In this document: piece by piece, positions 1 to 64,000 of the stretch | How positions within the stretch are numbered: position 1 is the stretch's first letter | How the letters are laid out: each line of letters begins with the position of its first letter | Translations under genes and position numbers: made by a program | Notes under the pieces: model-generated | Seen by the model: only the letters and a program-made list of their open reading frames with translations | What the model was told of the DNA's origin: nothing | Databases searched by the model: none | From: an uncultured Methanosarcinales archaeon | Lineage (GTDB): Archaea; Nanobdellota; Nanobdellia; Woesearchaeales; GW2011-AR9 | DNA length: 64,000 bases | Direction of reading: 5' to 3' | NCBI GenBank assembly: GCA_964344235.1 | Contig: CAYFMJ010000001.1 | Location: forward strand, 32,001 to 96,000

Positions 1-1
1 T

Positions 2-697
2 GGTGGAGTGAAAGCGTTGAATGGTTGCAGCTTTGCCGTGGAGAAAGGAAAAATTACTGCATTAATTGGACCAAACGGATCTGGGAAGTCAACTATTTTT
101 AATGTTATCTCTCGCATACTGAAAGAAGATGCAGGCACAGTTGTGTTGCAGGGTAATGATGTGACTGCGGTGAAAGATTTTGCAGTGGCACGGCAAGGAG
201 TTGCGAGGACATTTCAGCAGGTTCGCTTGTTCAAGAACTTAACGATTCAAGAACATTTAGAAATTGCGATGGATGAACAGGATGAGGGGATGTTGAAAAA
301 TTTATTTCGAAGAAAGCGTGGTGGATTGCAGAGGATTAGAGAAGTGTTAGCAATTGTAGGATTAGATAAACCGCTTTCCACATACGCAACTGATTTATCC
401 TACGGACAGCGGAAGTTGTTAGATTTAGCAATTGCCATTGCCAAACCACATTCAGTATTGATGTTAGATGAGCCAGTAGCTGGAGTGAATCCAGCGTTAC
501 GGCAGGAGATTAAGAGAATTCTGCGAGACTTACATGCGAATGGTGAAACGATTTTAGTGATTGAACACGATATGAATTTTGTGATGGACTTAGCAGAATA
601 CATTTTTGTGCTTGACCAGGGCAAAGTGATTGCAGCAGGAAAACCAAAGACAATTCAAAATAACAAAAAGGTATTGAATGCGTATCTAGGAGAGTAG
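2..697 (+). CDS. livG: Branched-chain amino acid ABC transporter ATP-binding subunit (LivG-like), 5'-truncated by window edge
   Basis: Walker A GPNGSGKS, signature LSYGQRK, Walker B MLDEP, C-terminal AYLGE. The frame is open from base 2 (GGVKALNGCSF), so the true start lies upstream. Confidence 0.85.
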   Translation, partial: GGVKALNGCSFAVEKGKITALIGPNGSGKSTIFNVISRILKEDAGTVVLQGNDVTAVKDFAVARQGVARTFQQVRLFKNLTIQEHLEIAMDEQDEGMLKNLFRRKRGGLQRIREVLAIVGLDKPLSTYATDLSYGQRKLLDLAIAIAKPHSVLMLDEPVAGVNPALRQEIKRILRDLHANGETILVIEHDMNFVMDLAEYIFVLDQGKVIAAGKPKTIQNNKKVLNAYLGE

Positions 698-698
698 A

Positions 699-1409
699 AT
701 GTTAACGATTACAGGATTAAATGCTGGGTATGGGGAATTACATATTTTGAAGGATGTAGGAATTACTGTGAAAGCAAAACAAATGGTAGCGCTGATTGGA
801 CCAAACGGCGCTGGAAAGTCAACGGTGTTGAAATCGATTTTCAACATTGCTAAGGTATTGGGTGGGAAGATTGAGTTTAATGAGAAAGACGTTACCGGTT
901 TAAGAACACATGAGTTGTTAGGAGTAGGGATTAGTTATGTGCCGCAAGGAAGAATTAATTTTTCTGAGTTGACTGTATTAGAAAATTTAGAAATTGGTGG
1001 AGATATGATTAAAGATAAAGCAGTAATGCGGGAGCATTTAGAGAAAGTATTTGAGAAATTGCCAATCCTACGAGAGAAGCAGGATGATTTAGCATTTTCA
1101 TTAAGTGGAGGACAGCAGCAGATGTTAGCGCTAGGAAGGGCGTTGATGCAGAATCCACAATTGTTGTTATTAGATGAACCAACATTAGGGTTGAGTCCAA
1201 AGTTGCAGAAAGAGTTGTTCGCGACGTTACGTCGGTTACGAGATGAGGAAGGACTAGCGATTTTAATTGTGGAGCAGAATGCGAAGAAAGCGATAGAAGC
1301 AGCTGATAGGACGTATTTGTTAGAGAATGGAAAAGTTGCTTTGGAAGGAGGGAAAGAGATTGTGAAGAACCCTAAGATTAAAAGTATCTATTTAGGTGGG
1401 CATTATTAA
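699..1409 (+). CDS. livF: Branched-chain amino acid ABC transporter ATP-binding subunit (LivF-like)
   Basis: GPNGAGKS, LSGGQQQMLALGRAL, LLLDEP, C-terminal IYLGG; tandem with livG. Confidence 0.88.
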   Translation: MLTITGLNAGYGELHILKDVGITVKAKQMVALIGPNGAGKSTVLKSIFNIAKVLGGKIEFNEKDVTGLRTHELLGVGISYVPQGRINFSELTVLENLEIGGDMIKDKAVMREHLEKVFEKLPILREKQDDLAFSLSGGQQQMLALGRALMQNPQLLLLDEPTLGLSPKLQKELFATLRRLRDEEGLAILIVEQNAKKAIEAADRTYLLENGKVALEGGKEIVKNPKIKSIYLGGHY

Positions 1410-1446
1410 GAGAAAATTTATAAATAACTCGGGTTCTGCAGTGAGT

Positions 1447-1617
1447 ATGGAAGCAAAATTATGTCAAGCGACAAAAAAGCGAATTGAAAACGATTCGGGG
1501 GCAGTAACGTTCATGTGTCCACAGTGTGGTAAGCATGAAATTGTGCGGAGTTCATTTGCTCGAAAGAATGCAATCCCGTACACTTGTCCTGAATGTGGGT
1601 TTACAGGTCCTAATTAG
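1447..1617 (+). CDS. Zn-ribbon protein (HVO_2753/DUF1610-like)
   Basis: FMCPQCG...YTCPECGFTGPN; conserved position directly upstream of aEF-1beta; start refined to ATG 1447. Confidence 0.85.
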   Translation: MEAKLCQATKKRIENDSGAVTFMCPQCGKHEIVRSSFARKNAIPYTCPECGFTGPN

Positions 1618-1628
1618 AGGTGAATTTT

Positions 1629-1907
1629 ATGGCAAAAGCAATTATTACATTTAAATTAATGCCTGAATCTATCGATATAGATTTGGCACCAATTCAAGAG
1701 AAGGCGTTAGAGATTGCTAAAGGAGCAGGCTCTATCGGAGAAATGCAAGCGAAACAGGAACCTATTGCGTTCGGTTTGAAAGCAGTTCTTGTATTAGCGA
1801 TGTATGAAGTTGAGGGTAGTGATTTTGACGGTATTGCAGCAAAGATGGGCGAGTTAGAGGGTGTGCAAACTGCTGAGGTTGCTAAAATGGATTTAGCATT
1901 GGGATAG
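1629..1907 (+). CDS. ef1b: Archaeal elongation factor 1-beta
   Basis: KLMPES, EPIAFGLKAV motif; SD GAGGTG at 1617-1622 favours ATG 1629. Confidence 0.92.
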   Translation: MAKAIITFKLMPESIDIDLAPIQEKALEIAKGAGSIGEMQAKQEPIAFGLKAVLVLAMYEVEGSDFDGIAAKMGELEGVQTAEVAKMDLALG

Positions 1908-2207
1908 ATGGCGAGAAGTGAACTGATTTCTATTCTAGTAGAAAAGTCTCAATCCGGTGAACGGAGAGATTTTAGAGCTGCTTCTGATTTATCTATAAGG
2001 AGTTTCTATAAAGGCGGGGGAGTTAGTATGGCTACTGAACTTCTAAGATTTTATGAAGACATGTTAGTGCCACTCTACACAAAACTGGTACAAGGGTGCC
2101 CCCCAAGCCAATTTGAATCATTAGCTGATGATATTGAACATTTAGAAGCAGAGCGGAGCCATATTGTTGATTATATTCCTCAGTTACGTGGTAGCTTTTT
2201 GCATTAA
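1908..2207 (+). CDS. Hypothetical protein (probable paralog of 2258-2545)
   Basis: 99-aa ORF abutting ef1b; no recognised domain. Confidence 0.55.
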   Translation: MARSELISILVEKSQSGERRDFRAASDLSIRSFYKGGGVSMATELLRFYEDMLVPLYTKLVQGCPPSQFESLADDIEHLEAERSHIVDYIPQLRGSFLH

Positions 2208-2257
2208 TCGTTTTCAGAGATAATATAATTGCAATAAGTATAAAAAGCTGGCGTTCT

Positions 2258-2545
2258 TTGAACATTTTTATGGTTATTGATACTATATTCCAAACGATAT
2301 CTGCCTATCTTCCATTTAGGAATAACGGTGATAAAAAAGGATGCGAAGAACGAAGAGTGCCATGGGCTGCTATAGAGTTTTACAGATTCTATGGCGAAAG
2401 AATAGATATAATTGAGCATTATGTGGCTGATAATGATTTGAGTCTGGATGAGGTGCGTTGTCTTGAGAATTTAGCTCAACAGCTTCGGGAGAGAAGAAGA
2501 GAGATGGAGGACGAACATCCAGGACTGCCAATTATTTGCCCTTAA
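2258..2545 (+). CDS. Hypothetical protein (probable paralog of 1908-2207)
   Basis: 95-aa ORF after a TATA-like TATAAAA at ~2239; shares the A.E..RFY...L...R...D..P.L pattern with the upstream ORF. Confidence 0.55.
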   Translation: MNIFMVIDTIFQTISAYLPFRNNGDKKGCEERRVPWAAIEFYRFYGERIDIIEHYVADNDLSLDEVRCLENLAQQLRERRREMEDEHPGLPIICP

Positions 2546-3650
2546 GAATCCTGATTACTTCTTTGATTGACTTTTTTGTTTTAATTCCATTTAAAGAGAA
2601 ATGGGTCCGGACACCACGGAGGTTCTTTGTTGGCACGTCAAGTTTTGGACAGGCAATATAGTGTTTCTTGCTGATGACGTGGAGGTCATAAAAGCCAGGG
2701 AGATTGAGAGTGGATTCTTTTTGTAATGCTTCAAGAAATTTTTGTTCCTCTGGAAATGTGTTGTTTTTGACCATTGTCTTAAGAAGTTTAGAATCGAACA
2801 ATTTTCCAACCCATAATGGTCCTGCTACTTGGTTGAAGTTCTTTTCATTGTTACTCGGAGAAGTTTTGAATTCACTTGTTTTAGAGTTGTAAAGGAAGTA
2901 TTGATGTTGTTTCAGGAGATTATCACATTTCGTTTTACCACTGTCAGAGCGGAGGTAGATACGGACGTAATGGTCTTTGTGGTAACTTAGGATTGGAGTG
3001 AGTGCTTTCTCAAATTGTGCGCCAAGTAGTTGAATTTTTCGAATAAGAATTCTAATACCAATTTCGTGCATTAAATGATTCCGTAGCGGAGTTGCCCAAT
3101 ATTTACGTTTGGTGACGTTTTCATACGTTCCTGAAAGAGCAGCAGTGTCAGTTGCTGTAACAGCGATAATTCCTTTACGGGAAATTCTAGCGATAGCAGC
3201 TGAGAGGAAAGGGTTGGGGGAACCAAACGGATCGAGGTCGATGTAGTCGAAATAGCCGCAAAAACTTTTAGGTTTAGTTTTTGAATTGATTTGGTTGAGT
3301 AAGAAGAGAGATGCCTCTTCGTTTGTTATGGTGGTTTTTTTGGTTTTGATATTATTTGTTTTGAAGTTTTTGGTAAGTGTTTTGTTGAAATTCTCTTTTT
3401 TATCGTTGAAAAAAATGTGGTTGATTTTTTCTTTTGAGAGTTCTTTCAGAAAGCGTACGCCACGTATACCAGAACCTGCTAACGGTAAAGCAATGTTCAT
3501 GTCTTTGTTTAGAATAGAGTTGAGTAACGTTATGGAGATGTTTCTGTTGGAAACCATTATTGGATTGTAGAACACATCCATTTTTTTAGAAACGTTTTTT
3601 GTTGAATGGGAAACGCGGATTGTGGTGGAGTGTTCGGTTATTGATTGCAT
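2532..3650 (-). CDS. trm1: tRNA (guanine-26 N2) dimethyltransferase Trm1
   Basis: VFYNP.M..NR, SGIRGVR, DYIDLDPFGSP, VTATD.A.L.G, HE.GIRIL, GPLW.G.L motifs. Confidence 0.92.
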   Translation of the reverse strand: MQSITEHSTTIRVSHSTKNVSKKMDVFYNPIMVSNRNISITLLNSILNKDMNIALPLAGSGIRGVRFLKELSKEKINHIFFNDKKENFNKTLTKNFKTNNIKTKKTTITNEEASLFLLNQINSKTKPKSFCGYFDYIDLDPFGSPNPFLSAAIARISRKGIIAVTATDTAALSGTYENVTKRKYWATPLRNHLMHEIGIRILIRKIQLLGAQFEKALTPILSYHKDHYVRIYLRSDSGKTKCDNLLKQHQYFLYNSKTSEFKTSPSNNEKNFNQVAGPLWVGKLFDSKLLKTMVKNNTFPEEQKFLEALQKESTLNLPGFYDLHVISKKHYIACPKLDVPTKNLRGVRTHFSLNGIKTKKSIKEVIRILKGK

Positions 3651-3681
3651 GGAATGAAAAGAAGAAAGTGGTTTAAGAATC

Positions 3682-4716
3682 TTACGACATTTCTCGATAT
3701 ATTTGGACAGTGGTGGTGAACAATGCTAAGATAATTGGTCCAAAGAATAAGCCGAGAATACCGAAGACTTGTAAGCCACCAAGAACGCCAAGGAAAATGG
3801 CGAACGATGAGAGTTTGATTTTATTCCCAATCAATTTTGGTTTCAGGAAGTTGTCAACATAACCAAGTACAACAACGGAGAAGATGATGAGGATAATCGC
3901 TTTGACAATACTTCCCTGGATGAATAGGATGATAGCAGCAGGTATCCAGATCAGAGCTGCACCAACTGCTGGAATGAACGCGAGAATGGCCATGATTAAA
4001 CCCCAGAATAAAGGCAGTGGTAAACCAAGCAGAGCGAAGATGACGCCGCCAAAGAAGCCTTGCAATAAAGCCGTGCTGATATTCCCACCAACAACTGCGT
4101 TAATGGTTTGTTTTAGTCTGTCATAAATTCGGTGTTTGTATGCTTTCTTTAAAGGAATTGTTTCCAATAATGTTTCTTTGAATTCTCTGCCATGTTGTAG
4201 GAAGTAGAATGTTGCGAAGACCATGATGACTAAGAAAATGATTGCAGAGACAAAACCGCTAATTACATCGGAGATACTTTTGAAAAATAATGAACCGGCT
4301 GTTTGCAGAAGTTCGCCACTTTTTTGGGTGAAGCCTTCAGAGCGGAGATCGGTTTTCAGTTCCTTCGTTGCATCACAGAGGAAGCCTTCACGGCAATCAT
4401 GGTCACCCACATAGAGATTAATGTAATGTTCCGTTCTTTGAGAAAGGTCTTGTACTTGTTCCGCTAATGGAAGAACAAGACCGGCAAAGAGGACCAATAA
4501 GATAACTAAACCAAATAAGCCAACCAGTATTTGTGTTACAACTGTAGATTTTACTTTGCTTTGAATCCACTTGTATAGTGGAGATAAGAAATATGCAAGC
4601 AGTGCCCCTACGAGTAACGCGCTAAGATAGGGTTTAATGATGTATAAAGAGAGTGCTAAGAGTGCTACGAAGATTCCAATCATCACCCACTTCTTTTGTT
4701 GGTCTGAAAAGGCCAT
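3682..4716 (-). CDS. AI-2E (PerM/UPF0118) family transporter
   Basis: Multi-TM protein with FIPAVGAALIWIP, DNFLKPKLIG and GGLQVFGILGLFFGPIILA motifs. Confidence 0.88.
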   Translation of the reverse strand: MAFSDQQKKWVMIGIFVALLALSLYIIKPYLSALLVGALLAYFLSPLYKWIQSKVKSTVVTQILVGLFGLVILLVLFAGLVLPLAEQVQDLSQRTEHYINLYVGDHDCREGFLCDATKELKTDLRSEGFTQKSGELLQTAGSLFFKSISDVISGFVSAIIFLVIMVFATFYFLQHGREFKETLLETIPLKKAYKHRIYDRLKQTINAVVGGNISTALLQGFFGGVIFALLGLPLPLFWGLIMAILAFIPAVGAALIWIPAAIILFIQGSIVKAIILIIFSVVVLGYVDNFLKPKLIGNKIKLSSFAIFLGVLGGLQVFGILGLFFGPIILALFTTTVQIYREMS

Positions 4717-4793
4717 GTGTTAGAGAAAGATTGAGGGTATATAAAAGTTACTTCGTAGTTACATTTAAAAAGTTGGGGTTGTGGGAGTAGAAT

Positions 4794-6578
4794 ATGGCAA
4801 TTCGGAAAGTCTTAGTAACAGTGGTAGGGCATGTTGACCACGGAAAAACGTCGTTGTTAGATAAGATTAGACGGACCGCCGTCACACGAGGGGAAGCTGG
4901 CGGGATTACGCAGGCGATTGGAGTATCAATTATTCCGATTGAGACAATTAAGAAAGTCTGTGGAAGTTTATTAGATTCATTCAAAGACAATTTAACAGTT
5001 CCCGGTTTGTTAACTATCGATACGCCGGGTCATGCAGCATTTACATCTCTACGGAAGCGAGGAGGAAGTTTAGCGGACATTGCGATTTTAGTGGTAGATA
5101 TTAATGAGGGGTTTAAACCACAAACGATTGAGAGTATTGAAATTCTGAAGGCAAACAAAGTACCGTTTATTGTTGCCGCTAACAAGATTGATTTGATGCA
5201 TTATTGGCAGTATGATGAGAAGAAAAATTTGATGCAGAATATTGGTTCTTTAAATCACCAAATTCAGGGAGAGTTTGAAAAGAAGTTGTACGAACTCGTT
5301 GGACAATTTGGAGAACACGGTGTGCAAGCAGAGCGATTCGATAGAGTGCAGGATTATACCAAACAAATTGCCATCGTGCCAGTGTCTGCGGAAACTGGAC
5401 AGGGCATTCCAGAATTGTTAATGGTGTTAACGGGTTTAGCGCAGAAGTATTTGGAGGCGAGTCTAGAGATTGAAGAGGAAGGTAATTGTAAAGGAACGAT
5501 CTTGGAAGTAACCGAGGAGAAAGGGTTAGGTACGACGTTAAATGTGATTATTTACAATGGTTCTCTTGCTGTGAATGATACGCTGGTAATTGGTGGCGTG
5601 GAAGAACCGATTGTTGTTAAAGTACGGGCGTTACTTGAGCCAGCAGAATTGGCAGAGATGCGAGAGAAGAAAAGTAAGTTCAAGAATATCAAAGAAGTGC
5701 ATGCCGCTACAGGTGTAAAAATCGCAGCGCCAGGGTTAGAGAATGCTGTAGCAGGGATGCCCGTAAGAAGTTGTTCTGGAGATGCTGAGGAAGTGGAGAG
5801 GTTAAAGAAAGAAGTACAGGAAGAGGTTGGCGAGACAGTTGTTGAGAATGAAGAAATGGGCGTGATGATTAAAGCCGATACAATTGGTGGTTTGGAAGCA
5901 TTACGAAAATTGTTGGAAGAGAAAGATATTCCCGTTTCATCTGCATCTTTAGGAAATATTAGTAAGAAAGATTTAGCGAGCTTGGAATCGTTGAAGGATA
6001 AAGATCCATTCTTTGGCGTGTTACTTGGATTTAATATTACGTTGGGAAGTGATTTAGAAGAAACTTTGAAGAATAAGAAATTGAAAGTGATTACCCACGA
6101 TGTTATTTACCAAATCATCGATGATTATGAAGAGTATCGTGAGACGTTGAAGAAAGATATTGAAATGAAAGAGTTCTCTGCATTGGTTCGACCGTGTAAA
6201 TTTGCTGTGTTGAAGGGGTATACATTTAGACAGAGTAATCCCGCGATTGTTGGAGTGGAGATTGAAATTGGTCGGATAAAAACAGGAGACGGCATTTTGA
6301 AAGATGGTCGAGGTCGCGTTGGAGTTGTTAAGAGTTTGAAGGAAGGAAAAGAAAATGTGTCTGTTGCAGAGCAGGGAAGGCAATTAGCGATGGCAATGGA
6401 AGGAGTTACTCTAGGAAGACAAGTGGAAGAGGGTGACTTTCTGTATACAGATATTCCTGAAGAAGATTTTGTGAAGTTGAAAGCGTTGAAGCAACATTTA
6501 TCTAAGGTTGAGATTAGTGTGCTGAAAGAAATAGCTGAGATTAAACGGAAAGATAACCCTGTGTGGGGAGTTGGGTAA
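4794..6578 (+). CDS. infB: Translation initiation factor aIF5B (IF-2)
   Basis: GHVDHGKTSLLD, EAGGITQ, DTPGH, NKID, IKADTIGGLEAL. Confidence 0.96.
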   Translation: MAIRKVLVTVVGHVDHGKTSLLDKIRRTAVTRGEAGGITQAIGVSIIPIETIKKVCGSLLDSFKDNLTVPGLLTIDTPGHAAFTSLRKRGGSLADIAILVVDINEGFKPQTIESIEILKANKVPFIVAANKIDLMHYWQYDEKKNLMQNIGSLNHQIQGEFEKKLYELVGQFGEHGVQAERFDRVQDYTKQIAIVPVSAETGQGIPELLMVLTGLAQKYLEASLEIEEEGNCKGTILEVTEEKGLGTTLNVIIYNGSLAVNDTLVIGGVEEPIVVKVRALLEPAELAEMREKKSKFKNIKEVHAATGVKIAAPGLENAVAGMPVRSCSGDAEEVERLKKEVQEEVGETVVENEEMGVMIKADTIGGLEALRKLLEEKDIPVSSASLGNISKKDLASLESLKDKDPFFGVLLGFNITLGSDLEETLKNKKLKVITHDVIYQIIDDYEEYRETLKKDIEMKEFSALVRPCKFAVLKGYTFRQSNPAIVGVEIEIGRIKTGDGILKDGRGRVGVVKSLKEGKENVSVAEQGRQLAMAMEGVTLGRQVEEGDFLYTDIPEEDFVKLKALKQHLSKVEISVLKEIAEIKRKDNPVWGVG

Positions 6579-6603
6579 AGAAAAAAAGAGAAAAGAAAAA
6601 AAA

Positions 6604-8031
6604 TTAAATTTCTTCTGTTACAGTTGCATCTTCTGCAGTTGTTCCTTCAATGATTACTTCCATGCCACCGGCACTTGCAATCTTTTCCGGATAATTTGCC
6701 AAGACTTTTGCAGCTAAACGAGTATCCTCACCGCTGTATCCCGCGATTAGTAAGGCATAGTTGCCATTAGCATGTTGGAACAACTGGATCTTCGCTTTAC
6801 CTGGTTCGAAGCCTTCTGTACAGTCTGAAGGAAAGCCAAGTAATTCTGCTGCAACAGTGTTAACACAGGGGTTACCAACAACGATCAAGTTCTGTGCTGG
6901 GACACTAGCAATTTCTGAATCAAGTTTTGTCGCACCCATACTAGGTTCATAGTAGCCCAATGTAGCGAAAAATACCGCCACATCAATCATAGAGAGAACA
7001 TCAATAGGGGCCGCAGATTCACCAACAACAAACAGGCCGTTAAATTTCCCTTCAGTAAGGAACATGGTAGGATAATCTGAAAGATCATTTCCTACAGGTA
7101 AATTGTAAACTTCTGTCTCGAAATCATCAACTTCCTCAATGAACTCTTCAATGTCGTTCTCCAAATCTTTAAGGTCGTCTGTCAATTCGTCTTTTTCCTC
7201 ATCGTTCAATTCAGAATCTTCAATTTGATCAATCAGATCGTGAACTGCATCTTCAAGGTCCATGAGGGATTCACTTAGCGAGTTGATGTCATCCTTAGCT
7301 TCAGAAAGTGTTTCTTCGCCAGATTATTCAATTGCATCGTCAACAGCATCTTTGATGTCATCGAACCAATCTTCGAGATCTTTGTATTCATCTTGTAGGT
7401 CATCAACTGCGTCTTCGTAAAGACTTAAGCCAGCTAACTCTGCATCAATCATTGCTTTAAAGACACTATATGGTTGAGCGCCTAGTAATGGTTTATCGTT
7501 GATGAAAAACTGGGGAGTGCCAGTGATTCCAGCATCGGCTGCCTCAGCGAAGTTGTTTTCAACTAAGTTAGTATATTTACCGTTCATCAGACATTGAGTG
7601 AATTCAGGAACGTTGATACCTGACTTTTTAGCTAATGTTCGAAATGTTGAGTAGTCAAAGTCCGGGTTTTTCCAGAATAAGTATCGTTGGTATTGCCAAT
7701 ACTTTCCTTGTTCACCCGCACAGTGAGCTGCTTCAGAAGCTTCTTGAGCCCATGGGTGAAACGATAGAGGGAAGTCATGGAAAACGATTTGCACTAACCC
7801 TTTGTTAATGTAATTAGTCTTAATTTTAGGAAATGTTTCCTTGTAGAAGTTTTTGTTAAATGGGCCTTGGTAATCTCCAAACCAGACAATTGTCACTGGA
7901 GCATTTCCTGCACCAAGTGAAGGGCCTTCAACAAAATCTTCATTAAATTCAGGTTCAGCAATAGCTGTTACAGCAAAGATTGAAACAAGAAATACTGTAA
8001 GTAAAACCATACTTAATGTTGATTTTTTCAT
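6604..8031 (-). pseudogene. Secreted DsbA/thioredoxin + acidic helical + S-layer C-terminal domain protein interrupted by one in-frame TAA (7324-7326)
   Basis: ORFs 7324-8031 (signal peptide, DsbA-like DYQGPF, DFPL, GITGTP.FFIN) and 6604-7263 (NLIVVGNPCVN S-layer motif) are in the same frame. The 20 codons between them (SGEETLSEAKDDINSLSESL) are open and continue the acidic helix. Confidence 0.7.
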
Positions 8032-8160
8032 TTTTGTAATGCCTCGTGTGTGTTTTTATTGCCAGAAGAGGGTTGTTTATTTAAACTTTCGCATTGTTAT
8101 TACTACCAAGTGGTTTTTTTGAAGGAAACTATTAAGTAGCTCGATGATTCTGGAAGGTAG

Positions 8161-8625
8161 ATGATTGGATTAAAAATATTGAATTCGAGGGAACGGAAGA
8201 AGATGAATGAAATTCTAAAGCAGCAGTTTGGTTGTAGTTTGGTGAAAGAGTATGCGTACTTGATGAATGGTAAAGATAAAGCGTTTGTGGTGAATAAAGA
8301 TGTTGATAGAGTTGATTTAGGAAAGATTCGAGTGGATAGATTGGGGTTATATTTCGCTGAATGGAAGAATACGCAGGTTAGATTGAGTAAGGAAGGAGCG
8401 GCGTTACTTGTTGCGGAGAATAAGGGCAAAGTGGAGAATATTGTAGATTTGAGTAAGGAAGAGGTTGAGAAGTATTTCAAAGGGAATGATTTGAAGAAAG
8501 ATTTAGGGGGGGATCGTTTGGTTATTTTACGATTTGAGGATAATATTATTGGTTGTGCTAAGTATAAACAAGGAGAAATTCTGAATTTTTTGCCTAAAAT
8601 TCATAGGGGAACCGTTATCGTTTGA
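8161..8625 (+). CDS. NIP7/RsmF C-terminal PUA-like RNA-binding protein
   Basis: RLGLYFA, RLSKEGA.L, vDLS.EE...YFKG.DL, GCAK...ILNFLPK pattern of pre-PUA/PUA domains. Confidence 0.7.
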   Translation: MIGLKILNSRERKKMNEILKQQFGCSLVKEYAYLMNGKDKAFVVNKDVDRVDLGKIRVDRLGLYFAEWKNTQVRLSKEGAALLVAENKGKVENIVDLSKEEVEKYFKGNDLKKDLGGDRLVILRFEDNIIGCAKYKQGEILNFLPKIHRGTVIV

Positions 8626-8715
8626 GGGGGGGTACTACTTTTAAGTAGCGTCTTTACGAAACATTTATAAAAAACTATAGTCTGGAGTATCTAAAACCTC
8701 GAGGAGCGATTTAAA

Positions 8716-10332
8716 ATGAGAATGAAAGCATTATATTTACTTGTCTTGGCTGTTTTTCTAGTTGGTTTAGTAAGCCCAGGAGTTGCAGCTGCGGATGAAG
8801 TTGACTTAAAAGTAACTAACTTAGGATTGTCAACATTCGATTTTGATGCTGATGCTAAAACTGTTTCATTTAGTGTTGGTGTACAGAATGTAGGGGATGT
8901 AGAAGTTGAAGACTATGAAATCACTTTACAGACTCTTGCAGAAGATGGTTCTGTTGTTGACAGCAAAACATACGATAATAAGTTCAAAAGTGCGTTAGTA
9001 CCAAATGCAATGAGAAGCCATGGAGTAGTTGATTTGCCTGTAGATGCAGATTTACTTGCAAATGAAGGAATTGTAAGAATTGGCGCGGTTGTTGAAACAG
9101 AAGGCGATGTTGAGCCTACAAACAACGAAGCAACAAAAGATTTCCAGGTTGACGAAATAAATTACGATTTAATTGTCTTTGGTATGGCTCAGAGTGAATT
9201 TGAGGTTGATGAAAATGGTTTAGCTTCATTTACTGTCTTTGTACAAAACATTGGAACCACACAAATCCAAGATAGTTACTCAGTTTTAGTTGAAACATTG
9301 GATAATGAAGGGAACGTTGTTGGAACGTATGTAAAAAATACGTTTGGAACATTAACTCCAAATTCAATCTTATATGTTCATGTTTCAGACATCTTAGTTG
9401 ACACCACTGAAGCAACAACCACTCTTCGAGCAACTGTTGATTCAGAGAATGTGATTGCTGAAACAAATGAAGAGAACAACGTACTGACAAAGGTTGTTGA
9501 CTTACCTGGAGATGTTGTTATTGTTGCAGATGAAGATGGTGACGGTATTGAAGATGCAGACGATAATTGTCCAGCTGTCGAGAATGCAGATCAGGCTGAC
9601 GTTGACGGAGATTCTGTAGGAGATGCTTGTGATGGTGATAACACAGATGGCCCTTTAGCAGATGCTGACGAAGACGGTGTTGCTAATGCTGAAGACAATT
9701 GTCCAGCCGACGCTAATACTGATCAAATTGATACAGACGGTGACGGTACAGGAGATGTCTGTGAACCCGTTGAGTTAAGCGAAGAGGAAGAAGATCTTAT
9801 TGGGTTTGAAGATGATTACGATGAGTATTACAAGGACTTCAAAGATCTGAAGAAAGATTACAAGAAAGAGCTTAAGGACAAAGATTACGATAAAATCGAT
9901 GAGATTGAAGAAGATTTAATCTCATTAGATGATGACCTTGAGAACTTAGAAGAAGACGTAGAGGACTTGGAGGAAGAGATCGAAGATGCTGATCCCGCAT
10001 TAGAGAATGAGGATGAGTTGCTTGATGATATCGAAACACTCTTAGATGACATCGATGAATTGCGTGATGACATTGCTGCGTTAATTGGTGATGATATTAA
10101 CAGTTCATTTTCAAGTTCCAGTTCAAACTTTGACCCATATGTTCCACCAGTACAGGAAGATAACGTTGTCTTAGAACCGTTCAACTTCGATCTCCCTGCG
10201 TTTACAGGAGCAAGCGTTGCTCCGGAAGAAACGTCTGGTTGGAGTGACTTTAGATTAATCGCATGGGGCATTGCAGGACTTGTAGTCTTGTTAGCGGTAA
10301 TAATCTTCTTAGTTGCAGTATTACTGCGATAA
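8716..10332 (+). CDS. Cell-surface protein: two CARDB-like Ig domains, thrombospondin type-3 repeats, acidic helical bundle, C-terminal TM anchor
   Basis: Signal peptide; V.NVG/V.NIG...E..E.NN CARDB pattern; D.DGDG..D..DNCP...N.DQ.D.DGDG.GD.C repeats; terminal hydrophobic helix. Confidence 0.85.
9535..9770 (+). repeat. Thrombospondin type-3-like Ca-binding repeats (two units)
   Basis: [34 protein letters not shown] and [34 protein letters not shown]; boundaries approximate. Confidence 0.8.
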
Positions 10333-10360
10333 TTTTTTATTTTATTATTTTATTTATTTC
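10333..10360 (+). terminator. T-rich archaeal-type terminator
   Basis: Oligo-T tracts immediately after the stop of 8716-10332. Confidence 0.5.
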
Positions 10361-10364
10361 TATA

Positions 10365-10871
10365 ATGAGATGGAACTTATTTTATGGAGCTGCATGTATC
10401 TATTTTCTTGGCTGTATGGGGACGGCTCCACAAAGAGCTGAGGAACCAGTATTGCCCCTTAAACAAATGGTGGATCCGGAAGTTGCGGCCTTAGCACGAG
10501 CTGTTCGAGATACAGCTGACCGTCGAGATGTAGGAAATGCCGCGGGTTATGACACATACGAAAGGGATATCACAGCAATAGAACTTCGATTTACGGTACA
10601 ATTTCGTGACCGCTCAGTTGATGCTCGAAAGCCACCAGATGGAGAAATTGGTCTAGAAGACGCTATTCTTATTGATGTCTATAAACCAAACGAAACATGG
10701 CGATGGAGGAGGTACGTAGACCAAAGTCTTAATGGTATTCACCCATATACGAAAGACATGGCGCCCGGCAAACCACTTCATTGGTTATCTCCTAAACAAT
10801 TACAGATGAGGAACCAAGAATACTTTGCGGATGTACGGCAAGCTTTGATAGCGTTAGAAAAACAAAAATAA
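10365..10871 (+). CDS. Hypothetical lipoprotein-like protein
   Basis: MRWNLFYGAACIYFLGC signal/lipobox; the ORF-track start at 10263 overlaps the previous gene. Confidence 0.55.
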   Translation: MRWNLFYGAACIYFLGCMGTAPQRAEEPVLPLKQMVDPEVAALARAVRDTADRRDVGNAAGYDTYERDITAIELRFTVQFRDRSVDARKPPDGEIGLEDAILIDVYKPNETWRWRRYVDQSLNGIHPYTKDMAPGKPLHWLSPKQLQMRNQEYFADVRQALIALEKQK

Positions 10872-10872
10872 A

Positions 10873-11106
10873 TTATTTTAGAACGTCTTCGATAGGTTTC
10901 TTACCTTTCAGCTTCTTCGCTTCGGTTTTCGCTTGCTTCACCAAATCAACCCCGAGGCCTTTGAGTTCTTTAACGTGCATCTGCATTAATTGCTCAACAA
11001 TTTGAAGAATACGCATCAGTTCTTCCCGTTCTTTGCTTAACGTAGCGAGGGAACCTTTATGGAAGCCCACTTTTTCATCTTTTGATTCTGTTTGCTTTTT
11101 TGCCAT
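10873..11106 (-). CDS. Small coiled-coil hypothetical protein
   Basis: 77-aa ORF with typical coding bias (KVGFHKGSLATL.KEREEL). Confidence 0.65.
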   Translation of the reverse strand: MAKKQTESKDEKVGFHKGSLATLSKEREELMRILQIVEQLMQMHVKELKGLGVDLVKQAKTEAKKLKGKKPIEDVLK

Positions 11107-11188
11107 AAAATGGAAGGGAGGAAGAACCTTATTAAGTTTTTGGTTAATGGAAGAAAAGATTTAAATTGGTTTATTGTATTCTCTAGGT

Positions 11189-11539
11189 ATGGGGTTTTTT
11201 AGTAAACTGAAGTTTTGGAAGAAGAAAGATTCATTAGATTTTGATTCTCTAGCAAGTAAAGAGTTCTCTGGGAGTGCGTTCCCAGATCAAGAGATGTTGG
11301 GGAAAGCTCCAGAGTTTAACGATCCGATGGTTGGAAGACGGAGTGAATCTTTGGGGCAGTACACACCGCCAACAAGTGCATTACCGCAGCAGGGAAGTGT
11401 GGGAGAAGGGAGAGATTTAGAGTTGATTAGCAGTAAGCTAGACACGATTAAAGCACTTCTGACATCGATGGAACAACGGTTAGCGAACGTGGAAAAGAGC
11501 CTCGGCTCACAACAGAAGCCACCGCAGCGATTATGGTAG
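11189..11539 (+). CDS. Hypothetical protein with N-terminal amphipathic MGFFSKLKFW and C-terminal coiled coil
   Basis: ORF; RDLELISSKLDTIKALL..MEQRL heptads. Confidence 0.65.
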   Translation: MGFFSKLKFWKKKDSLDFDSLASKEFSGSAFPDQEMLGKAPEFNDPMVGRRSESLGQYTPPTSALPQQGSVGEGRDLELISSKLDTIKALLTSMEQRLANVEKSLGSQQKPPQRLW

Positions 11540-11964
11540 CAAAGCAGTATTGGAAATTATTCTGGGGAATTGTATTTAGTGTTATTTTTATTGATCAAGT
11601 GACGAAGTATTTTGTTGCTCTGCATAAACCAACGATTGATTGGGGTTTGCTGAGGATTGAGTATATCACCAATACGGGAGCAGGGTTTGGTATTCTACAA
11701 GGACAAGTGTTCTGGTTGGCTGTAGTTTCATTTATTGTAGCTGTTGGCATTATTGCGTTCTATAAGAAAATTCCACAAGAGAAATGGACGCAAGTGTTCA
11801 TGGGATTATTTCTCGGAGGAGTTATTGGGAATTTAATTGATAGGGTGTTGCGGGGCTATGTTATTGATTTTGTGAATTTGACATTCTGGCCAGCGTTTAA
11901 TGCGGCAGATGTAGCATTAAGTGTGGCAGTTGTTGGGTTGCTGATAGTGACGTGGAAGAATTAA
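11533..11964 (+). CDS. lspA: Lipoprotein signal peptidase (signal peptidase II)
   Basis: DQVTK, N.GAGFG.L, GG.IGNLIDR, GYVIDF and FNAAD motifs, with both catalytic Asp positions present. Confidence 0.9.
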   Translation: MVAKQYWKLFWGIVFSVIFIDQVTKYFVALHKPTIDWGLLRIEYITNTGAGFGILQGQVFWLAVVSFIVAVGIIAFYKKIPQEKWTQVFMGLFLGGVIGNLIDRVLRGYVIDFVNLTFWPAFNAADVALSVAVVGLLIVTWKN

Positions 11965-12413
11965 TTAGTTTGCTCCCATCGTGTTCCATCAGGAAAGGTA
12001 ATGAGGTCGTCGTTATATGCCGGCCCTTTAGTGAATTCTGGTTGAGGGAATTGCTGTTTAAATCCAGAACCGTCTTGCGCTTCCAAATGTAGAATATCAT
12101 TTTGAATATACCAGATCCCCCAGTAAGTCTGTTCACCGTTATTCTCTAGATGGAATAAGCCATTATGTGGATGTGGAGCATCATCACTAGTTGCAGAATC
12201 GAAACTGATAACATCATAATCTTGGTTAGGAACACTCCACTTACCTAAAAACTCTATTGGTGAAGACCAATCTGTCGCTACTTCTTCCATAGGAGGGATT
12301 GGGGCTTGTGGAGAGGGATGCGATGGTGGTTCACCCGTAGTAACTTCAATTGAACAAGATGTTAGTAATAGTAAAGGTGTTAAAAGACTGACGAGAATGA
12401 AAAATGATTTCAT
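11961..12413 (-). CDS. Putative lipoprotein
   Basis: MKSFFILVSLLTPLLLLTSC lipobox, Pro-rich linker, beta-rich domain; start refined to 12413. Confidence 0.65.
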   Translation of the reverse strand: MKSFFILVSLLTPLLLLTSCSIEVTTGEPPSHPSPQAPIPPMEEVATDWSSPIEFLGKWSVPNQDYDVISFDSATSDDAPHPHNGLFHLENNGEQTYWGIWYIQNDILHLEAQDGSGFKQQFPQPEFTKGPAYNDDLITFPDGTRWEQTN

Positions 12414-12447
12414 AAAGTAAAGATTAAATAGAAGTTTATATACTTTG

Positions 12448-13032
12448 TCAAACACAATTGTGGGCTTTGTATCCTTGTTCCCAAGCGTCTTCTTTTTTGT
12501 CAAACCATCTGCGACGTTCTTTTTTGATTTTTTTCGCCCACTCACACTTAGGAACGTGATACATATTGCTGTTAGAACTGGCAACGAATTTACCTGGCGA
12601 GAATTTCTTTTTAGGCGCTACTTTCTTGGCAGCAGTTTTTGTTGCTTTTACAACAGGAGCTGGTTCATCAAAGACAATACTATGTGGTTCTTCAGAGATT
12701 GGTTGCGGTGCACTATAGGTAGGAAATGCAACGAAGAAACCAATTAATGCAATGATAATTAATGTTGGAAAAAAACTGCCGTGTACTAACCAAATTAAAA
12801 CAAAGTTGATAACGTACAGAAAAAAAAGTGTAAAGAATACTGAGTCGCTCCAATGTTTTGTGTAACCAAGAAGGCCAATGAAAAATAAGAGTGCAAACAG
12901 AAGGAAAATGATCAGTTCAATCCAGAAAAATGCACCAGATGTGTTGATGAAAATAGTTAACGATGCAAATGAGAGAATAACAAATGCTAACGCATATACT
13001 ACAAGTTTCCAGACGCTCTTGATACCATTCAT
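12448..13032 (-). CDS. 4-TM membrane protein with C-terminal Ada-type metal-binding/DNA-binding domain
   Basis: Four hydrophobic helices, K/A-rich linker, FVASSNSNMYH.PKC...GYKAHNC. Confidence 0.75.
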   Translation of the reverse strand: MNGIKSVWKLVVYALAFVILSFASLTIFINTSGAFFWIELIIFLLFALLFFIGLLGYTKHWSDSVFFTLFFLYVINFVLIWLVHGSFFPTLIIIALIGFFVAFPTYSAPQPISEEPHSIVFDEPAPVVKATKTAAKKVAPKKKFSPGKFVASSNSNMYHVPKCEWAKKIKKERRRWFDKKEDAWEQGYKAHNCV

Positions 13033-13088
13033 AGAATAAATTGTAGAAAAAACGTATTTAAGAATTTCGATGGTTGAATAGGAATGTT

Positions 13089-13412
13089 CTAAAATTCTTC
13101 TTCAAGACTCTTTAAGTAACCCTTCCGTTTAAGAAATTCAACCTCTGCTTTACTACGGTATTTATAGACAACGTCGCCTTTCTCGTCTCCACCCAGTTCC
13201 CATGGTTCAATAAGGACAACATTTTGTTCCCGTACCCATAATGCTCTTCGTAATCTGCCTGGAATTCTACAGATACGTTCTTTACCATCTAAACAGAGAA
13301 CGCGCATTCTTGAACCACCTAATCGTTGCTGCACAATGCCAAGGACTTCTTTGCCTTTTGGAATTCTTACTCTTAGCACTTGTGGTTGATCAGATTGCTG
13401 TGGTTTCGCCAT
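13089..13412 (-). CDS. eif1a: Translation initiation factor aIF-1A
   Basis: LG.V.QRLGGSRM.V.C.DG.ER.CRIPGRL...LWVRE...VLIEPWE...KGD.VY.Y. Confidence 0.95.
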   Translation of the reverse strand: MAKPQQSDQPQVLRVRIPKGKEVLGIVQQRLGGSRMRVLCLDGKERICRIPGRLRRALWVREQNVVLIEPWELGGDEKGDVVYKYRSKAEVEFLKRKGYLKSLEEEF

Positions 13413-13522
13413 TTGTATTGGTTGGGTTGGGAGTTCTTTATAAAAGTTTGTAAGAGTATAGTTTTGAACATAATAGTTTCAGTCGCTGAATTCTTTTATA
13501 GCGGTGTGAGTTTGAAGTAGCT

Positions 13523-13696
13523 ATGGCACGATCATTACAAAAAGAGTTGCAAGAAATAAAGAAGAAGTTAAAGTCGTACGAGCGGAAAATGGAAGCGAAA
13601 GTGCAAGAACATCCGATGGCAGCAGTAGGCATTGCGCTAGGGGTTGGAGTGTTATTAGGAGCTGTCGTAAGTACATTAATTTCACGGAAGAAATAA
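13523..13696 (+). CDS. ElaB/YqjD/DUF883-like tail-anchored protein (57 aa, absent from ORF track)
   Basis: My translation: MARSLQKELQEIKKKLKSYERKMEAKVQEHPMAAVGIALGVGVLLGAVVSTLISRKK. V.EHP..AVGIA.GVG.LLG is the DUF883 C-terminal signature. Its stop abuts the next ATG. Confidence 0.75.
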   Translation: MARSLQKELQEIKKKLKSYERKMEAKVQEHPMAAVGIALGVGVLLGAVVSTLISRKK

Positions 13697-13972
13697 ATGG
13701 CAGGAAAAATTATGCGCGCATTGATAGAGGGTTTTCAGATGATGACTTCTCTCGCAGAGAATGTGGATAGGGCTGTTACAGCGCAATTGTATAGGGCGAA
13801 GAGAAGTGTGTTTCGTTCTGCGGTGCAGTTAGTGTTGTTTCTATTAGCTGTCGGGTTTATTGTCGTAGGGATTGTATTATTTCTAATGCGGTTTTTTTCA
13901 GTGGATATTGTGTTAGTGGTGTTTGGATTAGTGTTACTGTATATTATTATGTTAACTACTAAGTTCCGGTGA
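13697..13972 (+). CDS. YqjE/phage-holin-superfamily-III-like 2-TM protein
   Basis: Amphipathic N-terminus then two TM helices; translationally coupled to the DUF883-like gene. Confidence 0.55.
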   Translation: MAGKIMRALIEGFQMMTSLAENVDRAVTAQLYRAKRSVFRSAVQLVLFLLAVGFIVVGIVLFLMRFFSVDIVLVVFGLVLLYIIMLTTKFR

Positions 13973-14031
13973 GAAAGTAATATATAGTACCTAGTTTCTG
14001 AAATTTCGCAAAAGGAGGAGGGATTATTTTT

Positions 14032-14847
14032 ATGGCAAAGCGGGTTGAGTCACCATCATCGATTAACACATTTAAGCAATGTAAACGGAAGTACTACTAT
14101 CAATATATTGAGAAGCTTCCTACAGTAAGTAATATCCACCAAGTGCGGGGAAATATTGCACATTCGGTTTTAGAAGATTTTTTTGATGTTGAGGTGGTAG
14201 GGTTCACGCAGGAGAATTATAAGCAGAAGCTCCAGGAAGTTATTCAGAAGTTGTTTGTGTTCAATTGGAATAAGTATAAAGCTCGGTTGGATGCGCTAGA
14301 ATTGGGGAGTGATAAGGAACGGTTTTATTTTGAAGAGACAATGCTAATGTTGTTGAATTGGACAAAGCATTTCATTGTAAGTGTTGAAGAGAGGATGGAA
14401 ATGAAACAATATACGTTCCATCAAGCGTTTGAAGAATTGAAACCAATCAGGGAGAAAGAGTTTAGATCTCAGGAACATTCTGTAAGAGGGTTTATTGATG
14501 CAATTCAACACGTGGATGAACAGGTGCATATTATAGATTATAAAACAAATTCTAAGTTTGATTTCAAAGATAGTATTAAGTTACAATTGGCTATCTATTC
14601 GTTGTTGTATTCGGAATTGCATGGAAAAATGCCAGATAAAGTGGGGATATTTTTTCTGCGTCATAAGTTGAAGATGATGAACGTTGATCCGGATCTGTTA
14701 GAGTTAGCTCGAAGAGAGATAGCAATGGTGCATGGACATACGTCTTCAACAGAAGCGTTAGCAGATTATCCTAGAACAGTTAATGGCCTATGTAAATGGA
14801 AGACGGGACAATGTGATTTCTATGAGCCGTGTCAGCCGCATGGATAA
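14032..14847 (+). CDS. PD-(D/E)XK RecB/Cas4-like nuclease
   Basis: SPSSINTFKQC.RKYYY, GFIDAI, IIDYKT, QLAIY, C-terminal C-x6-C-x5-C (Fe-S staple-like). Confidence 0.85.
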   Translation: MAKRVESPSSINTFKQCKRKYYYQYIEKLPTVSNIHQVRGNIAHSVLEDFFDVEVVGFTQENYKQKLQEVIQKLFVFNWNKYKARLDALELGSDKERFYFEETMLMLLNWTKHFIVSVEERMEMKQYTFHQAFEELKPIREKEFRSQEHSVRGFIDAIQHVDEQVHIIDYKTNSKFDFKDSIKLQLAIYSLLYSELHGKMPDKVGIFFLRHKLKMMNVDPDLLELARREIAMVHGHTSSTEALADYPRTVNGLCKWKTGQCDFYEPCQPHG

Positions 14848-15720
14848 TTAACTTCCAAGTGCCAGTAAACTCTGTCTGATTATATCTTGATAAATAGTAA
14901 CGTTCTGTAAGACAAATGTTTCGACGGCGGCTCCAACAAGGAGGAAGATTAAGGCAAAGAGGAATAAGTACATATTCAAGCCAAAGACTTCAAAGAACCG
15001 ATGAGATGCGAATTTTTCGAGGATAACATCTTTTGATATTACCGAACCAGAGATGGCGGCGAGGAAATATGAGATGGCTTCCAACATCATGTGAGGGAAG
15101 ACGATTAACATAATTAGGCCGAAGAGAAGGTAAGGATTTTGACCAGAGAACAGTGCAGCGTTTTTGGCAGTGAACCCAAAGATGGTCCCCCAAACAGATG
15201 CGTTCCATGTGATTAAGAAAATTGCACCATCGCCTGTTAGCAAAGCAAGAATGAAACAGGCCATTAACACAAGGAAGTTGTTACTAAGTAAATCGTAAAA
15301 TAAACCGCTGCCCACGATAGCGTTGCCGGCAAAGCCCTGGCCGAGCCTGATTTCTAATTGTTCACGGAATAAGGTGTTTGCTTCAAACGCTGGAAGTAAC
15401 ATTGTGCCAACAGCGTAGACCAGAAGAATGCCGAGAAACATGAAAATGTAAATCCTAATGATGTTAATATCATCTCGCCAGAGGATTCGGAGAGAGATCC
15501 GTTGTTCCATACTTTGCTGTCGTTCTTCAATGGAGAAGATTTTGTATAGTTCGGGTAATAGTAATAACGAGGTGAAGGCAACTGCTACTAAAGCTGGATC
15601 GCCAGGGAATAGAATAGAAGCAAGGAGAATTCCGACAATGGAATAGATAGCTCCAAGAACGAAAGCATACCTCCCTTTCCGTTCTAACCAATTTTCTGGG
15701 AAAATGTGTTCTAAAACCAT
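14848..15720 (-). CDS. Stage II sporulation protein M (SpoIIM/DUF95) family membrane protein
   Basis: LLSNNFLV, WNASVWG, PHMMLEAISYFLAAISG, LLVGAAVET. Confidence 0.75.
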   Translation of the reverse strand: MVLEHIFPENWLERKGRYAFVLGAIYSIVGILLASILFPGDPALVAVAFTSLLLLPELYKIFSIEERQQSMEQRISLRILWRDDINIIRIYIFMFLGILLVYAVGTMLLPAFEANTLFREQLEIRLGQGFAGNAIVGSGLFYDLLSNNFLVLMACFILALLTGDGAIFLITWNASVWGTIFGFTAKNAALFSGQNPYLLFGLIMLIVFPHMMLEAISYFLAAISGSVISKDVILEKFASHRFFEVFGLNMYLFLFALIFLLVGAAVETFVLQNVTIYQDIIRQSLLALGS

Positions 15721-15831
15721 TTACTACCTCTTTTTTAGCTAGAAGTAATTAGTTTTGGTTTATATAAGTATTGTTCCGTAACATTTTTAAAATGGAATCT
15801 CTATTTTAGAGAGAATAGGGGGAAAAACCAA

Positions 15832-16380
15832 ATGGCTATTGCAACATGGATTATAGTGGTAATTGTTGTGGTTGTGTTATTTTTAATATACATCTATAAC
15901 AGTTTAATTCGACTACGTGTTCGAGTAAAGAATGCGTGGGCACAGATTGACGTACAGTTAAAGCGGCGGTACGATTTAATTCCAAATTTAGTGAAGACTG
16001 TCAAAGGATACATGAAGCACGAGAAGGGTGTATTAGAAAGTGTTACCAAGGCTCGGACTTCATTGATTAATGGAACAACGCAGGAGAAAGCTGCAGCTTC
16101 CAATCAAATTACAGATGCATTGAAAAGTATCTTTGCAGTTGCGGAGAATTATCCACAACTTAAAGCGAATGAGAATTTCAAACATTTACAGGAAGAGTTA
16201 TCTGGCACGGAAAGTAAGATTGCCTATGCACGCCAGTTTTACAACGATAGTGTCATGCAGTTTAACGAAGCACTGCAAGTTTTCCCGAAGAATGTGTTTG
16301 GAAAGATGTTTGGCTTTACGAACGAAGCGTTCTTTGAAACGAAAGGTAAGCAGCGTGAGAACGTAAAGGTAGAGTTTTAA
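15832..16380 (+). CDS. lemA: LemA family protein
   Basis: N-terminal TM, YNSLIRLR.RV.NAWAQIDVQLKRRYDLIPNLV, AVAENYPQLKANENF, YARQFYND. Confidence 0.95.
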   Translation: MAIATWIIVVIVVVVLFLIYIYNSLIRLRVRVKNAWAQIDVQLKRRYDLIPNLVKTVKGYMKHEKGVLESVTKARTSLINGTTQEKAAASNQITDALKSIFAVAENYPQLKANENFKHLQEELSGTESKIAYARQFYNDSVMQFNEALQVFPKNVFGKMFGFTNEAFFETKGKQRENVKVEF

Positions 16381-16395
16381 TTTTTTCTTTGTACT

Positions 16396-17301
16396 ATGAA
16401 AACCAATTTTTATAATGAGATTGCATCGAACAAACGGAGAACATACGTATTAGTATTCTTCTTTTTTGTGTTCATTATATTTATTGGTTTAGTTGGAGGA
16501 GCGTTATATGGCAGTATGTATTCTGGCATTGTGTTAGCTGTGATAATTGGTGTGATTTATTTTCTGTTTAGTTATTATGGTGGAGCGAATGCTATTCTAA
16601 CAATGAGTAAAGCGAAAGAAGCGACGAAACCACAGTATACACATCTGATTAATACAGTTGAGGGATTGGCGATTGCAGCAGGTTTACCAAAGCCACCGAA
16701 AGTGTATGTGATTAATGATAGTGCATTAAACGCATTTGCCACAGGAAGAGATCCAGAACATTCTGCAGTTACTGTAACGACGGGGTTGTTAGCGAAGTTG
16801 AATAAAATTGAATTAGAGGGAGTTATTGCGCATGAAATTTCCCACATTAAGAATTATGATATTCGAGTGATGATGTTGGCTGCTGTGATGGTTGGGTTAA
16901 CTGTATTGTTATCTGATTTTATTTTACGAAGCTTTCTTTGGGGCGGCCATGGTGGACGAAGAGAAAGTGGAGGAGTCGGTGCAGTAATGATAGTTGTGGG
17001 TTTAGCACTGGCGATTTTATCGCCATTAGTTGGGGAAGCGATTAAGTTAGCTATTTCCAGAAAGAGAGAATATTTAGCAGATGCGTCAGGAGCGATGTTA
17101 ACTCGCTATCCAAAGGGGTTAGCGGATGCGTTGCGGAAAATTAGTCAAGATCCTGATCCGTTAGTGGATCATGCGAATAAAGCAACGGCACACTTGTTTA
17201 TCTCTACGCCATTTCGCAAGAAGAGGGGCGGTTTTATGAAGAAGATTTTTTCGACACACCCACCGATTGGAGAGAGGATTCGAAGGTTGGAAGGGATGTA
17301 A
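16396..17301 (+). CDS. htpX: M48 zinc metalloprotease HtpX
   Basis: NAFATG, HEISH (HExxH), SRKREYLADA, FSTHPP..ERI.RL; lemA-htpX tandem. Confidence 0.93.
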   Translation: MKTNFYNEIASNKRRTYVLVFFFFVFIIFIGLVGGALYGSMYSGIVLAVIIGVIYFLFSYYGGANAILTMSKAKEATKPQYTHLINTVEGLAIAAGLPKPPKVYVINDSALNAFATGRDPEHSAVTVTTGLLAKLNKIELEGVIAHEISHIKNYDIRVMMLAAVMVGLTVLLSDFILRSFLWGGHGGRRESGGVGAVMIVVGLALAILSPLVGEAIKLAISRKREYLADASGAMLTRYPKGLADALRKISQDPDPLVDHANKATAHLFISTPFRKKRGGFMKKIFSTHPPIGERIRRLEGM

Positions 17302-17353
17302 TGCGTTCTGGAGTAACAATATCTTTATAATTCTGAATTCAACAACTTTTTTG

Positions 17354-18904
17354 ATGGTTACAAAATCTGGTTCTAAAGGAGATGGCGGTTTAGTCGAGGC
17401 CTTCAAGGATTTAAGGACTTCTTTGTTTGTGGAGCGACGAGAAACCGAGAGATTAAAGGGGATTGTTGGAACGAGAGATGGAGAGATACGGAAGTTAACT
17501 GGGCAAGTCGAAGACCTAGAGGCCGAGGTTGCTGGTTACAGAGCACAGTTAGCAGAAGCGCCACCAAAAGATGTGGCTAAACTACAGGAAAGGTTAAGGA
17601 ACCAAGCTGAAAAAATAGAGGGATTGCGTAGCGAGCTTCTTGCTGCAAAGGGTAGAATTTTTGGCTATGAAAAGGAGGTTAAAGGCCTGGAAAAGGAGAG
17701 AGATGATCTTAGAGCTGACTTATTTGCTGCGCAGCAAGGAGGGCCATCAGCTGCATTGATTGAGGAGTTAGAAGCGAGAATCGAATCATATGAAAAGAGA
17801 GAGGAACGGCATGAGGGAAGTGAACGTGCAATCAAAGATTTGACAAATGAGGTTAACAGATTAAATGGAGATTTGGAGAGATATAGAAAGAGAGTTGACG
17901 ATTTAGGCCAAGGGTTGAAGGATAGTAAAAGAGTTATTGGTGAACTTGGAAGTATTGAGGACGAGCAAGCTGCATTACATGATGCAATTGGGGAAAGAGA
18001 TGAAACAATAGCTGCGCTGGAGGCGAGAATTGCTGAATATGAAGCTGCGGGAGGAATAAGGCCAACTGTTGAGGTTGAAGAAGAAAGCGTATTCCCTGAC
18101 TTACGGCTTGAAGGAGAGGATGCATTTGTCTATGATTTAGCACGCTCTTTAATGGAACACTGTGTTGAGACAGGAAGATATAGAGAGGGGGATCTAGTTG
18201 GTTTGGGTATGAATGGAAGTTTTACGTACGTGCCATGGGATACACGGATTGGATTCACGTCACTTGATGACGTAGAGGTGATAGCCCCTTCAGAAAACAC
18301 TTCACCAGGAGAAAAACAAAGAGTATGGGCGGTCTTTCAGGCATACAGAAAAGCAGTAAAAGATTATGGGGGGATTTTTGATATGAGTGGAATTGGCCAA
18401 AGTGATACCGTGCGGGCACCACTAGCATTATTAGCACAGCTTACTTGTATGGGCTCTGGGCCAGCTAAAAAAATAACAAGAGTAATTGAAAGTCTTGGTT
18501 TTTCTGAAGAACTATTGCGAAAGGGCGCAGAAGAATACGATCTCTTTGACCTAGGAAAAAGAGAAACAAGCGTAACACAACGAAGTATCAAAGAAGCGAT
18601 GAATTTAATTTATCCTGTCTTTATGGAGCACCGTGAGAGATTATACCACGAAGTAACTTCATGGAATAATATTTTTAAAAGAGCAGCGTTTTTACGCTAT
18701 TACCCGGAGATACACGAAAGTGTAATCTCACCCCAACGTTGCACTTCCTCTGTGATGACCATGATCAGGGGCGTTATACGTTGGGTTCATTTAATTTTTC
18801 TAAGGTTTTCTCAAATTGTTTTTTTGGTTTCACTGCCATTGGAGAGGAACCGCCATGCCACGTTAAACGAGGCCGCACCTGTACAGGGAAGATTCTTTCG
18901 TTAG
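17354..18904 (+). CDS. Long coiled-coil hypothetical protein
   Basis: About 230 aa of heptad repeats plus a globular C-terminus; its 3' end overlaps the convergent HerA-like gene by 131 nt. Confidence 0.65.
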   Translation: MVTKSGSKGDGGLVEAFKDLRTSLFVERRETERLKGIVGTRDGEIRKLTGQVEDLEAEVAGYRAQLAEAPPKDVAKLQERLRNQAEKIEGLRSELLAAKGRIFGYEKEVKGLEKERDDLRADLFAAQQGGPSAALIEELEARIESYEKREERHEGSERAIKDLTNEVNRLNGDLERYRKRVDDLGQGLKDSKRVIGELGSIEDEQAALHDAIGERDETIAALEARIAEYEAAGGIRPTVEVEEESVFPDLRLEGEDAFVYDLARSLMEHCVETGRYREGDLVGLGMNGSFTYVPWDTRIGFTSLDDVEVIAPSENTSPGEKQRVWAVFQAYRKAVKDYGGIFDMSGIGQSDTVRAPLALLAQLTCMGSGPAKKITRVIESLGFSEELLRKGAEEYDLFDLGKRETSVTQRSIKEAMNLIYPVFMEHRERLYHEVTSWNNIFKRAAFLRYYPEIHESVISPQRCTSSVMTMIRGVIRWVHLIFLRFSQIVFLVSLPLERNRHATLNEAAPVQGRFFR

Positions 18905-20123
18905 CATCGTCAAAAATTACTGCTGAGCCTTTCACACGGGGGAGATGATCGATCTCTTGCTCTAAGCCATGACGCATATAACTTTGCGTTAATTGACCAA
19001 GGGCGTCGGTGTCGAGTTTAGCAGTTAGACGATGCGCCAAGACCGTATCTGCTTGTGTCATAACATCAGTATGAATTTTTCCAGGTTGCTGTGATGCTAA
19101 AATGAGAGAAATTCCGGGTTGTCTTCCTTCTCTGAGAATTGTGATTAAAGGATCTGTAGCAGCAGTTTTGCCATCTTTGGGGAGCAGTTCATGCGCTTCA
19201 TCAATTGCAACCCAAACAAGGGGTTCAGTTAACTTAGATTCGTTTTCCTTTGAGAAGTAATGCATCGCAGCGTCGACTGTTTTGAATTCCTCTGTTTTTC
19301 TAGCAAGCATCCTCTGGTTGAATAATGTCCGGCAAATTAAACCCACTACAAGCGCTTTAATTTCCCAGCCAGACGCTTGCGTTGCGTACGGAGAAACGTC
19401 TAAGACAGTTACTTGGCCACCCCGCACAATATCTTTAAGAGGTGTTCCTTTCTCAGAGAAGATTTCCCAGCCTTGTGCTTTTTTGAATTCATTCATCACA
19501 ACACTTCGAACCACAGGGTCACTTTCATGATCGGCATGCACTGTGTTGATGAGAGCTTGCATGGAATAACTTACGCCACGTTTCTTTAGATCCTGAACTA
19601 TTCTCGTGATGAGAACTCCTTCCGCAGAGTTTGGGTCAATGGAAAATGCGGTACACCAATCGTGTGGGCCAACGTCGATAGGTCTTAGAGAAAATGGAAA
19701 ATCCGTAGGGATGCCTTGTTCTTGGTATTTGTGGTAAAATCCTTCTGGAGTGTAAATTTTAACATCAAGTGGTTTTGGTTGTAATCCCCATTTTTGTAAT
19801 AAATCTGCATCTTGATAATTGGGATATTTCATCGTCCAATAAATGCCCATGGTATCGAGAAGGATGATAGAAAGGTTTTGTTTGACTTCTTTTGGAAGAT
19901 CAGCTAAGCCTTCAGCGATAGCGCCCATAGTATAGGATTTTCCGGAACCCCTTTTTCCCACGATGAATGTGACGTGTGCACCGGCGACATCTAGATAAAT
20001 TGGGTTGGATAAAGAAGTGGTTTGGCCCATTTTGACGTATTGCTTGCCAAGAAAGATTGTCCCTTCTTTGCCGAATTTTTGTACATCCTCTTTAGAGCGG
20101 CCAATAATAACATCAAACACCAT
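18774..20123 (-). CDS. HerA/FtsK-like ATPase (DUF87)
   Basis: GKRGSGKS Walker A, VAIDEAH Walker B, REGRQPGISLILASQQP. Confidence 0.85.
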   Translation of the reverse strand: MVFDVIIGRSKEDVQKFGKEGTIFLGKQYVKMGQTTSLSNPIYLDVAGAHVTFIVGKRGSGKSYTMGAIAEGLADLPKEVKQNLSIILLDTMGIYWTMKYPNYQDADLLQKWGLQPKPLDVKIYTPEGFYHKYQEQGIPTDFPFSLRPIDVGPHDWCTAFSIDPNSAEGVLITRIVQDLKKRGVSYSMQALINTVHADHESDPVVRSVVMNEFKKAQGWEIFSEKGTPLKDIVRGGQVTVLDVSPYATQASGWEIKALVVGLICRTLFNQRMLARKTEEFKTVDAAMHYFSKENESKLTEPLVWVAIDEAHELLPKDGKTAATDPLITILREGRQPGISLILASQQPGKIHTDVMTQADTVLAHRLTAKLDTDALGQLTQSYMRHGLEQEIDHLPRVKGSAVIFDDANERIFPVQVRPRLTWHGGSSPMAVKPKKQFEKTLEKLNEPNV

Positions 20124-20183
20124 GGTGAGATGAATAGAAGAGAGGATAAAAAGGTTGTGGTAAGAAAAAATAAAGTAAAAAAA

Positions 20184-21467
20184 TTATAATTTATCGTCAG
20201 TTGCGATGTGTACCCGTACGGGCTGCTTGACTTTGGAACCAGTTCCAACGATGTGTTTGATCTGTAGCTTTTCTGCCAGTTGAGCAAGTTCAGGGTCAAC
20301 TGGGCCGTCTAATGCTAACGCATAGATGCCACCGTTCAAACTTTTAATGGTGCTGTTTAGCTCGCTTAATGGCACCTTACCAAGTACGTTTAACTTCTGA
20401 TCAAAGATACACGCTCCCCGCGTACCAAGCAAATCGTCCATTGTGCTTTTGAGCACTTTCTTCTCTTCTGGGGAGAACGTGGTTCTTGCCGGGGCTGGAC
20501 GAGGTGTCCTTGTTGCTTGAGAAGATCTCTGAAACGTTCTACCGTTTTGACGGCCGTTCTGTGCACGTGGTCGTGGAGCGGGTCTGCGATCTCTGCTCTG
20601 ACGAGCTGGTTCACGAAGCGTTCCGTCATCATTTACACCTAGATCAAGCTTCGCTTGTTCAGCTGTGATTTTACCGCGAAGTGCTTTATGGATTTCTTTC
20701 TTTGTTAGCTCTTCTACTTCTTTTCCATCAGGAGCTTTACAAACGAAATCTAATTCCGCTACGTTAAGTAATTCGCGAATGATTAAATTTCCGCCTCGGT
20801 CTCCATCCACGAAAACAGTTGCTGCTTTCTTTCTGGAAAGCTCCTTAATCGTTTGTGGGCAAGATGTGCCATTCATTGCGATTGCGTTCTTGAAGCCATG
20901 CTTGAGTAACGTTAACACATCTGCTCTACCCTCAACAATGATGATTTCATCTGATTCGTCAATTGCTGGACCTGCTGCAATTCTTTCAGGACCATATTCA
21001 GTAACTTCCATCATCCGCACCGATTGCGCTACTTCGTATGCTAACTCTTGAGAGTCAGGAAGGGTTTCTCGCGTCAGACTTTGCAGAAGTTGTTTTGCCC
21101 TATCAATAACAAATTGCCTCTTGCTTGAACGAACGTCTTCGATTTTTTTAACTTCCACTTTCGCATTACACGGGCCGATTCGTTGGATAACTTCAAGAGC
21201 CGCTGCAACGATTGCTGTTTCTGTTTTGTCAAGAGAACTTGGGATAATGATTTCTCCCTTTGTTTTCCCTGAGCTTGTAGAAACATTTACTTCGATCCTA
21301 CCAATTCTGCCGGATCGTTGTAATTCTCGTAACTCTAAACCTGAGCCGAGAAGACCTTCAGTTTGTCCGAAAACAGCTCCGATGACGTCAGGTCTATCTA
21401 CTATTCCATCAATGGTGATGGTTGATTGAACTATGTATTTTGATGCTACTGGGCTTATTTTTGCCAT
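20184..21467 (-). CDS. dnaG: Archaeal DnaG (TOPRIM primase-like, exosome-associated)
   Basis: G.V.RPDVIGAVFGQTEGLLG..LELRELQRSGRIGRI.V, IIVEGRADV, DGDRGG. Confidence 0.95.
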   Translation of the reverse strand: MAKISPVASKYIVQSTITIDGIVDRPDVIGAVFGQTEGLLGSGLELRELQRSGRIGRIEVNVSTSSGKTKGEIIIPSSLDKTETAIVAAALEVIQRIGPCNAKVEVKKIEDVRSSKRQFVIDRAKQLLQSLTRETLPDSQELAYEVAQSVRMMEVTEYGPERIAAGPAIDESDEIIIVEGRADVLTLLKHGFKNAIAMNGTSCPQTIKELSRKKAATVFVDGDRGGNLIIRELLNVAELDFVCKAPDGKEVEELTKKEIHKALRGKITAEQAKLDLGVNDDGTLREPARQSRDRRPAPRPRAQNGRQNGRTFQRSSQATRTPRPAPARTTFSPEEKKVLKSTMDDLLGTRGACIFDQKLNVLGKVPLSELNSTIKSLNGGIYALALDGPVDPELAQLAEKLQIKHIVGTGSKVKQPVRVHIATDDKL

Positions 21468-21696
21468 TTTTTTGCCTCCAGTTATTATAGAAAAAGCGTA
21501 CCCCTACCTGCAGTGAACTAGTTGTTCGTTATAGTTTGTGAGGTGATAAGCATGCTTTTTCTGTGCAGAAATTGGTCTTCACACTACGTTGTGTTTGTTG
21601 GTGATGGTGTGATTGTGATCCTATTTCTTTAAAAGGCTTGTGCCTTTTCGTTGATGTATTCTTGTCAGGAATACGTGTTTGATTCATGTAAGTATG

Positions 21697-21773
21697 AAGC
21701 CCGAGTCACTAACCCCCAAGTTCATTGAATGCTTTACAGCGAACACTCCCTTAGGTACTCTCGTGTCGGGCTT
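21697..21773 (-). ncRNA. Candidate 77-nt structured sRNA (family not recognised)
   Basis: 8-bp terminal stem AAGCCCGA/UCGGGCUU, inner CUAA/UUAG and GUUC/GAAC helices, GCU-GUAA-AGC GNRA hairpin. TATA heptamer TTATATA (21802-21796) lies 23 nt upstream of the 5' end. Confidence 0.5.
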
Positions 21774-21869
21774 GTAACTCTCGTGTATTCTCTAGTATAT
21801 AAATCTATTGGTAAATTGTTCAAATTTTGTTGGAATTGGGGAGAAATTGTTTTGAATTTCGATTCTAAG

Positions 21870-21989
21870 TGAAAAATGAGGAGGAAGAAACCCCAGCCGG
21901 TTTCGAGAAACCAGCTGAGGACCCACAAAGGAAAGTTCCTTTGGGGCATCCGGTTTGACCCGGATGAAAGAGGTGGTTTTGAGGTGTTT
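21870..21989 (-). ncRNA. Candidate three-hairpin sRNA (family not recognised)
   Basis: Hairpins at 21965-21948 (6 bp), 21946-21922 (10 bp + bulge) and 21920-21891 (13 bp, with G-U pairs only on the minus strand); TTAAATA at 22017-22011; U-rich 3' tail; ends approximate. Confidence 0.45.
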
Positions 21990-22091
21990 GCTACTCGAGA
22001 GTAGTGCTCTTATTTAAATCTTTTGTTTGTTTTTACTCACTAGTGACAATAATCAGAAACATTTATATATGATAAGTTGATTGAGAGAGAT

Positions 22092-23825
22092 ATGGCTAAG
22101 AAAGATGCAGGAAAAAGGAGTGTACTAGAATCTGTCGCAAAGGGCTGGGGCTCTGTTAAAGAGGGGCGACTTGAATTTGCTTACAGGGTTGATCAATTAT
22201 TTGAAGTTGCTGGAGACAGATACCATGATTTCATACAGGGCCCTGGTTTATGGAAACCTGTTGTCGGAGGGGTTGTTGGAACTACGCTCGGAGCAGGTAT
22301 TGTTGCGTTAGCTGATTATTTAGGGCTTGAACCAGGAGCACTATGGTACTTTGGTGGTGCTGCAGGAGGCGCAGGTGTTGGGGTAAAGAAAGGGCAAGCA
22401 CTAAGGACCCGGCCAGATGGAGATCTTGAAGAGAAAGTTGAAGTAGATTATTACGGTACTGCAGTTGACGTAATTGGAGAGTATAAGAAAGCCACTCCAG
22501 ACTCATTTTCGCTAATGGACCTAGAACTTTTTGGAAGCGATTATGTTGATCCTGAAGAAAGTGAATTTAGTGTTGAAGGCGACTTACAGCACTTACCAGC
22601 AGTTATCTCGGATCGAGTAGCTGTTTTTGAGCATGGATTACAACGAATGCATTGGAATGAAGGAAATATTGAGAGAGTATCACGCTATAGGGAAAGCCGG
22701 GTGGCAAGTGCTAGAAGAGATCCTAGAAAAATTGCAACAGTCGGTTCGCGACGAATGGTTAAAGGTGGTGTGCCAGAACACACAACGTATATCGACCCAC
22801 TAGATGAACTAGTGGCAAAATCTGATGTTGGTAAAGTACAAGAAGAAAGCGCATTCCCGGTATTGTATGATGAAGCATTTGCACAGGTGCAGGAACAATT
22901 TGATAGTAATGTCGCGAGAGTTAAAAGAACACTTGCTGAGCGGAATGCACCGGAATTTGATGATAAAGGAAGATATAATGGAACAGAACATGCACGGCAA
23001 AGTAACCGAGCAGAGGATGAAGGAGACGTCACAACAAGAAGACGAAGAAGAGATGCCTTTGGTGATGAACTCACAAGTTATGCGCGAGATGTTGCTGCAG
23101 AAGCTAAGGAGGAAGGAGTATTGAAATGGTTAGGGCACAAAGTAACGAGAGGTTACTTTAGAAAAGAGGAACATGTTGAGGAAGAACCATCAGATGTGGA
23201 AGTTGCAATGGGAGAGGATTTACATGAGAGGCTAATGCAAGCTTATCAACTTGCAGATTGGGCTGCTGGTTTTTATGAAAGTAGAGGCCGGAAATTTGGA
23301 AAAGCGTTTAGAAAAGTGAGTTATGAAAGTTTAGGCTTAGTTGGTGGTTTAGGAGATCACCAACGTATAAACCCAACAAGAGCGATTTCGCGGTACAGGG
23401 ATATTGTAGAGAAACCTGCTTTGGGTATACTTGAGAATCCTGATTATATCAGTAATTTAAGAGAAGAGTTTGATAATTTAGAGGCGATTGCGCAATGGGT
23501 TAGCGAGCTTGCTCGAGAACCGCTTCCTTGGAGCGTTGAAGATATGAAAGGAAGGAAAAAGAAGAGAGCACGAAAATGGATTGCAAGGGTTTCTGAGAAA
23601 GTGCAAAACGAATTAGAAGAGATGGGCTTCTCTTTAGACCCTTATGACTTGCCAGATGTGATTACCAAGCTTAGAAGAGACATTGAGGATAGATATTGGG
23701 CAGTGCAACGGGAACAAGAAAGCCAGCCCGAAGAAAGGAGAATTGTCCCTCGTGGCCAGCATCCGGTAGATCATCTTATTCGAAGACCATCGCAAGAAGA
23801 CTTAGTGAGAGATATTGCCGCGTAG
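22092..23825 (+). CDS. Large orphan protein with a Gly-rich hydrophobic hairpin
   Basis: VGGVVGTTLGAGIVALA..GALWYFGGAAGGAGVG, otherwise charged and helical; TATA TTATATA at 22063-22069. Confidence 0.65.
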   Translation: MAKKDAGKRSVLESVAKGWGSVKEGRLEFAYRVDQLFEVAGDRYHDFIQGPGLWKPVVGGVVGTTLGAGIVALADYLGLEPGALWYFGGAAGGAGVGVKKGQALRTRPDGDLEEKVEVDYYGTAVDVIGEYKKATPDSFSLMDLELFGSDYVDPEESEFSVEGDLQHLPAVISDRVAVFEHGLQRMHWNEGNIERVSRYRESRVASARRDPRKIATVGSRRMVKGGVPEHTTYIDPLDELVAKSDVGKVQEESAFPVLYDEAFAQVQEQFDSNVARVKRTLAERNAPEFDDKGRYNGTEHARQSNRAEDEGDVTTRRRRRDAFGDELTSYARDVAAEAKEEGVLKWLGHKVTRGYFRKEEHVEEEPSDVEVAMGEDLHERLMQAYQLADWAAGFYESRGRKFGKAFRKVSYESLGLVGGLGDHQRINPTRAISRYRDIVEKPALGILENPDYISNLREEFDNLEAIAQWVSELAREPLPWSVEDMKGRKKKRARKWIARVSEKVQNELEEMGFSLDPYDLPDVITKLRRDIEDRYWAVQREQESQPEERRIVPRGQHPVDHLIRRPSQEDLVRDIAA

Positions 23826-23862
23826 GCAAGACATTTAAAGCTGATTCTTTTTTATTACTTCT

Positions 23863-24570
23863 ATGGTAACCCTAACATATCAAGAACGATTCAAAACAGC
23901 CAAAGGAGTATTTGATGAGTTTACTGAAAGAACATTATTTACATTAGAGAAAAAAGGGTTGTTTGACGAGTTAGTTTCTCCATTGAAAGTTGGAAAGGAA
24001 AGTAACGTGTTCGTTGCAGTGAAGGACGGTAAGAACGTTATTGTCAAAATTTATCGAATGCAAAATGCTGATTTTAAGAGAATGTTTGAATATATTAAAC
24101 AGGACAAACGGTACGATTTTTTACAAAATAAGAGAAGGCAGATTATTTTAGCATGGGCGCAGCGGGAATATAAGAATCTGATGAGAGCAGAAAAAAGTGG
24201 CGTGAAAGTTCCTACACCATTAGGATGGAATAATAACATTATTGTGATGGAGCTTATTGGAAAGGAAGAAGTTGCACCGCCATTAAAAGATGCATATCCA
24301 GCATATCCGTATCAGTTCCTGCAGGATGTGGTTACGGATATGAAGAGATTGTATAAAGGAGGGTTAGTGCATGGAGATTTATCTTCATTTAATATCCTGA
24401 ATAATGACGAAAAACCAGTGTTGATTGATTTCTCCCAAGCAACTCTTTTGAAAACACCGAATGCAGAAGAATTGTTGAAGCGAGATATTAAGAATGTGTT
24501 GCAATTTTTCAAGAAGTTAGGCGTGGAAGCGGATAAAGAGGAAATATATAAAAAAATAACCGAGAAATAA
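23863..24570 (+). CDS. rio1: RIO1 serine/threonine kinase
   Basis: GKESNVF, VKIYR, W..REY.NL, VHGDLS.FNIL, IDFSQA. Confidence 0.93.
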   Translation: MVTLTYQERFKTAKGVFDEFTERTLFTLEKKGLFDELVSPLKVGKESNVFVAVKDGKNVIVKIYRMQNADFKRMFEYIKQDKRYDFLQNKRRQIILAWAQREYKNLMRAEKSGVKVPTPLGWNNNIIVMELIGKEEVAPPLKDAYPAYPYQFLQDVVTDMKRLYKGGLVHGDLSSFNILNNDEKPVLIDFSQATLLKTPNAEELLKRDIKNVLQFFKKLGVEADKEEIYKKITEK

Positions 24571-24576
24571 GAGAGA

Positions 24577-25122
24577 ATGGAAACGCATGATCAACATTCA
24601 GAGTTTACGTACGAAGTAAAAATTCCAGAAGAGCGGGTTGCTGTACTGATTGGAACGGATGGAAGTACAAAGAAGTTGATTGAAGAGGAAACAGGAAGTG
24701 CGTTAGATATTACTGCAGAAGGAGACGTGGTCATTTCAGGGGAAGATGGTTTAGGATTGTATACAACCAAAGAAATTGTGAAAGCTATTGCCCGGGGATT
24801 CAATCCAAAAGTGGCGTTGTTATTGTTGAAGCAAGATTATGCGTTTGAATTGATTGACATGAAAGATATTGCAGGGAAGAGTAAGAATACCTTGCAACGG
24901 TTAAAAGGAAGAGTTATTGGGAAAGGCGGAAGAGCCAGAGAGGAGATAGAGAGATTAACAGATTGTCACGTGACTGTGTATGGGAAAACCATTGGGATTA
25001 TTGGAGAGACAGTGCAAGTGGGGTTATCTCGGCAAGCGGTAGCGATGTTGTTACAAGGAGCCATGCATAAGACTGTGTATAAATTCTTAGAGAAGAAAAA
25101 GAAAGAGATGTTATTTGGGTGA
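24577..25122 (+). CDS. KH-domain pre-rRNA processing protein (Dim2/Pno1-like)
   Basis: RVAVLIG..G..KK.IE, AIARGF.P, RLKGRVIGKGG, L.QGA.H..VY.FL; directly after rio1. Confidence 0.92.
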   Translation: METHDQHSEFTYEVKIPEERVAVLIGTDGSTKKLIEEETGSALDITAEGDVVISGEDGLGLYTTKEIVKAIARGFNPKVALLLLKQDYAFELIDMKDIAGKSKNTLQRLKGRVIGKGGRAREEIERLTDCHVTVYGKTIGIIGETVQVGLSRQAVAMLLQGAMHKTVYKFLEKKKKEMLFG

Positions 25123-25440
25123 ATCTTTAGCCCTATATGCATCAAAAATTATTTCAAGCTTGCTTTTAGCGTCTCTTAATGCAGTTAATTGTTCGCTTAT
25201 TGCGAGACTTTCTTCCATGCCCGGTACACTTGCTGCTCTTTCATAGCAACGAAGTAAGCTGTCGACATCAGATTTTCTTGGATCGTACCACATTCTAAAG
25301 TGGGCAGGTTTTTGATCAAGAATTTCTTGAACATCAGGCCTTGCGAGATATTGCCGTCTTTGTTCAGCAGCGTAGTCCGCTTCACTACAGACTAATTCTT
25401 CCTCTTCTTCTTCCAGAAATTGTCCATGAGGTTCTTCCAT
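25111..25440 (-). CDS. Hypothetical protein
   Basis: ORF with acidic N-terminus; start refined to MEEPHG at 25440. Confidence 0.5.
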   Translation of the reverse strand: MEEPHGQFLEEEEEELVCSEADYAAEQRRQYLARPDVQEILDQKPAHFRMWYDPRKSDVDSLLRCYERAASVPGMEESLAISEQLTALRDAKSKLEIIFDAYRAKDSPK

Positions 25441-25523
25441 GGAGTATTGTGTAGGATCATTTGAGATATAAAGATTTCTGTGATGAAAGGTAGGTTTAAA
25501 TAACTGGTCCAATTTGTTAAGAT

Positions 25524-26705
25524 ATGTTTTTTAAGAGGTATAGAAGTTTCAATATTAAATCTAAGAATATTATTGTTCTGTATATAGCAACATTCTTCTT
25601 TGGTTTGACTTTTTTTGCGCCAATCTGGGCGTTATACATTGAAGAAAGTCTTTTTTCCGTCGTAAATGTTGCTGTGATCATAGCAATACAATCTCTCACC
25701 GCCGTTGTATTAGAAGTGCCAACAGGTGCAATCGCAGACCTTTTTGGCAGAAGGAACACAGTTATTCTTGGCGCATTTGGTGTATTGGCCTCAACCATTT
25801 TCCTATACATTGGAGGCAGTATGGTAATGTTTATTCTTTATGCAATCTTAAGTGCTGTTGGTGGGGCATTGGCAAGTGGGGCTGATGATGCTCTTATTTA
25901 TGATACGCTAAAATCTGAAAGAAAAGAGAAACATTACAAACATATTATTGGAACATTAGGAGCATTGTGGCCATTAGGGGCGGTCATTGGATCCCTTGGT
26001 GGAGGATACCTGGCGAGTGTCTCTCTTTCCTTTCCTGTATTGATCACGATAATTCCATTTGCTCTTGGTTTTCTTCTGACGTTTTTCCTCAAGGAACCGA
26101 AATATCACAAAGAAAAAGAACATGGTGTATTAAAACAGATGCATGTTTCTTGCATGGCAATTCTGAAAAATAGACAAATTATTCTGTTAATGGCGGCAGG
26201 ATTTCTTTTCTGGGGATTAGGAGAATCAATCCATTTGTTGAAATCAATCTATTTTCTGTTTAAAGACATCCCAATTGTACAGTTCGGGTATATTTTTGCT
26301 TTAACATTTGGCTTTTCATCACTTGGACATTATAGTTCAGCGTTTTTAGCGGATAAATTCGGAGAGAAAAAGATGTTAATTATGACTTCCCTAATTGATC
26401 CCCTGTTAATCATTATATCAACTTTAACATGGGGATTGTTTTCTGCATTGTTTTTGATCTTACCTTCAATTTCGTTTGGTATTAGAAACCCGATCCTAAA
26501 CCACATGCTCAATAAAGAGGTAAGTTCACGGAGGCGGGCAACGGTTCTTTCCATTAACAGCCTTATGTGGCAATTTGGAAAAGTCATATTTGCACCGTTT
26601 GTTGGTTGGTTGGCAGATTTATACTCCATAAATACAGCGTTCATGATCACAGGAGCATTGATGCTAAGCGGGTTTTTTGTATTATTAGGTCTAAAGCAGA
26701 AGTAG
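25524..26705 (+). CDS. MFS transporter
   Basis: 12 TM; [15 protein letters not shown] motif A; [13 protein letters not shown]. Confidence 0.9.
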
Positions 26706-26751
26706 CAATACCACCAAAACCATTATAAATTACCCTCAAAATATTTTTACT

Positions 26752-28431
26752 ATGGTTAAAAAATCAGCGGAAGAGTTAGCGAAAAAACATAGAGAAATCT
26801 CTATCGCTGAGTTTTTTGAGAAGAATAGACACTTATTAGGATTCGATAATCCTCGACGAGCGTTAATGACTGCAGTGAAAGAAGCTGTTGATAATGCGTT
26901 AGATGCGTGTGAGGAAGCACGAATTCTGCCTGAGTTGAATGTAGAGATCATTCAGCTTTCTGACACACGATTTAGGATGGTTGTGGAAGATAACGGCCCG
27001 GGAATCATAAAAAAGCAAGTGCCTAAAATATTTGCAAAGTTATTATATGGTTCGAAATTCCATAAATTATCCGCGACACGGGGGCAGCAGGGGATTGGAA
27101 TTAGTGCGGCAGTATTGTATGGGCAATTAACGACAGGAAAGCCGGCAGTGATTGTTTCTAAAACAGGAAAAGGGAAGAAGGCACATATGATCCAATTAAA
27201 AATTGATACGCAAACCAATAATCCAAAGATCTTAGCGGATGATGAAGTAGAATGGGGTGAGAAAGAACACGGAACGAGAATTGAAATTGACATGGATGGT
27301 GCGTATAATAAAGGAAAACAGTCCATTGATGAGTATTTGAAAGAAACTGCTATCGTTAACCCTCACTGTACGATTATTTACACAGATCCAAACGCGGAAC
27401 AGATTATTTTCCCACGAGCGGTTGAAGTTCTGCCACCAGAACCAACGGAAATTAAACCACACCCATATGGCGTGGAGTTAGGAATGTTAATGAAAATGTT
27501 GCAGAGGACTGATGCGAAGACATTGCAGCAGTTTTTAACAACAGAATTTGTACGAGTGGGAGCAGGAACAGCTAAACGAATCTGTGAGAACGCTTCTTTG
27601 TTACCGCGAACAAAGCCGAAGAAGATTAGTAGGGAAATGGCAGAGCAGTTGTACAAAGGAATTCAGAAAACAAAAATTATTGCACCGCCAACAGACTGTA
27701 TTAGTCCCATTGGAGAAGAGCAGTTAGAAAAAGGGTTGCGAAAAGAAATTAATGCAGAGTTTTATTGCGCGACCACGAGGCCGCCGACAGTGTATAGAGG
27801 GAACCCATTCATTATTGAAGTGGCGTTAGCGTATGGTGGAGAGCAGGACGGCGATAAAACTGTTCGGATCATGCGATTTGCAAATAGAGTGCCGTTAATG
27901 TATCAGCAAGGGGCATGTGCTACGACGAAATCCATTGGGCAAACCTCATGGCGATCGTATGGTTTACAACAAAGCAGGAACTCTTTACCTTCTGGGCCTT
28001 GTACGTTGGTTGTTCATATGACGTCTGTTTGGGTACCGTTTACATCGGAAGCGAAGGAAGCGTTAGCGCATTATGAAGAAATTATGAAAGAGATTAAGTT
28101 AGCGCTGCAAGAATGTGGAAGAAAGTTGGGAAGTTTTGTGAATAAGAAAAAGCGAATTAAAGATGAAGCGAAGAAGCGAAGTTATATTGAAAAATATATC
28201 CCTCACGTTGCAGAAGGATTGAAAGAAATTTTAGGATTAGATGATGTGAAAGTGAAGAAGATTGAGGATGATTTATGTGAGATTCTCGAACACACCCGAG
28301 GCGAGTTGGAAGAGATTACAGTTGACAACCCAGATTATGATCCAGAATTAGCGAAGATTGGAAAGGAAGAGAAAAAAGTTGAGGATACAGAAGAAGAGAA
28401 GAAGGAAACAAAACAAACGACATTAGCGTAA
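26752..28431 (+). CDS. top6B: DNA topoisomerase VI subunit B
   Basis: [45 protein letters not shown] motifs; RFANRVPL. Confidence 0.97.
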
Positions 28432-28432
28432 A

Positions 28433-29527
28433 ATGGTTAAGAAAAAAAATACAGTTGTAGAGAAAATTGCAGATGTTGCACAAGGGATTTACAATACTAT
28501 CCGGAAGATTAAACAGCCAGAGTTAGAGATGCCTATTCGTTCTTTGAGTAATGTTGCATATAACGAGAAAGAGGGGTATTTTAAGATCTTAAGTAAGGTT
28601 AAGACGCGGACACTGACTGCTTCTACGATTAAGACATTTGCACAGACATTACGGATGATGGGTTTGTCAAAGGAGCTTGTAAATGATAACGAGATTGCTA
28701 CTAAAAGAGAGGCGTATTACTTAAGTAAAAATTGGGGCGATGCGCGATTTAAAGAGCAACCAGAATCGGATTCGGTTATGGATGATATTGAAGCGATGAT
28801 GGGGGTTAACAGAGAACAAATTGGCTTTATTCCTGGTGAGAAAGGAGGAGCTGTCGCGGGTGAACTTACAGTTGTTGATGTTGACAGTGAAACGGGTGAG
28901 AAACTTGAGATAGATTGTACAAAGTTTGGGTCAGGAGCGTATTCTATTCCATCAACAGTTGAACATCTTAAATTTAAAACTAACGCTAAGTTTGTTCTTG
29001 CAATTGAAACAGCGGGTATGTTTGAACGGTTAAATAAGCATAAGTATTGGAAGCAAGCTAAATGTATTTTGATTGCAATGTCAGGAGTTCCTACAAGAGC
29101 AACAAGAAGGTTCATGAGAAAGCTTGCGGATGAACAGAAATTACCGGTGTATGTGTTTACAGACGGCGATCCATACGGATATTTTTCAATTTACAGAACA
29201 CTAAAAGTTGGATCTGGAAATGCTGCACATATTAATAAATACTTTTGTGTGCCAAATGCGAAGTTTATTGGTGTAACACCACAGGATATTGAAGATTATA
29301 AATTGCCAACGCATCCTTTGAAAGATGTTGACTTTAAGAAGATTAAAGATGTTCTGAAAAACGATCCGTTCTGTCAGCACCACAAAGAATGGCAAAGAGC
29401 GTTGAAGAAAATGGCGAAAATGAAAGTTAGGGTAGAGCAGCAGGCATTCTCAGCTCATAGTTTAAATTTTGTAATAGAGAAGTATCTTCCTGAGAAAATT
29501 AAGAATAAAAAAACGTGGTTGCCTTAG
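28433..29527 (+). CDS. top6A: DNA topoisomerase VI subunit A
   Basis: TKREAYY catalytic Tyr, IETAGMFERL, TDGDPYG TOPRIM, EQQAF. Confidence 0.96.
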   Translation: MVKKKNTVVEKIADVAQGIYNTIRKIKQPELEMPIRSLSNVAYNEKEGYFKILSKVKTRTLTASTIKTFAQTLRMMGLSKELVNDNEIATKREAYYLSKNWGDARFKEQPESDSVMDDIEAMMGVNREQIGFIPGEKGGAVAGELTVVDVDSETGEKLEIDCTKFGSGAYSIPSTVEHLKFKTNAKFVLAIETAGMFERLNKHKYWKQAKCILIAMSGVPTRATRRFMRKLADEQKLPVYVFTDGDPYGYFSIYRTLKVGSGNAAHINKYFCVPNAKFIGVTPQDIEDYKLPTHPLKDVDFKKIKDVLKNDPFCQHHKEWQRALKKMAKMKVRVEQQAFSAHSLNFVIEKYLPEKIKNKKTWLP

Positions 29528-29566
29528 GAGCAAAAATATTTTATATTTAGTTTGATCAGTTATTGT

Positions 29567-30265
29567 ATGGAGAGGGTGCCACTTGCTGTTGACATTGATG
29601 AGACAATCGTTTATCTCTTACGGTTTTTTCTAGAGTATTACAATAATAAAAATGGTACCGCCTTTTCGGAGGAGGGTTTTTGTTCATACAGGTGGTGGGA
29701 AATTTTAAGGATATCAAAAGAACAAGCATATGCAGAAGCAGTAGAGTGGGCGGCTTGGAAAACACGTGATGAGGGAAGGCCGGTAAATGGGTACTTTGGA
29801 ATCCAGTTCGTGGAAGGTGCTGAACAAGGTCTCGATTTGTTGTCTCGTTATTATCAGCTTCATGCGATATCGGATCGCAGTCCTGTGCTTGACCCAGATA
29901 CGTTCAATATTTCTTGTGCATTGTATGTTGAAGAAGGGGAAGGGACTTATTTCCCTGACATTCCTGTTGGTGATACTGGAGATCTTATTCTACCAACAAG
30001 TCAGATATACTTAACAAAAGAATGGGGGATGCCAAAGGCCGAGATTTGCCATATGGTTGGCGCGAAAACAATTATTGAAGATAATGGAGACAGGGCTATC
30101 GAATGCGCTGAAGAAGGAGTTGAAGTTCTTTTACTTGAAAAACCATGGAATAAGGGCGTAGAAAGAGAAAATATTACGAGAGTTAGTGGTTGGCAAGAAG
30201 TATGTGATCTTCTAACTCCAAGCTCGATTAGATTTCCGTACCCTTACGAAGCACGTTATCTATAA
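29567..30265 (+). CDS. HAD-superfamily 5'(3')-deoxyribonucleotidase-like protein
   Basis: LAVDIDETI motif I, IIEDN, LL..PWN. Confidence 0.7.
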   Translation: MERVPLAVDIDETIVYLLRFFLEYYNNKNGTAFSEEGFCSYRWWEILRISKEQAYAEAVEWAAWKTRDEGRPVNGYFGIQFVEGAEQGLDLLSRYYQLHAISDRSPVLDPDTFNISCALYVEEGEGTYFPDIPVGDTGDLILPTSQIYLTKEWGMPKAEICHMVGAKTIIEDNGDRAIECAEEGVEVLLLEKPWNKGVERENITRVSGWQEVCDLLTPSSIRFPYPYEARYL

Positions 30266-30270
30266 AAAAT

Positions 30271-30630
30271 TCATGCAACGCAACTACATTGTTTGTAGCC
30301 GTTGTTTAATGCTGTGTTTTTTGATGCAAATACCTGTTTATTTTTTGGTTTGATATTTTTAGCGAACGCACAATTCTTTGCATGGAACTTTGATGCTGTC
30401 TTTGAAGCAACAAATTTCTTTGCTGTTTTCGTTGCTGTGCGTGCAACTCTTGTATAGCGTTTTCGTGCTTTTTTCAAGCTAAGGGTTGCTAACTTCTCTG
30501 TTAGTTCTGCATTCCGTAGCTGTAATTTACGTACTTCATCATATAATACGTTAATATGATCAAATAATGTGTAAATATCCTGCTTCGCTAACTGAAATGA
30601 GCGAATTGTGTTTAATTGGTGTTGATTCAT
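30271..30630 (-). CDS. Coiled-coil protein with C-terminal Ada-type metal-binding domain
   Basis: KFVASKTASKFHAKNC...GYKQCSC after a K/T/A-rich linker. Confidence 0.7.
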   Translation of the reverse strand: MNQHQLNTIRSFQLAKQDIYTLFDHINVLYDEVRKLQLRNAELTEKLATLSLKKARKRYTRVARTATKTAKKFVASKTASKFHAKNCAFAKNIKPKNKQVFASKNTALNNGYKQCSCVA

Positions 30631-30739
30631 TGTAGGTAGTAAAGAGAGGGTTTATTTATAAACCTTTTGTTTATTTATCACTGTAAAGTGACGTCTTTTT
30701 TTGGAAAGGTTTAAATGGGAGTTGAGGCGGGAGGGAAGA

Positions 30740-31330
30740 ATGAGAAAAATAGTGGTAGTTATGATAATGATGCTGAGTGTTATAGTAGCATCGTGTGGAG
30801 GAGGAACAATGAAAAACGCAACATTTGAAACGTCAATGGGAGAGTTTACAGTTGAATTATATACAGATAAAATGCCGATTACAGCGGGTAATTTCGTAAA
30901 GTTAGCAGAAGAAGGCTTCTACGACGGGACAAAATTTCATAGAGTAATTGGGCCAATCAAATCGCCGCCACATGGGTTTATGATTCAGGGTGGAGATCCG
31001 TTAACGAAAGATGATAATTTACAACATGCCTGGGGCACTGGCGGGCCTGGGTATGCGATTGAAGATGAGTTTGTGGATGGTTTAAGTAATTTGAGAGGAA
31101 CGTTAAGTATGGCTAACTCTGGACCAAATAGCGGGGGGAGTCAGTTCTTCATTAACCTGAATGATAACACATTTTTAGACTTTGACAAACCGCCAATGCA
31201 GAGTAAACACCCGGTGTTTGGAAAAGTTGTGAGTGGTATGGATATCGTTGAGAAGATTGGTAATGTTGGAACGGACGGTATGGACAGACCATTAGAACCA
31301 GTTGTGATTACGAAGATTACAATAGAATAA
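30740..31330 (+). CDS. Cyclophilin-type peptidyl-prolyl isomerase with lipobox-like signal
   Basis: P.TAGNF..L...GFYDG..FHRVI, FMIQGGDP, LSMANSGPNSGGSQFFI, HPVFGKV; N-terminus ...VIVASC. Confidence 0.92.
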   Translation: MRKIVVVMIMMLSVIVASCGGGTMKNATFETSMGEFTVELYTDKMPITAGNFVKLAEEGFYDGTKFHRVIGPIKSPPHGFMIQGGDPLTKDDNLQHAWGTGGPGYAIEDEFVDGLSNLRGTLSMANSGPNSGGSQFFINLNDNTFLDFDKPPMQSKHPVFGKVVSGMDIVEKIGNVGTDGMDRPLEPVVITKITIE

Positions 31331-31363
31331 TTTAAAAGTAGTTTCTTTTATTTGACACTATAA

Positions 31364-31438
31364 GGGCCCGTAGTTTAGCCTGGATAGAACGACAGCCTTC
31401 TAAGCTGTAGGTCGGGGGTTCGAATCCTCCCGGGCCCA
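31364..31438 (+). tRNA. tRNA-Arg (TCT), no intron, CCA not encoded
   Basis: GGGCCCG/CGGGCCC acceptor stem, ACAGC-CTTCTAA-GCTGT anticodon arm, TTCGAAT T-loop. Confidence 0.96.
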
Positions 31439-31444
31439 CTTCTT

Positions 31445-31482
31445 CCACTCCCCACTAGACAACCGTCAGCAGGGCTTATTAA
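31445..31482 (+). promoter_or_regulatory. Conserved box + TATA promoter of LAGLIDADG-1
   Basis: CCACTCCC-CACTAGACAACC-N11-TTATTAA. Confidence 0.75.
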
Positions 31483-31503
31483 TTAATGATCTTCTAATTT
31501 CAG

Positions 31504-31540
31504 CACTCTCTGTTTTATTCTTGGTGTAAACAGAGAGGTG
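31504..31540 (+). promoter_or_regulatory. SD-sequestering hairpin upstream of LAGLIDADG-1
   Basis: CACTCTCTGTTT...AAACAGAGAGGTG, 12 bp with one bulge; the 3' arm contains GAGGTG 6 nt before ATG 31547. Confidence 0.7.
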
Positions 31541-31546
31541 ATTGAA

Positions 31547-32233
31547 ATGAACGAGAATCTGAAGAATAATCCAGAGCTGGCTCGCTTAGTGGCAGACTTA
31601 ACGAGTGATGGACACCTACAAGTAAAGGGTAATAGACATGTTGCATCGTTCTACTCAAAAGAGATATACGAAATTGAAGCAGTTCGCAGCAGATTCTTAT
31701 CGTTGTTTGGGCTTGTAGGTAATGTCCATGTCGACAAACGTCCTGCGAAAGAGGGAGGGAGAGAAGTTGTTCGATACCAAGTTTACTTCTGTTCGAAAGC
31801 TGTCTGTGTATTCCTAAAAAATATCGGTACCCCCATCGGCAACAAGACAGATAATGAGTTTTTGATTCCGGACTGGATCATGAATGGCGCTAGCCAAACC
31901 AAACAATCATACCTAAAAGGTCTATACGATGCTGAGGGAAGCATATTTTGCGGAAAGGATGGGAAATGGCAAATTACGTTCAAAATGGCTAAAAACAAAT
32001 CAATGCTTAGTGCAGGAACCAACTATTTTGAACAGATCAGAGCCTTACTTGCCGAATTCAACATTAAAACGTCTCCGGTAAACAACCATAAACTCAATGT
32101 TAGAAAAGATGGAAGTGAAAGTTTATTACTTAGAATCGCCATCGAAAAAGGTTCGTTTAAGAATTTTCAAGAGCATATTGGTTTCGATCACCAAGAAAAG
32201 AGAAAAAAATTAATTGCTGCTCTTAAAAATTAA
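31547..32233 (+). CDS. Free-standing LAGLIDADG (DOD/intein-type) endonuclease 1
   Basis: PELARLVADLTSDG and YLKGLYDAEG motifs, C-terminal F...IGF....K..KL; no Hint splicing residues. Confidence 0.88.
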   Translation: MNENLKNNPELARLVADLTSDGHLQVKGNRHVASFYSKEIYEIEAVRSRFLSLFGLVGNVHVDKRPAKEGGREVVRYQVYFCSKAVCVFLKNIGTPIGNKTDNEFLIPDWIMNGASQTKQSYLKGLYDAEGSIFCGKDGKWQITFKMAKNKSMLSAGTNYFEQIRALLAEFNIKTSPVNNHKLNVRKDGSESLLLRIAIEKGSFKNFQEHIGFDHQEKRKKLIAALKN

Positions 32234-32237
32234 AGAA

Positions 32238-32930
32238 CTACGAATCACTGACAGAATAGCTGACTTCTTGGATGCCGCCGCCGTACGCTTGGAAGAGGAC
32301 TTCTTTGACTGTAAGGTTGAAACCTTGTACGTAATAATTATCACCGTCTTGCAACCACTCGCTGAGCAGGCCGTTGATTCTTATACGCGCGCCTTTTGAT
32401 TCTATGAGAGCAAGGGAAACGTTGTATTCTTTATCGTTGAGAGTGTGGGGAATTTCATCGCCAAGCGTGAGGGTCCAGGTTTCTTCGGCTGGTTCTGATT
32501 CCTCTTCTTCTGGTTCTACTTCCGCAGGGTCAGTGTAATTCTCTGGTTTTGGTAAGCATTCAGCATTTTCGCAACCGAACTCACACGTTTTTGTTTTGAT
32601 CCAGTCACAACTCTCCAGTTGGTAACCCATTTTTTTATCACTTTTACATTTGAATCCGGAGGTACAAACCTCTGCAGGAGGAGGTGGAGCACAAGCGTCA
32701 TCAGCACAGCCGTGTTCACAGGTGGTTAAGTTCGACCAATCACAATCTTCATCCTGATATGCAATTTTCTTCTCGTCAACACATTTCATGCCAGCTGTGC
32801 AAGCAGTTGTTGGTGTATCTGTTGTAGAGGCAGTGGTTGTGTTAGCGCCTGGTTGTTCAGTAAGGTCTGTTGAGGTACACCCTACAAGAAGAAGTACAGA
32901 GCACAGAATAATGATTAACAGCCACCTCAT
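32238..32930 (-). CDS. Lipoprotein-like surface protein with two 6-Cys repeats
   Basis: MRWLLIIILCSVLLLVGC lipobox, Thr-rich linker, repeat C..G.KC......YQ...CDW.....CE.GC....C twice. Confidence 0.75.
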   Translation of the reverse strand: MRWLLIIILCSVLLLVGCTSTDLTEQPGANTTTASTTDTPTTACTAGMKCVDEKKIAYQDEDCDWSNLTTCEHGCADDACAPPPPAEVCTSGFKCKSDKKMGYQLESCDWIKTKTCEFGCENAECLPKPENYTDPAEVEPEEEESEPAEETWTLTLGDEIPHTLNDKEYNVSLALIESKGARIRINGLLSEWLQDGDNYYVQGFNLTVKEVLFQAYGGGIQEVSYSVSDS

Positions 32931-32985
32931 TGTGTTGAAAATTAATTGATTCATGTATATAAAAGTATTCTTGCGACAAAAACAA

Positions 32986-33738
32986 TTAACGATAAATTTT
33001 AGGAGTGTGTTTTACTGTTGCGAGGTTTCTATTCCGTAATGCTTCTTCATATTTTAATTTTTTATTCCTATTGTTGAAGCCAATAACTTCCATATATTTC
33101 TTAACCCTTTTGTATCCGTTAATATAAATGCGGTGTGTTGTATAAGTTATGTCTCTCTTCCTATAATGCTGGGCTTCTTTTCTAAAATAATTATCTATGC
33201 CCAGTTCTTGAAATATTTTTGAACATTCTTCTGTTAGAATCTGCGATTTAAATCCACCTTGAACTATTGGGTATGCATTTGGTTTATGCTTTATTGTCAA
33301 ACAGAAATCAGCATCGGCTAAACCACGAAGAAACGCGGCTTTAATTTCCACATTACTCTCCAATATGCACTTTGGCACTGATATATTTCTTTTATTGTTT
33401 GGTATGCCAATGTTTCTTTTAAAGAATAAGCATATTGCTTTAGATTGTCTTCTTAGTTCTATTGAATTTTTCTCTTTCTTAATATCTTTGTGTAAACGTA
33501 CTTGAAATATGTCGTGCATTAATTTTCGGGCAAAGTCCATATGTTCTTCGTCCTTTATATTACCAGAGATGTTAATATTATAACAGCTTCTTCTTTTGTT
33601 GTGGTAAATACCAATATGCCCATCGCCAACAATAATTCCAATTAATTCTGCCAATTCTGGCGTAAGATGAGAAGGAAGGCAAATTCCTGCACTTTTATCT
33701 CCATTGCTTAATTCTATACTAGATAAATCAAATTTCAT
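32986..33738 (-). CDS. Free-standing LAGLIDADG endonuclease 2
   Basis: PELAELIGIIVGDG and FLRGLADADF motifs, YMEVIGF; start refined to ATG 33738 (SD AAGGTGA). Confidence 0.88.
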   Translation of the reverse strand: MKFDLSSIELSNGDKSAGICLPSHLTPELAELIGIIVGDGHIGIYHNKRRSCYNINISGNIKDEEHMDFARKLMHDIFQVRLHKDIKKEKNSIELRRQSKAICLFFKRNIGIPNNKRNISVPKCILESNVEIKAAFLRGLADADFCLTIKHKPNAYPIVQGGFKSQILTEECSKIFQELGIDNYFRKEAQHYRKRDITYTTHRIYINGYKRVKKYMEVIGFNNRNKKLKYEEALRNRNLATVKHTPKIYR

Positions 33739-33744
33739 TTTTAT

Positions 33745-33780
33745 CACCTTTGTTTTACGCGAGATCAAAAACAAAGCGTG
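33745..33780 (-). promoter_or_regulatory. SD-sequestering hairpin upstream of LAGLIDADG-2
   Basis: Minus-strand RNA CAC-G-CUUUGUUUU...AAAACAAAG-GUG, 12 bp with one bulge; SD in the 3' arm. Confidence 0.7.
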
Positions 33781-33793
33781 GAGAAATGCAATT

Positions 33794-33831
33794 TATTTAA
33801 TACCTGCCAGTGGTTGTCTAGTGGGGAGTGG
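33794..33831 (-). promoter_or_regulatory. Conserved box + TATA promoter of LAGLIDADG-2
   Basis: CCACTCCC-CACTAGACAACC-N11-TTAAATA on the minus strand; first 20 nt identical to 31445-31464. Confidence 0.75.
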
Positions 33832-33915
33832 CTAGTTTTTTGTTTATTATTGCCGGAAATTATATAAAGGGACTTCTGCGAGAAATCTTTAAGGGTCAGT
33901 GGCCAAGTGGCTAAG

Positions 33916-33943
33916 ACTAGTCTAGATTCTAGACTAGTAGTAA
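33916..33943 (+). other. tRNA-Cys intron 1 (28 nt, position 23/24)
   Basis: BHB: helix GCTA/TAGT, bulges AG|A and AA|G, 9-bp stem CTAGTCTAG-ATT-CTAGACTAG. Confidence 0.88.
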
Positions 33944-33973
33944 GCGGCCCCCTGCAGAGGGGCAGATCGAGGG

Positions 33974-34001
33974 AAGTACTTAGATTCTAAGTGCTCTCGA
34001 A
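33974..34001 (+). other. tRNA-Cys intron 2 (28 nt, position 53/54)
   Basis: BHB: helix CGAG/CTCG, bulges GG|A and AA|T, 9-bp stem AGTACTTAG-ATT-CTAAGTGCT. Confidence 0.88.
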
Positions 34002-34073
34002 TTCGAGTCCCTCCTGGCCCTCCATTTTCTAAATGTATTTAAACTGAAACCATTTGAAGTGTATTAAGAGAAA

Positions 34074-34484
34074 ATGAACAACAAAATTAAACTTGCCGGA
34101 TGTGTAATTCTAAAAGAAGATGCTATCCTTCTGCAACATAGAACAAAAAGAAATTGGTACGAATTACCAGGAGGAAAACTGGATGAAAACGAATCGCCAG
34201 AACAAACAGCAGTGAGAGAGCTTAAGGAAGAATTATGTTGTGATGTCGAGATTATTGAACAACTGGGAGTAAAAGACTTCGTGGAAGATGGTTTTACAAT
34301 GACTTATGTTTGGTTTCTTGCAAGAATTAAGGAAAATCAAGAGGTAAAAATTGGTGAACCAACTAAAATAAGCCATATTCATTATATCCCAATTAAAGAT
34401 CTCGAGTCTCATAACCTTTCACCCAACATGGAACGTCTATTAGAGGAGATTAAGCAAAAGAGAGTAAAATTATTTAAACCATAA
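34074..34484 (+). CDS. NUDIX hydrolase
   Basis: Nudix box GGKLDENESPEQTAVRELKEELC. Confidence 0.9.
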   Translation: MNNKIKLAGCVILKEDAILLQHRTKRNWYELPGGKLDENESPEQTAVRELKEELCCDVEIIEQLGVKDFVEDGFTMTYVWFLARIKENQEVKIGEPTKISHIHYIPIKDLESHNLSPNMERLLEEIKQKRVKLFKP

Positions 34485-34499
34485 TTATAATCTCAGTAC

Positions 34500-35588
34500 A
34501 TGAATAAAAAAGCAATCTCCTCTTTAGAGCTAGCGGCACTTGTACAAGAATTGCAGTTTATTGTGAAAGGAAAGGTTTCGCAGATTTATCATCAGGAGAA
34601 GAAGGAGTTACTGCTACAATTACATGCACCAGGGCAGGGTAAACAATTGTTAAAGATAATTCCAGGGAAATTGTTGTGTTTAACGGACAGGAAAAAAGCA
34701 GGAAGTTTACGGCCAACAGGGTTTTGTATGCAGTTGCGGAAATATATCAATAATGCATTTATCAAAAGTATTCAGCAAAAAGATTCAGAACGAATTGTTG
34801 TATTTGAGTTGGAGAAAAAGGAGAAGTATTATTTGATTGTTGAATTGTTTTCCAAGGGGAATATTGTATTAGTTGATGGCAACTATAAGATTATTGCAAC
34901 GTTAACATGGCAGAAGTGGAAAGATAGGACTGTAAAGCCGGGAGAAGAATATCTCTTTCCAGAATCGCGAGTTAATTGGAAAACAATTAGTGAACCTATG
35001 TTTAAATCGTTGGTGGAAAAGAGTGAGAAGAAGAATCTGGCTACAGCTCTGGCAACAGAATTGGGCTTAGGTGGAGTGTATGCGGAGGATTTATGTTTAC
35101 GAGTGGGTGTTGATAAGAATATTGTGCCCACGGATGTGACGGCAGCACAGGCTGGGTTGTTGTTTCAGGGACTGCAAGAGATGTTAGTGTTGTTAGAAAA
35201 CCCAAAGGGGTGGATTTACGAGGAACAGGTAACGCCGTTTCCTCTTGCTGAAGAAAAAGATGAAAGGAGAACAAAGACGTATAATGAGGCGATCAATACA
35301 CTCAATCCGTTTCAAAAGAAGTCGCCGTATGAGCAAAAGATCGCTGCAATTGAGAAGACTATTGCGACACAGCAGGAAGCGATTGAGAGTTTGAAACTGA
35401 AGATTGAAGAGAATGGTAGGAAAGGAGAAAGGGTTTATGAGGAGTATGCTAACTTGCAGAAGTTGTTAGATATCGTGAAAGAGTTGCGGAAAACAGCGAC
35501 GTGGGAAGAGGTTAAAGGAGAGTTAACAAAAGAGAAGAAAATCAGTTCTGTTAATCTGAAGAAGAAAACTGTAATGATTGAGTTATGA
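34500..35588 (+). CDS. NFACT/Rqc2 (FbpA) family protein, N-terminal part only
   Basis: F.MQLRKYI.NA.I.SI.Q...ERIV.F, LIVELFSKGNIVLVD, LG...AE..C.R.G, coiled coil; ends at 362 aa. Confidence 0.8.
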   Translation: MNKKAISSLELAALVQELQFIVKGKVSQIYHQEKKELLLQLHAPGQGKQLLKIIPGKLLCLTDRKKAGSLRPTGFCMQLRKYINNAFIKSIQQKDSERIVVFELEKKEKYYLIVELFSKGNIVLVDGNYKIIATLTWQKWKDRTVKPGEEYLFPESRVNWKTISEPMFKSLVEKSEKKNLATALATELGLGGVYAEDLCLRVGVDKNIVPTDVTAAQAGLLFQGLQEMLVLLENPKGWIYEEQVTPFPLAEEKDERRTKTYNEAINTLNPFQKKSPYEQKIAAIEKTIATQQEAIESLKLKIEENGRKGERVYEEYANLQKLLDIVKELRKTATWEEVKGELTKEKKISSVNLKKKTVMIEL

Positions 35589-36284
35589 TTTTTGCATGTA
35601 ATATGCTCTTTTTTCTGAAGAGAATTTTTCTATCGCGTACCGTAGCATTGTGCGGGGCATTGTTTTATAGTGTTGTTGGAGGAACTGTTCTTCAAGAGGT
35701 TGATCTCTCTTTCCAATCTCACGTAACATCCAGCCAACTGCTTTATGGATGAGATCGTGTTTATCGTTGACTAAGATTTCGGCAATTTCTAGAGAATCTG
35801 TAAATTGGTTTTTGTGAATAAACCAGAATGTTGCTAAAATGGAGATACGGCGGTCCCAGAGGTTATCTGATTGAGCGAGGGCGTGGAGAAGTGACTTATC
35901 TTTGTCTAACAAATATCTGCCAATAACTTTATGTGCAGTTACATCAATTAAATCCCAGTTATTAGCGTATTGTTTGTGGTTAATGTAGAAATCAAATATT
36001 TCTTTTTGTTCTTCTGGTGTCGCTTTTTCAAATTTATATGTAAGAATGATGAATGAGGTAAGCCTTACTTCGTGGTATTTGCTTTTGATTGATTTCGAAA
36101 GCTCTGCAAGAGAAATGTTCACATATTTCTTAGCAATCTTTCGTTGTTCAGGGACTGTGATTCCGAGAAATACATCACCTTCACCATATTGCCCAGGGCC
36201 TGTTTTGAAGAATCGTTGTAGTACTTTTGCTTTCTCTGGGTTTTTGCGTTGCTGCAGTTCTGTGAGGAGTTGAGAGAGCATCAT
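35583..36284 (-). CDS. DNA alkylation repair protein (AlkD-like HEAT-repeat)
   Basis: FFKTGPGQYGEGDVFLGITVP..RKIAK, NNWDLID, NLWDRR, IHKAVGWMLRE.GK, MPRTMLRYAIEK. Confidence 0.9.
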   Translation of the reverse strand: MMLSQLLTELQQRKNPEKAKVLQRFFKTGPGQYGEGDVFLGITVPEQRKIAKKYVNISLAELSKSIKSKYHEVRLTSFIILTYKFEKATPEEQKEIFDFYINHKQYANNWDLIDVTAHKVIGRYLLDKDKSLLHALAQSDNLWDRRISILATFWFIHKNQFTDSLEIAEILVNDKHDLIHKAVGWMLREIGKRDQPLEEQFLQQHYKTMPRTMLRYAIEKFSSEKRAYYMQKS

Positions 36285-37042
36285 TTCTTGTTTTTGGTAA
36301 AGCCTTCAAACGATCTGAGAACCTCCAATGGAACTGCAAAAATAATGGTGTTGCTTTGATCACTTGAAATATCATTAATACTTTGAAGAGTTCGTAGGTG
36401 AAGTGCCCCCGGTGCTTCTGCTAGCATTTCTGCGGCTTTGGCCATGTTTGTTGCAGCAACTTTCTCCCCATCTGCTTTGATGATTACTGCTCTTTTTTCT
36501 CTCTCGGACTCTGCCTCTTTAGCCATGATCCGTTTCATATCATTCGGTAATTCAATGTGTTTTAAGTCAACAGAATCAACAATAATTCCCCACGGGTCGG
36601 TTGCTTTGTCAACAAGCTGTTGGATCCTTTTTGATAATTGATCTCTTTTATTTAATAAGTCATCAAGTGGAACTTCCCCCACCACATCACGCATTGTTGT
36701 TTGTGATAATTGTGAAGTCGCAAAAAAGAAATCCTCCACTTCCAAGATGGCTTTCATTGCATCACCAATTTTAAAGTACAGTACTGCATTAACACGGACA
36801 GAAACGTTATCTTTTGTAATACAATCCTGATCTGGAACGTCAACAGCTTTAACCCGTAAGTCAACGCGCTGCCAGGATTGAATAATGGGAATGACTAACC
36901 GCAATCCTGGTTTTAGAATACCAGAGTATCTTCCCAGAGTGAATTTAACTCCCCGCTGGTATTCTTTAACAATTTTTAATCCAGATAAAACGAAAAAAAC
37001 AACGACTATGAGGGGGATATGTAGAAATGTAATGCTAACCAT
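36281..37042 (-). CDS. SPFH/band 7 (stomatin) family protein
   Basis: EYQRGVKFTLG, VDLRV...DVP.Q..ITKDNV.V.V.AV, QAE.ER..RA..I.A.GE, LHLRTLQ. Confidence 0.92.
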   Translation of the reverse strand: MVSITFLHIPLIVVVFFVLSGLKIVKEYQRGVKFTLGRYSGILKPGLRLVIPIIQSWQRVDLRVKAVDVPDQDCITKDNVSVRVNAVLYFKIGDAMKAILEVEDFFFATSQLSQTTMRDVVGEVPLDDLLNKRDQLSKRIQQLVDKATDPWGIIVDSVDLKHIELPNDMKRIMAKEAESEREKRAVIIKADGEKVAATNMAKAAEMLAEAPGALHLRTLQSINDISSDQSNTIIFAVPLEVLRSFEGFTKNKK

Positions 37043-37097
37043 TCTTTTCACGTGGCAAATGAGGTATTTTAATGTTTCGATGATTGAGACCACAACC

Positions 37098-37127
37098 CAC
37101 TCGACAACTGCGAGTAGAGAATATAAA
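37098..37127 (+). promoter_or_regulatory. Conserved box + TATA promoter of the DUF4186/RNase-H-like operon
   Basis: CACTCGACAACT-N11-ATATAAA; ATG 37150 follows 22 nt after the TATA (leaderless). Confidence 0.65.
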
Positions 37128-37149
37128 TGAGTAATTCTGTGGGGAATCT

Positions 37150-37500
37150 ATGCAAGAGGTGTTAGCAAAATTGGAGCGGTCGAGGTTTCGCAGAAAGTTT
37201 CGTTTGTCTGAGAACGATATTGAGTATATTCAGCGAAAAACGGTTGAAGTGATGTATGATCATGCAGAGGGTTTTATCCGAGAGCGGTTACGGGAGTACC
37301 CTAGAAATGATGGAAAACAAACGCCGTGGAAAGGACATCCTGTGTTTATTGCGCAACATGCCACAGCCACTTGTTGCAGAGGATGCATGGCGAAGTGGCA
37401 TAACATTCCAAAGAATGTTGTGATGGATGAAGAACAAATTGCGTATGTAAGGGATATTATTATGACCTGGATGTGTGGGCAAATAGTAGAACATGATTGA
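37150..37500 (+). CDS. DUF4186 family protein
   Basis: L.RSRFR.KF.L, NDGKQTP.KGHPVFIAQHATATCCRGC..KWH.I. Confidence 0.9.
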   Translation: MQEVLAKLERSRFRRKFRLSENDIEYIQRKTVEVMYDHAEGFIRERLREYPRNDGKQTPWKGHPVFIAQHATATCCRGCMAKWHNIPKNVVMDEEQIAYVRDIIMTWMCGQIVEHD

Positions 37501-38221
37501 GCAATCATTTGTATTTTTAGAGAGAATTGGGTTCAGGAAAGAGAGAGGTATTTGGCAACAGGGAATTAGGACATGGCAGGATTTCTTACTGTGTGAGAAC
37601 ATCCGAGGGGTTTCTGGGAAGAGAAAAGGCCATTATAATCGGAAGATACAGGAAGCGCAGCAGGCGTTGTGGCGGGGAGATTATTCTTATTTTATTGGAA
37701 AGTTGCCTCAAAAAGAGATGTGGCGGTTGTATCCGTTTGTTAAAGAAGAGTGTTGTTTTGTAGATATTGAGATTGATGGAAATGGAAGAATCGTGGTTGT
37801 GGGTGTTTCAAATTATTTTCAAACGAATTTCTTTGTGAGAGGGGTTAATTTGCAGAAAGAAATGGTTGAGAGGGAGCTGGGGAAGTATAAGGCAATAATT
37901 ACATTTAATGGCGGAGCGTTTGATGTGCCAAAACTGTGGAAGGAGTTAGGCGTTGACGTTGGGATGATACATATTGACTTAAAGCCGCTGTGTGTGAATA
38001 TGGAAATGAAAGGTGGTTTGAAAGAGGTAGAGAGACAGTTGCAGTTACGGAGACCATTTCATTTATATGGGAATCCTATTGATCTATGGAAAGCGTTTCA
38101 CGCTTCTGGTGATAGAGAATATTTGGAGTTGCTTCTCGATTATAATAGAGAGGATTGTGAAAATTTGAAGAACATTATGGAATTTGTCTATAAGGGGATG
38201 GTAAAAAATTATATAAACTGA
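37493..38221 (+). CDS. RNase H-like (YprB-type DEDD) exonuclease-domain protein
   Basis: FVDIE, ITFNG..FDVP, HIDL, GGLK.VER.L, L..YNREDC.NL. Confidence 0.82.
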   Translation: MIEQSFVFLERIGFRKERGIWQQGIRTWQDFLLCENIRGVSGKRKGHYNRKIQEAQQALWRGDYSYFIGKLPQKEMWRLYPFVKEECCFVDIEIDGNGRIVVVGVSNYFQTNFFVRGVNLQKEMVERELGKYKAIITFNGGAFDVPKLWKELGVDVGMIHIDLKPLCVNMEMKGGLKEVERQLQLRRPFHLYGNPIDLWKAFHASGDREYLELLLDYNREDCENLKNIMEFVYKGMVKNYIN

Positions 38222-38238
38222 TGATGTCTCTTTAGGTT

Positions 38239-39360
38239 ATGCCACAAAAAGTAACGCCTTGGGAAGTGCAAGGAAATATTGATTATAACAAGTTGATAAA
38301 AGAGTTTGGAGTTTCCAAGGTTGATAAAGCGTTGATGAAGAGAATTGAAAAGAAAGCCGGGTCACTTCATCATTTACTGCGTAGAGGAATTTTTTTTGCA
38401 CATAGAGATTTGAAGTTTGTTTTAGATGAGTATGATAAAGGTAACAAGTTCTTTTTGTATACCGGGAGAGCACCCTCCGGGCCAGTTCATTTGGGCCATC
38501 TTGTCCCGTGGATGTTTACAAAGTGGTTACAGGATGCGTTTAATGTAGAGTTGTATTTCCAATTTCCAGATGAAGAAAAGTTTCTGTTCAAGAAAGGGTT
38601 GAGCTGGGAGGATAGCCAGAAATATTTACATGAAAATATGTTAGATGTGATCGCACTTGGTTTTGACCCGAAGAAAACGCATTTTATTATTGACACAAAA
38701 CATGCGAACTTAATGTATCCTGAAGCGTTGAAAGTGGCGAAGGGAATAACATTCTCCACCGTCAAAGCGGCATTTGGGTTAAAGAATGAGAGTAATCTTG
38801 GACAAATTTTTTACACTGCTATGCAAGCTGTTCCTGCATTCTTACCGAGTGTGTTGAAGAAGAAGAAAATCCCGTGTTTAATTCCGCATGCCATTGACCA
38901 AGACCCACATTTTAGAGTGTCACGAGACGTGATTCCAAAGTTAGGGTATTACAAACCGGCATCAATTCAATGTCGTTTCTTGCCAGGGTTAGCTGGAATG
39001 GAAACTGACGGCAAGATGTCTTCCTCTATTGAGCACACCGCGATTTATACAACAGATGATGCAAAGACTGTTAAGAAGAAAATTAACAAATATGCGTTTT
39101 CTGGTGGTGGAGTAACGGTAGAGGAACATCGTAAAAAAGGCGGTAAACCGGAGATTGATGTAGCGTATCAATGGCTAACGTTTTTTGAAGAAGATGATAA
39201 GAAGCTAGAGAGAATCTACCGTGATTACAAATCAGGGAAATTGTTGAGTGGAGAATTGAAAGCAATTTTGATTGAGAAGTTGAATGCTTTCTTAGCGGAA
39301 CATCAAAAGAAACGGAAAAAAGCTGCAGCGAAAATTGACAAATTTATTCTGAAGGGGTAA
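38239..39360 (+). CDS. trpS: Tryptophanyl-tRNA synthetase (archaeal type)
   Basis: VTPWEV.G.IDY.KLI.EFG, YTGRAPSG.VHLGH, AIDQDPHFR, KMSSS. Confidence 0.96.
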   Translation: MPQKVTPWEVQGNIDYNKLIKEFGVSKVDKALMKRIEKKAGSLHHLLRRGIFFAHRDLKFVLDEYDKGNKFFLYTGRAPSGPVHLGHLVPWMFTKWLQDAFNVELYFQFPDEEKFLFKKGLSWEDSQKYLHENMLDVIALGFDPKKTHFIIDTKHANLMYPEALKVAKGITFSTVKAAFGLKNESNLGQIFYTAMQAVPAFLPSVLKKKKIPCLIPHAIDQDPHFRVSRDVIPKLGYYKPASIQCRFLPGLAGMETDGKMSSSIEHTAIYTTDDAKTVKKKINKYAFSGGGVTVEEHRKKGGKPEIDVAYQWLTFFEEDDKKLERIYRDYKSGKLLSGELKAILIEKLNAFLAEHQKKRKKAAAKIDKFILKG

Positions 39361-39414
39361 GCAAACCTTTAAAAACATGCGAAATATTCTTTCCGTAAAG
39401 AGGTGATAGAGTTT

Positions 39415-39645
39415 ATGGCTCGTAGAAAAGGCACGAAGCGTTCTCCACGAAAACGGCCACCAAAGTGGCATGCTGTTCCATTAAAAGGAAGTTTCATGGT
39501 GTTGGCAATTGTTGGGTTCTTTGTGAGTGCGTATATGGTATACCCCGCAAATAAGAGTTACGGTGTTGCGTTTCTCTTAGTATTTACGGCGATGTTTATT
39601 GCTTCCCTGATTAGTATGACAAAAGCACCAGTGATTGGACAATAA
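39415..39645 (+). CDS. Small 2-TM membrane protein
   Basis: Basic N-terminus, PLKGSFM, two TM helices; SD GAGGTG upstream. Confidence 0.7.
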   Translation: MARRKGTKRSPRKRPPKWHAVPLKGSFMVLAIVGFFVSAYMVYPANKSYGVAFLLVFTAMFIASLISMTKAPVIGQ

Positions 39646-39646
39646 A

Positions 39647-40087
39647 ATGGCAGAGAAACAATTACAGTGGACATTCCCGCAGAGGACTGTTAATTTTTTA
39701 CGGTTGGAGTTACTTGCAGTAGGCATTTTAGCAGTGTTAATTTTCATTGTAACATGGGTACAAGGAGAGAGTGCATTTTTCTCACTGATTATGGGCCTGC
39801 TGTTTGTTGGGATCTATTTTTTAGTATCGTTTGTTATTCAGCGGATCAGATCTGCAGAAGAGCAGTATAAGGCTAGTGGGACGCATCTTCAGGTAACAAG
39901 AAAAACTCGTTTTTCAACAAAGAAAGAGAAAGTGCATTTGAAGAAGATTCATCACCATAAATTAGATAGAGCATTTCTTGGTGGGTATGCATTAAGTCAT
40001 AAAGGCAAACACTTACTGTTTTTTAACAATACCAATGAGTTAGAGAAGTTTGATAAGCATGTTAAGAAACATGGAAAAAAGAAATAA
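39647..40087 (+). CDS. 2-TM membrane protein with basic C-terminal domain
   Basis: ORF in operon with the preceding gene. Confidence 0.65.
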   Translation: MAEKQLQWTFPQRTVNFLRLELLAVGILAVLIFIVTWVQGESAFFSLIMGLLFVGIYFLVSFVIQRIRSAEEQYKASGTHLQVTRKTRFSTKKEKVHLKKIHHHKLDRAFLGGYALSHKGKHLLFFNNTNELEKFDKHVKKHGKKK

Positions 40088-40387
40088 TTAGTGTTTGAAT
40101 TTCTTGTCGAACTTCTCTTTTGCTTTGTTCTCTTTCCAGAATACTTCATGAGAAGCTCTTTTTTCAAATAAAGCAATTGCCAATTGCGTGGTTGTTTCTT
40201 CTGTGTTAATTGCTTTCTTAATAGCAAGACTTTTCGCATCTTCTAGGCATTCTTCGAGGATCCGGAAGTTGGTTCTGCGACATGCTGCTTCAACTTGTTT
40301 CTCTTCTTCTTCAGTGAGATACATTTCTTCCCAAATTGGATACGAAGAGTCCGGTTTTGTCCGGGGAAAGGTCTTTGAGAAAGGCAT
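40088..40387 (-). CDS. Conserved-looking hypothetical protein
   Basis: MPFSKTFPR..P...YP.WEE..LTEEEE; start refined to 40387. Confidence 0.65.
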   Translation of the reverse strand: MPFSKTFPRTKPDSSYPIWEEMYLTEEEEKQVEAACRRTNFRILEECLEDAKSLAIKKAINTEETTTQLAIALFEKRASHEVFWKENKAKEKFDKKFKH

Positions 40388-40418
40388 AATAGTTTGAGAG
40401 AAGGATTCAATATAAACG

Positions 40419-40679
40419 TTATGCTTTCTTTTTTTGTTTTTGCAGAAATTGAGAACCTTGTGCAGTGATAGATACAACATGGGCCGCCCGGCCGTTTGAA
40501 GGATGTTTCTTTATGGTCTTAATGGTTACTTGGCCAAAATCCTGCAGTTCTTGACAATTGGCTTTAATTGTTCTATAACCCGTATTAACTTTACGTTCAA
40601 GAATGGCGTACGTCGCGGGTTGCTCCTGTAAGTGATGGAGGATATCCTTTTTTATGTTGTATGAAGAACGCTTGGACAT
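40419..40679 (-). CDS. Winged helix-turn-helix protein
   Basis: IL..L...P.TY..LERKVNTGY.TI...C.EL...G.V pattern. Confidence 0.7.
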   Translation of the reverse strand: MSKRSSYNIKKDILHHLQEQPATYAILERKVNTGYRTIKANCQELQDFGQVTIKTIKKHPSNGRAAHVVSITAQGSQFLQKQKKKA

Positions 40680-40734
40680 ACTGCAATATTGGTATAAAGC
40701 TTAAATATTACTACCGCACAAATTTGCAGTAAGC

Positions 40735-40863
40735 ATGGTGAAACTAATTGATTTGACGTGGTGGCTGGTCAAAAAGAAAATCTTGCCGCTTGACGTGTAT
40801 TTTTGGTTATATCAAAGGCAGTACGAGAAAGAATGGAGAAAAAGAAAGAGCGTAAAGGTGTAA
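40735..40863 (+). CDS. Candidate 42-aa basic/aromatic small protein (absent from ORF track)
   Basis: MVKLIDLTWWLVKKKILPLDVYFWLYQRQYEKEWRKRKSVKV; TTAAATA at 40701-40707 upstream. Confidence 0.35.
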   Translation: MVKLIDLTWWLVKKKILPLDVYFWLYQRQYEKEWRKRKSVKV

Positions 40864-40894
40864 TCTTTTTATAGTGCGGCGCGATTAAAGGAAT

Positions 40895-41629
40895 ATGCCA
40901 TCATTTTGGAGACACGTTAACAGAGTACTTGAGGAGGCAGACATAGTGATCGAAGTATTAGATGCACGGTTACCGGATGAAACGAGAAATAAAGAGCTGG
41001 AGCAAAAAGTTGAGAAATTAGGCAAGAAGTTATTGTTTGTGGTGAATAAGTGTGACCTTGTTGCCAAGAGTAAAGTGGAAAAATTGCGAAGAGGGTTGAG
41101 GCCATCTGTGTTTATTTCAAGCACTGAAAAATTGGGAACGACGATTCTTAAGAAAAAAATATTGGAATTATCACGGGGGAAAGATGTCATAGTTGGTGTT
41201 GTCGGGTATCCAAATGTTGGAAAATCGTCTCTGATTAATGCATTATCTGGTAGGAAAGCTACACGAACTTCTTCTGAAAGTGGCCATACGAAAGGTATGC
41301 AGAAAGTTCGCGTTGATGGTAGGATTGTGATTCTTGATACCCCGGGAGTGTTTCCGTTTAAGGAAAAAGATAGAGCAAAACACAGTAAAATTGGTTCCAT
41401 TGATTATAGCAAAATAAGAGACCCAGAGGAGGCTGCACTACATTTGATTAACGATGAGTGGAATGTTATTGTGAAACATTATGAGGTTTCGGGAGAGGAT
41501 GCTGAAGAGATTTTAGAAGAAATTGGAAGAAAGTTTAACAAGTTACAGAAAGGAGGAGTTGTGAATATTGAGGTAGCAGCACGTTTTCTATTACGGGAAT
41601 GGCAGACAGGGAAAATACAACTAAAGTAG
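40895..41629 (+). CDS. Circularly permuted ribosome-biogenesis GTPase (RbgA/YlqF family)
   Basis: EVLDARLP, NKCDL (G4) before GYPNVGKSSLIN (G1) and DTPG (G3). Confidence 0.92.
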   Translation: MPSFWRHVNRVLEEADIVIEVLDARLPDETRNKELEQKVEKLGKKLLFVVNKCDLVAKSKVEKLRRGLRPSVFISSTEKLGTTILKKKILELSRGKDVIVGVVGYPNVGKSSLINALSGRKATRTSSESGHTKGMQKVRVDGRIVILDTPGVFPFKEKDRAKHSKIGSIDYSKIRDPEEAALHLINDEWNVIVKHYEVSGEDAEEILEEIGRKFNKLQKGGVVNIEVAARFLLREWQTGKIQLK

Positions 41630-41688
41630 CAAAACTATTTTAAACAATTCTATCTTTCTTTGAAGTAATAAACTTTGAGGTGATTTTC

Positions 41689-42075
41689 ATGGGAGTATGC
41701 ACAAATTGTGTTGATAAGTATGGAGACTGGTTCTATTTCGTGTTTCGTTTATTAATCGGTCTACTGTTTTTCATGCATGGTTATGGAAAATTGTTTGGTG
41801 GAGAAGCTACTGGATTAATTTGGTGGGCAGGATTAATTGAATTGCTCGTAGGATTGGGAGTGTTCTTTGGGTTCTTTACCAGGTTAGCAGCGTTTGGCGG
41901 TGCGATTGTAATGCTAGTTGGGTATTTTATGATGCACTTTCCAATGGGCTGGAATCCGTTGCTTAATGAAGGACAAGCGGCAGTGTTGTTCTTTGCAGCG
42001 TTCTTAGTATTGATGCAGAGAGGAGCAGGTAAGTGGGCATTAGAAAGAGCTCTATTGAAGAAAGAAGTGTTCTAA
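41689..42075 (+). CDS. DoxX family membrane protein
   Basis: FRLLIGLLFFMHGY.KL, ELLVGL....G..TRLAA, GAGKWAL. Confidence 0.88.
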   Translation: MGVCTNCVDKYGDWFYFVFRLLIGLLFFMHGYGKLFGGEATGLIWWAGLIELLVGLGVFFGFFTRLAAFGGAIVMLVGYFMMHFPMGWNPLLNEGQAAVLFFAAFLVLMQRGAGKWALERALLKKEVF

Positions 42076-44261
42076 CTTCTTTCCTTTTTTTTATATTTTT
42101 TTTCCATTATTGAATTTATTTTTTCCGCAGTTTTTTGGCCGATGCCTTCTACCTCTGTAAGGTCTTCTGCAGTGAGGAGTGCTTTTATTGAGCCATACTG
42201 TTCCAGCAATTTCCGAGCTGTAGCAACGCCAATTGTTGGAAGAGAAGAAACGATAAATTCTAGCTGCTCATTGGTTGTTCTTGGTTTGTTAACGTGATAT
42301 GAAAAATCGCGTGATTTGTCTTGTTCACGTTTGGCCATAACGGCTAGCAGCGCTGCTGTGTCTCTTGCGTTTTTTGTGTATAAAACAGGGACGTGGAAGT
42401 CTAATGTTATAGATGAAAGCATGCCACGGATAGCGTTAGCGTGAACTTTTCGTACAGAATAAATATCTTCCTCACCTTCAATAATAACAACGGACTTTTC
42501 GAAATTATTTTTTAGGTGGCGGACTTGTTCGAGTAATCTTCCGTCAATTATGGAGGAAACAAAGTCGGGAACTTTCTTTAGTTCGACGCCTACTTTTCCA
42601 GAGACAACATAATCGGCAGATTCAAGTTGTGCCGTTTTGACGGAAACTCCGAGGTCAATTAATTCTTTGACAATGCGATTATTTTTTTCACGATGATCTG
42701 CTACTACTGCAACAACTTGCTCTTTTGGAATAAATGTTTGTAGAGAGGTGTTCTTTGTGGAGGGGGTGAGAGAGAATTCTTTTTTGAGTTTCTCCAAATT
42801 ACGGTACATTCGCTTTTCTTTATGATGAGAACTCCACCTATATCCTTCGTCGCGGGTTTTTTCTGTGACGAGGATGGTAACAGCACCCTCTTCTAATCGT
42901 CCTGTGCGGCCTCTCCTCTGAATAGCACGAATTGCTGAGGGAACTGGTTCGTAGAACATTACTTTATCTACTTTAGGGATGTCAAGGCCTTCCTCCGCTA
43001 CACTAGTCGCAACGAGAACATTAAATTTGTTGTTACGGAATTGATCTAAGATTTCTTTTTGTTGTTTTTGTGAAAACCCTATGCCATTTTTTTTTGTTTG
43101 ACCGACAAAGATGTGTGAGGGAATGGGGTGGAGTGTTTTAATGATTTGCTCAGCTGAGTCACGGAATTGTGTGAAGATAATGATTTTTGCATTTGGATCT
43201 GCAGTGATACGTTCCGAGGTGAGTTCTTTAAGTTTGAGAAGTTTAGGGTGTTGAATGTTTTTTTCTATAAGTTCCTCTGTCAGGTAGGCAGCTGCTTTGA
43301 AATTTTCGTCAAGTACAAGGTTTCTGACCGCTTTTACTTTCGAGGTCGTCGCTTCCTGCTTTAATTTGTTGCAATAGGAATGGAGAGGGTTGATGCCCTG
43401 TGTTTCCAATAATTCTATAGCGTGATCAACTTTCAGTGCTTCCGCAACTAATGAAACACTTTTGAGAATCTCAAAATCTTTGATGCCAGAAGATATCTTT
43501 TTCATCAATTCTCCCTGTAACCCAAGCATCTGCGTTTTTGTTAGATCAGAAGAGGAACAATAGCCATAGCCCATTGCCTGTAGAAGTTTTGATTTTCTAC
43601 AATCTTGCAGATATTTTTGAATTTTTTTGAACTCGTCGGGGAGAGGAACTTTTACCCATTGTTTCTTGATTGTTTGGACGTACGGTTTTACATCTGGGTC
43701 TTGTTCCGTTCGTACCTCAACTTTCTCGATATGAAGATTCGTGCAAACTTCTCTAATTTTTTCCATATCACTGCCAGGAGATGCGGTGAGAGCGAGGATG
43801 CGTGCGTACTTTGAACGCTTTTCGTATTGGTCAGCAATCCAGACATAAGAGTATTCGCCCGTTGCATGATGCGCTTCGTCAACTATTAGCAAAGAGGTTT
43901 CCGTTAAGTTGATGCGTTTATTGATTATGTCGTTTTCCAGCCCTTGGGGTGTTGAAACAATTATTTGGGAGGATTTCCAGAGGTCTGCACGTTTTTCTGG
44001 TTTTACAGAGCCGGTGAATAGGGAAATGTTTTCGTTCTTGAGATGGGTTTTGAGTGTCTCTACGTGTTGTTCACATAGCGGTTTTGTCGGGGCAAGCATC
44101 AGAATTTTTGATTGGGGGTATTGGTGTAGTCTTTGTGCGATGAGAAGGAAGGCAATGGCAGTTTTCCCTAAGCCAGTAGGAAGGACAACAAGTGTGTTTT
44201 TACTGACTGCCGTACCGAGGATTGTTTGTTGATAGAGCCTCGGGGTGAAGTTTTGAATCAT
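42072..44261 (-). CDS. hef: Hef/FANCM-like DEAH helicase fused to ERCC4 nuclease and HhH
   Basis: PRLYQ, LPTGLGKT, DEAH, LTASPG, ATSVAEEGLDIP, QRRGRTGR, then D.RE, ADY, ELKK and HhH GIGQKTA; start refined to 44261. Confidence 0.95.
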   Translation of the reverse strand: MIQNFTPRLYQQTILGTAVSKNTLVVLPTGLGKTAIAFLLIAQRLHQYPQSKILMLAPTKPLCEQHVETLKTHLKNENISLFTGSVKPEKRADLWKSSQIIVSTPQGLENDIINKRINLTETSLLIVDEAHHATGEYSYVWIADQYEKRSKYARILALTASPGSDMEKIREVCTNLHIEKVEVRTEQDPDVKPYVQTIKKQWVKVPLPDEFKKIQKYLQDCRKSKLLQAMGYGYCSSSDLTKTQMLGLQGELMKKISSGIKDFEILKSVSLVAEALKVDHAIELLETQGINPLHSYCNKLKQEATTSKVKAVRNLVLDENFKAAAYLTEELIEKNIQHPKLLKLKELTSERITADPNAKIIIFTQFRDSAEQIIKTLHPIPSHIFVGQTKKNGIGFSQKQQKEILDQFRNNKFNVLVATSVAEEGLDIPKVDKVMFYEPVPSAIRAIQRRGRTGRLEEGAVTILVTEKTRDEGYRWSSHHKEKRMYRNLEKLKKEFSLTPSTKNTSLQTFIPKEQVVAVVADHREKNNRIVKELIDLGVSVKTAQLESADYVVSGKVGVELKKVPDFVSSIIDGRLLEQVRHLKNNFEKSVVIIEGEEDIYSVRKVHANAIRGMLSSITLDFHVPVLYTKNARDTAALLAVMAKREQDKSRDFSYHVNKPRTTNEQLEFIVSSLPTIGVATARKLLEQYGSIKALLTAEDLTEVEGIGQKTAEKINSIMEKKYKKKERS

Positions 44262-44282
44262 AGAAGTTCGAGGAGGAGTGGT

Positions 44283-44312
44283 TATATAAGGGTTATGTGT
44301 GGTTGTCGAGTG
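44283..44312 (-). promoter_or_regulatory. Conserved box + TATA promoter of hef
   Basis: CACTCGACAACC-N11-TTATATA (preceded by CCACTCCC); ATG begins 22 positions after the last TATA base. Confidence 0.75.
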
Positions 44313-44355
44313 GGGGAGTGGGATGTTTTTTATAGAAGTGGTGTTTTGAGAATAC

Positions 44356-44874
44356 ATGAAAACGATTATCTTAGTATGTGGGGTGCCAGGCGTTGGGAAA
44401 ACTTTTGTGAGTCGGAAGCTTGTTGGTGCTGTTGAGAATTGTTATTTATTGGATTCAGATGAATTTTGGACAATCCATGGTAGCAAGTACAATACAAATG
44501 ATGAGGAAAGTACGAGGGAAGCGTTCCGGATTAGTTATATCACACTGAAAACAAATGTTACGAAAGAATTGCTAGAGAAGTATGACGTTGTTATTGTTGA
44601 TGGTATTTTCACACGAAAAAGCGATAGGAAAATATTTTATGATTTTGCAGAAAGAGAAGGTTTTGCTGTGAAAATTATTCGGGTTGTGTGTTCCCCAGAG
44701 GTTGTTGAAGAAAGAATTAGAAAGCATACAGATCACGTTTGCGATCCAGAGGACAGGATGAAAGGGTTCCATCGCGCATCGAAGAAGTGGGAGGAGATTG
44801 AGCGAGAACACGTCGTTATTGATTCTAGTAAAGAAATTGATATCGTGAAGGTGGTAGAGCAATTAGGATTGTAA
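44356..44874 (+). CDS. P-loop kinase (AAA_33 family)
   Basis: GVPGVGKT, LDSD, VIVDG.F, V.C..EVVEERI.. Confidence 0.8.
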   Translation: MKTIILVCGVPGVGKTFVSRKLVGAVENCYLLDSDEFWTIHGSKYNTNDEESTREAFRISYITLKTNVTKELLEKYDVVIVDGIFTRKSDRKIFYDFAEREGFAVKIIRVVCSPEVVEERIRKHTDHVCDPEDRMKGFHRASKKWEEIEREHVVIDSSKEIDIVKVVEQLGL

Positions 44875-45483
44875 GACTGGCTTTTTTGAGCTAACTTTCC
44901 TATACACCTGCCAACCAACCATCAGAATAGCAGAGATACCATAAATCCACCATACTATTTGTAAGAAGCCAGCTTGAAGGTGGGAGCCGAGATTAAGACT
45001 GTGAATCCATACTAAGAAGAAACCGATGTAACTTACCCATTCGAAGAAAGGAATGAGTTTGTGTAAAGGTTTGATTCGCATAACTAATTCGAAGAGGATG
45101 AAAATAGTGAAAGCGATGAGTGCGAGGATGATGAAGATAGCTTGTGTTGGAGCTACAAGGTCAAAGAGACTTTCGAGTGGTAAGAGATTAGCGGTTTGCC
45201 ATTGAGCAATTGCTGCCAGCAAAGGATGGGAGACAAATAAAATGAGAACCGCAACTCCTGTCCAGGCAAAGAATCTGTCAATAGAAAAATATTTCTGAAA
45301 GTGTTGTTTGAATGTACTTACTGTTATTTGCGTCCACATGACAGAAAATGCGAGTAAGCCAAGTGGTGGGAAAAGTAAGTAGAGGGAGAAAAATGAAAAA
45401 TCCCACCCAAAACTGGAACCCCACACAAAGAGGGGTAGGAGTAGTACTACAACAAATAGTGTTAAAAGAAGTTTCTTATTCAT
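44863..45483 (-). CDS. Ferric-reductase-like transmembrane protein
   Basis: Six TM with His residues in SHPL and WIHS...GSHL at heme-ligand-like positions. Confidence 0.55.
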   Translation of the reverse strand: MNKKLLLTLFVVVLLLPLFVWGSSFGWDFSFFSLYLLFPPLGLLAFSVMWTQITVSTFKQHFQKYFSIDRFFAWTGVAVLILFVSHPLLAAIAQWQTANLLPLESLFDLVAPTQAIFIILALIAFTIFILFELVMRIKPLHKLIPFFEWVSYIGFFLVWIHSLNLGSHLQAGFLQIVWWIYGISAILMVGWQVYRKVSSKKPVLQS

Positions 45484-45778
45484 CGGGTAAATCTTGTCTG
45501 CCAGTAATGGTGATGATATTGTTGTCTTTGGAAAGGGTTACTTCGTTAAGGTTGTTGATAACAATGTCATTGCCCATCAAATAATAGGAAACGTTTCGTA
45601 ATTCGTGAATTCTAATTTTTTCAACGTCAGGTATTTCAAGCACCTCAAATGGTACTTTCGCTTTCAAATGGGGGTTGTTTTCAGTGAATAAGCCAATAAA
45701 CGCTGTCTTAAAGCCATCTTCGTGTTTTCGTGGTTTTCGGCTGATGGTGATACTTTTTGCGTTGAATGTTTTCTCCAT
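45476..45778 (-). CDS. Hypothetical protein
   Basis: 100-aa ORF in a tight operon. Confidence 0.65.
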   Translation of the reverse strand: MEKTFNAKSITISRKPRKHEDGFKTAFIGLFTENNPHLKAKVPFEVLEIPDVEKIRIHELRNVSYYLMGNDIVINNLNEVTLSKDNNIITITGRQDLPDE

Positions 45779-45781
45779 ATT

Positions 45782-46123
45782 TCACTTCACGAAGTTCTCA
45801 CTTTTAAATATTCCGACAATTTCTTTCAGATGGAGGTAGTAGGAGATGCCGAAACCAAGAGCGAAGAACACCAGCGTCCAAAGTCGGCTCGTCCAGATAT
45901 TGCCGATGATGTAACCAAGCAGAAAACCGATTATGATGAGAATGAATGGGAGAATTGGTTCTGTTTGATGTTTAAGATAGTAAATTCTGCCTGCAACAAG
46001 GCCTGCCAGGAAGACAGAAATGTAGCTTAAGGTAGGACTTTTGATGAGAATTGAGGTGATGAAGCCAATAATGATGAATGTAATTGCAAATGCTTCTGCC
46101 CACTGTTCGTCCCACTTAATCAT
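45782..46123 (-). CDS. 4-TM membrane protein
   Basis: Hydrophobic ORF in operon. Confidence 0.7.
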   Translation of the reverse strand: MIKWDEQWAEAFAITFIIIGFITSILIKSPTLSYISVFLAGLVAGRIYYLKHQTEPILPFILIIIGFLLGYIIGNIWTSRLWTLVFFALGFGISYYLHLKEIVGIFKSENFVK

Positions 46124-46857
46124 TTGTCAGACCCCGTGATAATGTAGATTGCACCAGCAATAGAGCCAAGGACAATGGCAATGATAATACCTGCTTTCGT
46201 TCCTGTAAGTAAGAGGACGGCTGCAAGAACAACCGTTGCAAGTGCTGTGTAATAGAGCCATCGTCGCGCGTAGAAGATTTTTAACCCATCCAACTGTGGG
46301 AATGGAAGTAATGAAGTGAAGGCCATAATCATGTTTAATTGTAACCCTTTGCTAAAGAAATAACTTTCTGGGACTGCGAGAAGCCCAATGCTAAAAAGGA
46401 TTGCTAAGATGAGGTTTCCAAAGATACCCCACATGCCAATAAAAGCTTCATTGCCCATGGAATGGCCATACCGAAATTCTCCTAGACGTTGTTTAACCAT
46501 AAATGAAGTTACCATGCCACCGATGATAACCAAAGGAATATTCCCAAAGCTGAGAAATGCGATTAACAGGGCGCCCACTAAACCTGCCCACCATACTTTA
46601 AATTCTGCTTTGTACCCTTCATTTACCGCGTAAATTTTCTGGCAAGAGATTCTAAACCAGAACGAGATGAGAGCGATGATTGTGACTAAGAAAAGGTTAC
46701 GGAAACCAATCGCTGCATCAAACACGTCAGTACCCCAATCTTTAAATGAAAAGATAAGCGCAGTCACAAGAATAGCAATAATTAAACCAGAAAGTTCTTG
46801 TTTACTAAAACGATAAAAGTCTTTGATACGTGAAAAGAGTTCTTGGTAGTGTCCCAT
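46120..46857 (-). CDS. Site-2 protease (M50)-like membrane protein lacking HExxH
   Basis: C-terminal N...AF.SLLPFPQLDG.K matches the S2P NLLP.PPLDG motif; RISCQ sits where HExxH is expected. Confidence 0.65.
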   Translation of the reverse strand: MGHYQELFSRIKDFYRFSKQELSGLIIAILVTALIFSFKDWGTDVFDAAIGFRNLFLVTIIALISFWFRISCQKIYAVNEGYKAEFKVWWAGLVGALLIAFLSFGNIPLVIIGGMVTSFMVKQRLGEFRYGHSMGNEAFIGMWGIFGNLILAILFSIGLLAVPESYFFSKGLQLNMIMAFTSLLPFPQLDGLKIFYARRWLYYTALATVVLAAVLLLTGTKAGIIIAIVLGSIAGAIYIITGSDK

Positions 46858-46899
46858 TACACTGAAAAAGAGAAGTTGAAGTATTTAAAGGGTTTGATT

Positions 46900-48648
46900 T
46901 TAGTTCTTTTGTAATTTGTATAACTTATAGAAGTAACCTTTACGCGAGATCAGTTCATTAAATGAGCTTTCTTCAACAACGCGGCCTTTAGCCATAACAA
47001 CGATACGGTCAACGTTCCTTAGTGTTGAGAGTCTATGAGCAATTATAAGCATAGTTTTGTTTTTCAATAACTTTTCAAGGGATCTCTGAATGAGTGTTTC
47101 TGTTTTACTATCGAGTGCGGAGGTTGCTTCATCTAATATAAGTAAAGAACTGTCTTTGTAAATTGCTCTGGCAATACCAACACGTTGCCTCTCACCACCA
47201 CTTAATTGGTAACCCTTCTCCCCAATCAAAGTATTTAATCCCAGAGGGAGTTTTTTTATCAATGGATTTAATTGAGCTATTTTGGTGGCAAGTGTTAATT
47301 TTTTCAAGTCTTTTTTAGTGGAGCTTATTGCAATGTTTTCCAACAATGAAAGATTAAACATTTCTGATTCTTGCAATACGATACTGATTGTATCTGTAAC
47401 TGATTTGTGAGAATAATTCTCGAGGTCTTTATTATCAATTAGAATTCCCCCTTTTTGAGGAGAGTAAAGGCCTAGTAAAAGCTTTGCTACTGTTGACTTG
47501 CCGCAACCAGACTTACCAACTAGACCTATTTTTTCCCCGCGACTGATTGAGAGGTTTACGTTATTGAGAACGTTCTTTTCCTTGTATTTGAAGTGTAAAT
47601 TTCTAAATTCTATTTTTTTCCAGGCTTTTGATATTTTTGCCTTGTCGGTTTCTTTATCAATAATCTCTTTCCTAAAGATAGTCATGAACCTACCAACCCC
47701 ACTTTTTGAAGAAATAAAAGAAGACATGTTGTGAGTAGTTAAGTGCAGTGCAGTAGTCAGTTTATGGAGATAGGTGAAGTATACTAAAATTAAACCCAAA
47801 GTGATATTGCCCCTTACAAAATCTAGGCCAATGATCAGGATGAATGTGGCTTCAACAACTCCAGAAAATGATTTAATAGCTTTAAGTTTCTTCTCATTAG
47901 CAGCTCGCCTTTTTAGCCAAACATTGTAATATTTTTTCTCCTGGGTCTCAGCAGATTTTTGGAAAGTGTCTTTAAGACCGAGAGATTTTACAGTTAGAAC
48001 ATTAGAGGCTGATTCGTGGATCTTACCGCTAACATTTTCCCTAATTTTGTTCATTTCACTTTGCCAAAAATCTAACTTTTTGTTGTAATAGGCTTCCCCG
48101 TAGAAGTAAATTAGAGAGTAAATCGATGCAAACACCGCATACTTCCAATTTAGGGTCAAGAAAATTAGAATGCTCCCAATAAAATTCACAGATATATTTA
48201 AACCAGCATTTGAGAATTCTCTGATGCCGTTAAATATACTTTCACCTCCCTCATTGATTTTGTGAACTTTGCTTCCAGTATCCTCATTCTCGTGCCATCT
48301 AAGTTCTAAATTCATTAATTTGGACATGGCTTTAACGCGAACATCTTTTCTGATGTTAGCTGCAATAGTTTGCATTCTAACTTTTGCAAAAAATCTTAGC
48401 CAAACATGTACAACTCCAAGTATCCCGATGATTATTACAAAAATGTAAAATTTTTGTAGAGAATCTCCTGATTGGTATGTGCTAAAAAAGTCAATAGTAA
48501 GACCCAAAATAAAAGTAATTGCAAATGGGGCTAAATTCGAGATAGATCTTAGAATTGTGTAGAAGAGAAATTTGGTCCTATCTTTATCGAGAAGTGCCCA
48601 GTAATCTTTAAGATATCGAGGCCAGGTGTATTCATTCTTAACAGGCAT
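46900..48648 (-). CDS. ABC exporter, fused permease/ATPase (MsbA/MdlB-like)
   Basis: TMD then GKSGCGKST, LSGGERQRVGIARA, ILDEATSALD, IAHRLST. Confidence 0.92.
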   Translation of the reverse strand: MPVKNEYTWPRYLKDYWALLDKDRTKFLFYTILRSISNLAPFAITFILGLTIDFFSTYQSGDSLQKFYIFVIIIGILGVVHVWLRFFAKVRMQTIAANIRKDVRVKAMSKLMNLELRWHENEDTGSKVHKINEGGESIFNGIREFSNAGLNISVNFIGSILIFLTLNWKYAVFASIYSLIYFYGEAYYNKKLDFWQSEMNKIRENVSGKIHESASNVLTVKSLGLKDTFQKSAETQEKKYYNVWLKRRAANEKKLKAIKSFSGVVEATFILIIGLDFVRGNITLGLILVYFTYLHKLTTALHLTTHNMSSFISSKSGVGRFMTIFRKEIIDKETDKAKISKAWKKIEFRNLHFKYKEKNVLNNVNLSISRGEKIGLVGKSGCGKSTVAKLLLGLYSPQKGGILIDNKDLENYSHKSVTDTISIVLQESEMFNLSLLENIAISSTKKDLKKLTLATKIAQLNPLIKKLPLGLNTLIGEKGYQLSGGERQRVGIARAIYKDSSLLILDEATSALDSKTETLIQRSLEKLLKNKTMLIIAHRLSTLRNVDRIVVMAKGRVVEESSFNELISRKGYFYKLYKLQKN

Positions 48649-48746
48649 ATTTTTTGAAAGTTTAAATCACGTTATAAACATGTCTGTTTTAGAATACAAA
48701 TTTTTATTAATAGATTAGAAACATAATGTTATAGAAGGCTGGTTTT

Positions 48747-49799
48747 CTATTTCTTTTGTAGTAACCACAGAACGGAAGATCCTTCGCCTCTTGGAATTGA
48801 TTCTTTTTTCAATAAAGTAAAAGCATTAGAGATAGATAATTCCCAGGAAGGTCGTGTGATAATAGCTAAACGGCCGCCCGGTTTGAGAATATATTTTGTT
48901 TGATAGTATATTTCATTAATTTTTGTTTCATCTTTCTGTGTAATATGGAAGATTACTAGGTCAAATGATTCGTTGTCGAAGTGCGTGTCAAGTTCATCCA
49001 ATTCACGTTTTGTTATAGTTATGTCTTTAGAGAGGTTGGCAAGCTTTGCGTTTTTTCTGGCTGCGGTAAAGTTCTGCATGCTAGGATCAAAGGCAGTAAT
49101 GTGTGCGGGTTGTTCTGTTGTTTTAGCAGAGATGTTTCCGAAGAAGGGAATAGCAGGGAGGTTATCTTCCTGAACTGGTTTGTTGGTGGCGAAGAGAGCT
49201 GCTTCAATCGCTAGTGTACCATCTTTCACAAAGCCAATCAATAGTTTTTCATCTTTTTGAAATTGAGAGAGTCGAATGATATGGTACGCTAGGTCTCCTT
49301 TGAACGAACCAGAATGGGGAAAGACGCGGTAGAATCGGTTGTTTAGTTCTCTGCCAAATAAGTCCAGCCCGATAAGATATTGCTGCTGGTTATAGTAAAC
49401 AAAAAGGGTAAGTGTTGGGTTTTTCAAATCGATGTTGGAAGGGAGGGAATGTTGTTTGAGTTGTTCTGCAATTTTTGTTGCTAATTCTTTTTGGATAATG
49501 GTACGTTGTTCTTGGTCTTTAACGTGTTCTACATCAATTTTGAACGTCGTGCCGTTGTTGAAAAATAATTCCCAATCGGCTTCTGGTTGACATTGCGAAG
49601 GGTCGTTGTAGCAACCAAAAGAAAGTAAGAGACGCTTGATTGATTGAGAATGATAGATAATAGTTGCTATTTCTTCTGCGGTTGTTGCTTCAAATTCCAC
49701 TGCATGTTGTAAGACTTTTGGTGTTGTGTTGATTAATTCAGAAATTTCTTGCGTTGCGGTCTTTTCTAAACCAGGGCTTGTGAGAGCATAGAGTTTCAT
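48747..49799 (-). CDS. THUMP-domain RNA methyltransferase homolog (Trm14/RlmL-like), degenerate SAM motifs
   Basis: T..GLE....EI.EL, THUMP, GLDL.G..L..R.YR; DPMCGSGT position reads IGFVKDGT and NPPY position reads FHIT. Confidence 0.7.
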
Positions 49800-52408
49800 T
49801 GTTCGTTTTGTTGAGGGAAATTTTGTTCTGGTTCAGAAGGCGTCTGCTCTTTATTGTATAAACCTGGATCAATAGAAGGATCAAATTTGATGTGGGTTTC
49901 CTGTTGTGGTTCTGGAGAATCTTCTGGCGGAGGTGTTGGTGGTTGTGAATTATCTGTTGGAAGGTCAAGTTCTTCATCGTCATCAGTGATGATTTTTGCT
50001 GCTGCTGCAACAGTATCTAGCTCCGATAACCGCATTACACGAACTCCCTGTGTTGCTCTGCCGATGAGTGAGATGTTTGCGCATTTGATGCGGATGCCAA
50101 TGCCTTGCTTTGAGATAAGCATTAGTTCTTCTGAGCCATCCACCGACATGATTGTGGTAACAGGGCCATTTTTATCCGTTACTTTGATGTTCGTTACTCC
50201 TTTTCCTCCCCTATTACAAAGACGGTATTCGGAAATGGCGGTTCGTTTTCCGTAGCCCTTTTCTGTTAACGTTAGGATTTGTAGAGACTCATCTGCCTTA
50301 ATCATACCCATTACTTCATCACCATGGCTTAAACGGACACCACGAACACCACGAGCAGTTCTACCCATTGGTCGGACGTCTGATTCTTTGAAACGGTTCG
50401 CCATACCTTTACGTGTTGCAAGAATGATTTGATCATTACCAGAGGTATAGCGCACTTTAACAAGCGTATCATTGTCATCAAGGGTCACAGCACGGATGCC
50501 TCCTCTTCGTGGGCGAGAGAAGTCTTCAAGAGGGGTTTTCTTTACAGTTCCTTGTTTCGTAGCCATCAGTAGGTAGCCTTCTTCAAAACTCCTCACAGGA
50601 ACAACTGCGGTAATGTTCTCTTGATCATTAAGTTCTAATAAGTTCTTGATATGTTTCCCTTTCGCTTGTCTGCTTCCTTCTGGAATATTGTAGACTTTCA
50701 ACCAATAGACTTGACCCCGGTCAGTGAAGTAAAGTAAGTAAGCATGTGTGCTGGCGACGTAAATTTTTTCGACAAAGTCTTCTTCTTTCATACCAGCTGC
50801 TCTAACACCTTTGCCGCCGCGACGCTGCGTCTTATAGGTGTCAAGTGGAAGTCTCTTAACGTAGCCAGAATTGGTCATCGTTACCACAACGTCTTCTTCT
50901 TCAATAAGATCTTCCATGTCAATGTCATCGTCGTCATCTCCGCGCGTAATAGTAGATCTTCGGGAGTCACCGTACTTATCTTTGATTTCTGTTAACTCTT
51001 CTTTGATTAAGGTAAGAATTTTTTCTTCTGAGGCCAGAATACTTTCATAATGGCGGATTTTTTCAAGAAGTTCATCATGCTCCGCTTTGATTTTCTCCTG
51101 TTCCAATGATGCTAGTTTTTGCAGTCGCATGTCCAGAATTGCTTTTGCTTGAATTTCTGATAATGAGTAAGAAGTGATGAGGAATTGTTTTGCGTCTTCA
51201 ACAGTTCGACTTTTCTTAATACCGGGAATAACATCATCGATATTCAGAAGTGCTTTGAGTAATCCTTCTAAAACATGAATACGTTTCTGCGCTTGTTCTA
51301 AGTCATATTTCGTTCGTTTTGTAATAACATCTTTTCTATGAAAAACGTGGTGATTCAGAATTTCTTTTAACCCCAATACTTGTGGTTGGTTATCGACAAG
51401 GGCAAGAAGGTTAATACCAAAAGAAACACGTAAACGACTGTATTTGTAGAGTTGGTTCAGCACTACTTGTGCATCGGCATTGTTTTTGAGGTCAATAACG
51501 ATTCTGATTCCTTCTCTATCGGATTCATCGTTGATGTTACGGATACCTTCAACTCGCTTGTCTCGGACAAGATTCGCAATTTGTTTGATTAGCTCTTCTT
51601 TGTTTACTTGATACGGAATTTCTTTAATGACAATTTTGTTTTCTTCCAATTCTGATATGGCTTTAATCTTTACTTTACCTTTTCCTTTTGCGTATGCATA
51701 ATGAAGGGCTTGACCGCAGACAACCTCCCCTCCTGTCGGAAAGTCAGGAGCGGGGATGTGTTGCATTAATTCTTCCGTAGAGATATCTGGGTTGTCAATA
51801 GTGGCGATGATTCCTTCACAAATCTCTGAAGCATTGTGTGGAGGAATGTTGGTTGCCATCCCTACAGCAATTCCTGAAGAACCGTTGATTAACAAGTTTG
51901 GAAGTACGGTGGGGAGGACGACAGGTTCTTGTAATGAGCCATCAAAATTGTCTCGGAAATTAACGGTGTTCTTCTCAATGTCTTTCAACATCTCTTCTGC
52001 GAGTTTCTGGAGCTTAGCTTCTGTATATCGCATTGCGGCAGCATTATCTCCATCAATGGAACCGAAGTTCCCCTGGCCTTTGATTAATGGGTAGCGAAGA
52101 GAAAAGTCCTGTGCCATCCTGACAAGGGAATCGTAGACAGCCGTATCACCGTGCGGATGATATTTACCGAGTACTTCCCCCACAATACGTGCACATTTTT
52201 TGAATGGTTTGTTGTGTAACATGCCCATGTCGTACATGGCGTAGAGAATTCTTCGATGGACGGGTTTAAGGCCATCTTTGACATCAGGTAGAGCTCGACC
52301 TACAATAACAGACATCGCGTAATTAACGTACGCTTGCTTCATTTCATCCTCAATTACTTTCGGGATGATCTGGTCAGTTGGTGTCGGTTCTGCTTCTGTT
52401 GGCGTCAT
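49796..52408 (-). CDS. gyrA: DNA gyrase subunit A
   Basis: [29 protein letters not shown] catalytic Tyr, GyrA-box QRRGGKG, beta-pinwheel repeats. Confidence 0.97.
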
Positions 52409-52484
52409 GTTTTACTGTAAAATTAAGCTTTTTGAGCTTGCAATTTATCGTCGATAAAAACGTGTTTTTTAGAGATTTTTTGTG

Positions 52485-52510
52485 TTTATAAAGCTTGTGG
52501 TTGTGGAGTG
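52485..52510 (-). promoter_or_regulatory. Variant box + TATA promoter of gyrA
   Basis: CACTCCACAACC-ACAAGCT-TTATAAA (N7 spacing, one mismatch to the consensus). Confidence 0.45.
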
Positions 52511-52579
52511 GTTTTGTTGATTTACTACCAAGATGGTGTGGCGGAGAATTTATATGCATTAAGCAATAGCCAAAATATA

Positions 52580-52801
52580 ATGAGTGACCAAGTATATGCC
52601 GGCAGCGCGCCACACCCTTATATACCACATACTCCAGAAGATCAGAGAATAATGCTTGATGCACTGGGCCTGGGAGAAATCAGAGCAACAGCACGAGAAA
52701 ATCCATTGTCTCTACTAGCGAGTCCACAGACTACACCAGTTGGTTTGATAGATGAGACGAAAGCAGTGAGAGATAAGATTTTAACATGGCGTGGTCTTTA
52801 A
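52580..52801 (+). CDS. Small hypothetical protein
   Basis: ORF from MSDQVY; TTTATAT at ~52550 upstream. Confidence 0.4.
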   Translation: MSDQVYAGSAPHPYIPHTPEDQRIMLDALGLGEIRATARENPLSLLASPQTTPVGLIDETKAVRDKILTWRGL

Positions 52802-53418
52802 TTATGCACGCCTTCCATCGCAGCTTTAATCTCGTCTTTAGAAGATTCTTCTTTCTGATCTAACTCAATTAATCTGTCAACTTCATCTGCTTCTTTATCG
52901 ACAGATTCCGCTTCGTCAAGAACTTCCTTGGGAACTTGTTTCAAGAATGCTTGTTTTGCTTCTTCAGAAGGAAGGTCAAAATATTCAAAGAATTTTTTTG
53001 TTAATTTTATTTTATAGGTTCGACCAAATTTTTCTTTAGTGATAAAGCCCTGCTCGCCAAGTGTTTTCATGTGTTCATACGCCGCAGCACTTCTGAGTTT
53101 GATAATCTCTGATTGCACAACAGGATAACGCCACGCAATCACTGCAAGCGTCTCCATTAATGGACGTTCCAATTCTGTTGAGGAGACGATGTTACTTACT
53201 AAAGGCACGTACTCATCTAAAACAGTTAACTTCCAACCATTTTCTTTTTTGACAATGTGAAGAGAGTTGTCCTGCCCAGCGTAGGATTTTTGTAGTGAAG
53301 CGAGGATTTTGTCAACATCCTTAATCCCCAGACTGCAGAGACTGGCGATTCGTTCCGAGGTTATTTCTTTTCCAACAGCGAAGAGTACCGCTTCAACTTT
53401 CTTGTGATTGTCGCTCAT
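52798..53418 (-). CDS. scpB: SMC-Scp complex subunit ScpB
   Basis: VEAVLFA.G, W.L, LMETLAVIAW..P..QSEII..R...AYEH...L...G.I, TKKF.EYF.L. Confidence 0.9.
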   Translation of the reverse strand: MSDNHKKVEAVLFAVGKEITSERIASLCSLGIKDVDKILASLQKSYAGQDNSLHIVKKENGWKLTVLDEYVPLVSNIVSSTELERPLMETLAVIAWRYPVVQSEIIKLRSAAAYEHMKTLGEQGFITKEKFGRTYKIKLTKKFFEYFDLPSEEAKQAFLKQVPKEVLDEAESVDKEADEVDRLIELDQKEESSKDEIKAAMEGVHN

Positions 53419-53989
53419 CTCTAGGGATTAGGTAATAAGTCTCCTCTTTTAAATCTATTCTTCCTTCGTCAATGAGTTGATCTAAGAAATCTTCTAATTT
53501 GTCTCTTGTAATGCCCGTCATCTTGCTGAGTTGATCGCCCGTTTTTGGTCCATTTGCGAGAAGAAGAGTAATGTAATTTTTTAAGAGGCTGCCCATACTC
53601 CGTTTCAAGATATCATTTTCCATTTTAACATGCTTAGCAACCATGTCAACTTGATGTAATTTTGATTGTAAATCGTTAAGGAATTGTGACACTTCTCCGT
53701 CAGAGAAGCGGAGTTCTTTCGGTTCTGTTACTTCGATTTGAGAAGGCATGTAGTCAAAGCAAAATGCAACAAGATCTTCTACTTTTTCTGTTTTGGCTTC
53801 TACTTCAACGAACGTCGCCCACATTCCGGCGTCTTCTCGTTCTTGAGCTTCACCAAATTCTTTGTTAACAACTTCGTAACGGTCATTCTTTTCGAGGTTT
53901 TCAACATAGTTCTGCGTCGTTTGTTCAACATGTTCTTTCGGTTTGCCAACCACTTCCATGACCGCTCTGAAATGAAGATTTTTTACCAT
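53393..53989 (-). CDS. Conserved hypothetical protein with C-terminal wHTH-like segment
   Basis: F.AVMEVVGKPKEHVE, F.EVE, FDYMPS.IE..EP. Confidence 0.7.
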   Translation of the reverse strand: MVKNLHFRAVMEVVGKPKEHVEQTTQNYVENLEKNDRYEVVNKEFGEAQEREDAGMWATFVEVEAKTEKVEDLVAFCFDYMPSQIEVTEPKELRFSDGEVSQFLNDLQSKLHQVDMVAKHVKMENDILKRSMGSLLKNYITLLLANGPKTGDQLSKMTGITRDKLEDFLDQLIDEGRIDLKEETYYLIPRDERQSQES

Positions 53990-54034
53990 AGAGAGTTGGG
54001 AGGGAGGTGGTTTTTAAGTGTTTTGGAAGAAATA

Positions 54035-55876
54035 TTATTTTCTGAAAAGAACCGTTGTTGTGAGAAGTGCCAGGGTGGTAATGAACAGCGAAGGGATCAA
54101 GTTTTTTGCTTTTTCTGAACTAGATTGGTATGTGATGAAGCCAGTAGTAAAGTTGGATTGAGGTTCGTTGGTAGGAAGTGTTACGGTTTCTGGTGTGTTT
54201 GTAGGTCCTTCAATAAGGCTTACGAGAGAAAGTGTTTGATTCGTTTCAAGAAGTTGATTTGTTGGGAGTTGTGCTTGTTCAAGTTCTTTAGCGTAGGTAA
54301 GATAATCTTTACAGACATCTGGATCAACACCAGAAATTTGAAAAGTGTCTTCCTTTGTAATGTCGAAGGCTTTGACAACGAGAGTAGCTGTACCATCAGA
54401 AATAAGTTGGTGGCAATTGGGGAGAAGTTGAAATGGTAGAGTGAGTGGGTACTGTTTGTACTTATCCTCTATCAAAATTTTTGTTGTTTTGCTAATTTTC
54501 TGACCACTCTTTTCAACCCATGCTTGCACTGATTGTTTTGTTTCATTGCCTTTGTATACATGAATTTTTGCCTGAAATTGATCACCCCATTCTGCTTTCT
54601 GGTCATTGCCAAGATAAATTTTTTCAATGCAGATAGTGGATTGGGGTTCTTTGTACAAAGGATTGATACCAATTATTTTTGTGGCGATGTTGTTTTCTGG
54701 GTGGGAATCTTCACAGGGAAGATCTTCTAACCAAAACGTTGCTTGATACGTGCCCTCAGGAAGGTTGGGAGAGTAGGATTTTGTGGCTGTTGTTGTTATT
54801 GATTTGTTTGTCCAGGGTTTATATCCTTTTTTTACTTCTCCAAAAAAGTTTTCGATTGTCCCTTTTGCGGTGATGGTTTCCGGTAAACCGGTGTGACGGA
54901 GTGCTTTGACCTGAAATTCAAAAGAAGTTGGTTGCGTTAAGTCTGTGGGAGTCTCGATAGAGATTGCCCAATCGCACGTGTTTGTGTAGATGTTTTCTTG
55001 ATTTGGCGTGGGTGTTGTCTTGAACCAACCTTCTGAGAATTTGGAAAAGCTCATGCCTTCTGTTGATGATGAAAATGTAACCTCTTCAATGAGAATGTTT
55101 TCCGGTACGGGGTAGCCAGTGTACAAGCGAACAGAGTCCTCTATTTTGCTAAGTTCAAAATCGGAATCGCCATCTCTGTAAATAGTGGTGTAACATTTGG
55201 AGCAAAGTTCTATATTTTTGGTGTTGACTTCGGTGATGTATAATTCGTTGTTATCATTACCATCATAGAGAACAAGGCCATGTAAGAGCAGTGGATCTTT
55301 GCCAGAGTTGTATACCTCCACCCATTCTCCTGCTGGTTTGAATGCATCGTCATTGCCGAATGGATCAGGCATGATTTCTGTTATTTGGAGAACCGTATAA
55401 TCATAACTGAAGTCGTGAATAGAATTCTTTTTGTTTGGTGTGCCATTTATTGTAAGGGATTCTTTCCATTCGTTGTGTTTATTTCTCTCGAGTGTTTTCC
55501 CTTTTTTCCCAAGAGAACCGTCGTAAGACAGGGAGTCAGTGCTGTTAGGGCATGTGAGAGAGATAGTGTCGCCACTATTTTTTAGGCCATTGCCGAAACT
55601 TGCTTCTTGGAACGGAATGGAAGGGTGTTGTTGAGAAAACACTTCTGGGCTGCGTGCGAGAATAAGGTAAGAGTTGTTGGTTATGTTTCCAGCAAGGGGC
55701 TTGTCTTGGAGAGTGCAATTGTTGAGTGAGATTGTTTGGTTTGTAGGGTTGTATAATTCAATCCATTCATTGGTGGGATTGTCAGGAGGCGCGTACATAA
55801 TTTCGTTAAGAAAAGGAGTGGCAGCAACGTGGAAGGAGAGAAAAAGAATTGTTGTAAGTATAACAAGAAACTTCAT
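54035..55876 (-). CDS. Secreted lamin-tail-domain (LTD) protein, two LTDs, C-terminal TM
   Basis: LNEIMY.P...NEWIELYN, ITEIMPDP.G.D....EWVEVYN, L.N.GD.I.L, TP...N motifs. Confidence 0.85.
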   Translation of the reverse strand: MKFLVILTTILFLSFHVAATPFLNEIMYAPPDNPTNEWIELYNPTNQTISLNNCTLQDKPLAGNITNNSYLILARSPEVFSQQHPSIPFQEASFGNGLKNSGDTISLTCPNSTDSLSYDGSLGKKGKTLERNKHNEWKESLTINGTPNKKNSIHDFSYDYTVLQITEIMPDPFGNDDAFKPAGEWVEVYNSGKDPLLLHGLVLYDGNDNNELYITEVNTKNIELCSKCYTTIYRDGDSDFELSKIEDSVRLYTGYPVPENILIEEVTFSSSTEGMSFSKFSEGWFKTTPTPNQENIYTNTCDWAISIETPTDLTQPTSFEFQVKALRHTGLPETITAKGTIENFFGEVKKGYKPWTNKSITTTATKSYSPNLPEGTYQATFWLEDLPCEDSHPENNIATKIIGINPLYKEPQSTICIEKIYLGNDQKAEWGDQFQAKIHVYKGNETKQSVQAWVEKSGQKISKTTKILIEDKYKQYPLTLPFQLLPNCHQLISDGTATLVVKAFDITKEDTFQISGVDPDVCKDYLTYAKELEQAQLPTNQLLETNQTLSLVSLIEGPTNTPETVTLPTNEPQSNFTTGFITYQSSSEKAKNLIPSLFITTLALLTTTVLFRK

Positions 55877-55982
55877 ATGATTTTTGTGAGAAGAGTATTA
55901 AAAAAAATATAGCCGATATTTATTTCACTCCTCCCGAATACTAAACAAACTTTTTAAACGTTCTTCGACTAGAAGGACTACT

Positions 55983-56480
55983 ATGGGATGGTTTAGCAAG
56001 AAGAAGAAAATACCGAAGGTGCCCTTGCCGGCAGGCCATCCAGTTGATGAGAATGCATTACGATTTCCTTCTATGCCACATTCGGAGAGAGTTATTGAGC
56101 CAGATCATGTGAAGCAAGCTGTTGGTGTTGGAAATGATAAGTCATTGCCACCTCTACCAGAGTATCCTAAGATGTCTCCGCCAGCAGCTCCTCGACGAAA
56201 GGTAGCAAAGCGACAACCTACGGCTCCGGCGATGGCGCCACCCATACCAAGAGTAGCGGGCCACCCATTATATGCAAAAGTGGATGTGTACCAGAGAGTA
56301 TTGGGGGAGTTAGATAGTTTACGGACAGATATCTCTCACTTGTCAACTGCAAATAACCATTTAGCAAAATCAGAGTTTAATGAGGAAAAGAATTTTGAAA
56401 AATTGAAACGAAACGTACGCAACATGCACGATAGATTATTGCTTGTTGACAAAGTATTATTTAAAACGCAAGGTGAATAA
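55983..56480 (+). CDS. Hypothetical protein: MGWFSKK start, Pro-rich linker, C-terminal helical hairpin
   Basis: PLYAKVDVYQRVLGELD..R..I...L...E..E...L. Confidence 0.7.
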   Translation: MGWFSKKKKIPKVPLPAGHPVDENALRFPSMPHSERVIEPDHVKQAVGVGNDKSLPPLPEYPKMSPPAAPRRKVAKRQPTAPAMAPPIPRVAGHPLYAKVDVYQRVLGELDSLRTDISHLSTANNHLAKSEFNEEKNFEKLKRNVRNMHDRLLLVDKVLFKTQGE

Positions 56481-56481
56481 A

Positions 56482-56709
56482 ATGGAACGAATGCCAGTTT
56501 TTGTAAAAATTGATGAATATAACGACGTCCTACATTTGTTAGGGTTAATTCGAAGGAAACTTGATGATGCTAAAGAGACTTTGGCTAAAATCCACGACTT
56601 AAAGAATGAAGAAGATCATCAACTAGAGACGTGGCATAACACGTTGGAAGAAGTCGAGAAAAAAGTTGATTTTATTAATCACTCATTGAGTGAACCAGAA
56701 AAGTTCTAA
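56482..56709 (+). CDS. Small helical-hairpin protein, paralog of the C-terminus of 55983-56480
   Basis: PVFVKIDEYNDVL.LL..IR.KL; SD AGGTGA upstream. Confidence 0.75.
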   Translation: MERMPVFVKIDEYNDVLHLLGLIRRKLDDAKETLAKIHDLKNEEDHQLETWHNTLEEVEKKVDFINHSLSEPEKF

Positions 56710-56710
56710 G

Positions 56711-57220
56711 ATGGCTGCTAAGAAAAAGAAAAGTAGTACGAAAAAGAAGAGTATACCTAGAAAGAGAACTACTGCTAAGAAAAAAACAGTCAAAGCAGTA
56801 AAAGAGCCAGAATATATGGTGCAAGTATCTGATCCGAAAATGATTCGGAAGGATTTGCTCGAGTCATTACGAGAAGTTATTATCTTTATGCAGGGGTATG
56901 AAAAGTTTCGAAGTATGCAACAAGAGAAGGTTGCCTTGTTTACTGCGTTGAAAACAGAGGTTAAAGAGTTACATGCATTAAATGAGAAGTTGCGGAAGAA
57001 ACTGCCGAAAGGGAAGTTACAACCAGTTACAGCGGAGCAACAACAGAAAAAGAATGTTGAGGAAGCTGTACAGGAGATGCCAGAGGAAGTTCCTGAAGAA
57101 CATCATGAAGAGCCGGTAGCGGCGCCACCTGCTCCTGAACCAGCAGCACCGCCGAGTGGTTTAGCTGCGTTAGAGTCGCAATTGCAGGATATTGAGCAGC
57201 AGTTGCAGAATATTCGGTAA
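56711..57220 (+). CDS. Coiled-coil protein with Lys-rich N-terminus
   Basis: EYMVQVSDP..IRKDLLES.RE.I coiled coil, Pro/Glu linker, L..LESQL..IE..L tail. Confidence 0.7.
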   Translation: MAAKKKKSSTKKKSIPRKRTTAKKKTVKAVKEPEYMVQVSDPKMIRKDLLESLREVIIFMQGYEKFRSMQQEKVALFTALKTEVKELHALNEKLRKKLPKGKLQPVTAEQQQKKNVEEAVQEMPEEVPEEHHEEPVAAPPAPEPAAPPSGLAALESQLQDIEQQLQNIR

Positions 57221-57271
57221 ATTATATTCTTTATTTACGATTTTATTATATTGTAAAAGTGTTTTGATAGT

Positions 57272-57739
57272 ATGCACGATGCAACACTCTGTATTCCCCT
57301 CGAAGAGGAGCACATTCGTTTAGCAATGAAAAAGCGAGGTTTTGGCGCAGGCCGGTATAATGGATATGGAGGAAAACCAGAGGCCGGGGAATCTATTGAA
57401 GATGCTGCAGTGAGAGAGTTCTATGAAGAGTCTGGTGTAAGAGTTAAGAAAGAGGATTTAGTAAAGGTAGGAGAGGTAGAATTTTACTTTCCCCATAAAC
57501 CAAACTGGGATCAAAAAGTTCATATCTATACCGTTCGTCAATGGGAGGGGGATTTTGTAGAGACGGAAGAGATGAGGCCAGGAAGATTTCATCATTCGGA
57601 AATTCCATATTCCCAAATGTGGCCGGACGATGAGTTTTGGTTACCACATGTTCTTGCTGGGAAGTATGTGATGGGGAGTATTGTATTTGGAGAAGGAGAT
57701 ACGATTCTTGAGAATCGGTTGGAGATAAGGGAGAGTTAA
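57272..57739 (+). CDS. NUDIX hydrolase, 8-oxo-dGTPase (MTH1-like)
   Basis: LAMKKRGFGAG.YNG.GGK.E.GESIEDAAVRE..EESG, ETEEM.P, IPY..MW.DD..WLP. Confidence 0.88.
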   Translation: MHDATLCIPLEEEHIRLAMKKRGFGAGRYNGYGGKPEAGESIEDAAVREFYEESGVRVKKEDLVKVGEVEFYFPHKPNWDQKVHIYTVRQWEGDFVETEEMRPGRFHHSEIPYSQMWPDDEFWLPHVLAGKYVMGSIVFGEGDTILENRLEIRES

Positions 57740-58590
57740 GCACTATACGCATCCATTACTTGTAATACTACTTGAGGATTTGTTGTTGGAAGAGAGTGTG
57801 GTGCGCCTGGAACAACATCGATATCAAGTTCACCCACTACTAATCCCCTAACGATTGGTTCTGCTTTTGTAGGCACAACCATTGCATCTTTGCTACCATA
57901 AATCATGTGGGTTGGAACGTAAAAACCACCTAATTGCTCAGAAACATCAAAGCCAATAGCGACCCTACCCATAACATTATTTGCTCTGATTCTATGCCAC
58001 GGTTGATCTACTATTGTTTTCAGAACTGCCAATTCTGATGCGCCTTCCAATTGTGACTGGTCTGGATATGATCTTTTTGTTCCTCTTAGCAAATGTCCAA
58101 GACCGGTTATTGCAAACCCTGGCCATTCAAGCACATAACGACCAACTTTGTCAAAAAAGTGATACAGAGCAACATTTGGTGCGGTGTCTTTAAAGTTAGG
58201 TGCAGTGCAGATACCCGTTAGTTTTGAAGCATTTTTGGTACGAGAAATATAATCAACAGCCGGCATAAAACCGAAACTTGTTGCAACAAATTCTGGCCTC
58301 TCTATACCCTTACGAGCTAAAATCATTTCAAGGTCTTGAGAGTGTCTTTCTAACTCATAAAATTCTGGTTTCGTGGGAGCATCAGAATAACCAAAGCCAC
58401 GTGGGTCAAACGTTAGAGTTGGGTGACCCCTTTCATTCAGGCCCGCTTCTAGTCGTTCAAGGGAACTATGGTTCATGGAAGATCCAGGACACAATACTAC
58501 CATTTTCTTGTTCATGCCACTGCCAGAATTTATCCAATAAAATACTTCTACTCCGTCCTCAGCAACAATTTTTTGATTAGGTTGTTTCAT
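57736..58590 (-). CDS. Alpha/beta-fold hydrolase
   Basis: D.RGFGYSD, ATSFG nucleophile elbow, PT..IYG..D..V, APHSL; start refined to 58590. Confidence 0.85.
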   Translation of the reverse strand: MKQPNQKIVAEDGVEVFYWINSGSGMNKKMVVLCPGSSMNHSSLERLEAGLNERGHPTLTFDPRGFGYSDAPTKPEFYELERHSQDLEMILARKGIERPEFVATSFGFMPAVDYISRTKNASKLTGICTAPNFKDTAPNVALYHFFDKVGRYVLEWPGFAITGLGHLLRGTKRSYPDQSQLEGASELAVLKTIVDQPWHRIRANNVMGRVAIGFDVSEQLGGFYVPTHMIYGSKDAMVVPTKAEPIVRGLVVGELDIDVVPGAPHSLPTTNPQVVLQVMDAYSA

Positions 58591-58716
58591 AGAGTGATTT
58601 AGGAGGTGGTTTTTATAAGATTTGTGTTTGTAATCATTGTGGAGTGGTTTCAATTTTATTTTAGTTACTTTTATAAAATAATCATAGTTGAAATGTTCTA
58701 TGCGGACGTGCCGGAG

Positions 58717-58759
58717 AACTCACTTCGTTCGTGCTCCAACAAACGAAGTTTGTCCGGAG
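58717..58759 (+). other. tRNA-Leu intron 1 (43 nt, 15/16)
   Basis: Central helix CCGG/CCGG, bulges AG|A and AG|T, intron stem ACTTCGTT/AACGAAGT. Confidence 0.82.
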
Positions 58760-58775
58760 TGGTCAAACGGGACGG

Positions 58776-58808
58776 TTCGTTTGGCATTACGGTGCCAAGT
58801 GAGTCCAT
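58776..58808 (+). other. tRNA-Leu intron 2 (33 nt, 30/31)
   Basis: Central helix GGAC/GTCC, bulges GG|T and AT|A, 11-bp stem with TACG loop. Confidence 0.85.
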
Positions 58809-58815
58809 ACTCAAA

Positions 58816-58848
58816 TGCTAAAACCATTTCCTGATTTAGCGTAGAGCT
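58816..58848 (+). other. tRNA-Leu intron 3 (33 nt, canonical 37/38, relaxed BHB)
   Basis: CTCA/AGAG (3 of 4 pairs), GCTAAA/TTTAGC intron stem, 3' bulge CT|A. Confidence 0.72.
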
Positions 58849-58946
58849 ATCCGTTGGTTTAGTACCTACGCAGGTTCGAACCCTGCCGTCCGCACTTTAT
58901 TATTGTATTCTTTCTTCTTAATTCAACTTTTAAATTGTAATTTTAG

Positions 58947-58984
58947 CCACTGGTCACTGGACAACCACTAGCAGAGTTTATATA
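58947..58984 (+). promoter_or_regulatory. Conserved box + TATA promoter of LAGLIDADG-3
   Basis: CCACTGGT-CACTGGACAACC-N11-TTATATA. Confidence 0.75.
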
Positions 58985-59019
58985 CAAAATCACTTACGAA
59001 GTTTCACAGTACCAAGATT

Positions 59020-59775
59020 ATGAATACAAAAATAAATCCGGAGGTTGCAGAGATCCTAGGAGCCTTTATAGGAGATGGGTGGCTTGAAAGCTCATTAGGT
59101 GCGATCTACATTACGGGTGATAAAACTGAGGATAAAGAGTATTATGATGCATTTTTAGGCCCTTTGTTTAGTGAACACTTTTCTCCCGTCACACCACAGC
59201 AATTCCCGTACTGGAATGTATATGGAATTGGTTCTTCTAAGAAAATAGCAATTGAGAAGTGCTTGAGTCTCGGTTTTCAACCAGGAAGTAAAGCACTCGT
59301 TGCAAAAATGCCAGACTTTATTATGAAAACACAAAATGTTGAGGTTAAGAAAGCTATTCTAAGGGGTATCTTTGACGCTGATGGATGTATATGGTTTGAT
59401 AGATCAAGAGCCAAGACATCTAACGAATGGAAGAGAAAATATCATTATATTCCAATTATAGAAATTTCCTCTTGTTCACAAAATTTATTACAACAAATGA
59501 AAGAAATCCTAACTACTTTTGGAATAGAATCACTTATTATACTAAAGAGTAAAGCGGGAAGAAAATTCAATAGGAATCGACATGATTCTTTCTCTTTAAA
59601 AATAAGGAAAATTGACCATGTTAAAAAATGGTTCAGTATTATTGGTTCTAGTAATTCAAGACACCAAACGAGGTATGCTGTTTGGAAAAAATTCGGCTTT
59701 CTTCCGCCAAGGACAAATATTAACCAAAGAAAGCAAATTTTAGCGGGGAAATTAGATCCTAAGAGTTTCTATTAA
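59020..59775 (+). CDS. Free-standing LAGLIDADG endonuclease 3
   Basis: PEVAEILGAFIGDG and ILRGIFDADG motifs, WF..IG.SN. Confidence 0.88.
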   Translation: MNTKINPEVAEILGAFIGDGWLESSLGAIYITGDKTEDKEYYDAFLGPLFSEHFSPVTPQQFPYWNVYGIGSSKKIAIEKCLSLGFQPGSKALVAKMPDFIMKTQNVEVKKAILRGIFDADGCIWFDRSRAKTSNEWKRKYHYIPIIEISSCSQNLLQQMKEILTTFGIESLIILKSKAGRKFNRNRHDSFSLKIRKIDHVKKWFSIIGSSNSRHQTRYAVWKKFGFLPPRTNINQRKQILAGKLDPKSFY

Positions 59776-59816
59776 GTTTCACATAGCTTTTTAAACACCC
59801 AAAGTATTCTTTGTGG

Positions 59817-61151
59817 ATGCCAATTGAAGTATGCAGCATCGGTGGATTCTCGAAAACAGAAGGGAATTCCGTTGCGATTAAAGTTGATGATGAAGTTGTT
59901 ATTCTTGATATGGGTTTAGGGATGGAGTCGTACATCAAGTATCAGGAAGACCGCGAAGATGTCAAGAGCGAGAAGGATTACAAAGATCTTGTAAAAGTTG
60001 GTGCGGTTCCTAATTATAGTTTCATTGCTGATTGGAAAAGCATGGTTAAGGCGATCGTGCCAAGCCATGGTCACCTCGACCACGTAGGGGCGATTCCGTT
60101 TGGTGCGCATTTATTCCCGACTGCCCCCGTGGTGTCAACACCGTATAGTATTGAGGTGCTGAAAAGTATTTTATGGGATGAGCACATTAAGTTACGGAAT
60201 GAATTAGTAACGATTCAATTAAATGGTTTGTATAAAGTGTCTGACAAGATTACATTAGAGTTCATTAATGTGACACATTCTATTCCACACACGGCAATAA
60301 TCTGCGTGCATACCCCATATGGCAAGGTGTTATATGCTAATGATTACAAGTTTGATAGACAACCAGTGATTGGAAAGAAGCCAAACTTTGCACGGTTGAA
60401 AGAGTTAGGAGATGAAGGAGTTGCGTTACTTATTGTGAACTGTTTATATGCGCACGCGCAAAAGAAAACCCCCTCTGAATCAGTTGCACGACAAATGTTG
60501 AAAGATGTGGTGTTGGGAGTAGAGACGGAAGGAAAAGCGATGATTGTGACAACGTTTAGTAGTCATTTAGCAAGGCTAAAAAGTATCATCGAAATGGGGA
60601 GGAAACTAGATCGAAAAATAGTGTTTATTGGTAGGTCGCTGATGAAGTATGTGAAAGCGGCTGAAAGAATTAATTTGGTTTCGTTTACCAATCAAGTAAA
60701 GATGATGAGGCATCGGGATAAAATTGAGCAAACATTAAGGCAAGTACAAAAGAATAAAGGGAAATATCTTATTGTCTGTACGGGCCACCAAGGGGAACCG
60801 CGAGCGGTGTTATCACGAATAGCTCGAGGGGAGCTGGACTTCAAGTTGAGTCATGGAGATGTTATAATATTTAGTTGTCAAGTTATTCCCGTTGAAGTCA
60901 GTATCAAAAATCGTGAAAGATTGGAAAAGAGTTTACGCAATTATAATGTAAGAATCTTCAGAGATGTCCACGTTTCCGGCCATGGGGCACTGGAAGATCA
61001 TCGTGATTTATTGGAATTAGTAAAGCCAAAGGAAATTATGCCGATTCACGCCGAGAACGAGAAAGCGAAGATGCTTGCTGATTTCGCAGCGAAGTTGGGG
61101 TATAAGAAAACACATATCATGCAAGATGGTGGGAGAATAGTTGTCAAGTGA
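59817..61151 (+). CDS. rnj: Ribonuclease J (metallo-beta-lactamase, beta-CASP)
   Basis: LDMG, SHGHLDHVGA, THSIP, DYKFD, TTFSSHLARL, TGHQGEP.A.L.RIA, HVSGHG, PIHAE; start ATG 59817. Confidence 0.95.
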   Translation: MPIEVCSIGGFSKTEGNSVAIKVDDEVVILDMGLGMESYIKYQEDREDVKSEKDYKDLVKVGAVPNYSFIADWKSMVKAIVPSHGHLDHVGAIPFGAHLFPTAPVVSTPYSIEVLKSILWDEHIKLRNELVTIQLNGLYKVSDKITLEFINVTHSIPHTAIICVHTPYGKVLYANDYKFDRQPVIGKKPNFARLKELGDEGVALLIVNCLYAHAQKKTPSESVARQMLKDVVLGVETEGKAMIVTTFSSHLARLKSIIEMGRKLDRKIVFIGRSLMKYVKAAERINLVSFTNQVKMMRHRDKIEQTLRQVQKNKGKYLIVCTGHQGEPRAVLSRIARGELDFKLSHGDVIIFSCQVIPVEVSIKNRERLEKSLRNYNVRIFRDVHVSGHGALEDHRDLLELVKPKEIMPIHAENEKAKMLADFAAKLGYKKTHIMQDGGRIVVK

Positions 61152-61186
61152 TTTATCACCTTTCGGTGCCGATTTCTCTATGAAAC

Positions 61187-61212
61187 TACTGGACAACAAC
61201 AAATCTTATAAA
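61187..61212 (+). promoter_or_regulatory. Conserved box + TATA promoter of PCNA
   Basis: TACTGGACAACA-ACAAATC-TTATAAA (N7 spacing). Confidence 0.55.
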
Positions 61213-61249
61213 TGGTTTTGACTCGGAGAGAGAGTAGAGGGTGTGAATC

Positions 61250-61996
61250 ATGAAATTAGTCTTAGCAGAACCACGATATTTTAAGGATAGTATTTCTATT
61301 GTTTCAGAATTAGTTACGGAGGCGAAGTTTAAGATTGGGAAGGATGGATTAGAGTTAGTGGCGATGGATCCCGCGAACGTGGCGATGGTGGTGTTTAAAT
61401 TATTAAGTAGTTCTTTTACACAGTATGAAGTTTCTGAACCAGAAGAAGTAGCAATTAATTTAGGGAATTTAAAACAGATTCTGCGAAGGGCGAAGGGTGA
61501 TGATGTTTTAACCCTTGAAACTACGGAGGATAATAAATTAAAGATTCAGATGAAAAGTGGAACGACACGTTCATTTTCAATTCCAACGTTAGAGATTGAG
61601 GATAAGGAGCAGCGTGTGCCAGATTTAACATTTCCCATTACAGTTACTATGACTGCAGATATGCTAGCTGAAGCGGTTGAAGACGTTTCCGTTGTTGCGG
61701 AGTCGGTGACGTTTCTGGGAGAGAAGCAACAATTATTAGTGAAAGCAGAAGGGGATTTATCAAAAGCGTTTATTGAAATTAAGCCGAATGATACGGCTGC
61801 CATTGTAGCGGAAGCAGATACCAAGTATAAAGCAAAGTATTCTTTGGAGTATCTGAAGAAAATGATTTCCGGTGGGAAGTTAACTGACCAAGTAACTTTA
61901 CAGTTTAACACGGATTATCCAATGAAGTTAGAATATAAGTTAACGGACAGGTTGTTGTTAAGTTTTATTCTCGCTCCTCGAGTCGATAATGATTAG
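61250..61996 (+). CDS. pcn: DNA sliding clamp PCNA
   Basis: L.EA.F.....GL.L.AMDPANVAMV, INL..LK.IL.RA, KYSLEYL..M, YP.KLEY, F.LAPRV. Confidence 0.96.
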   Translation: MKLVLAEPRYFKDSISIVSELVTEAKFKIGKDGLELVAMDPANVAMVVFKLLSSSFTQYEVSEPEEVAINLGNLKQILRRAKGDDVLTLETTEDNKLKIQMKSGTTRSFSIPTLEIEDKEQRVPDLTFPITVTMTADMLAEAVEDVSVVAESVTFLGEKQQLLVKAEGDLSKAFIEIKPNDTAAIVAEADTKYKAKYSLEYLKKMISGGKLTDQVTLQFNTDYPMKLEYKLTDRLLLSFILAPRVDND

Positions 61997-62027
61997 ATTT
62001 TTATAGTGGCGTTTTTTTAGGGTATTT

Positions 62028-62516
62028 ATGAGTATTACTAGTAAGAATGTTGGAGTCGGCCTAATTGTGTTAGGAATCGTGTTAATTAGTATTCTTTCGT
62101 TAGTGAAAATTAACTTTGATAGTCAGGCTGTGTTCCTCTGCCAGGCTGTAAGTAACGATCCAGGAGTTGAGATGGCTGACTGTCCGGCTCATACAAGTAA
62201 TATCCCTTGGTTAGTTACGGTTGGATTCGGTGTGGCGTTTCTGGTGTTGGCAGCAGGGATTTATCTGTTTGTTGCCAGTCGAGGAGTAGTGCAGAAGAGA
62301 GAGGTTAGCGTGGTGGATACAAAACACTTTTCTGAAGAAGAGAAACAGATAGTTAGTATTTTGGCTGAACGGGGTTCAATGTATCAGAGTGACTTGATTA
62401 AGGAGACTGGCTTTAGTAAAGTGAAAATAACGAGATTATTAGATAAATTAGAGCATGATGATAGAATCCTCGAGCGAAAGCGGCGGGGGATGGCGAATAT
62501 TGTTGTGTTAAAGTGA
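62028..62516 (+). CDS. Membrane-anchored wHTH transcriptional regulator
   Basis: Two TM helices around a C...CPAH loop; C-terminal G.MYQSDL...TGFSKVKITRLLDKLE...ILERKRRGM.N.V.L. Confidence 0.8.
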   Translation: MSITSKNVGVGLIVLGIVLISILSLVKINFDSQAVFLCQAVSNDPGVEMADCPAHTSNIPWLVTVGFGVAFLVLAAGIYLFVASRGVVQKREVSVVDTKHFSEEEKQIVSILAERGSMYQSDLIKETGFSKVKITRLLDKLEHDDRILERKRRGMANIVVLK

Positions 62517-62518
62517 GT

Positions 62519-62534
62519 TTGAAACTAGTTTCAA
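62519..62534. promoter_or_regulatory. Perfect 16-bp palindrome, putative operator
   Basis: TTGAAACT|AGTTTCAA between the wHTH gene and the DUF411 operon. Confidence 0.7.
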
Positions 62535-62580
62535 CAGTAGATAGTTAAGGTGTTTCTTCCATCTTTTTCTAACGAGGTTA

Positions 62581-63033
62581 ATGAAAATGAATGGAAAACT
62601 GATGATTATTGCTAGTGTAGTGTTGGTACTCTTTCTTGTCGGATGTAACTCTGAAACGGGAAGCGAAACGAAAGCGGTTGTGTTTAAATCAGCGAGTTGT
62701 GGGTGCTGTGGGATTTATGCTGAGTATATGGATCATAAAGGTTTTGATGTGAACGTGGAGACAACGGAGTTAATGGGCCAGGTAAAACAGAAATATGACG
62801 TGCCATCACATTTGGAAAGTTGTCATACAACTGATGTTGGTGGTTATTTCGTTGAGGGGCATATCCCAGTTGAGGCCATTGAGAAGCTGCTTACAGAAAA
62901 ACCAGAGATTGCGGGAATTGCGATGCCAGGAATGCCTTCGGGAAGTCCGGGAATGCCTGGGCCAAAGGATGAAATATGGACTATTTATGCAGTGCATCAT
63001 AATGGAAGTATAAGTGAGTTCATGAAAATTTGA
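62581..63033 (+). CDS. DUF411 family metal-binding lipoprotein
   Basis: Lipobox FLVGC; KS.SCGCC..Y, L.SCHT...GGY.VEGHIP, GIA.PGMP.GSPGM. Confidence 0.9.
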   Translation: MKMNGKLMIIASVVLVLFLVGCNSETGSETKAVVFKSASCGCCGIYAEYMDHKGFDVNVETTELMGQVKQKYDVPSHLESCHTTDVGGYFVEGHIPVEAIEKLLTEKPEIAGIAMPGMPSGSPGMPGPKDEIWTIYAVHHNGSISEFMKI

Positions 63034-63039
63034 GGTGGG

Positions 63040-63555
63040 ATGATGAAGTTCAAAACAATTTCGTGGGGTACGTTGTTCTTGTTGTTGCCCTTCTCGGTAA
63101 AAGCGCATTGTCCTCTTTGTACAATAGGTGTAGCTGCTGCTGCAGGCGGAGCTGCGTATCTTGGAGTGCACGTTGCAGTGATTGGGTTGTTTGTTGGGGC
63201 ATTTGCTGTGTCAACTGGTTGGTGGGCTTCACGGTGGTTGAAGAAGCAATGTGTGCCATTTCAGAAAACGTTGATTATAGTAGCGGCGTTTTTACTCACT
63301 GTAATTCCGATTCTGCCATTGATCGAAAGTTCATATCCTTTGTATATCCCCTGGTTGGGCGTGTATGGAACAACACTTGTTGTGAATAGTGCTTTGGTAA
63401 CGAGTCTTTTAGGGGGTTTGGTAGTTGCAGGCGCGCCGTCTTTGAGCAAGAAGATCAGTGGGTTGCGAGAGGGTAAGATGATTCCATTTCAGGGAGTTTT
63501 GTTGACGTTAGCATTGCTCGCTGTTGTAGGGGTGTTGATCCAGGTGGTGATGTAA
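63040..63555 (+). CDS. Membrane protein with AHCPLC metal-binding motif
   Basis: Signal peptide, HCPLC, four TM helices. Confidence 0.7.
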   Translation: MMKFKTISWGTLFLLLPFSVKAHCPLCTIGVAAAAGGAAYLGVHVAVIGLFVGAFAVSTGWWASRWLKKQCVPFQKTLIIVAAFLLTVIPILPLIESSYPLYIPWLGVYGTTLVVNSALVTSLLGGLVVAGAPSLSKKISGLREGKMIPFQGVLLTLALLAVVGVLIQVVM

Positions 63556-64000
63556 ATGGAAGAGGTCTTTGTTATTTTTGTGAGTATAATTTCACTATTC
63601 TTGTTATTGCTAGTGGTTAAACAGTTTTTGCCTCAAAGCATTAAAGAGCGGTTGTGTGTTCTCTGTGCAGGTGTTTCTCTCACGTGGATTGCTCTGTTAG
63701 TGTTTTACTATCTTGGGGTCTTTGAAAGTAAAATATTAATTGCTTTGTTAATGGGAAATACAATGCTAGGCATTTTTTACCTTGTTGAGAAGAAAGTGCA
63801 AGAAGAGTTGAAAGTGTTTCGGTTGCCGTTCTATCTGACGTTGTTGTTTATTGCAGTTGGGTTGCTGCAGATACAGGTGTCCTTTGGAGTTGTGGTGTTA
63901 CTCGGAGCAGTATGGGCTGTGTTTTTAGGTTTGTATTTGTTTAAGCAAAATGCTACAGTACATAGGACTGTGAAAAAAATCATTGAATGTTGTAAAAATT
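63556..64000 (+). CDS. Membrane protein with CxxC and CC motifs, 3'-truncated by window edge (absent from ORF track)
   Basis: MEEVFVIF...RLCVLCAGVSLTW...IIECCKN; frame open to the end of the window. Confidence 0.7.
   Translation, partial: MEEVFVIFVSIISLFLLLLVVKQFLPQSIKERLCVLCAGVSLTWIALLVFYYLGVFESKILIALLMGNTMLGIFYLVEKKVQEELKVFRLPFYLTLLFIAVGLLQIQVSFGVVVLLGAVWAVFLGLYLFKQNATVHRTVKKIIECCKN

Follow-up and report, generated by a model that had tools for sequence, protein, structure and literature searches.

LAGLIDADG endonuclease genes beside tRNA genes

All three tRNA genes located in the window, the 64,000-nt stretch of DNA analysed here, have a free-standing LAGLIDADG endonuclease gene beside them, and we consider it likely that these genes belong to homing-endonuclease cassettes that target tRNA flanks specifically and form part of a DNA-repair regulon. 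The tRNA genes are one for Arg(TCT), one for Cys(GCA) with two introns, and one of the Leu(CAA) type with several. Matches to PF14528 inside the window fall in exactly three free-standing ORFs, each with two LAGLIDADG motifs, which we term LAG-1, LAG-2 and LAG-3 (coordinates are given from RBS-supported starts). LAG-1 (31547..32233, + strand, 228 aa; PF14528 E = 1.6e-10) starts 107–108 nt past the end of tRNA-Arg(TCT). LAG-2 (32986..33738, − strand, 250 aa from the ATG at 33738; E = 9.7e-9) is divergent from tRNA-Cys(GCA) across a gap of 154 nt, and LAG-3 (59020..59775, + strand, 251 aa; E = 2.2e-9) begins 125 nt past tRNA-Leu. An earlier note on this DNA had described the three pairs at these distances and had seen no other LAGLIDADG gene, and it was right on both counts. 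Between LAG-1 and LAG-2, inside the expanded tRNA-Arg/tRNA-Cys spacer, lies an ORF of 238 aa (32238..32954, − strand) that has no Pfam match and no match to the LAGLIDADG profile.

tRNA-Arg(TCT) (31364..31439, + strand), the left neighbour of the LAG-1 cassette, has no intron and is the only tRNA that ARAGORN and Rfam (68.5 bits) report from the unedited window. tRNA-Cys(GCA) (33893..34024, + strand) contains two 28-nt non-canonical introns (33916–33943 and 33974–34001), has an encoded CCA and, as read from the sequence, its own TATA at about 33860. It was recovered by reading, removal of the bulge-helix-bulge introns and a rerun of ARAGORN (threshold 120), which gives a 73-nt tRNA-Cys once both introns are taken out. 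The third gene, left neighbour of the LAG-3 cassette, is a class-II tRNA of 193 nt (58702..58894, + strand) located by a scan anchored on the acceptor stem and T arm. It was assigned to the Leu(CAA) type by comparison with the tRNA genes found ahead of LAG-3 orthologues: it agrees with the Leu(CAA) genes of relatives in its acceptor stem, T arm and D arm, and contains the anticodon-loop segment ACTCAA. No further tRNA was found in the intergenic gaps of the window by a detector that also missed tRNA-Leu, so hidden intron-rich tRNAs in the window are possible.

The three LAG proteins are free-standing, two-motif and apparently active LAGLIDADG endonucleases. Both catalytic acidic residues are retained in all paralogues, these three included (SDG/DAEG in LAG-1, GDG/DADF in LAG-2 and GDG/DADG in LAG-3), with D19 and D121 nearly invariant or invariant across 21 homologues, and identity among the paralogues is 17–30%. 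An AlphaFold2 model of LAG-3 (pLDDT 92.5) finds its best PDB matches by Foldseek in I-Tsp061I, the VMA/PI-SceI intein endonucleases and I-DmoI (E = 7e-9 to 1e-5, TM-scores up to 0.75); identity of the LAG proteins to solved structures lies below the detection limit of phmmer. The pseudo-dimeric alpha-beta-beta-alpha-beta-beta-alpha fold was seen for LAG-3 only, LAG-1 and LAG-2 being assigned by their Pfam matches. The Pfam results and the low identities bear out the earlier description of the proteins as two-motif, mutually divergent endonucleases with both acidic residues, no Hint residues and no host intron.

Three other assignments were rejected. An intein-encoded endonuclease does not fit ORFs of 228–251 aa, each with a promoter and start codon of its own, in which Pfam finds neither a Hint nor an intein family; true intein copies in this genome sit in ORFs of 689–1461 aa. 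An intron-encoded enzyme of the I-DmoI type does not fit ORFs that lie outside the tRNA exons, 107–154 nt from the tRNA ends, with their own promoter box and TATA. A LAGLIDADG-derived regulator resembling WhiA does not fit either, as all three retain the acidic residues and lack an HTH domain. A C-terminal HTH is present in one paralogue beyond the window (L012:2625-3461), but that gene also abuts a tRNA.

Association of nuclease lineages with particular tRNAs

Within this genome, a tRNA lies no more than 150 nt away from 7 of the 11 free-standing LAGLIDADG ORFs and from 20 of the 1024 remaining ORFs (Fisher p ~1e-9), a count made with an unbiased genome-wide tRNA set. When the tRNAs from targeted reading are included the LAGLIDADG count becomes 9/11, leaving two LAGLIDADG genes with no adjoining tRNA (C1:276823-277572 and C2:147-1217); over both tRNA sets the ranges are 7–9/11 and 20–22/1024. 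Among the other genomes, which are related and not statistically independent, a tRNA was found within 300 nt at 34 of 52 free-standing LAGLIDADG loci versus none of 25 intein-type loci. The count against chance that the earlier note had proposed thus comes out far above expectation in this genome and in its relatives. Its headline, that every tRNA gene has a LAGLIDADG neighbour, fails outside the window: only about 9 of the 26 tRNAs detected genome-wide have one, and 'every tRNA' is therefore an effect of the window.

The nuclease clades track tRNA identity (tree supports 100/98 to 100/100). tRNA-Arg(TCT) is upstream of the LAG-1 clade members in this genome, G013 and G125 and also precedes the LAG-1 orthologue at a metagenome locus (L126), while a Leu(CAA)-type tRNA is upstream of the LAG-3 clade in this genome, G157, G162, G134 and G208. 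Other LAGLIDADG clades partner Lys(CTT), Thr(TGT), Arg(TCG) or a Met-like pair, and a clade keeps its tRNA partner and its arrangement across different families. Orthologues of LAG-1 are 54% (G013) and 42% (G125) identical to it, its next-best relatives being intein-embedded domains at about 30% identity; the six orthologues of LAG-3 show 47–56% identity. The nearest relative of LAG-2 is a broken copy in G174, likewise located between tRNA-Arg(TCT) and tRNA-Cys(GCA), and several LAG-2 homologues contain in-frame stop codons.

Filled and empty loci

The earlier note had suggested comparing loci with and without a cassette, and both versions exist at two tRNA pairs, all comparisons being between genera. 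At the first, tRNA-Arg(TCT) and tRNA-Cys(GCA) are only 51–80 nt apart in G006, G031, L132 and L134, and the spacer is filled in this genome, G013, G002, G125, G174 and L126 by a cassette of the LAG-1 type, the LAG-2 type or a third type, so that three different nuclease lineages are found there, depending on the genus. At the second, the members of a Met-like tRNA pair stand 4 nt from each other in this genome and have a cassette between them in G008 and G012.

A promoter box shared with DNA-repair genes

Most cassettes have a conserved box of about 35 nt with tandem CCAC-type repeats, placed 10–12 nt upstream of the TATA element. For the LAG-1 box the spacing is 10–14 nt, which is also found at radA, polB and hef. 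In the window, box and TATA-like element lie at 31445..31486 for LAG-1 (+ strand; core CCACTAGACAACC at 31452–31464), at 33790..33833 for LAG-2 (− strand; core at 33812–33824) and at 58946..58986 for LAG-3 (+ strand; core TCACTGGACAACC at 58954–58966). Further copies stand upstream of a DUF4186 gene (37150–37500) and an RNase_H_2-type exonuclease gene (37493–38221) at 37097..37109 (+ strand), and upstream of hef (helicase-ERCC4 nuclease, 42072–44261) at 44301..44313 (− strand), with a weaker copy (one mismatch) at 52500..52512 (− strand) upstream of gyrA (49796–52408). The window holds 9 box matches against 0.8 expected. This genome has about 20–24 copies, which precede 10 LAGLIDADG genes as well as repair genes; the box heads radA, polB, gyrA, hef, lhr, radC and xerC/nreA. 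G017, G002 and G014 preserve it at lhr, radA, hef, sua5 and the exonuclease gene, and it is retained across deep LAGLIDADG clades. The empty tRNA-Arg/tRNA-Cys spacer of G006 does not contain it, which argues that the box travels with the cassette.

Since the box is common to the cassettes and to recombination and repair genes, the nucleases are probably switched together with the recombination machinery, and judging from the promoter sequences we suggest that cassettes and genes of the radA/hef/polB type are probably co-regulated. This tie between the cassettes and DNA repair had been missed in the earlier note.

A homing model and its alternatives

In the explanation that we favour, each cassette comprises its own promoter and an ORF for a monomeric double-motif LAGLIDADG homing endonuclease, set in the spacer beside an intact tRNA gene. 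In cassette-free chromosomes the nuclease would target a site of about 20 bp in which the spacer joins the conserved terminus of a given tRNA gene. A cut at this tRNA-end/spacer site would be followed by recombinational repair from a cassette-bearing copy, so that the cassette is copied in, and the insertion would split the target site and protect the carrier. The tRNA gene would thereby supply a target conserved across species and the adjoining spacer a harmless landing place, and a putative regulator would switch the nucleases on or off jointly with the recombination machinery. Nuclease clades that follow tRNA identity, and stop codons 0–7 nt from tRNA ends, would support such cutting and preferential inheritance indirectly. 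Weighing against the model, LAG-1 and LAG-3 have diverged at the pace of adjoining housekeeping genes, the cassette junctions show neither sequence conservation nor flanking duplications of tRNA fragments, and two of the 11 LAGLIDADG genes have no tRNA neighbour. A literature search found no paper describing LAGLIDADG cassettes at tRNA flanks or the repair-gene promoter box on them.

The strongest competitor, although we regard it as unlikely, is that the nucleases are domesticated and serve host recombination or repair within the radA/hef/polB regulon, their tRNA adjacency being a relic of ancestral mobile landings. Such a role would suit the intact ORFs and catalytic residues and the retention, across deep clades, of a promoter box common to repair genes. 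It would also suit the pace of divergence: between this genome and G013 both LAG-1 and the adjacent cyclophilin are 54% identical, and the LAG-3 orthologues (47–56%) are matched by the adjacent RNase J (48–53%). LAG-1 and LAG-3 therefore diverge no faster than neighbouring housekeeping genes, which is consistent with a long stay by vertical descent under purifying selection and also with a host function. However, the distribution is very patchy: inside a single family the copy number per genome ranges from 0 to about 14, and some copies are pseudogenes; the PF14528 search gave no match in four family members at 91–97% completeness, and LAG-3 orthologues are present in just 7 of 201 sampled genomes. 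Three lineages share one spacer position across genera, and host repair would not need one paralogue per tRNA locus.

A bolder reading, to which we give slightly less credence still, makes the cassettes a regulated part of an SOS-like network in DPANN archaea. Induction of the repair regulon would set a dozen nucleases nicking or cutting tRNA loci, and gene conversion between cells or copies would drive the extreme tRNA intron load, intron transposition and fragmentation. Loss of the cassettes would also be difficult, since several hold the promoter of the downstream tRNA within their last codons. Were this so, gene conversion would be the engine of tRNA intron load and gene fragmentation in these archaea.

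We think it improbable that the introns themselves take part in a collaborative homing, in which the nucleases cut intron-less tRNA alleles and non-canonical introns interrupt the target, travelling with the neighbouring endonuclease gene or protecting against it and so accounting for the intron load. Phages provide precedents for collaborative homing, one to three or more introns are present in most tRNAs of this genome, and the two 28-nt introns of tRNA-Cys beside LAG-2 are similar to each other and missing from tRNA-Cys in G174, G002, G013, G006, G031 and L132. Against this, the tRNA-Arg(TCT) beside LAG-1 is intron-less, introns of tRNA-Arg and tRNA-Cys occur in filled and empty loci alike in no pattern, and tRNA genes with a LAGLIDADG neighbour show no significant excess of length over other tRNAs (p = 0.10–0.19 in a small sample). 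The proposal of the earlier note that the nucleases spread tRNA introns is accordingly unsupported.

Equally improbable is a passive accumulation in tRNA flanks as tolerant intergenic DNA or recombination hot spots, by nucleases that do not recognise tRNA-locus sequence: cassette orientation to the tRNA does vary (upstream, downstream, divergent or tail-to-tail) and the junctions compared show no sequence conservation, but clades keep their tRNA partners across families, stop codons of relatives' cassettes lie repeatedly 0–7 nt from tRNA ends, and few other ORFs (the 20 of 1024) are equally near a tRNA.

Comparison with known systems

On the homing explanation, the cassettes look like an archaeal chromosomal counterpart of SegB, a free-standing GIY-YIG homing endonuclease in the tRNA gene cluster of phage T4 whose 27-bp recognition site falls within tRNA gene 3' ends (PMC2330249). 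The earlier note had drawn this analogy, and the position of that site makes it apt, a tRNA 3'-end site being what we would predict for the cassettes. In both, a free-standing endonuclease gene lies in a spacer between conserved genes, here tRNA genes, and relatives lack it at the homologous locus. They differ in that the cassettes encode LAGLIDADG rather than GIY-YIG enzymes and reside in an archaeal chromosome rather than a phage genome. SegB is moreover a single gene of relaxed specificity with demonstrated cleavage and no shared host repair-regulon promoter, whereas the cassettes encode some dozen diverged paralogues with one tRNA partner apiece, most of them headed by such a box and cutting by inference.

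Archaeal populations also vary in an insertion at the Caldiarchaeum tRNA-Thr locus, and a mobile-element model treats such insertions as a source of tRNA gene disruption (PMC3293823). The element there, 1.8 kb long, leaves behind a duplicated fragment of the tRNA and is put down to an integrase-type recombinase, with no mention of LAGLIDADG or homing (PMC3293823). The cassettes resemble it as an insertion polymorphism at a tRNA locus, but differ in that no flanking duplications of tRNA fragments were found in this genome.

The rRNA-intron-encoded I-Tsp061I and I-DmoI and the intein domains PI-SceI, PI-PfuI and Tli VMA have the same fold as the LAG-3 model and, like the LAG proteins, two LAGLIDADG motifs with acidic residues; the LAG genes differ in occupying intergenic spacers, outside any intron or intein, with their own promoter and start codon.

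For the promoter box, the closest comparison is the Orc1-2 DNA-damage regulon of Sulfolobus with its hexanucleotide promoter motif (PMC6061795). In each case a short promoter element is common to DNA-damage or repair genes of an archaeon, which would imply one regulator. The box described here is nonetheless another and much longer motif, fixed before the TATA element, in a different phylum, and its gene set includes selfish nuclease genes.

tRNA-linked LAGLIDADG genes in the window

Searches with PF14528 (LAGLIDADG_3) and with a profile from the genome's own paralogues put the number of free-standing LAGLIDADG ORFs in the window at exactly three, the same three that an earlier note, made from the sequence alone, had named. 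These are LAG-1 (31547-32233, + strand), LAG-2 (32986-33738, − strand) and LAG-3 (59020-59775, + strand). Each start is backed by a GGTGA-type ribosome-binding site, and with these starts the gaps of 108, 154 and 125 nt to the neighbouring tRNA genes are reproduced. All three proteins retain both catalytic acidic residues and, as the note had described, are mutually divergent (20–25% pairwise identity). Since a phmmer search of the three proteins against PDB sequences gave no meaningful match, a fold search was needed. The best matches to the LAG-3 structure model (pLDDT 92.5) were I-Tsp061I, intein endonucleases and I-DmoI.

Standard tools see only one tRNA in the window, tRNA-Arg(TCT) (31364-31439). 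The Cys and Leu genes that had been claimed alongside it proved to be real and intron-interrupted. Taking two 28-nt introns out of tRNA-Cys(GCA) (33893-34024) leaves a canonical 73-nt tRNA. The first lies in the D-arm region (33916-33943) and the second in the T arm (33974-34001), and they have a TAGATTCTA hairpin core in common, as if one of them were a copy of the other at a new position. In the 193-nt class-II tRNA (58702-58894) the acceptor stem and T arm are perfect, and the D arm and the ACTCAA anticodon segment agree with those of Leu(CAA) genes in relatives; removing up to four segments gave no intron solution for it.

The majority of tRNA genes in this genome (1.19 Mb, 96% complete) escape standard tRNA finders. 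Non-canonical introns, from one to three or more per gene, interrupt most of the genome's tRNA genes, and the Rfam tRNA model scores above threshold at just 9 sites, compared to at least 26 tRNA genes found by intron-aware methods. Enumerating bulge-helix-bulge motifs over the whole genome was of no use as a tRNA finder (1.3 million matches). Instead, we used an anchor scan (acceptor stem plus T arm), combined with Rfam and ARAGORN with introns for the genome-wide set, and a local method in which introns are removed before ARAGORN is run. At low thresholds the latter gives ambiguous anticodons in multi-intron genes and was therefore applied to tRNA presence only, not identity.

Adjacency to tRNA genes exceeds chance

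Of the LAGLIDADG genes in the genome, 11 are free-standing ORFs and three are intein-type copies. Using tRNAs from the genome-wide scans alone, 7/11 of the free-standing ORFs lie within 150 nt of a tRNA, compared to 20/1024 other ORFs (Fisher p 1e-9); when tRNAs from targeted reading are added the figures become 9/11 and 22/1024 (Fisher p 3e-13). A tRNA neighbour is absent at two of the LAGLIDADG genes. Across further genomes from the same family and order a tRNA is detectable within 300 nt at 34 of 52 free-standing loci (including L055, from the unpublished genome G149, where none was found), versus 0 of 25 intein-type loci fetched identically, and the LAGLIDADG stop codon is often only 0–7 nt from the tRNA. 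L055 is the sole use made of unpublished genomes in these results; two others, G138 and G200, occur just in tables of matches. The adjacency proposed from the window is thus above chance. The stronger statement, that every tRNA stands beside a LAGLIDADG gene, is true of the window and not of the genome, as only ~9 of the 26 detected tRNAs have such a neighbour.

In some cases the two genes are interlocked. At three loci the nuclease stop codon reaches the tRNA 5' end or lies within it, and the TATA of the downstream tRNA (TTTAAATAAAA-type) lies within the last codons of the nuclease ORF (L012:3430-3475, L003:2500-2560 and L011:2440-2500), so that deletion of the cassette, promoter and nuclease ORF, would take the tRNA promoter away. 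At a further locus (L006) the last ~85 nt of the LAGLIDADG ORF at C2:148091-148831 (− strand) are antisense to a multi-intron tRNA (C2:147998-148178), and the ORF end appears to lie in the long intron and 3' exon of that tRNA.

Nuclease lineages, filled sites and empty sites

A maximum-likelihood tree of 63 free-standing LAGLIDADG proteins resolves well supported clades, each with one tRNA partner and one arrangement. In the clade of LAG-1 and its G013 and G125 counterparts the order is tRNA-Arg(TCT), a promoter box, nuclease gene. LAG-3 and its six orthologues, from six other families, have a Leu(CAA)-type tRNA directly 5', detected for 4/6 of the orthologues. Of the other clades, some are tail-to-tail with tRNA-Lys(CTT) or tRNA-Thr(TGT), some precede Arg(TCG)-type tRNAs, and some are flanked by a Met-like tRNA on one side and that tRNA's neighbour on the other. 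The closest relative of LAG-2 is a broken copy in G174, likewise between tRNA-Arg(TCT) and tRNA-Cys(GCA). One paralogue (L012:2625-3461; C6:12124-12960 of the window's genome) resembles WhiA in architecture, with a C-terminal helix-turn-helix domain, and its second motif is altered (EDEL); it is nonetheless flanked by two tRNA genes, downstream of the promoter box.

tRNA-Arg(TCT) and tRNA-Cys(GCA) form a conserved pair 3' of a cyclophilin gene. The spacer between them is empty (51–80 nt) in G006, G031 and the metagenome loci L132 and L134. It is filled by a LAG-1-type cassette in G013, G125 and L126, by a different nuclease lineage in G002, by a LAG-2-type pseudogene in G174, and in the window by LAG-1, a 238-aa ORF and LAG-2 together. 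The reverse case is a Met-like tRNA that lies 4 nt from its neighbour in the window's genome (C12:15795-16080), with a cassette between the two in G008 and G012. The filled-versus-empty comparison suggested in the earlier note thus finds both states at two loci. Exact-protein look-ups for strain-level empty sites, using the flanking cyclophilin and RNase J, matched no record, and a metagenome scan with the cyclophilin returned only relatives at 51–67% identity. The 238-aa ORF (32238-32954, − strand) has neither a Pfam match nor LAGLIDADG similarity; at the same position G013 has an unrelated Cys-rich 130-aa ORF (L112:170-559).

A promoter box shared with DNA-repair genes

Directly 5' of 10 of the 11 LAGLIDADG genes we find a box of ~35 nt, absent from the earlier note, made up of tandem CCAC-type repeats, the core CCACTNGACAACY and GGTAG, with a TATA 10–12 nt further downstream. 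The same box heads polB, gyrA, hef, lhr, radC and sua5, a DUF4186/RNase_H_2 exonuclease pair, two xerC-like genes (one followed by nreA) and, with a small ORF in between, radA. The copies at repair genes in the window are at 37097-37109 (+, exonuclease), 44301-44313 (−, hef) and 52500-52512 (−, gyrA); those at repair-type genes outside it are in L002, L008, L009, L013, L014, L015 and L016. The 12-nt core form CCACTNGACAAC, allowing one mismatch, occurs 9 times in the window versus 0.8 expected. The exact core is present in 14/18 same-family genomes, with reversed-pattern controls near zero. In G017, G002 and G014 the box is again 5' of lhr, radA, hef, sua5 and the exonuclease gene, and it is found on many LAGLIDADG cassettes of other genera too.

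Given this recurrence and conservation at repair genes, we suggest that the box is a conserved putative operator of a DNA-repair/recombination regulon. It looks like the mark of an SOS-like regulon of this archaeal family; to our knowledge no damage-response regulon has been described in DPANN archaea. The box is not a LAGLIDADG binding site, since G003, G006 and G007 have box copies and 0 PF14528 matches, and its regulator is therefore not among these nucleases. Nor does it serve as promoter for tRNA genes or form a piece of a split tRNA, as it precedes protein genes at a fixed TATA distance. The empty spacer of G006 has no box, indicating that the box belongs to the cassette. The box and radA are invariably separated by an ORF of 88-101 aa (L002:1813-2079, L118:2133-2399, L124:198-503) that matches no Pfam family and probably shares a transcript with radA.

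Homing or domestication

The best-supported reading is that these are free-standing homing-endonuclease cassettes, each of which presumably cuts at, and transfers to, the sequence beside a single tRNA gene and would be expressed together with host recombination genes. Within one family the number of PF14528 copies ranges from 0 (G003, G006, G007 and G015) to ~14 per genome, and several LAG-2 homologues contain in-frame stop codons. Such copy-number spread and broken copies are the pattern expected of homing-endonuclease genes, through invasion, decay and loss. The main rival is that the nucleases have been domesticated. LAG-1 of the window is 54% identical to its G013 counterpart, as is the adjacent cyclophilin (54%), and LAG-3 orthologues are 47–56% identical, compared to 48–53% for the adjacent RNase J. 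Divergence no faster than that of the neighbouring genes fits long residence of LAG-1 and LAG-3 at these loci under purifying selection. A model in which the cassette brings a replacement tRNA end is ruled out here, as tRNA-fragment duplications are not above chance around nine LAGLIDADG/tRNA pairs. The spreading of tRNA introns, also proposed earlier, finds no support so far: the tRNA-Arg beside LAG-1 has no intron, introns do not track cassettes at the tRNA-Arg/tRNA-Cys locus, and tRNA genes next to a LAGLIDADG gene show no significant excess in length.

Phages and organelles are the main known sources of free-standing homing endonucleases; the cassettes described here make up an entire family resident in the chromosomes of archaea, with a separate lineage for each tRNA locus. 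In full-text literature searches we came across no account of LAGLIDADG genes linked to tRNA genes in archaea. Among described systems, phage T4 SegB is closest in behaviour to what is proposed for the cassettes; its 27-bp site is in the 3' end of tRNA genes (PMC2330249). The tRNA-disruption model from Caldiarchaeum differs in invoking an integrase-type element, with no mention of LAGLIDADG. The cassettes are testable candidates in the long-standing puzzle of how insertions, introns and breaks arose in archaeal tRNA genes, and they point to a conserved DNA-repair promoter box in DPANN archaea. They also offer a natural series of diverged LAGLIDADG enzymes whose presumed targets, the ends of tRNA genes, are predictable and conserved, for specificity studies and as meganuclease scaffolds.

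After its orthologues, the next relatives of LAG-1 (~30% identity) are endonuclease domains inside ORFs of ~820–1010 aa in many genomes of the order (L052-L057, L065, L068-L070 and L072), which suggests that intein-borne and free-standing forms may have been exchanged.

Follow-up and report, generated by a model that had tools for sequence, protein, structure and literature searches.

Bacterial SOS regulons typically hold selfish genes under one shared repressor, and there are also bacterial damage regulons that do not use LexA, namely PafBC with the RecA-NDp motif in Actinobacteria and DdrO/IrrE with the RDRM in Deinococcus. Among archaea, the Sulfolobales are the only group in which we know of a DNA-damage regulon with a defined cis element. 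In that order, a DNA-damage-responsive element (5'-ANTTTC-3') and an Orc1-2 regulon have been described (PMC6061795; PMC5817253). The DPANN archaea are uncultivated, and their gene regulation is therefore almost unknown. A further point of comparison is GvpE, a leucine-zipper protein of haloarchaea. The GvpE site of gas-vesicle promoters consists of two short direct repeats that abut the BRE with a spacing intolerant of change (PMC2241852).

Here we analyzed a 64,000-nucleotide stretch of DNA (hereafter the window) from a tiny, Woesearchaeota-type DPANN archaeon with a 1.19-Mb genome. The window carries copies of a promoter module on which a literature search found no publication. Like the Sulfolobales element, it is an archaeal promoter element common to damage-related genes, defining a regulon within a domain where LexA is absent. 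The two differ in that the Sulfolobales element is a hexamer and ours a 30-nt repeat module of unrelated sequence, with ANTTTC (motif per PMC6061795) absent from the module consensus. The Sulfolobales motif lies 23-55 bp 5' of the start codon and lacks the rigid spacing to the TATA box that marks the module, and its regulon covers DNA transfer, pili, tfb3 and cell division but not homing endonucleases, whereas the module's includes radA, hef and lhr. The Sulfolobales regulon also requires a dedicated Orc1-2 paralogue, whereas the genome studied here has one Orc1/Cdc6.

Bacterial SOS (the LexA box) resembles the module closely in gene content: genes for a recombinase, for excision repair (which in relatives of our archaeon means uvrA and uvrB), for a polymerase, helicases and small peptides, and many selfish genes come under one cis element, and there too the most conserved member is the recombinase gene. 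The SOS operator is a palindrome over the -35/-10 region, whereas the module comprises direct repeats 5' of the TATA box in a promoter of the archaeal TATA/BRE type. PafBC and DdrO/IrrE resemble the module in being lineage-specific, with a cis element in or beside the core promoter of recA and repair genes, but the transcription machinery here is archaeal.

Results

A promoter module with fixed geometry

The pattern YACTNSACAAC matched eight times in the window against 0.61 expected, and none of 100 shuffles reached eight. An earlier note on this DNA had claimed one box common to seven promoters (31453+, 33823-, 37098+, 44312-, 58955+, 61187+ and 52510-), and we verified the coordinates and strands of all seven. 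At the first five, which we call the N11 sites, exactly 11 nt separate the box from an A/T heptamer downstream; the extra CCACT that the note had reported upstream was confirmed at four of them, with CCACA at the fifth. The remaining two, at PCNA and gyrA, are followed by 7 nt and then TTATAAA. One additional match (61140-61150, -) and a near-match (60874-60883, -) lie within the RNase J gene, have no TATA box and look like chance occurrences.

A longer module, CCAC(T/A)nCCCACTnGACAA(C/G)-(CACnGGTAG)-TATAAA, contains the box as its core. The repeats in it, two or three in number and of the CCAC(T) type (CCACTnC, CCACTnG-ACAAC and CCACnGG-TAG), occupy positions from roughly -63 to -32, counted from the start site, and directly adjoin a good TATA box. 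Scored with a 48-nt matrix, the five N11 sites reach 36-54 bits. A scan of the whole 1.19-Mb genome returned 25 modules, with a gap in the scores such that nothing fell between 14 and 19.8 bits; all 25 are oriented toward a gene, at a constant distance from the TATA box. Using a matrix built from the 20 upstream bases, we found a TATA-like hexamer at the identical offset in all 22 hits that scored 19 bits or more, and 34 hits above 12 bits compared with 8-12 in shuffled genomes. The bare pattern occurs 29 times genome-wide (17 within modules; ~11 expected), and its frequency outside modules is about that of chance. The claim of a common box thus holds for the five N11 sites and their fixed spacing only, because the two N7 sites fail module scoring.

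The spacer is almost invariant within one genome and variable between families. Two promoters at unrelated loci of the studied genome have a 69-bp block in common, comprising box, TATA box, leader and ribosome-binding site, that is 99% identical. This block and the spacer uniformity within the genome indicate that part of the similarity among modules reflects copying or gene conversion, not selection acting independently at each site.

Table 1. Module promoters, their genes and the two excluded promoters in the window.
Feature	Position	Strand	Score or match
Promoter module, LAGLIDADG gene 1 (CCACT, CCCACTAGACAAC, spacer, TTATTAA)	31440..31487	+	48.7 bits
5'-leader hairpin pairing the Shine-Dalgarno sequence (GAGAGGTGAT) of LAGLIDADG gene 1	31502..31541	+	MFE -13.7 kcal/mol, z -2.5
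LAGLIDADG_3 gene 1 (probable ATG 31547)	31538..32233	+	Pfam PF14528, E 1.6e-10
LAGLIDADG_3 gene 2 (probable ATG 33738)	32986..33774	-	Pfam PF14528, E 9.7e-9
Shine-Dalgarno-pairing leader hairpin, LAGLIDADG gene 2	~33745-33783	-	-11.0 kcal/mol, z -2.3
Promoter module, LAGLIDADG gene 2	33789..33836	-	44.7 bits
Promoter module, DUF4186/RNase-H-like operon	37085..37132	+	54.3 bits
DUF4186 gene	37150-37500	+	PF13811, E 4e-44
RNase_H_2-superfamily (PolB-exonuclease-like) gene, overlaps DUF4186 gene	37493-38221	+	PF13482, E 3.6e-22
hef (helicase + ERCC4 nuclease + HhH), near-leaderless start 44261	42072..44261	-	Pfam ERCC4, DEAD, Helicase_C, HHH_5
Promoter module, hef	44278..44325	-	36.4 bits
gyrA promoter, CACTCCACAAC upstream of conserved ACCACAAGCTTTATAAA	52484..52510	-	-6.3 bits
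Promoter module, LAGLIDADG gene 3	58942..58989	+	47.9 bits
LAGLIDADG_3 gene 3	59020..59775	+	PF14528, E 2.2e-9
PCNA promoter, box-like 11-mer	61187..61212	+	-18.8 bits

The module of LAGLIDADG gene 1 starts 14 nt past the 3' end of a tRNA-like sequence. Just 5' of the hef module lies a TATA-like run in the opposite orientation, which probably serves a divergent AAA_33 kinase gene (44356-44874, +). Three LAGLIDADG leaders other than that of gene 1 carry a hairpin of like design whose stem is built from different letters.

Genes downstream of the module

The genome-wide set bears out the proposal that the box marks DNA-repair and recombination genes together with homing-type nucleases. Pfam families encoded downstream include Rad51/RadA, Hef, Lhr, RadC, HRDC (directly upstream of polB), DUF4186 with RNase_H_2, and two phage-integrase-family (Xer-like) recombinases. 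RadA is reached through an operon that begins with a small protein of four strands plus a helix, and another module precedes a conserved 40-residue micro-protein. All ten free-standing LAGLIDADG_3 hits in the genome have the module, and over half of the sites stand before a LAGLIDADG, recombinase or other mobile-type gene. The LAGLIDADG proteins of this genome are only 22-32% identical to one another, and against loci fetched from relatives, their best full-length identities are 25-39% (53% for one 49-residue piece). We argue that coding regions so old and divergent behind such similar promoters point to selection on the promoter. In the genome-wide scan, no module was found at translation, transport or membrane genes, extending to the whole genome what the note had seen at the promoters it inspected, and none lies upstream of orc1. 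Both uvrA and uvrB are absent from the studied genome.

Conservation among relatives

The module recurs at orthologous promoters across genera and families. Of 29 relatives, 18 keep it at the radA operon; it is likewise present at the micro-protein in ~19 of 27 and at lhr orthologues, and the box is kept at hef in 11-13 of 27; in at least 11 further genomes of other families, the box directly precedes the small protein of the radA operon. When we fetched 40 box sites from relatives, nearly all were full modules, and the genes after them encode Lhr, UvrA, UvrB, PolB, a Dna2/Cas4-like nuclease, Xer-like recombinases, LAGLIDADG, Bro-N, KilA-N, ORF6N and Dcm. Membership outside the core varies; the Dna2/Cas4-like gene, for instance, has a box in one relative (G021) and none in the studied genome. 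A box-plus-TATA pattern occurs in 36 of ~52 genomes of the order versus 15 of 249 in the remaining class, with almost none for a reversed control, and the module is thus essentially limited to one order.

We read the conserved core of the regulon as the radA operon, the 40-residue micro-protein, hef, lhr and the Xer-like recombinases, with polB, uvrA, uvrB, radC and an exonuclease among lineage-specific members. Essentially all free-standing homing-type nuclease genes, along with other selfish genes, appear to have joined it.

PCNA and gyrA are not members

The earlier note had counted PCNA and gyrA as members, and we rejected both on their negative matrix scores (Table 1), their different spacing and the other elements conserved in their orthologous promoters. 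At PCNA, the gap between the 11-mer and the TATA box is 4 nt shorter than the module's, and the flanking module sequence is missing; the gyrA site violates the invariant G of GACAA. Among 28 relatives, the PCNA promoter lacks the box in 27, being of the ACTACTTyAyAACAAyAAATCTTATAAA type, and a box-like version appears in one (G004) only. At gyrA, the box was found in none of 25 relatives with readable upstream sequence. The replication half of the proposed regulon is therefore unsupported, and no other replication gene lies downstream of the 25 modules in the studied genome.

Search for the regulator

In agreement with a lineage that has no known LexA equivalent, no match to the LexA-type S24 peptidase (PF00717) was found in the studied genome, which is 96% complete, unlike in bacterial SOS; the identical search matched 10 control genomes. 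WYL-domain and IrrE-like M78 peptidase genes were also not found there, which further separates the module from PafBC and DdrO/IrrE. Four regulator candidates, two from the earlier note and two new, fared poorly when their conservation in relatives was assessed. For the winged helix-turn-helix protein at 40419-40679, a short query, a search of 40 relatives gave no more than a single weak match (E 2e-6). As for a LAGLIDADG protein acting as regulator in the manner of domesticated WhiA, the sole HTH-LAGLIDADG protein tested (one of several HTH-fused copies) had orthologues in none of the 40, and the LAGLIDADG proteins of this genome show the low mutual identity given above. A TFB-like protein of 232 residues (zinc ribbon and one cyclin repeat), a candidate counterpart of TFB3, the truncated TFB paralogue that serves as co-activator in the Sulfolobales regulon, is encoded beside an integrase fragment and occurs in only 1 of 40 relatives. 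Only one Cdc6_C-bearing gene scored above the family cut-off, and it adjoins the origin; a second, weak hit is a CARF-wHTH protein, and no non-initiator Orc1/Cdc6 paralogue like the Sulfolobales regulator was found.

Discussion

Taken as a whole, we find it reasonably probable that the module is a composite promoter of ~40 bp through which one factor activates a DNA-repair and recombination regulon upon damage or need. The parts of this reading differ in strength. A protein very probably binds the module, which would then be the docking site of a single sequence-specific factor co-controlling the regulon. That it activates rather than represses is somewhat favored, and the gene content leans to a similar degree toward DNA damage as the signal. 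The most likely mode would be that of an upstream activating sequence, with the repeats standing in for the genome's usual BRE: the factor would bind directly 5' of a weak BRE and recruit TFB and TBP upon genome damage or a need for recombination. At several members, the 5'-leader hairpin pairing the ribosome-binding site may add a second gate.

The earlier note had observed that the N11 promoters lack a BRE-like element; module promoters do lack the genome's usual BRE, and the BRE position reads GGTAGAGT in module promoters versus cCrAAAnnT in 226 generic promoters. In the GvpE site, a proven activator site and the best-studied model of how such a site could work, the repeats likewise adjoin the BRE position at a rigid distance. 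The module shows both features of this GvpE/Ptr2-like architecture, short repeats beside the BRE position and an invariant TATA distance, the latter in all 22 high-scoring core hits. The GvpE site differs in sequence, regulator and biology and serves one gene cluster only, compared with 25 modules per genome here.

A LexA-like factor that sits on the box and BRE position, barring TFB and TBP until DNA is damaged, is a tentative but serious alternative. The conserved block runs unbroken from the repeats across the BRE position to the TATA box, which would equally suit a TFB-blocking repressor and is the usual location of archaeal ones; with TATA boxes this close to consensus, the promoters might be strong when freed, and selfish genes would share a repressor as in bacterial SOS regulons. 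However, the non-consensus BRE position points to weak basal promoters needing help, the most information-rich bases (48-nt matrix) lie 13-32 nt 5' of the TATA box, beyond what plain occlusion needs, and LexA, IrrE/DdrO-type and WYL proteins were not found in the studied genome.

It is unlikely that the regulon is switched on at a fixed stage, for example when DNA recombines after replication, chromosomes are resolved or DNA is taken up from a host, rather than by damage. Xer-like recombinases, radA, hef, lhr and polB do serve unperturbed replication and chromosome resolution, the absence of uvrA and uvrB from the studied genome would fit, and the Sulfolobales provide a precedent of archaeal cell-cycle regulons with short promoter motifs (PMC13199686). 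Yet the exclusion of PCNA, gyrA and all other replication genes speaks against such timing, as does the module before uvrA and uvrB, dedicated damage-excision genes, in relatives.

We consider it doubtful that the only Orc1/Cdc6 reads a box derived from the origin recognition box, in parallel to Orc1-2 of the Sulfolobales without a dedicated paralogue. The units CCACTGGA and CCACAGG contain a CCA-N-TGG dyad and match 7-8 of 11-12 bases of the boxes (TTTCCACAGGAAAT then a G-run) in the genome's 689-bp origin, which adjoins orc1/cdc6, and the Sulfolobales damage regulator is proven to be an Orc1/Cdc6 protein (PMC6061795). But so short a resemblance could arise by chance (roughly estimated at ~0.2 given the possible alignments), the single orc1 has no module before it, and Orc1/Cdc6 and origin boxes are universal whereas the module is order-specific. 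Equally doubtful is the broader picture of an SOS-like inducible response in which a new regulator, possibly this Orc1/Cdc6, reads a 30-bp module of such descent and all free-standing homing endonuclease genes are wired in, cutting only with the recombination machinery on.

Least likely is a portable, generic strong promoter spread by selfish elements or gene conversion, with no dedicated regulator or common signal: the 99% identical block, the uniform spacers and the many mobile-type genes would fit, but the same position is kept before single-copy radA, hef and lhr in many genera of several families, translation, transport and membrane genes lack the module, and LAGLIDADG coding regions are old and divergent behind like promoters.

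The module looks like the mark of an undescribed SOS-like gene network. It offers a precise handle for regulation in DPANN archaea, with a predicted regulon that has a defined, conserved core, and for annotation, it points to short genes, such as that of the micro-protein, that gene callers overlook. The consistent coupling of homing endonucleases and other selfish genes to the host recombination program would give a simple account of when these elements are active.

The box lies in a promoter module of fixed geometry

Within the 64-kb window the pattern YACTNSACAAC has eight matches, where 0.61 would be expected; none of 100 shuffles reached eight. An earlier note had proposed a shared box (a YACT-N-GACAAC-type 11-mer) at seven promoters; we found all seven sites where it had placed them, with exactly 11 nt and then an A/T heptamer behind five, 7 nt and then TTATAAA behind those at PCNA and gyrA, and an extra CCACT upstream of four. 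Two further matches within the RNase J gene have no TATA box and look like chance.

Across the source genome (1.19 Mb, 37 contigs; the window is C1:32001-96000), ACTNGACAAC matches 28 times, and about 40 aligned bases are common to 17 of these matches. Their consensus, which we call the module, is CCAC(T/A)nCCCACTnGACAA(C/G)(C/T)rCnrGTAGa, then three bases, then TATAAA. From the 17 aligned matches we derived a 48-nt matrix, which picks out 25 sites scoring 19.8 bits or more, with none between 14 and 19.8; away from modules, the short pattern is about as frequent as chance predicts. The conserved spacing to TATA on which the earlier reading depended is borne out by a second matrix, built from the 20 upstream bases with spacer and TATA left out: all 22 of its matches of at least 19 bits have a TATA-like hexamer at the identical offset, and it yields 34 matches above 12 bits versus 8–12 in shuffled genomes. 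Because this matrix finds the same offset without the TATA box, the spacing is a property of the element and not of the search.

Part of the uniformity of modules within the genome comes from copying. At loci L001 and L002, a 69-bp block comprising box, TATA, leader and Shine-Dalgarno sequence is 99% identical, with unrelated flanks and downstream ORFs; judged by this comparison, the promoter cassette was copied recently.

Coordinates of features at or near modules (G000, source genome; C, its contigs; L, loci cut from G000 or relatives, positions counted within the locus)
Feature	Position	Strand or setting
RNase J gene-internal matches	window 61140-61150; 60874-60883	minus
TATA-like run facing away from hef	window 44313-44356	abuts hef module
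AAA_33/zeta-toxin-like kinase gene	window 44356-44874	divergent from hef
PCNA family element ACTACTTyAyAACAAyAAAT	window 61180-61212; loci L050-L078	directly before TTATAAA
gyrA leader palindrome TTTATCGACGATAAA	window 52445-52457	minus; about 30 nt downstream of gyrA TATA box
wHTH protein	window 40419-40676	
69-bp promoter block	L001:293-361; L002:293-361	
Micro-ORF pair	L001:365-582 (G000:C8:1979-2196); L187-L213	directly behind box
Intein-borne LAGLIDADG domains	C4:26136; C1:172229	
tRNA-like copy, L010	G000:C3	5' end of lhr
tRNA-like copy, L008	G000:C2:about 7900-8170	
HTH-LAGLIDADG protein	L017:369-1310	
CARF-winged-helix protein	L115:1456-2154	
CARF-winged-helix and thyX-thymidylate kinase region	L115:109-2157 (G000:C10)	
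TFB-like protein	L111:1165-1860; L111:1165-1863 (G000:C1:404865-405563)	minus on C1
Intergenic region beside orc1/cdc6	G000:C1:130514-131202	outside window

Repair genes and LAGLIDADG genes follow modules

The scan extended the suspected link to repair genes to the whole genome: modules lie upstream of the radA operon (a small protein, then RadA), hef, the Lhr helicase gene, a RadC-like gene and the gene for a zinc-ribbon HRDC protein directly upstream of polB, which is also under an ordinary promoter of its own. Modules also precede DUF4186 with an RNase_H_2-superfamily exonuclease, two Xer-like tyrosine recombinases, a conserved micro-protein, a lysine/arginine-rich protein, two unknown proteins and about a dozen LAGLIDADG proteins. 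Translation, transport and membrane genes, from which the box had been reported missing, are absent from this set genome-wide.

All ten free-standing LAGLIDADG_3 matches of the genome have a module before them, and the remaining two lie within inteins. In pairs these proteins are only 22–32% identical, so conservation is far higher in the promoters than in the genes. In several relatives, hef and gyrA matches are split inside open frames of about 1120–1360 residues (for example hef in genomes G018 and G024; gyrA in G004, G014, G020, G024, G029, G032 and G034), which suggests inteins in these genes.

The opposite-facing TATA-like run at the hef module would yield a leaderless transcript of the divergent kinase gene, and a factor on the hef box could affect both genes. 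Behind two other boxes lie tRNA-like copies with D-arm, anticodon arm, long variable arm and T-arm. The lhr reading frame passes through one of them; the copy at L008 looks complete, seemingly with a T-loop insertion. Neither ARAGORN nor Rfam called a tRNA gene at these two sites, and the copies could represent duplicated att sites or an unusual tRNA gene.

PCNA and gyrA carry other conserved elements

PCNA and gyrA, which the earlier note had counted in the regulon, have module scores of -18.8 and -6.3. At PCNA, 27 of the 28 relatives examined carry a conserved ACTACTTyAyAACAAyAAATCTTATAAA element instead of the box, and a box-core version, 4 nt nearer the TATA box, occurs only in the source genome and one relative (G004). 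The family element is like the box at 7 of 11 positions, yet distinct. At gyrA, ACCACAAGCTTTATAAA is conserved, together with a palindrome, TTTATCGaCGATAAA, in the leader; the proposed site, CACTCCACAAC, breaks an invariant G and is kept in none of 25 relatives with readable upstream sequence. Given these scores and this lack of conservation, we dropped both genes from the regulon, and the part of the earlier reading that concerned replication goes with them. In most of those 25 relatives the palindrome is found at the corresponding position; it may act as an operator specific to gyrase or as a sensor of supercoiling.

Modules recur at orthologous promoters of relatives

Of 41 related genomes, 35 contain CCACTNGACAAS, as do 22 of the family's 24 other genera, with about 110 matches versus about 25 for a reversed control. 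All counts across relatives given here are of non-independent observations. Footprinting in sister genomes, as the earlier note had suggested, showed that 18 of 29 relatives have the module upstream of the radA operon (scored by the matrix trained on the source genome) and that 11–13 of 27 have it upstream of hef. Forty box sites from six relatives are nearly all complete modules with unchanged TATA spacing; Pfam assigns the genes behind them to Lhr, UvrA, UvrB, PolB, Dna2/Cas4-like nuclease and Xer-like recombinases, as well as LAGLIDADG, Bro-N, KilA-N, ORF6N and Dcm. In distant families the upstream part is a tandem CACTGGA repeat (x2), then CAT, and the spacer differs by family while being uniform inside one genome. 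Among 301 genomes of the class, about 52 belong to the order, and 36 of these have box plus TATA, generally at several sites; outside the order 15 of 249 have it, mostly once, and the reversed control gave almost none. By these figures the module is essentially confined to one order. Full-text literature searches found no description of the motif in DPANN or Woesearchaeota.

Two small proteins are core members

Two core members are easily missed. One, the 85-residue product of the gene ahead of radA, is conserved at no fewer than 24 of 30 loci. It occurs in 46 of 52 genomes belonging to the order and in 50 of 249 others, and at least 11 additional genomes from other families have a box directly upstream of its gene. 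Its model is confident (pLDDT 87), with four strands and a helix, but its fold could not be named. Foldseek gave no match at E <= 0.001, the best being Pur-alpha; VIA-align gave a best Z of 5.4, to YbaB-like proteins; no PDB sequence matched, and the Atlas held it only in unnamed bacterial and phage clusters. It may be PC4-like, going by the PC4 sequence pattern.

The second, which had passed for an upstream ORF of Sua5, is a conserved protein of 39–42 residues (consensus MVDLSxxTIKxLFExQVRxLTxRT...KEDSFDYQLSGGWL) that occurs in 22 of the family's 24 genera as well as in some other families; at about 19 of 27 loci, a box lies 64–75 nt ahead of it. Behind it come an overlapping second micro-ORF (32–40 residues), with which it forms a conserved pair, a hairpin and then Sua5/YrdC; because the micro-ORF and hairpin intervene, Sua5 may be only a neighbour. 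The micro-protein has no Pfam match, and its AlphaFold model is a single helix (residues 6–34, pLDDT 73). We had considered a ribbon-helix-helix repressor acting on the tandem repeats and rejected it, since the model predicts no strand-helix-helix fold.

Four candidate regulators lack conservation

The source genome encodes one TBP, one full TFB and one Orc1/Cdc6, and we found no LexA-type peptidase, WYL domain or IrrE-like peptidase in it. Four candidate regulators are not conserved among relatives: the wHTH protein named by the earlier note (one weak match in 40 relatives), an HTH-LAGLIDADG protein (0 of 40), a CARF-wHTH protein (1 of 300 genomes) and a TFB-like protein (1 of 40). The CARF (HFX_2341/Csa3-like) and winged-helix regulator is almost unique to the source genome among 300 genomes of the class; directly downstream of it comes a fused thyX-thymidylate kinase gene. 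The TFB-like protein (232 residues; zinc ribbon and one cyclin repeat), found in only one other relative, adjoins a truncated tyrosine recombinase and is probably borne by an integrated element. About ten TrmB-family paralogues are present. One sits ahead of an xer-like gene with a box promoter; a second is convergent to radA, in a neighbourhood that only 3 of 30 loci share. No clear orthologue was found in five box-rich genomes.

The module resembles an activating site

In 226 generic promoters of the source genome, aligned on TATA, the BRE has its customary form, cCrAAAnnT. Module promoters lack it, in line with the earlier note's remark on a BRE-like element missing at the N11 sites, and have GGTAGAGT at that position. 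Placing TATA near -27 would have the repeats span about -63 to -44, with the conserved spacer over the BRE position. The site of the GvpE activator likewise consists of short direct repeats abutting the BRE at a distance that cannot be changed (PMC2241852), and by this analogy we favour an activating site that would recruit TFB and TBP. In a serious rival reading, a repressor sits over the BRE position. An Orc1/Cdc6-based mechanism like that in Sulfolobales (PMC6061795) is possible: module units CCACTGGA and CCACAGG have a CCA-N-TGG dyad in common with origin boxes such as TTTCCACAGGAAAT, then a G-run, beside orc1/cdc6, but the similarity is only short. The 689-bp intergenic region adjoining this single orc1/cdc6, with four origin recognition boxes and an A/T-rich centre, is a probable replication origin.

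Hairpins pairing the ribosome-binding site occur in four LAGLIDADG leaders and in the radA leader, with stems that differ in sequence between genes and keep their pairing, which suggests a second, translational gate. A search of sequencing runs for expression data listed no RNA run, and the only match, a DNA run, shares a small part of the words. Judged from gene content alone, the genes behind modules may be inducible by DNA damage.
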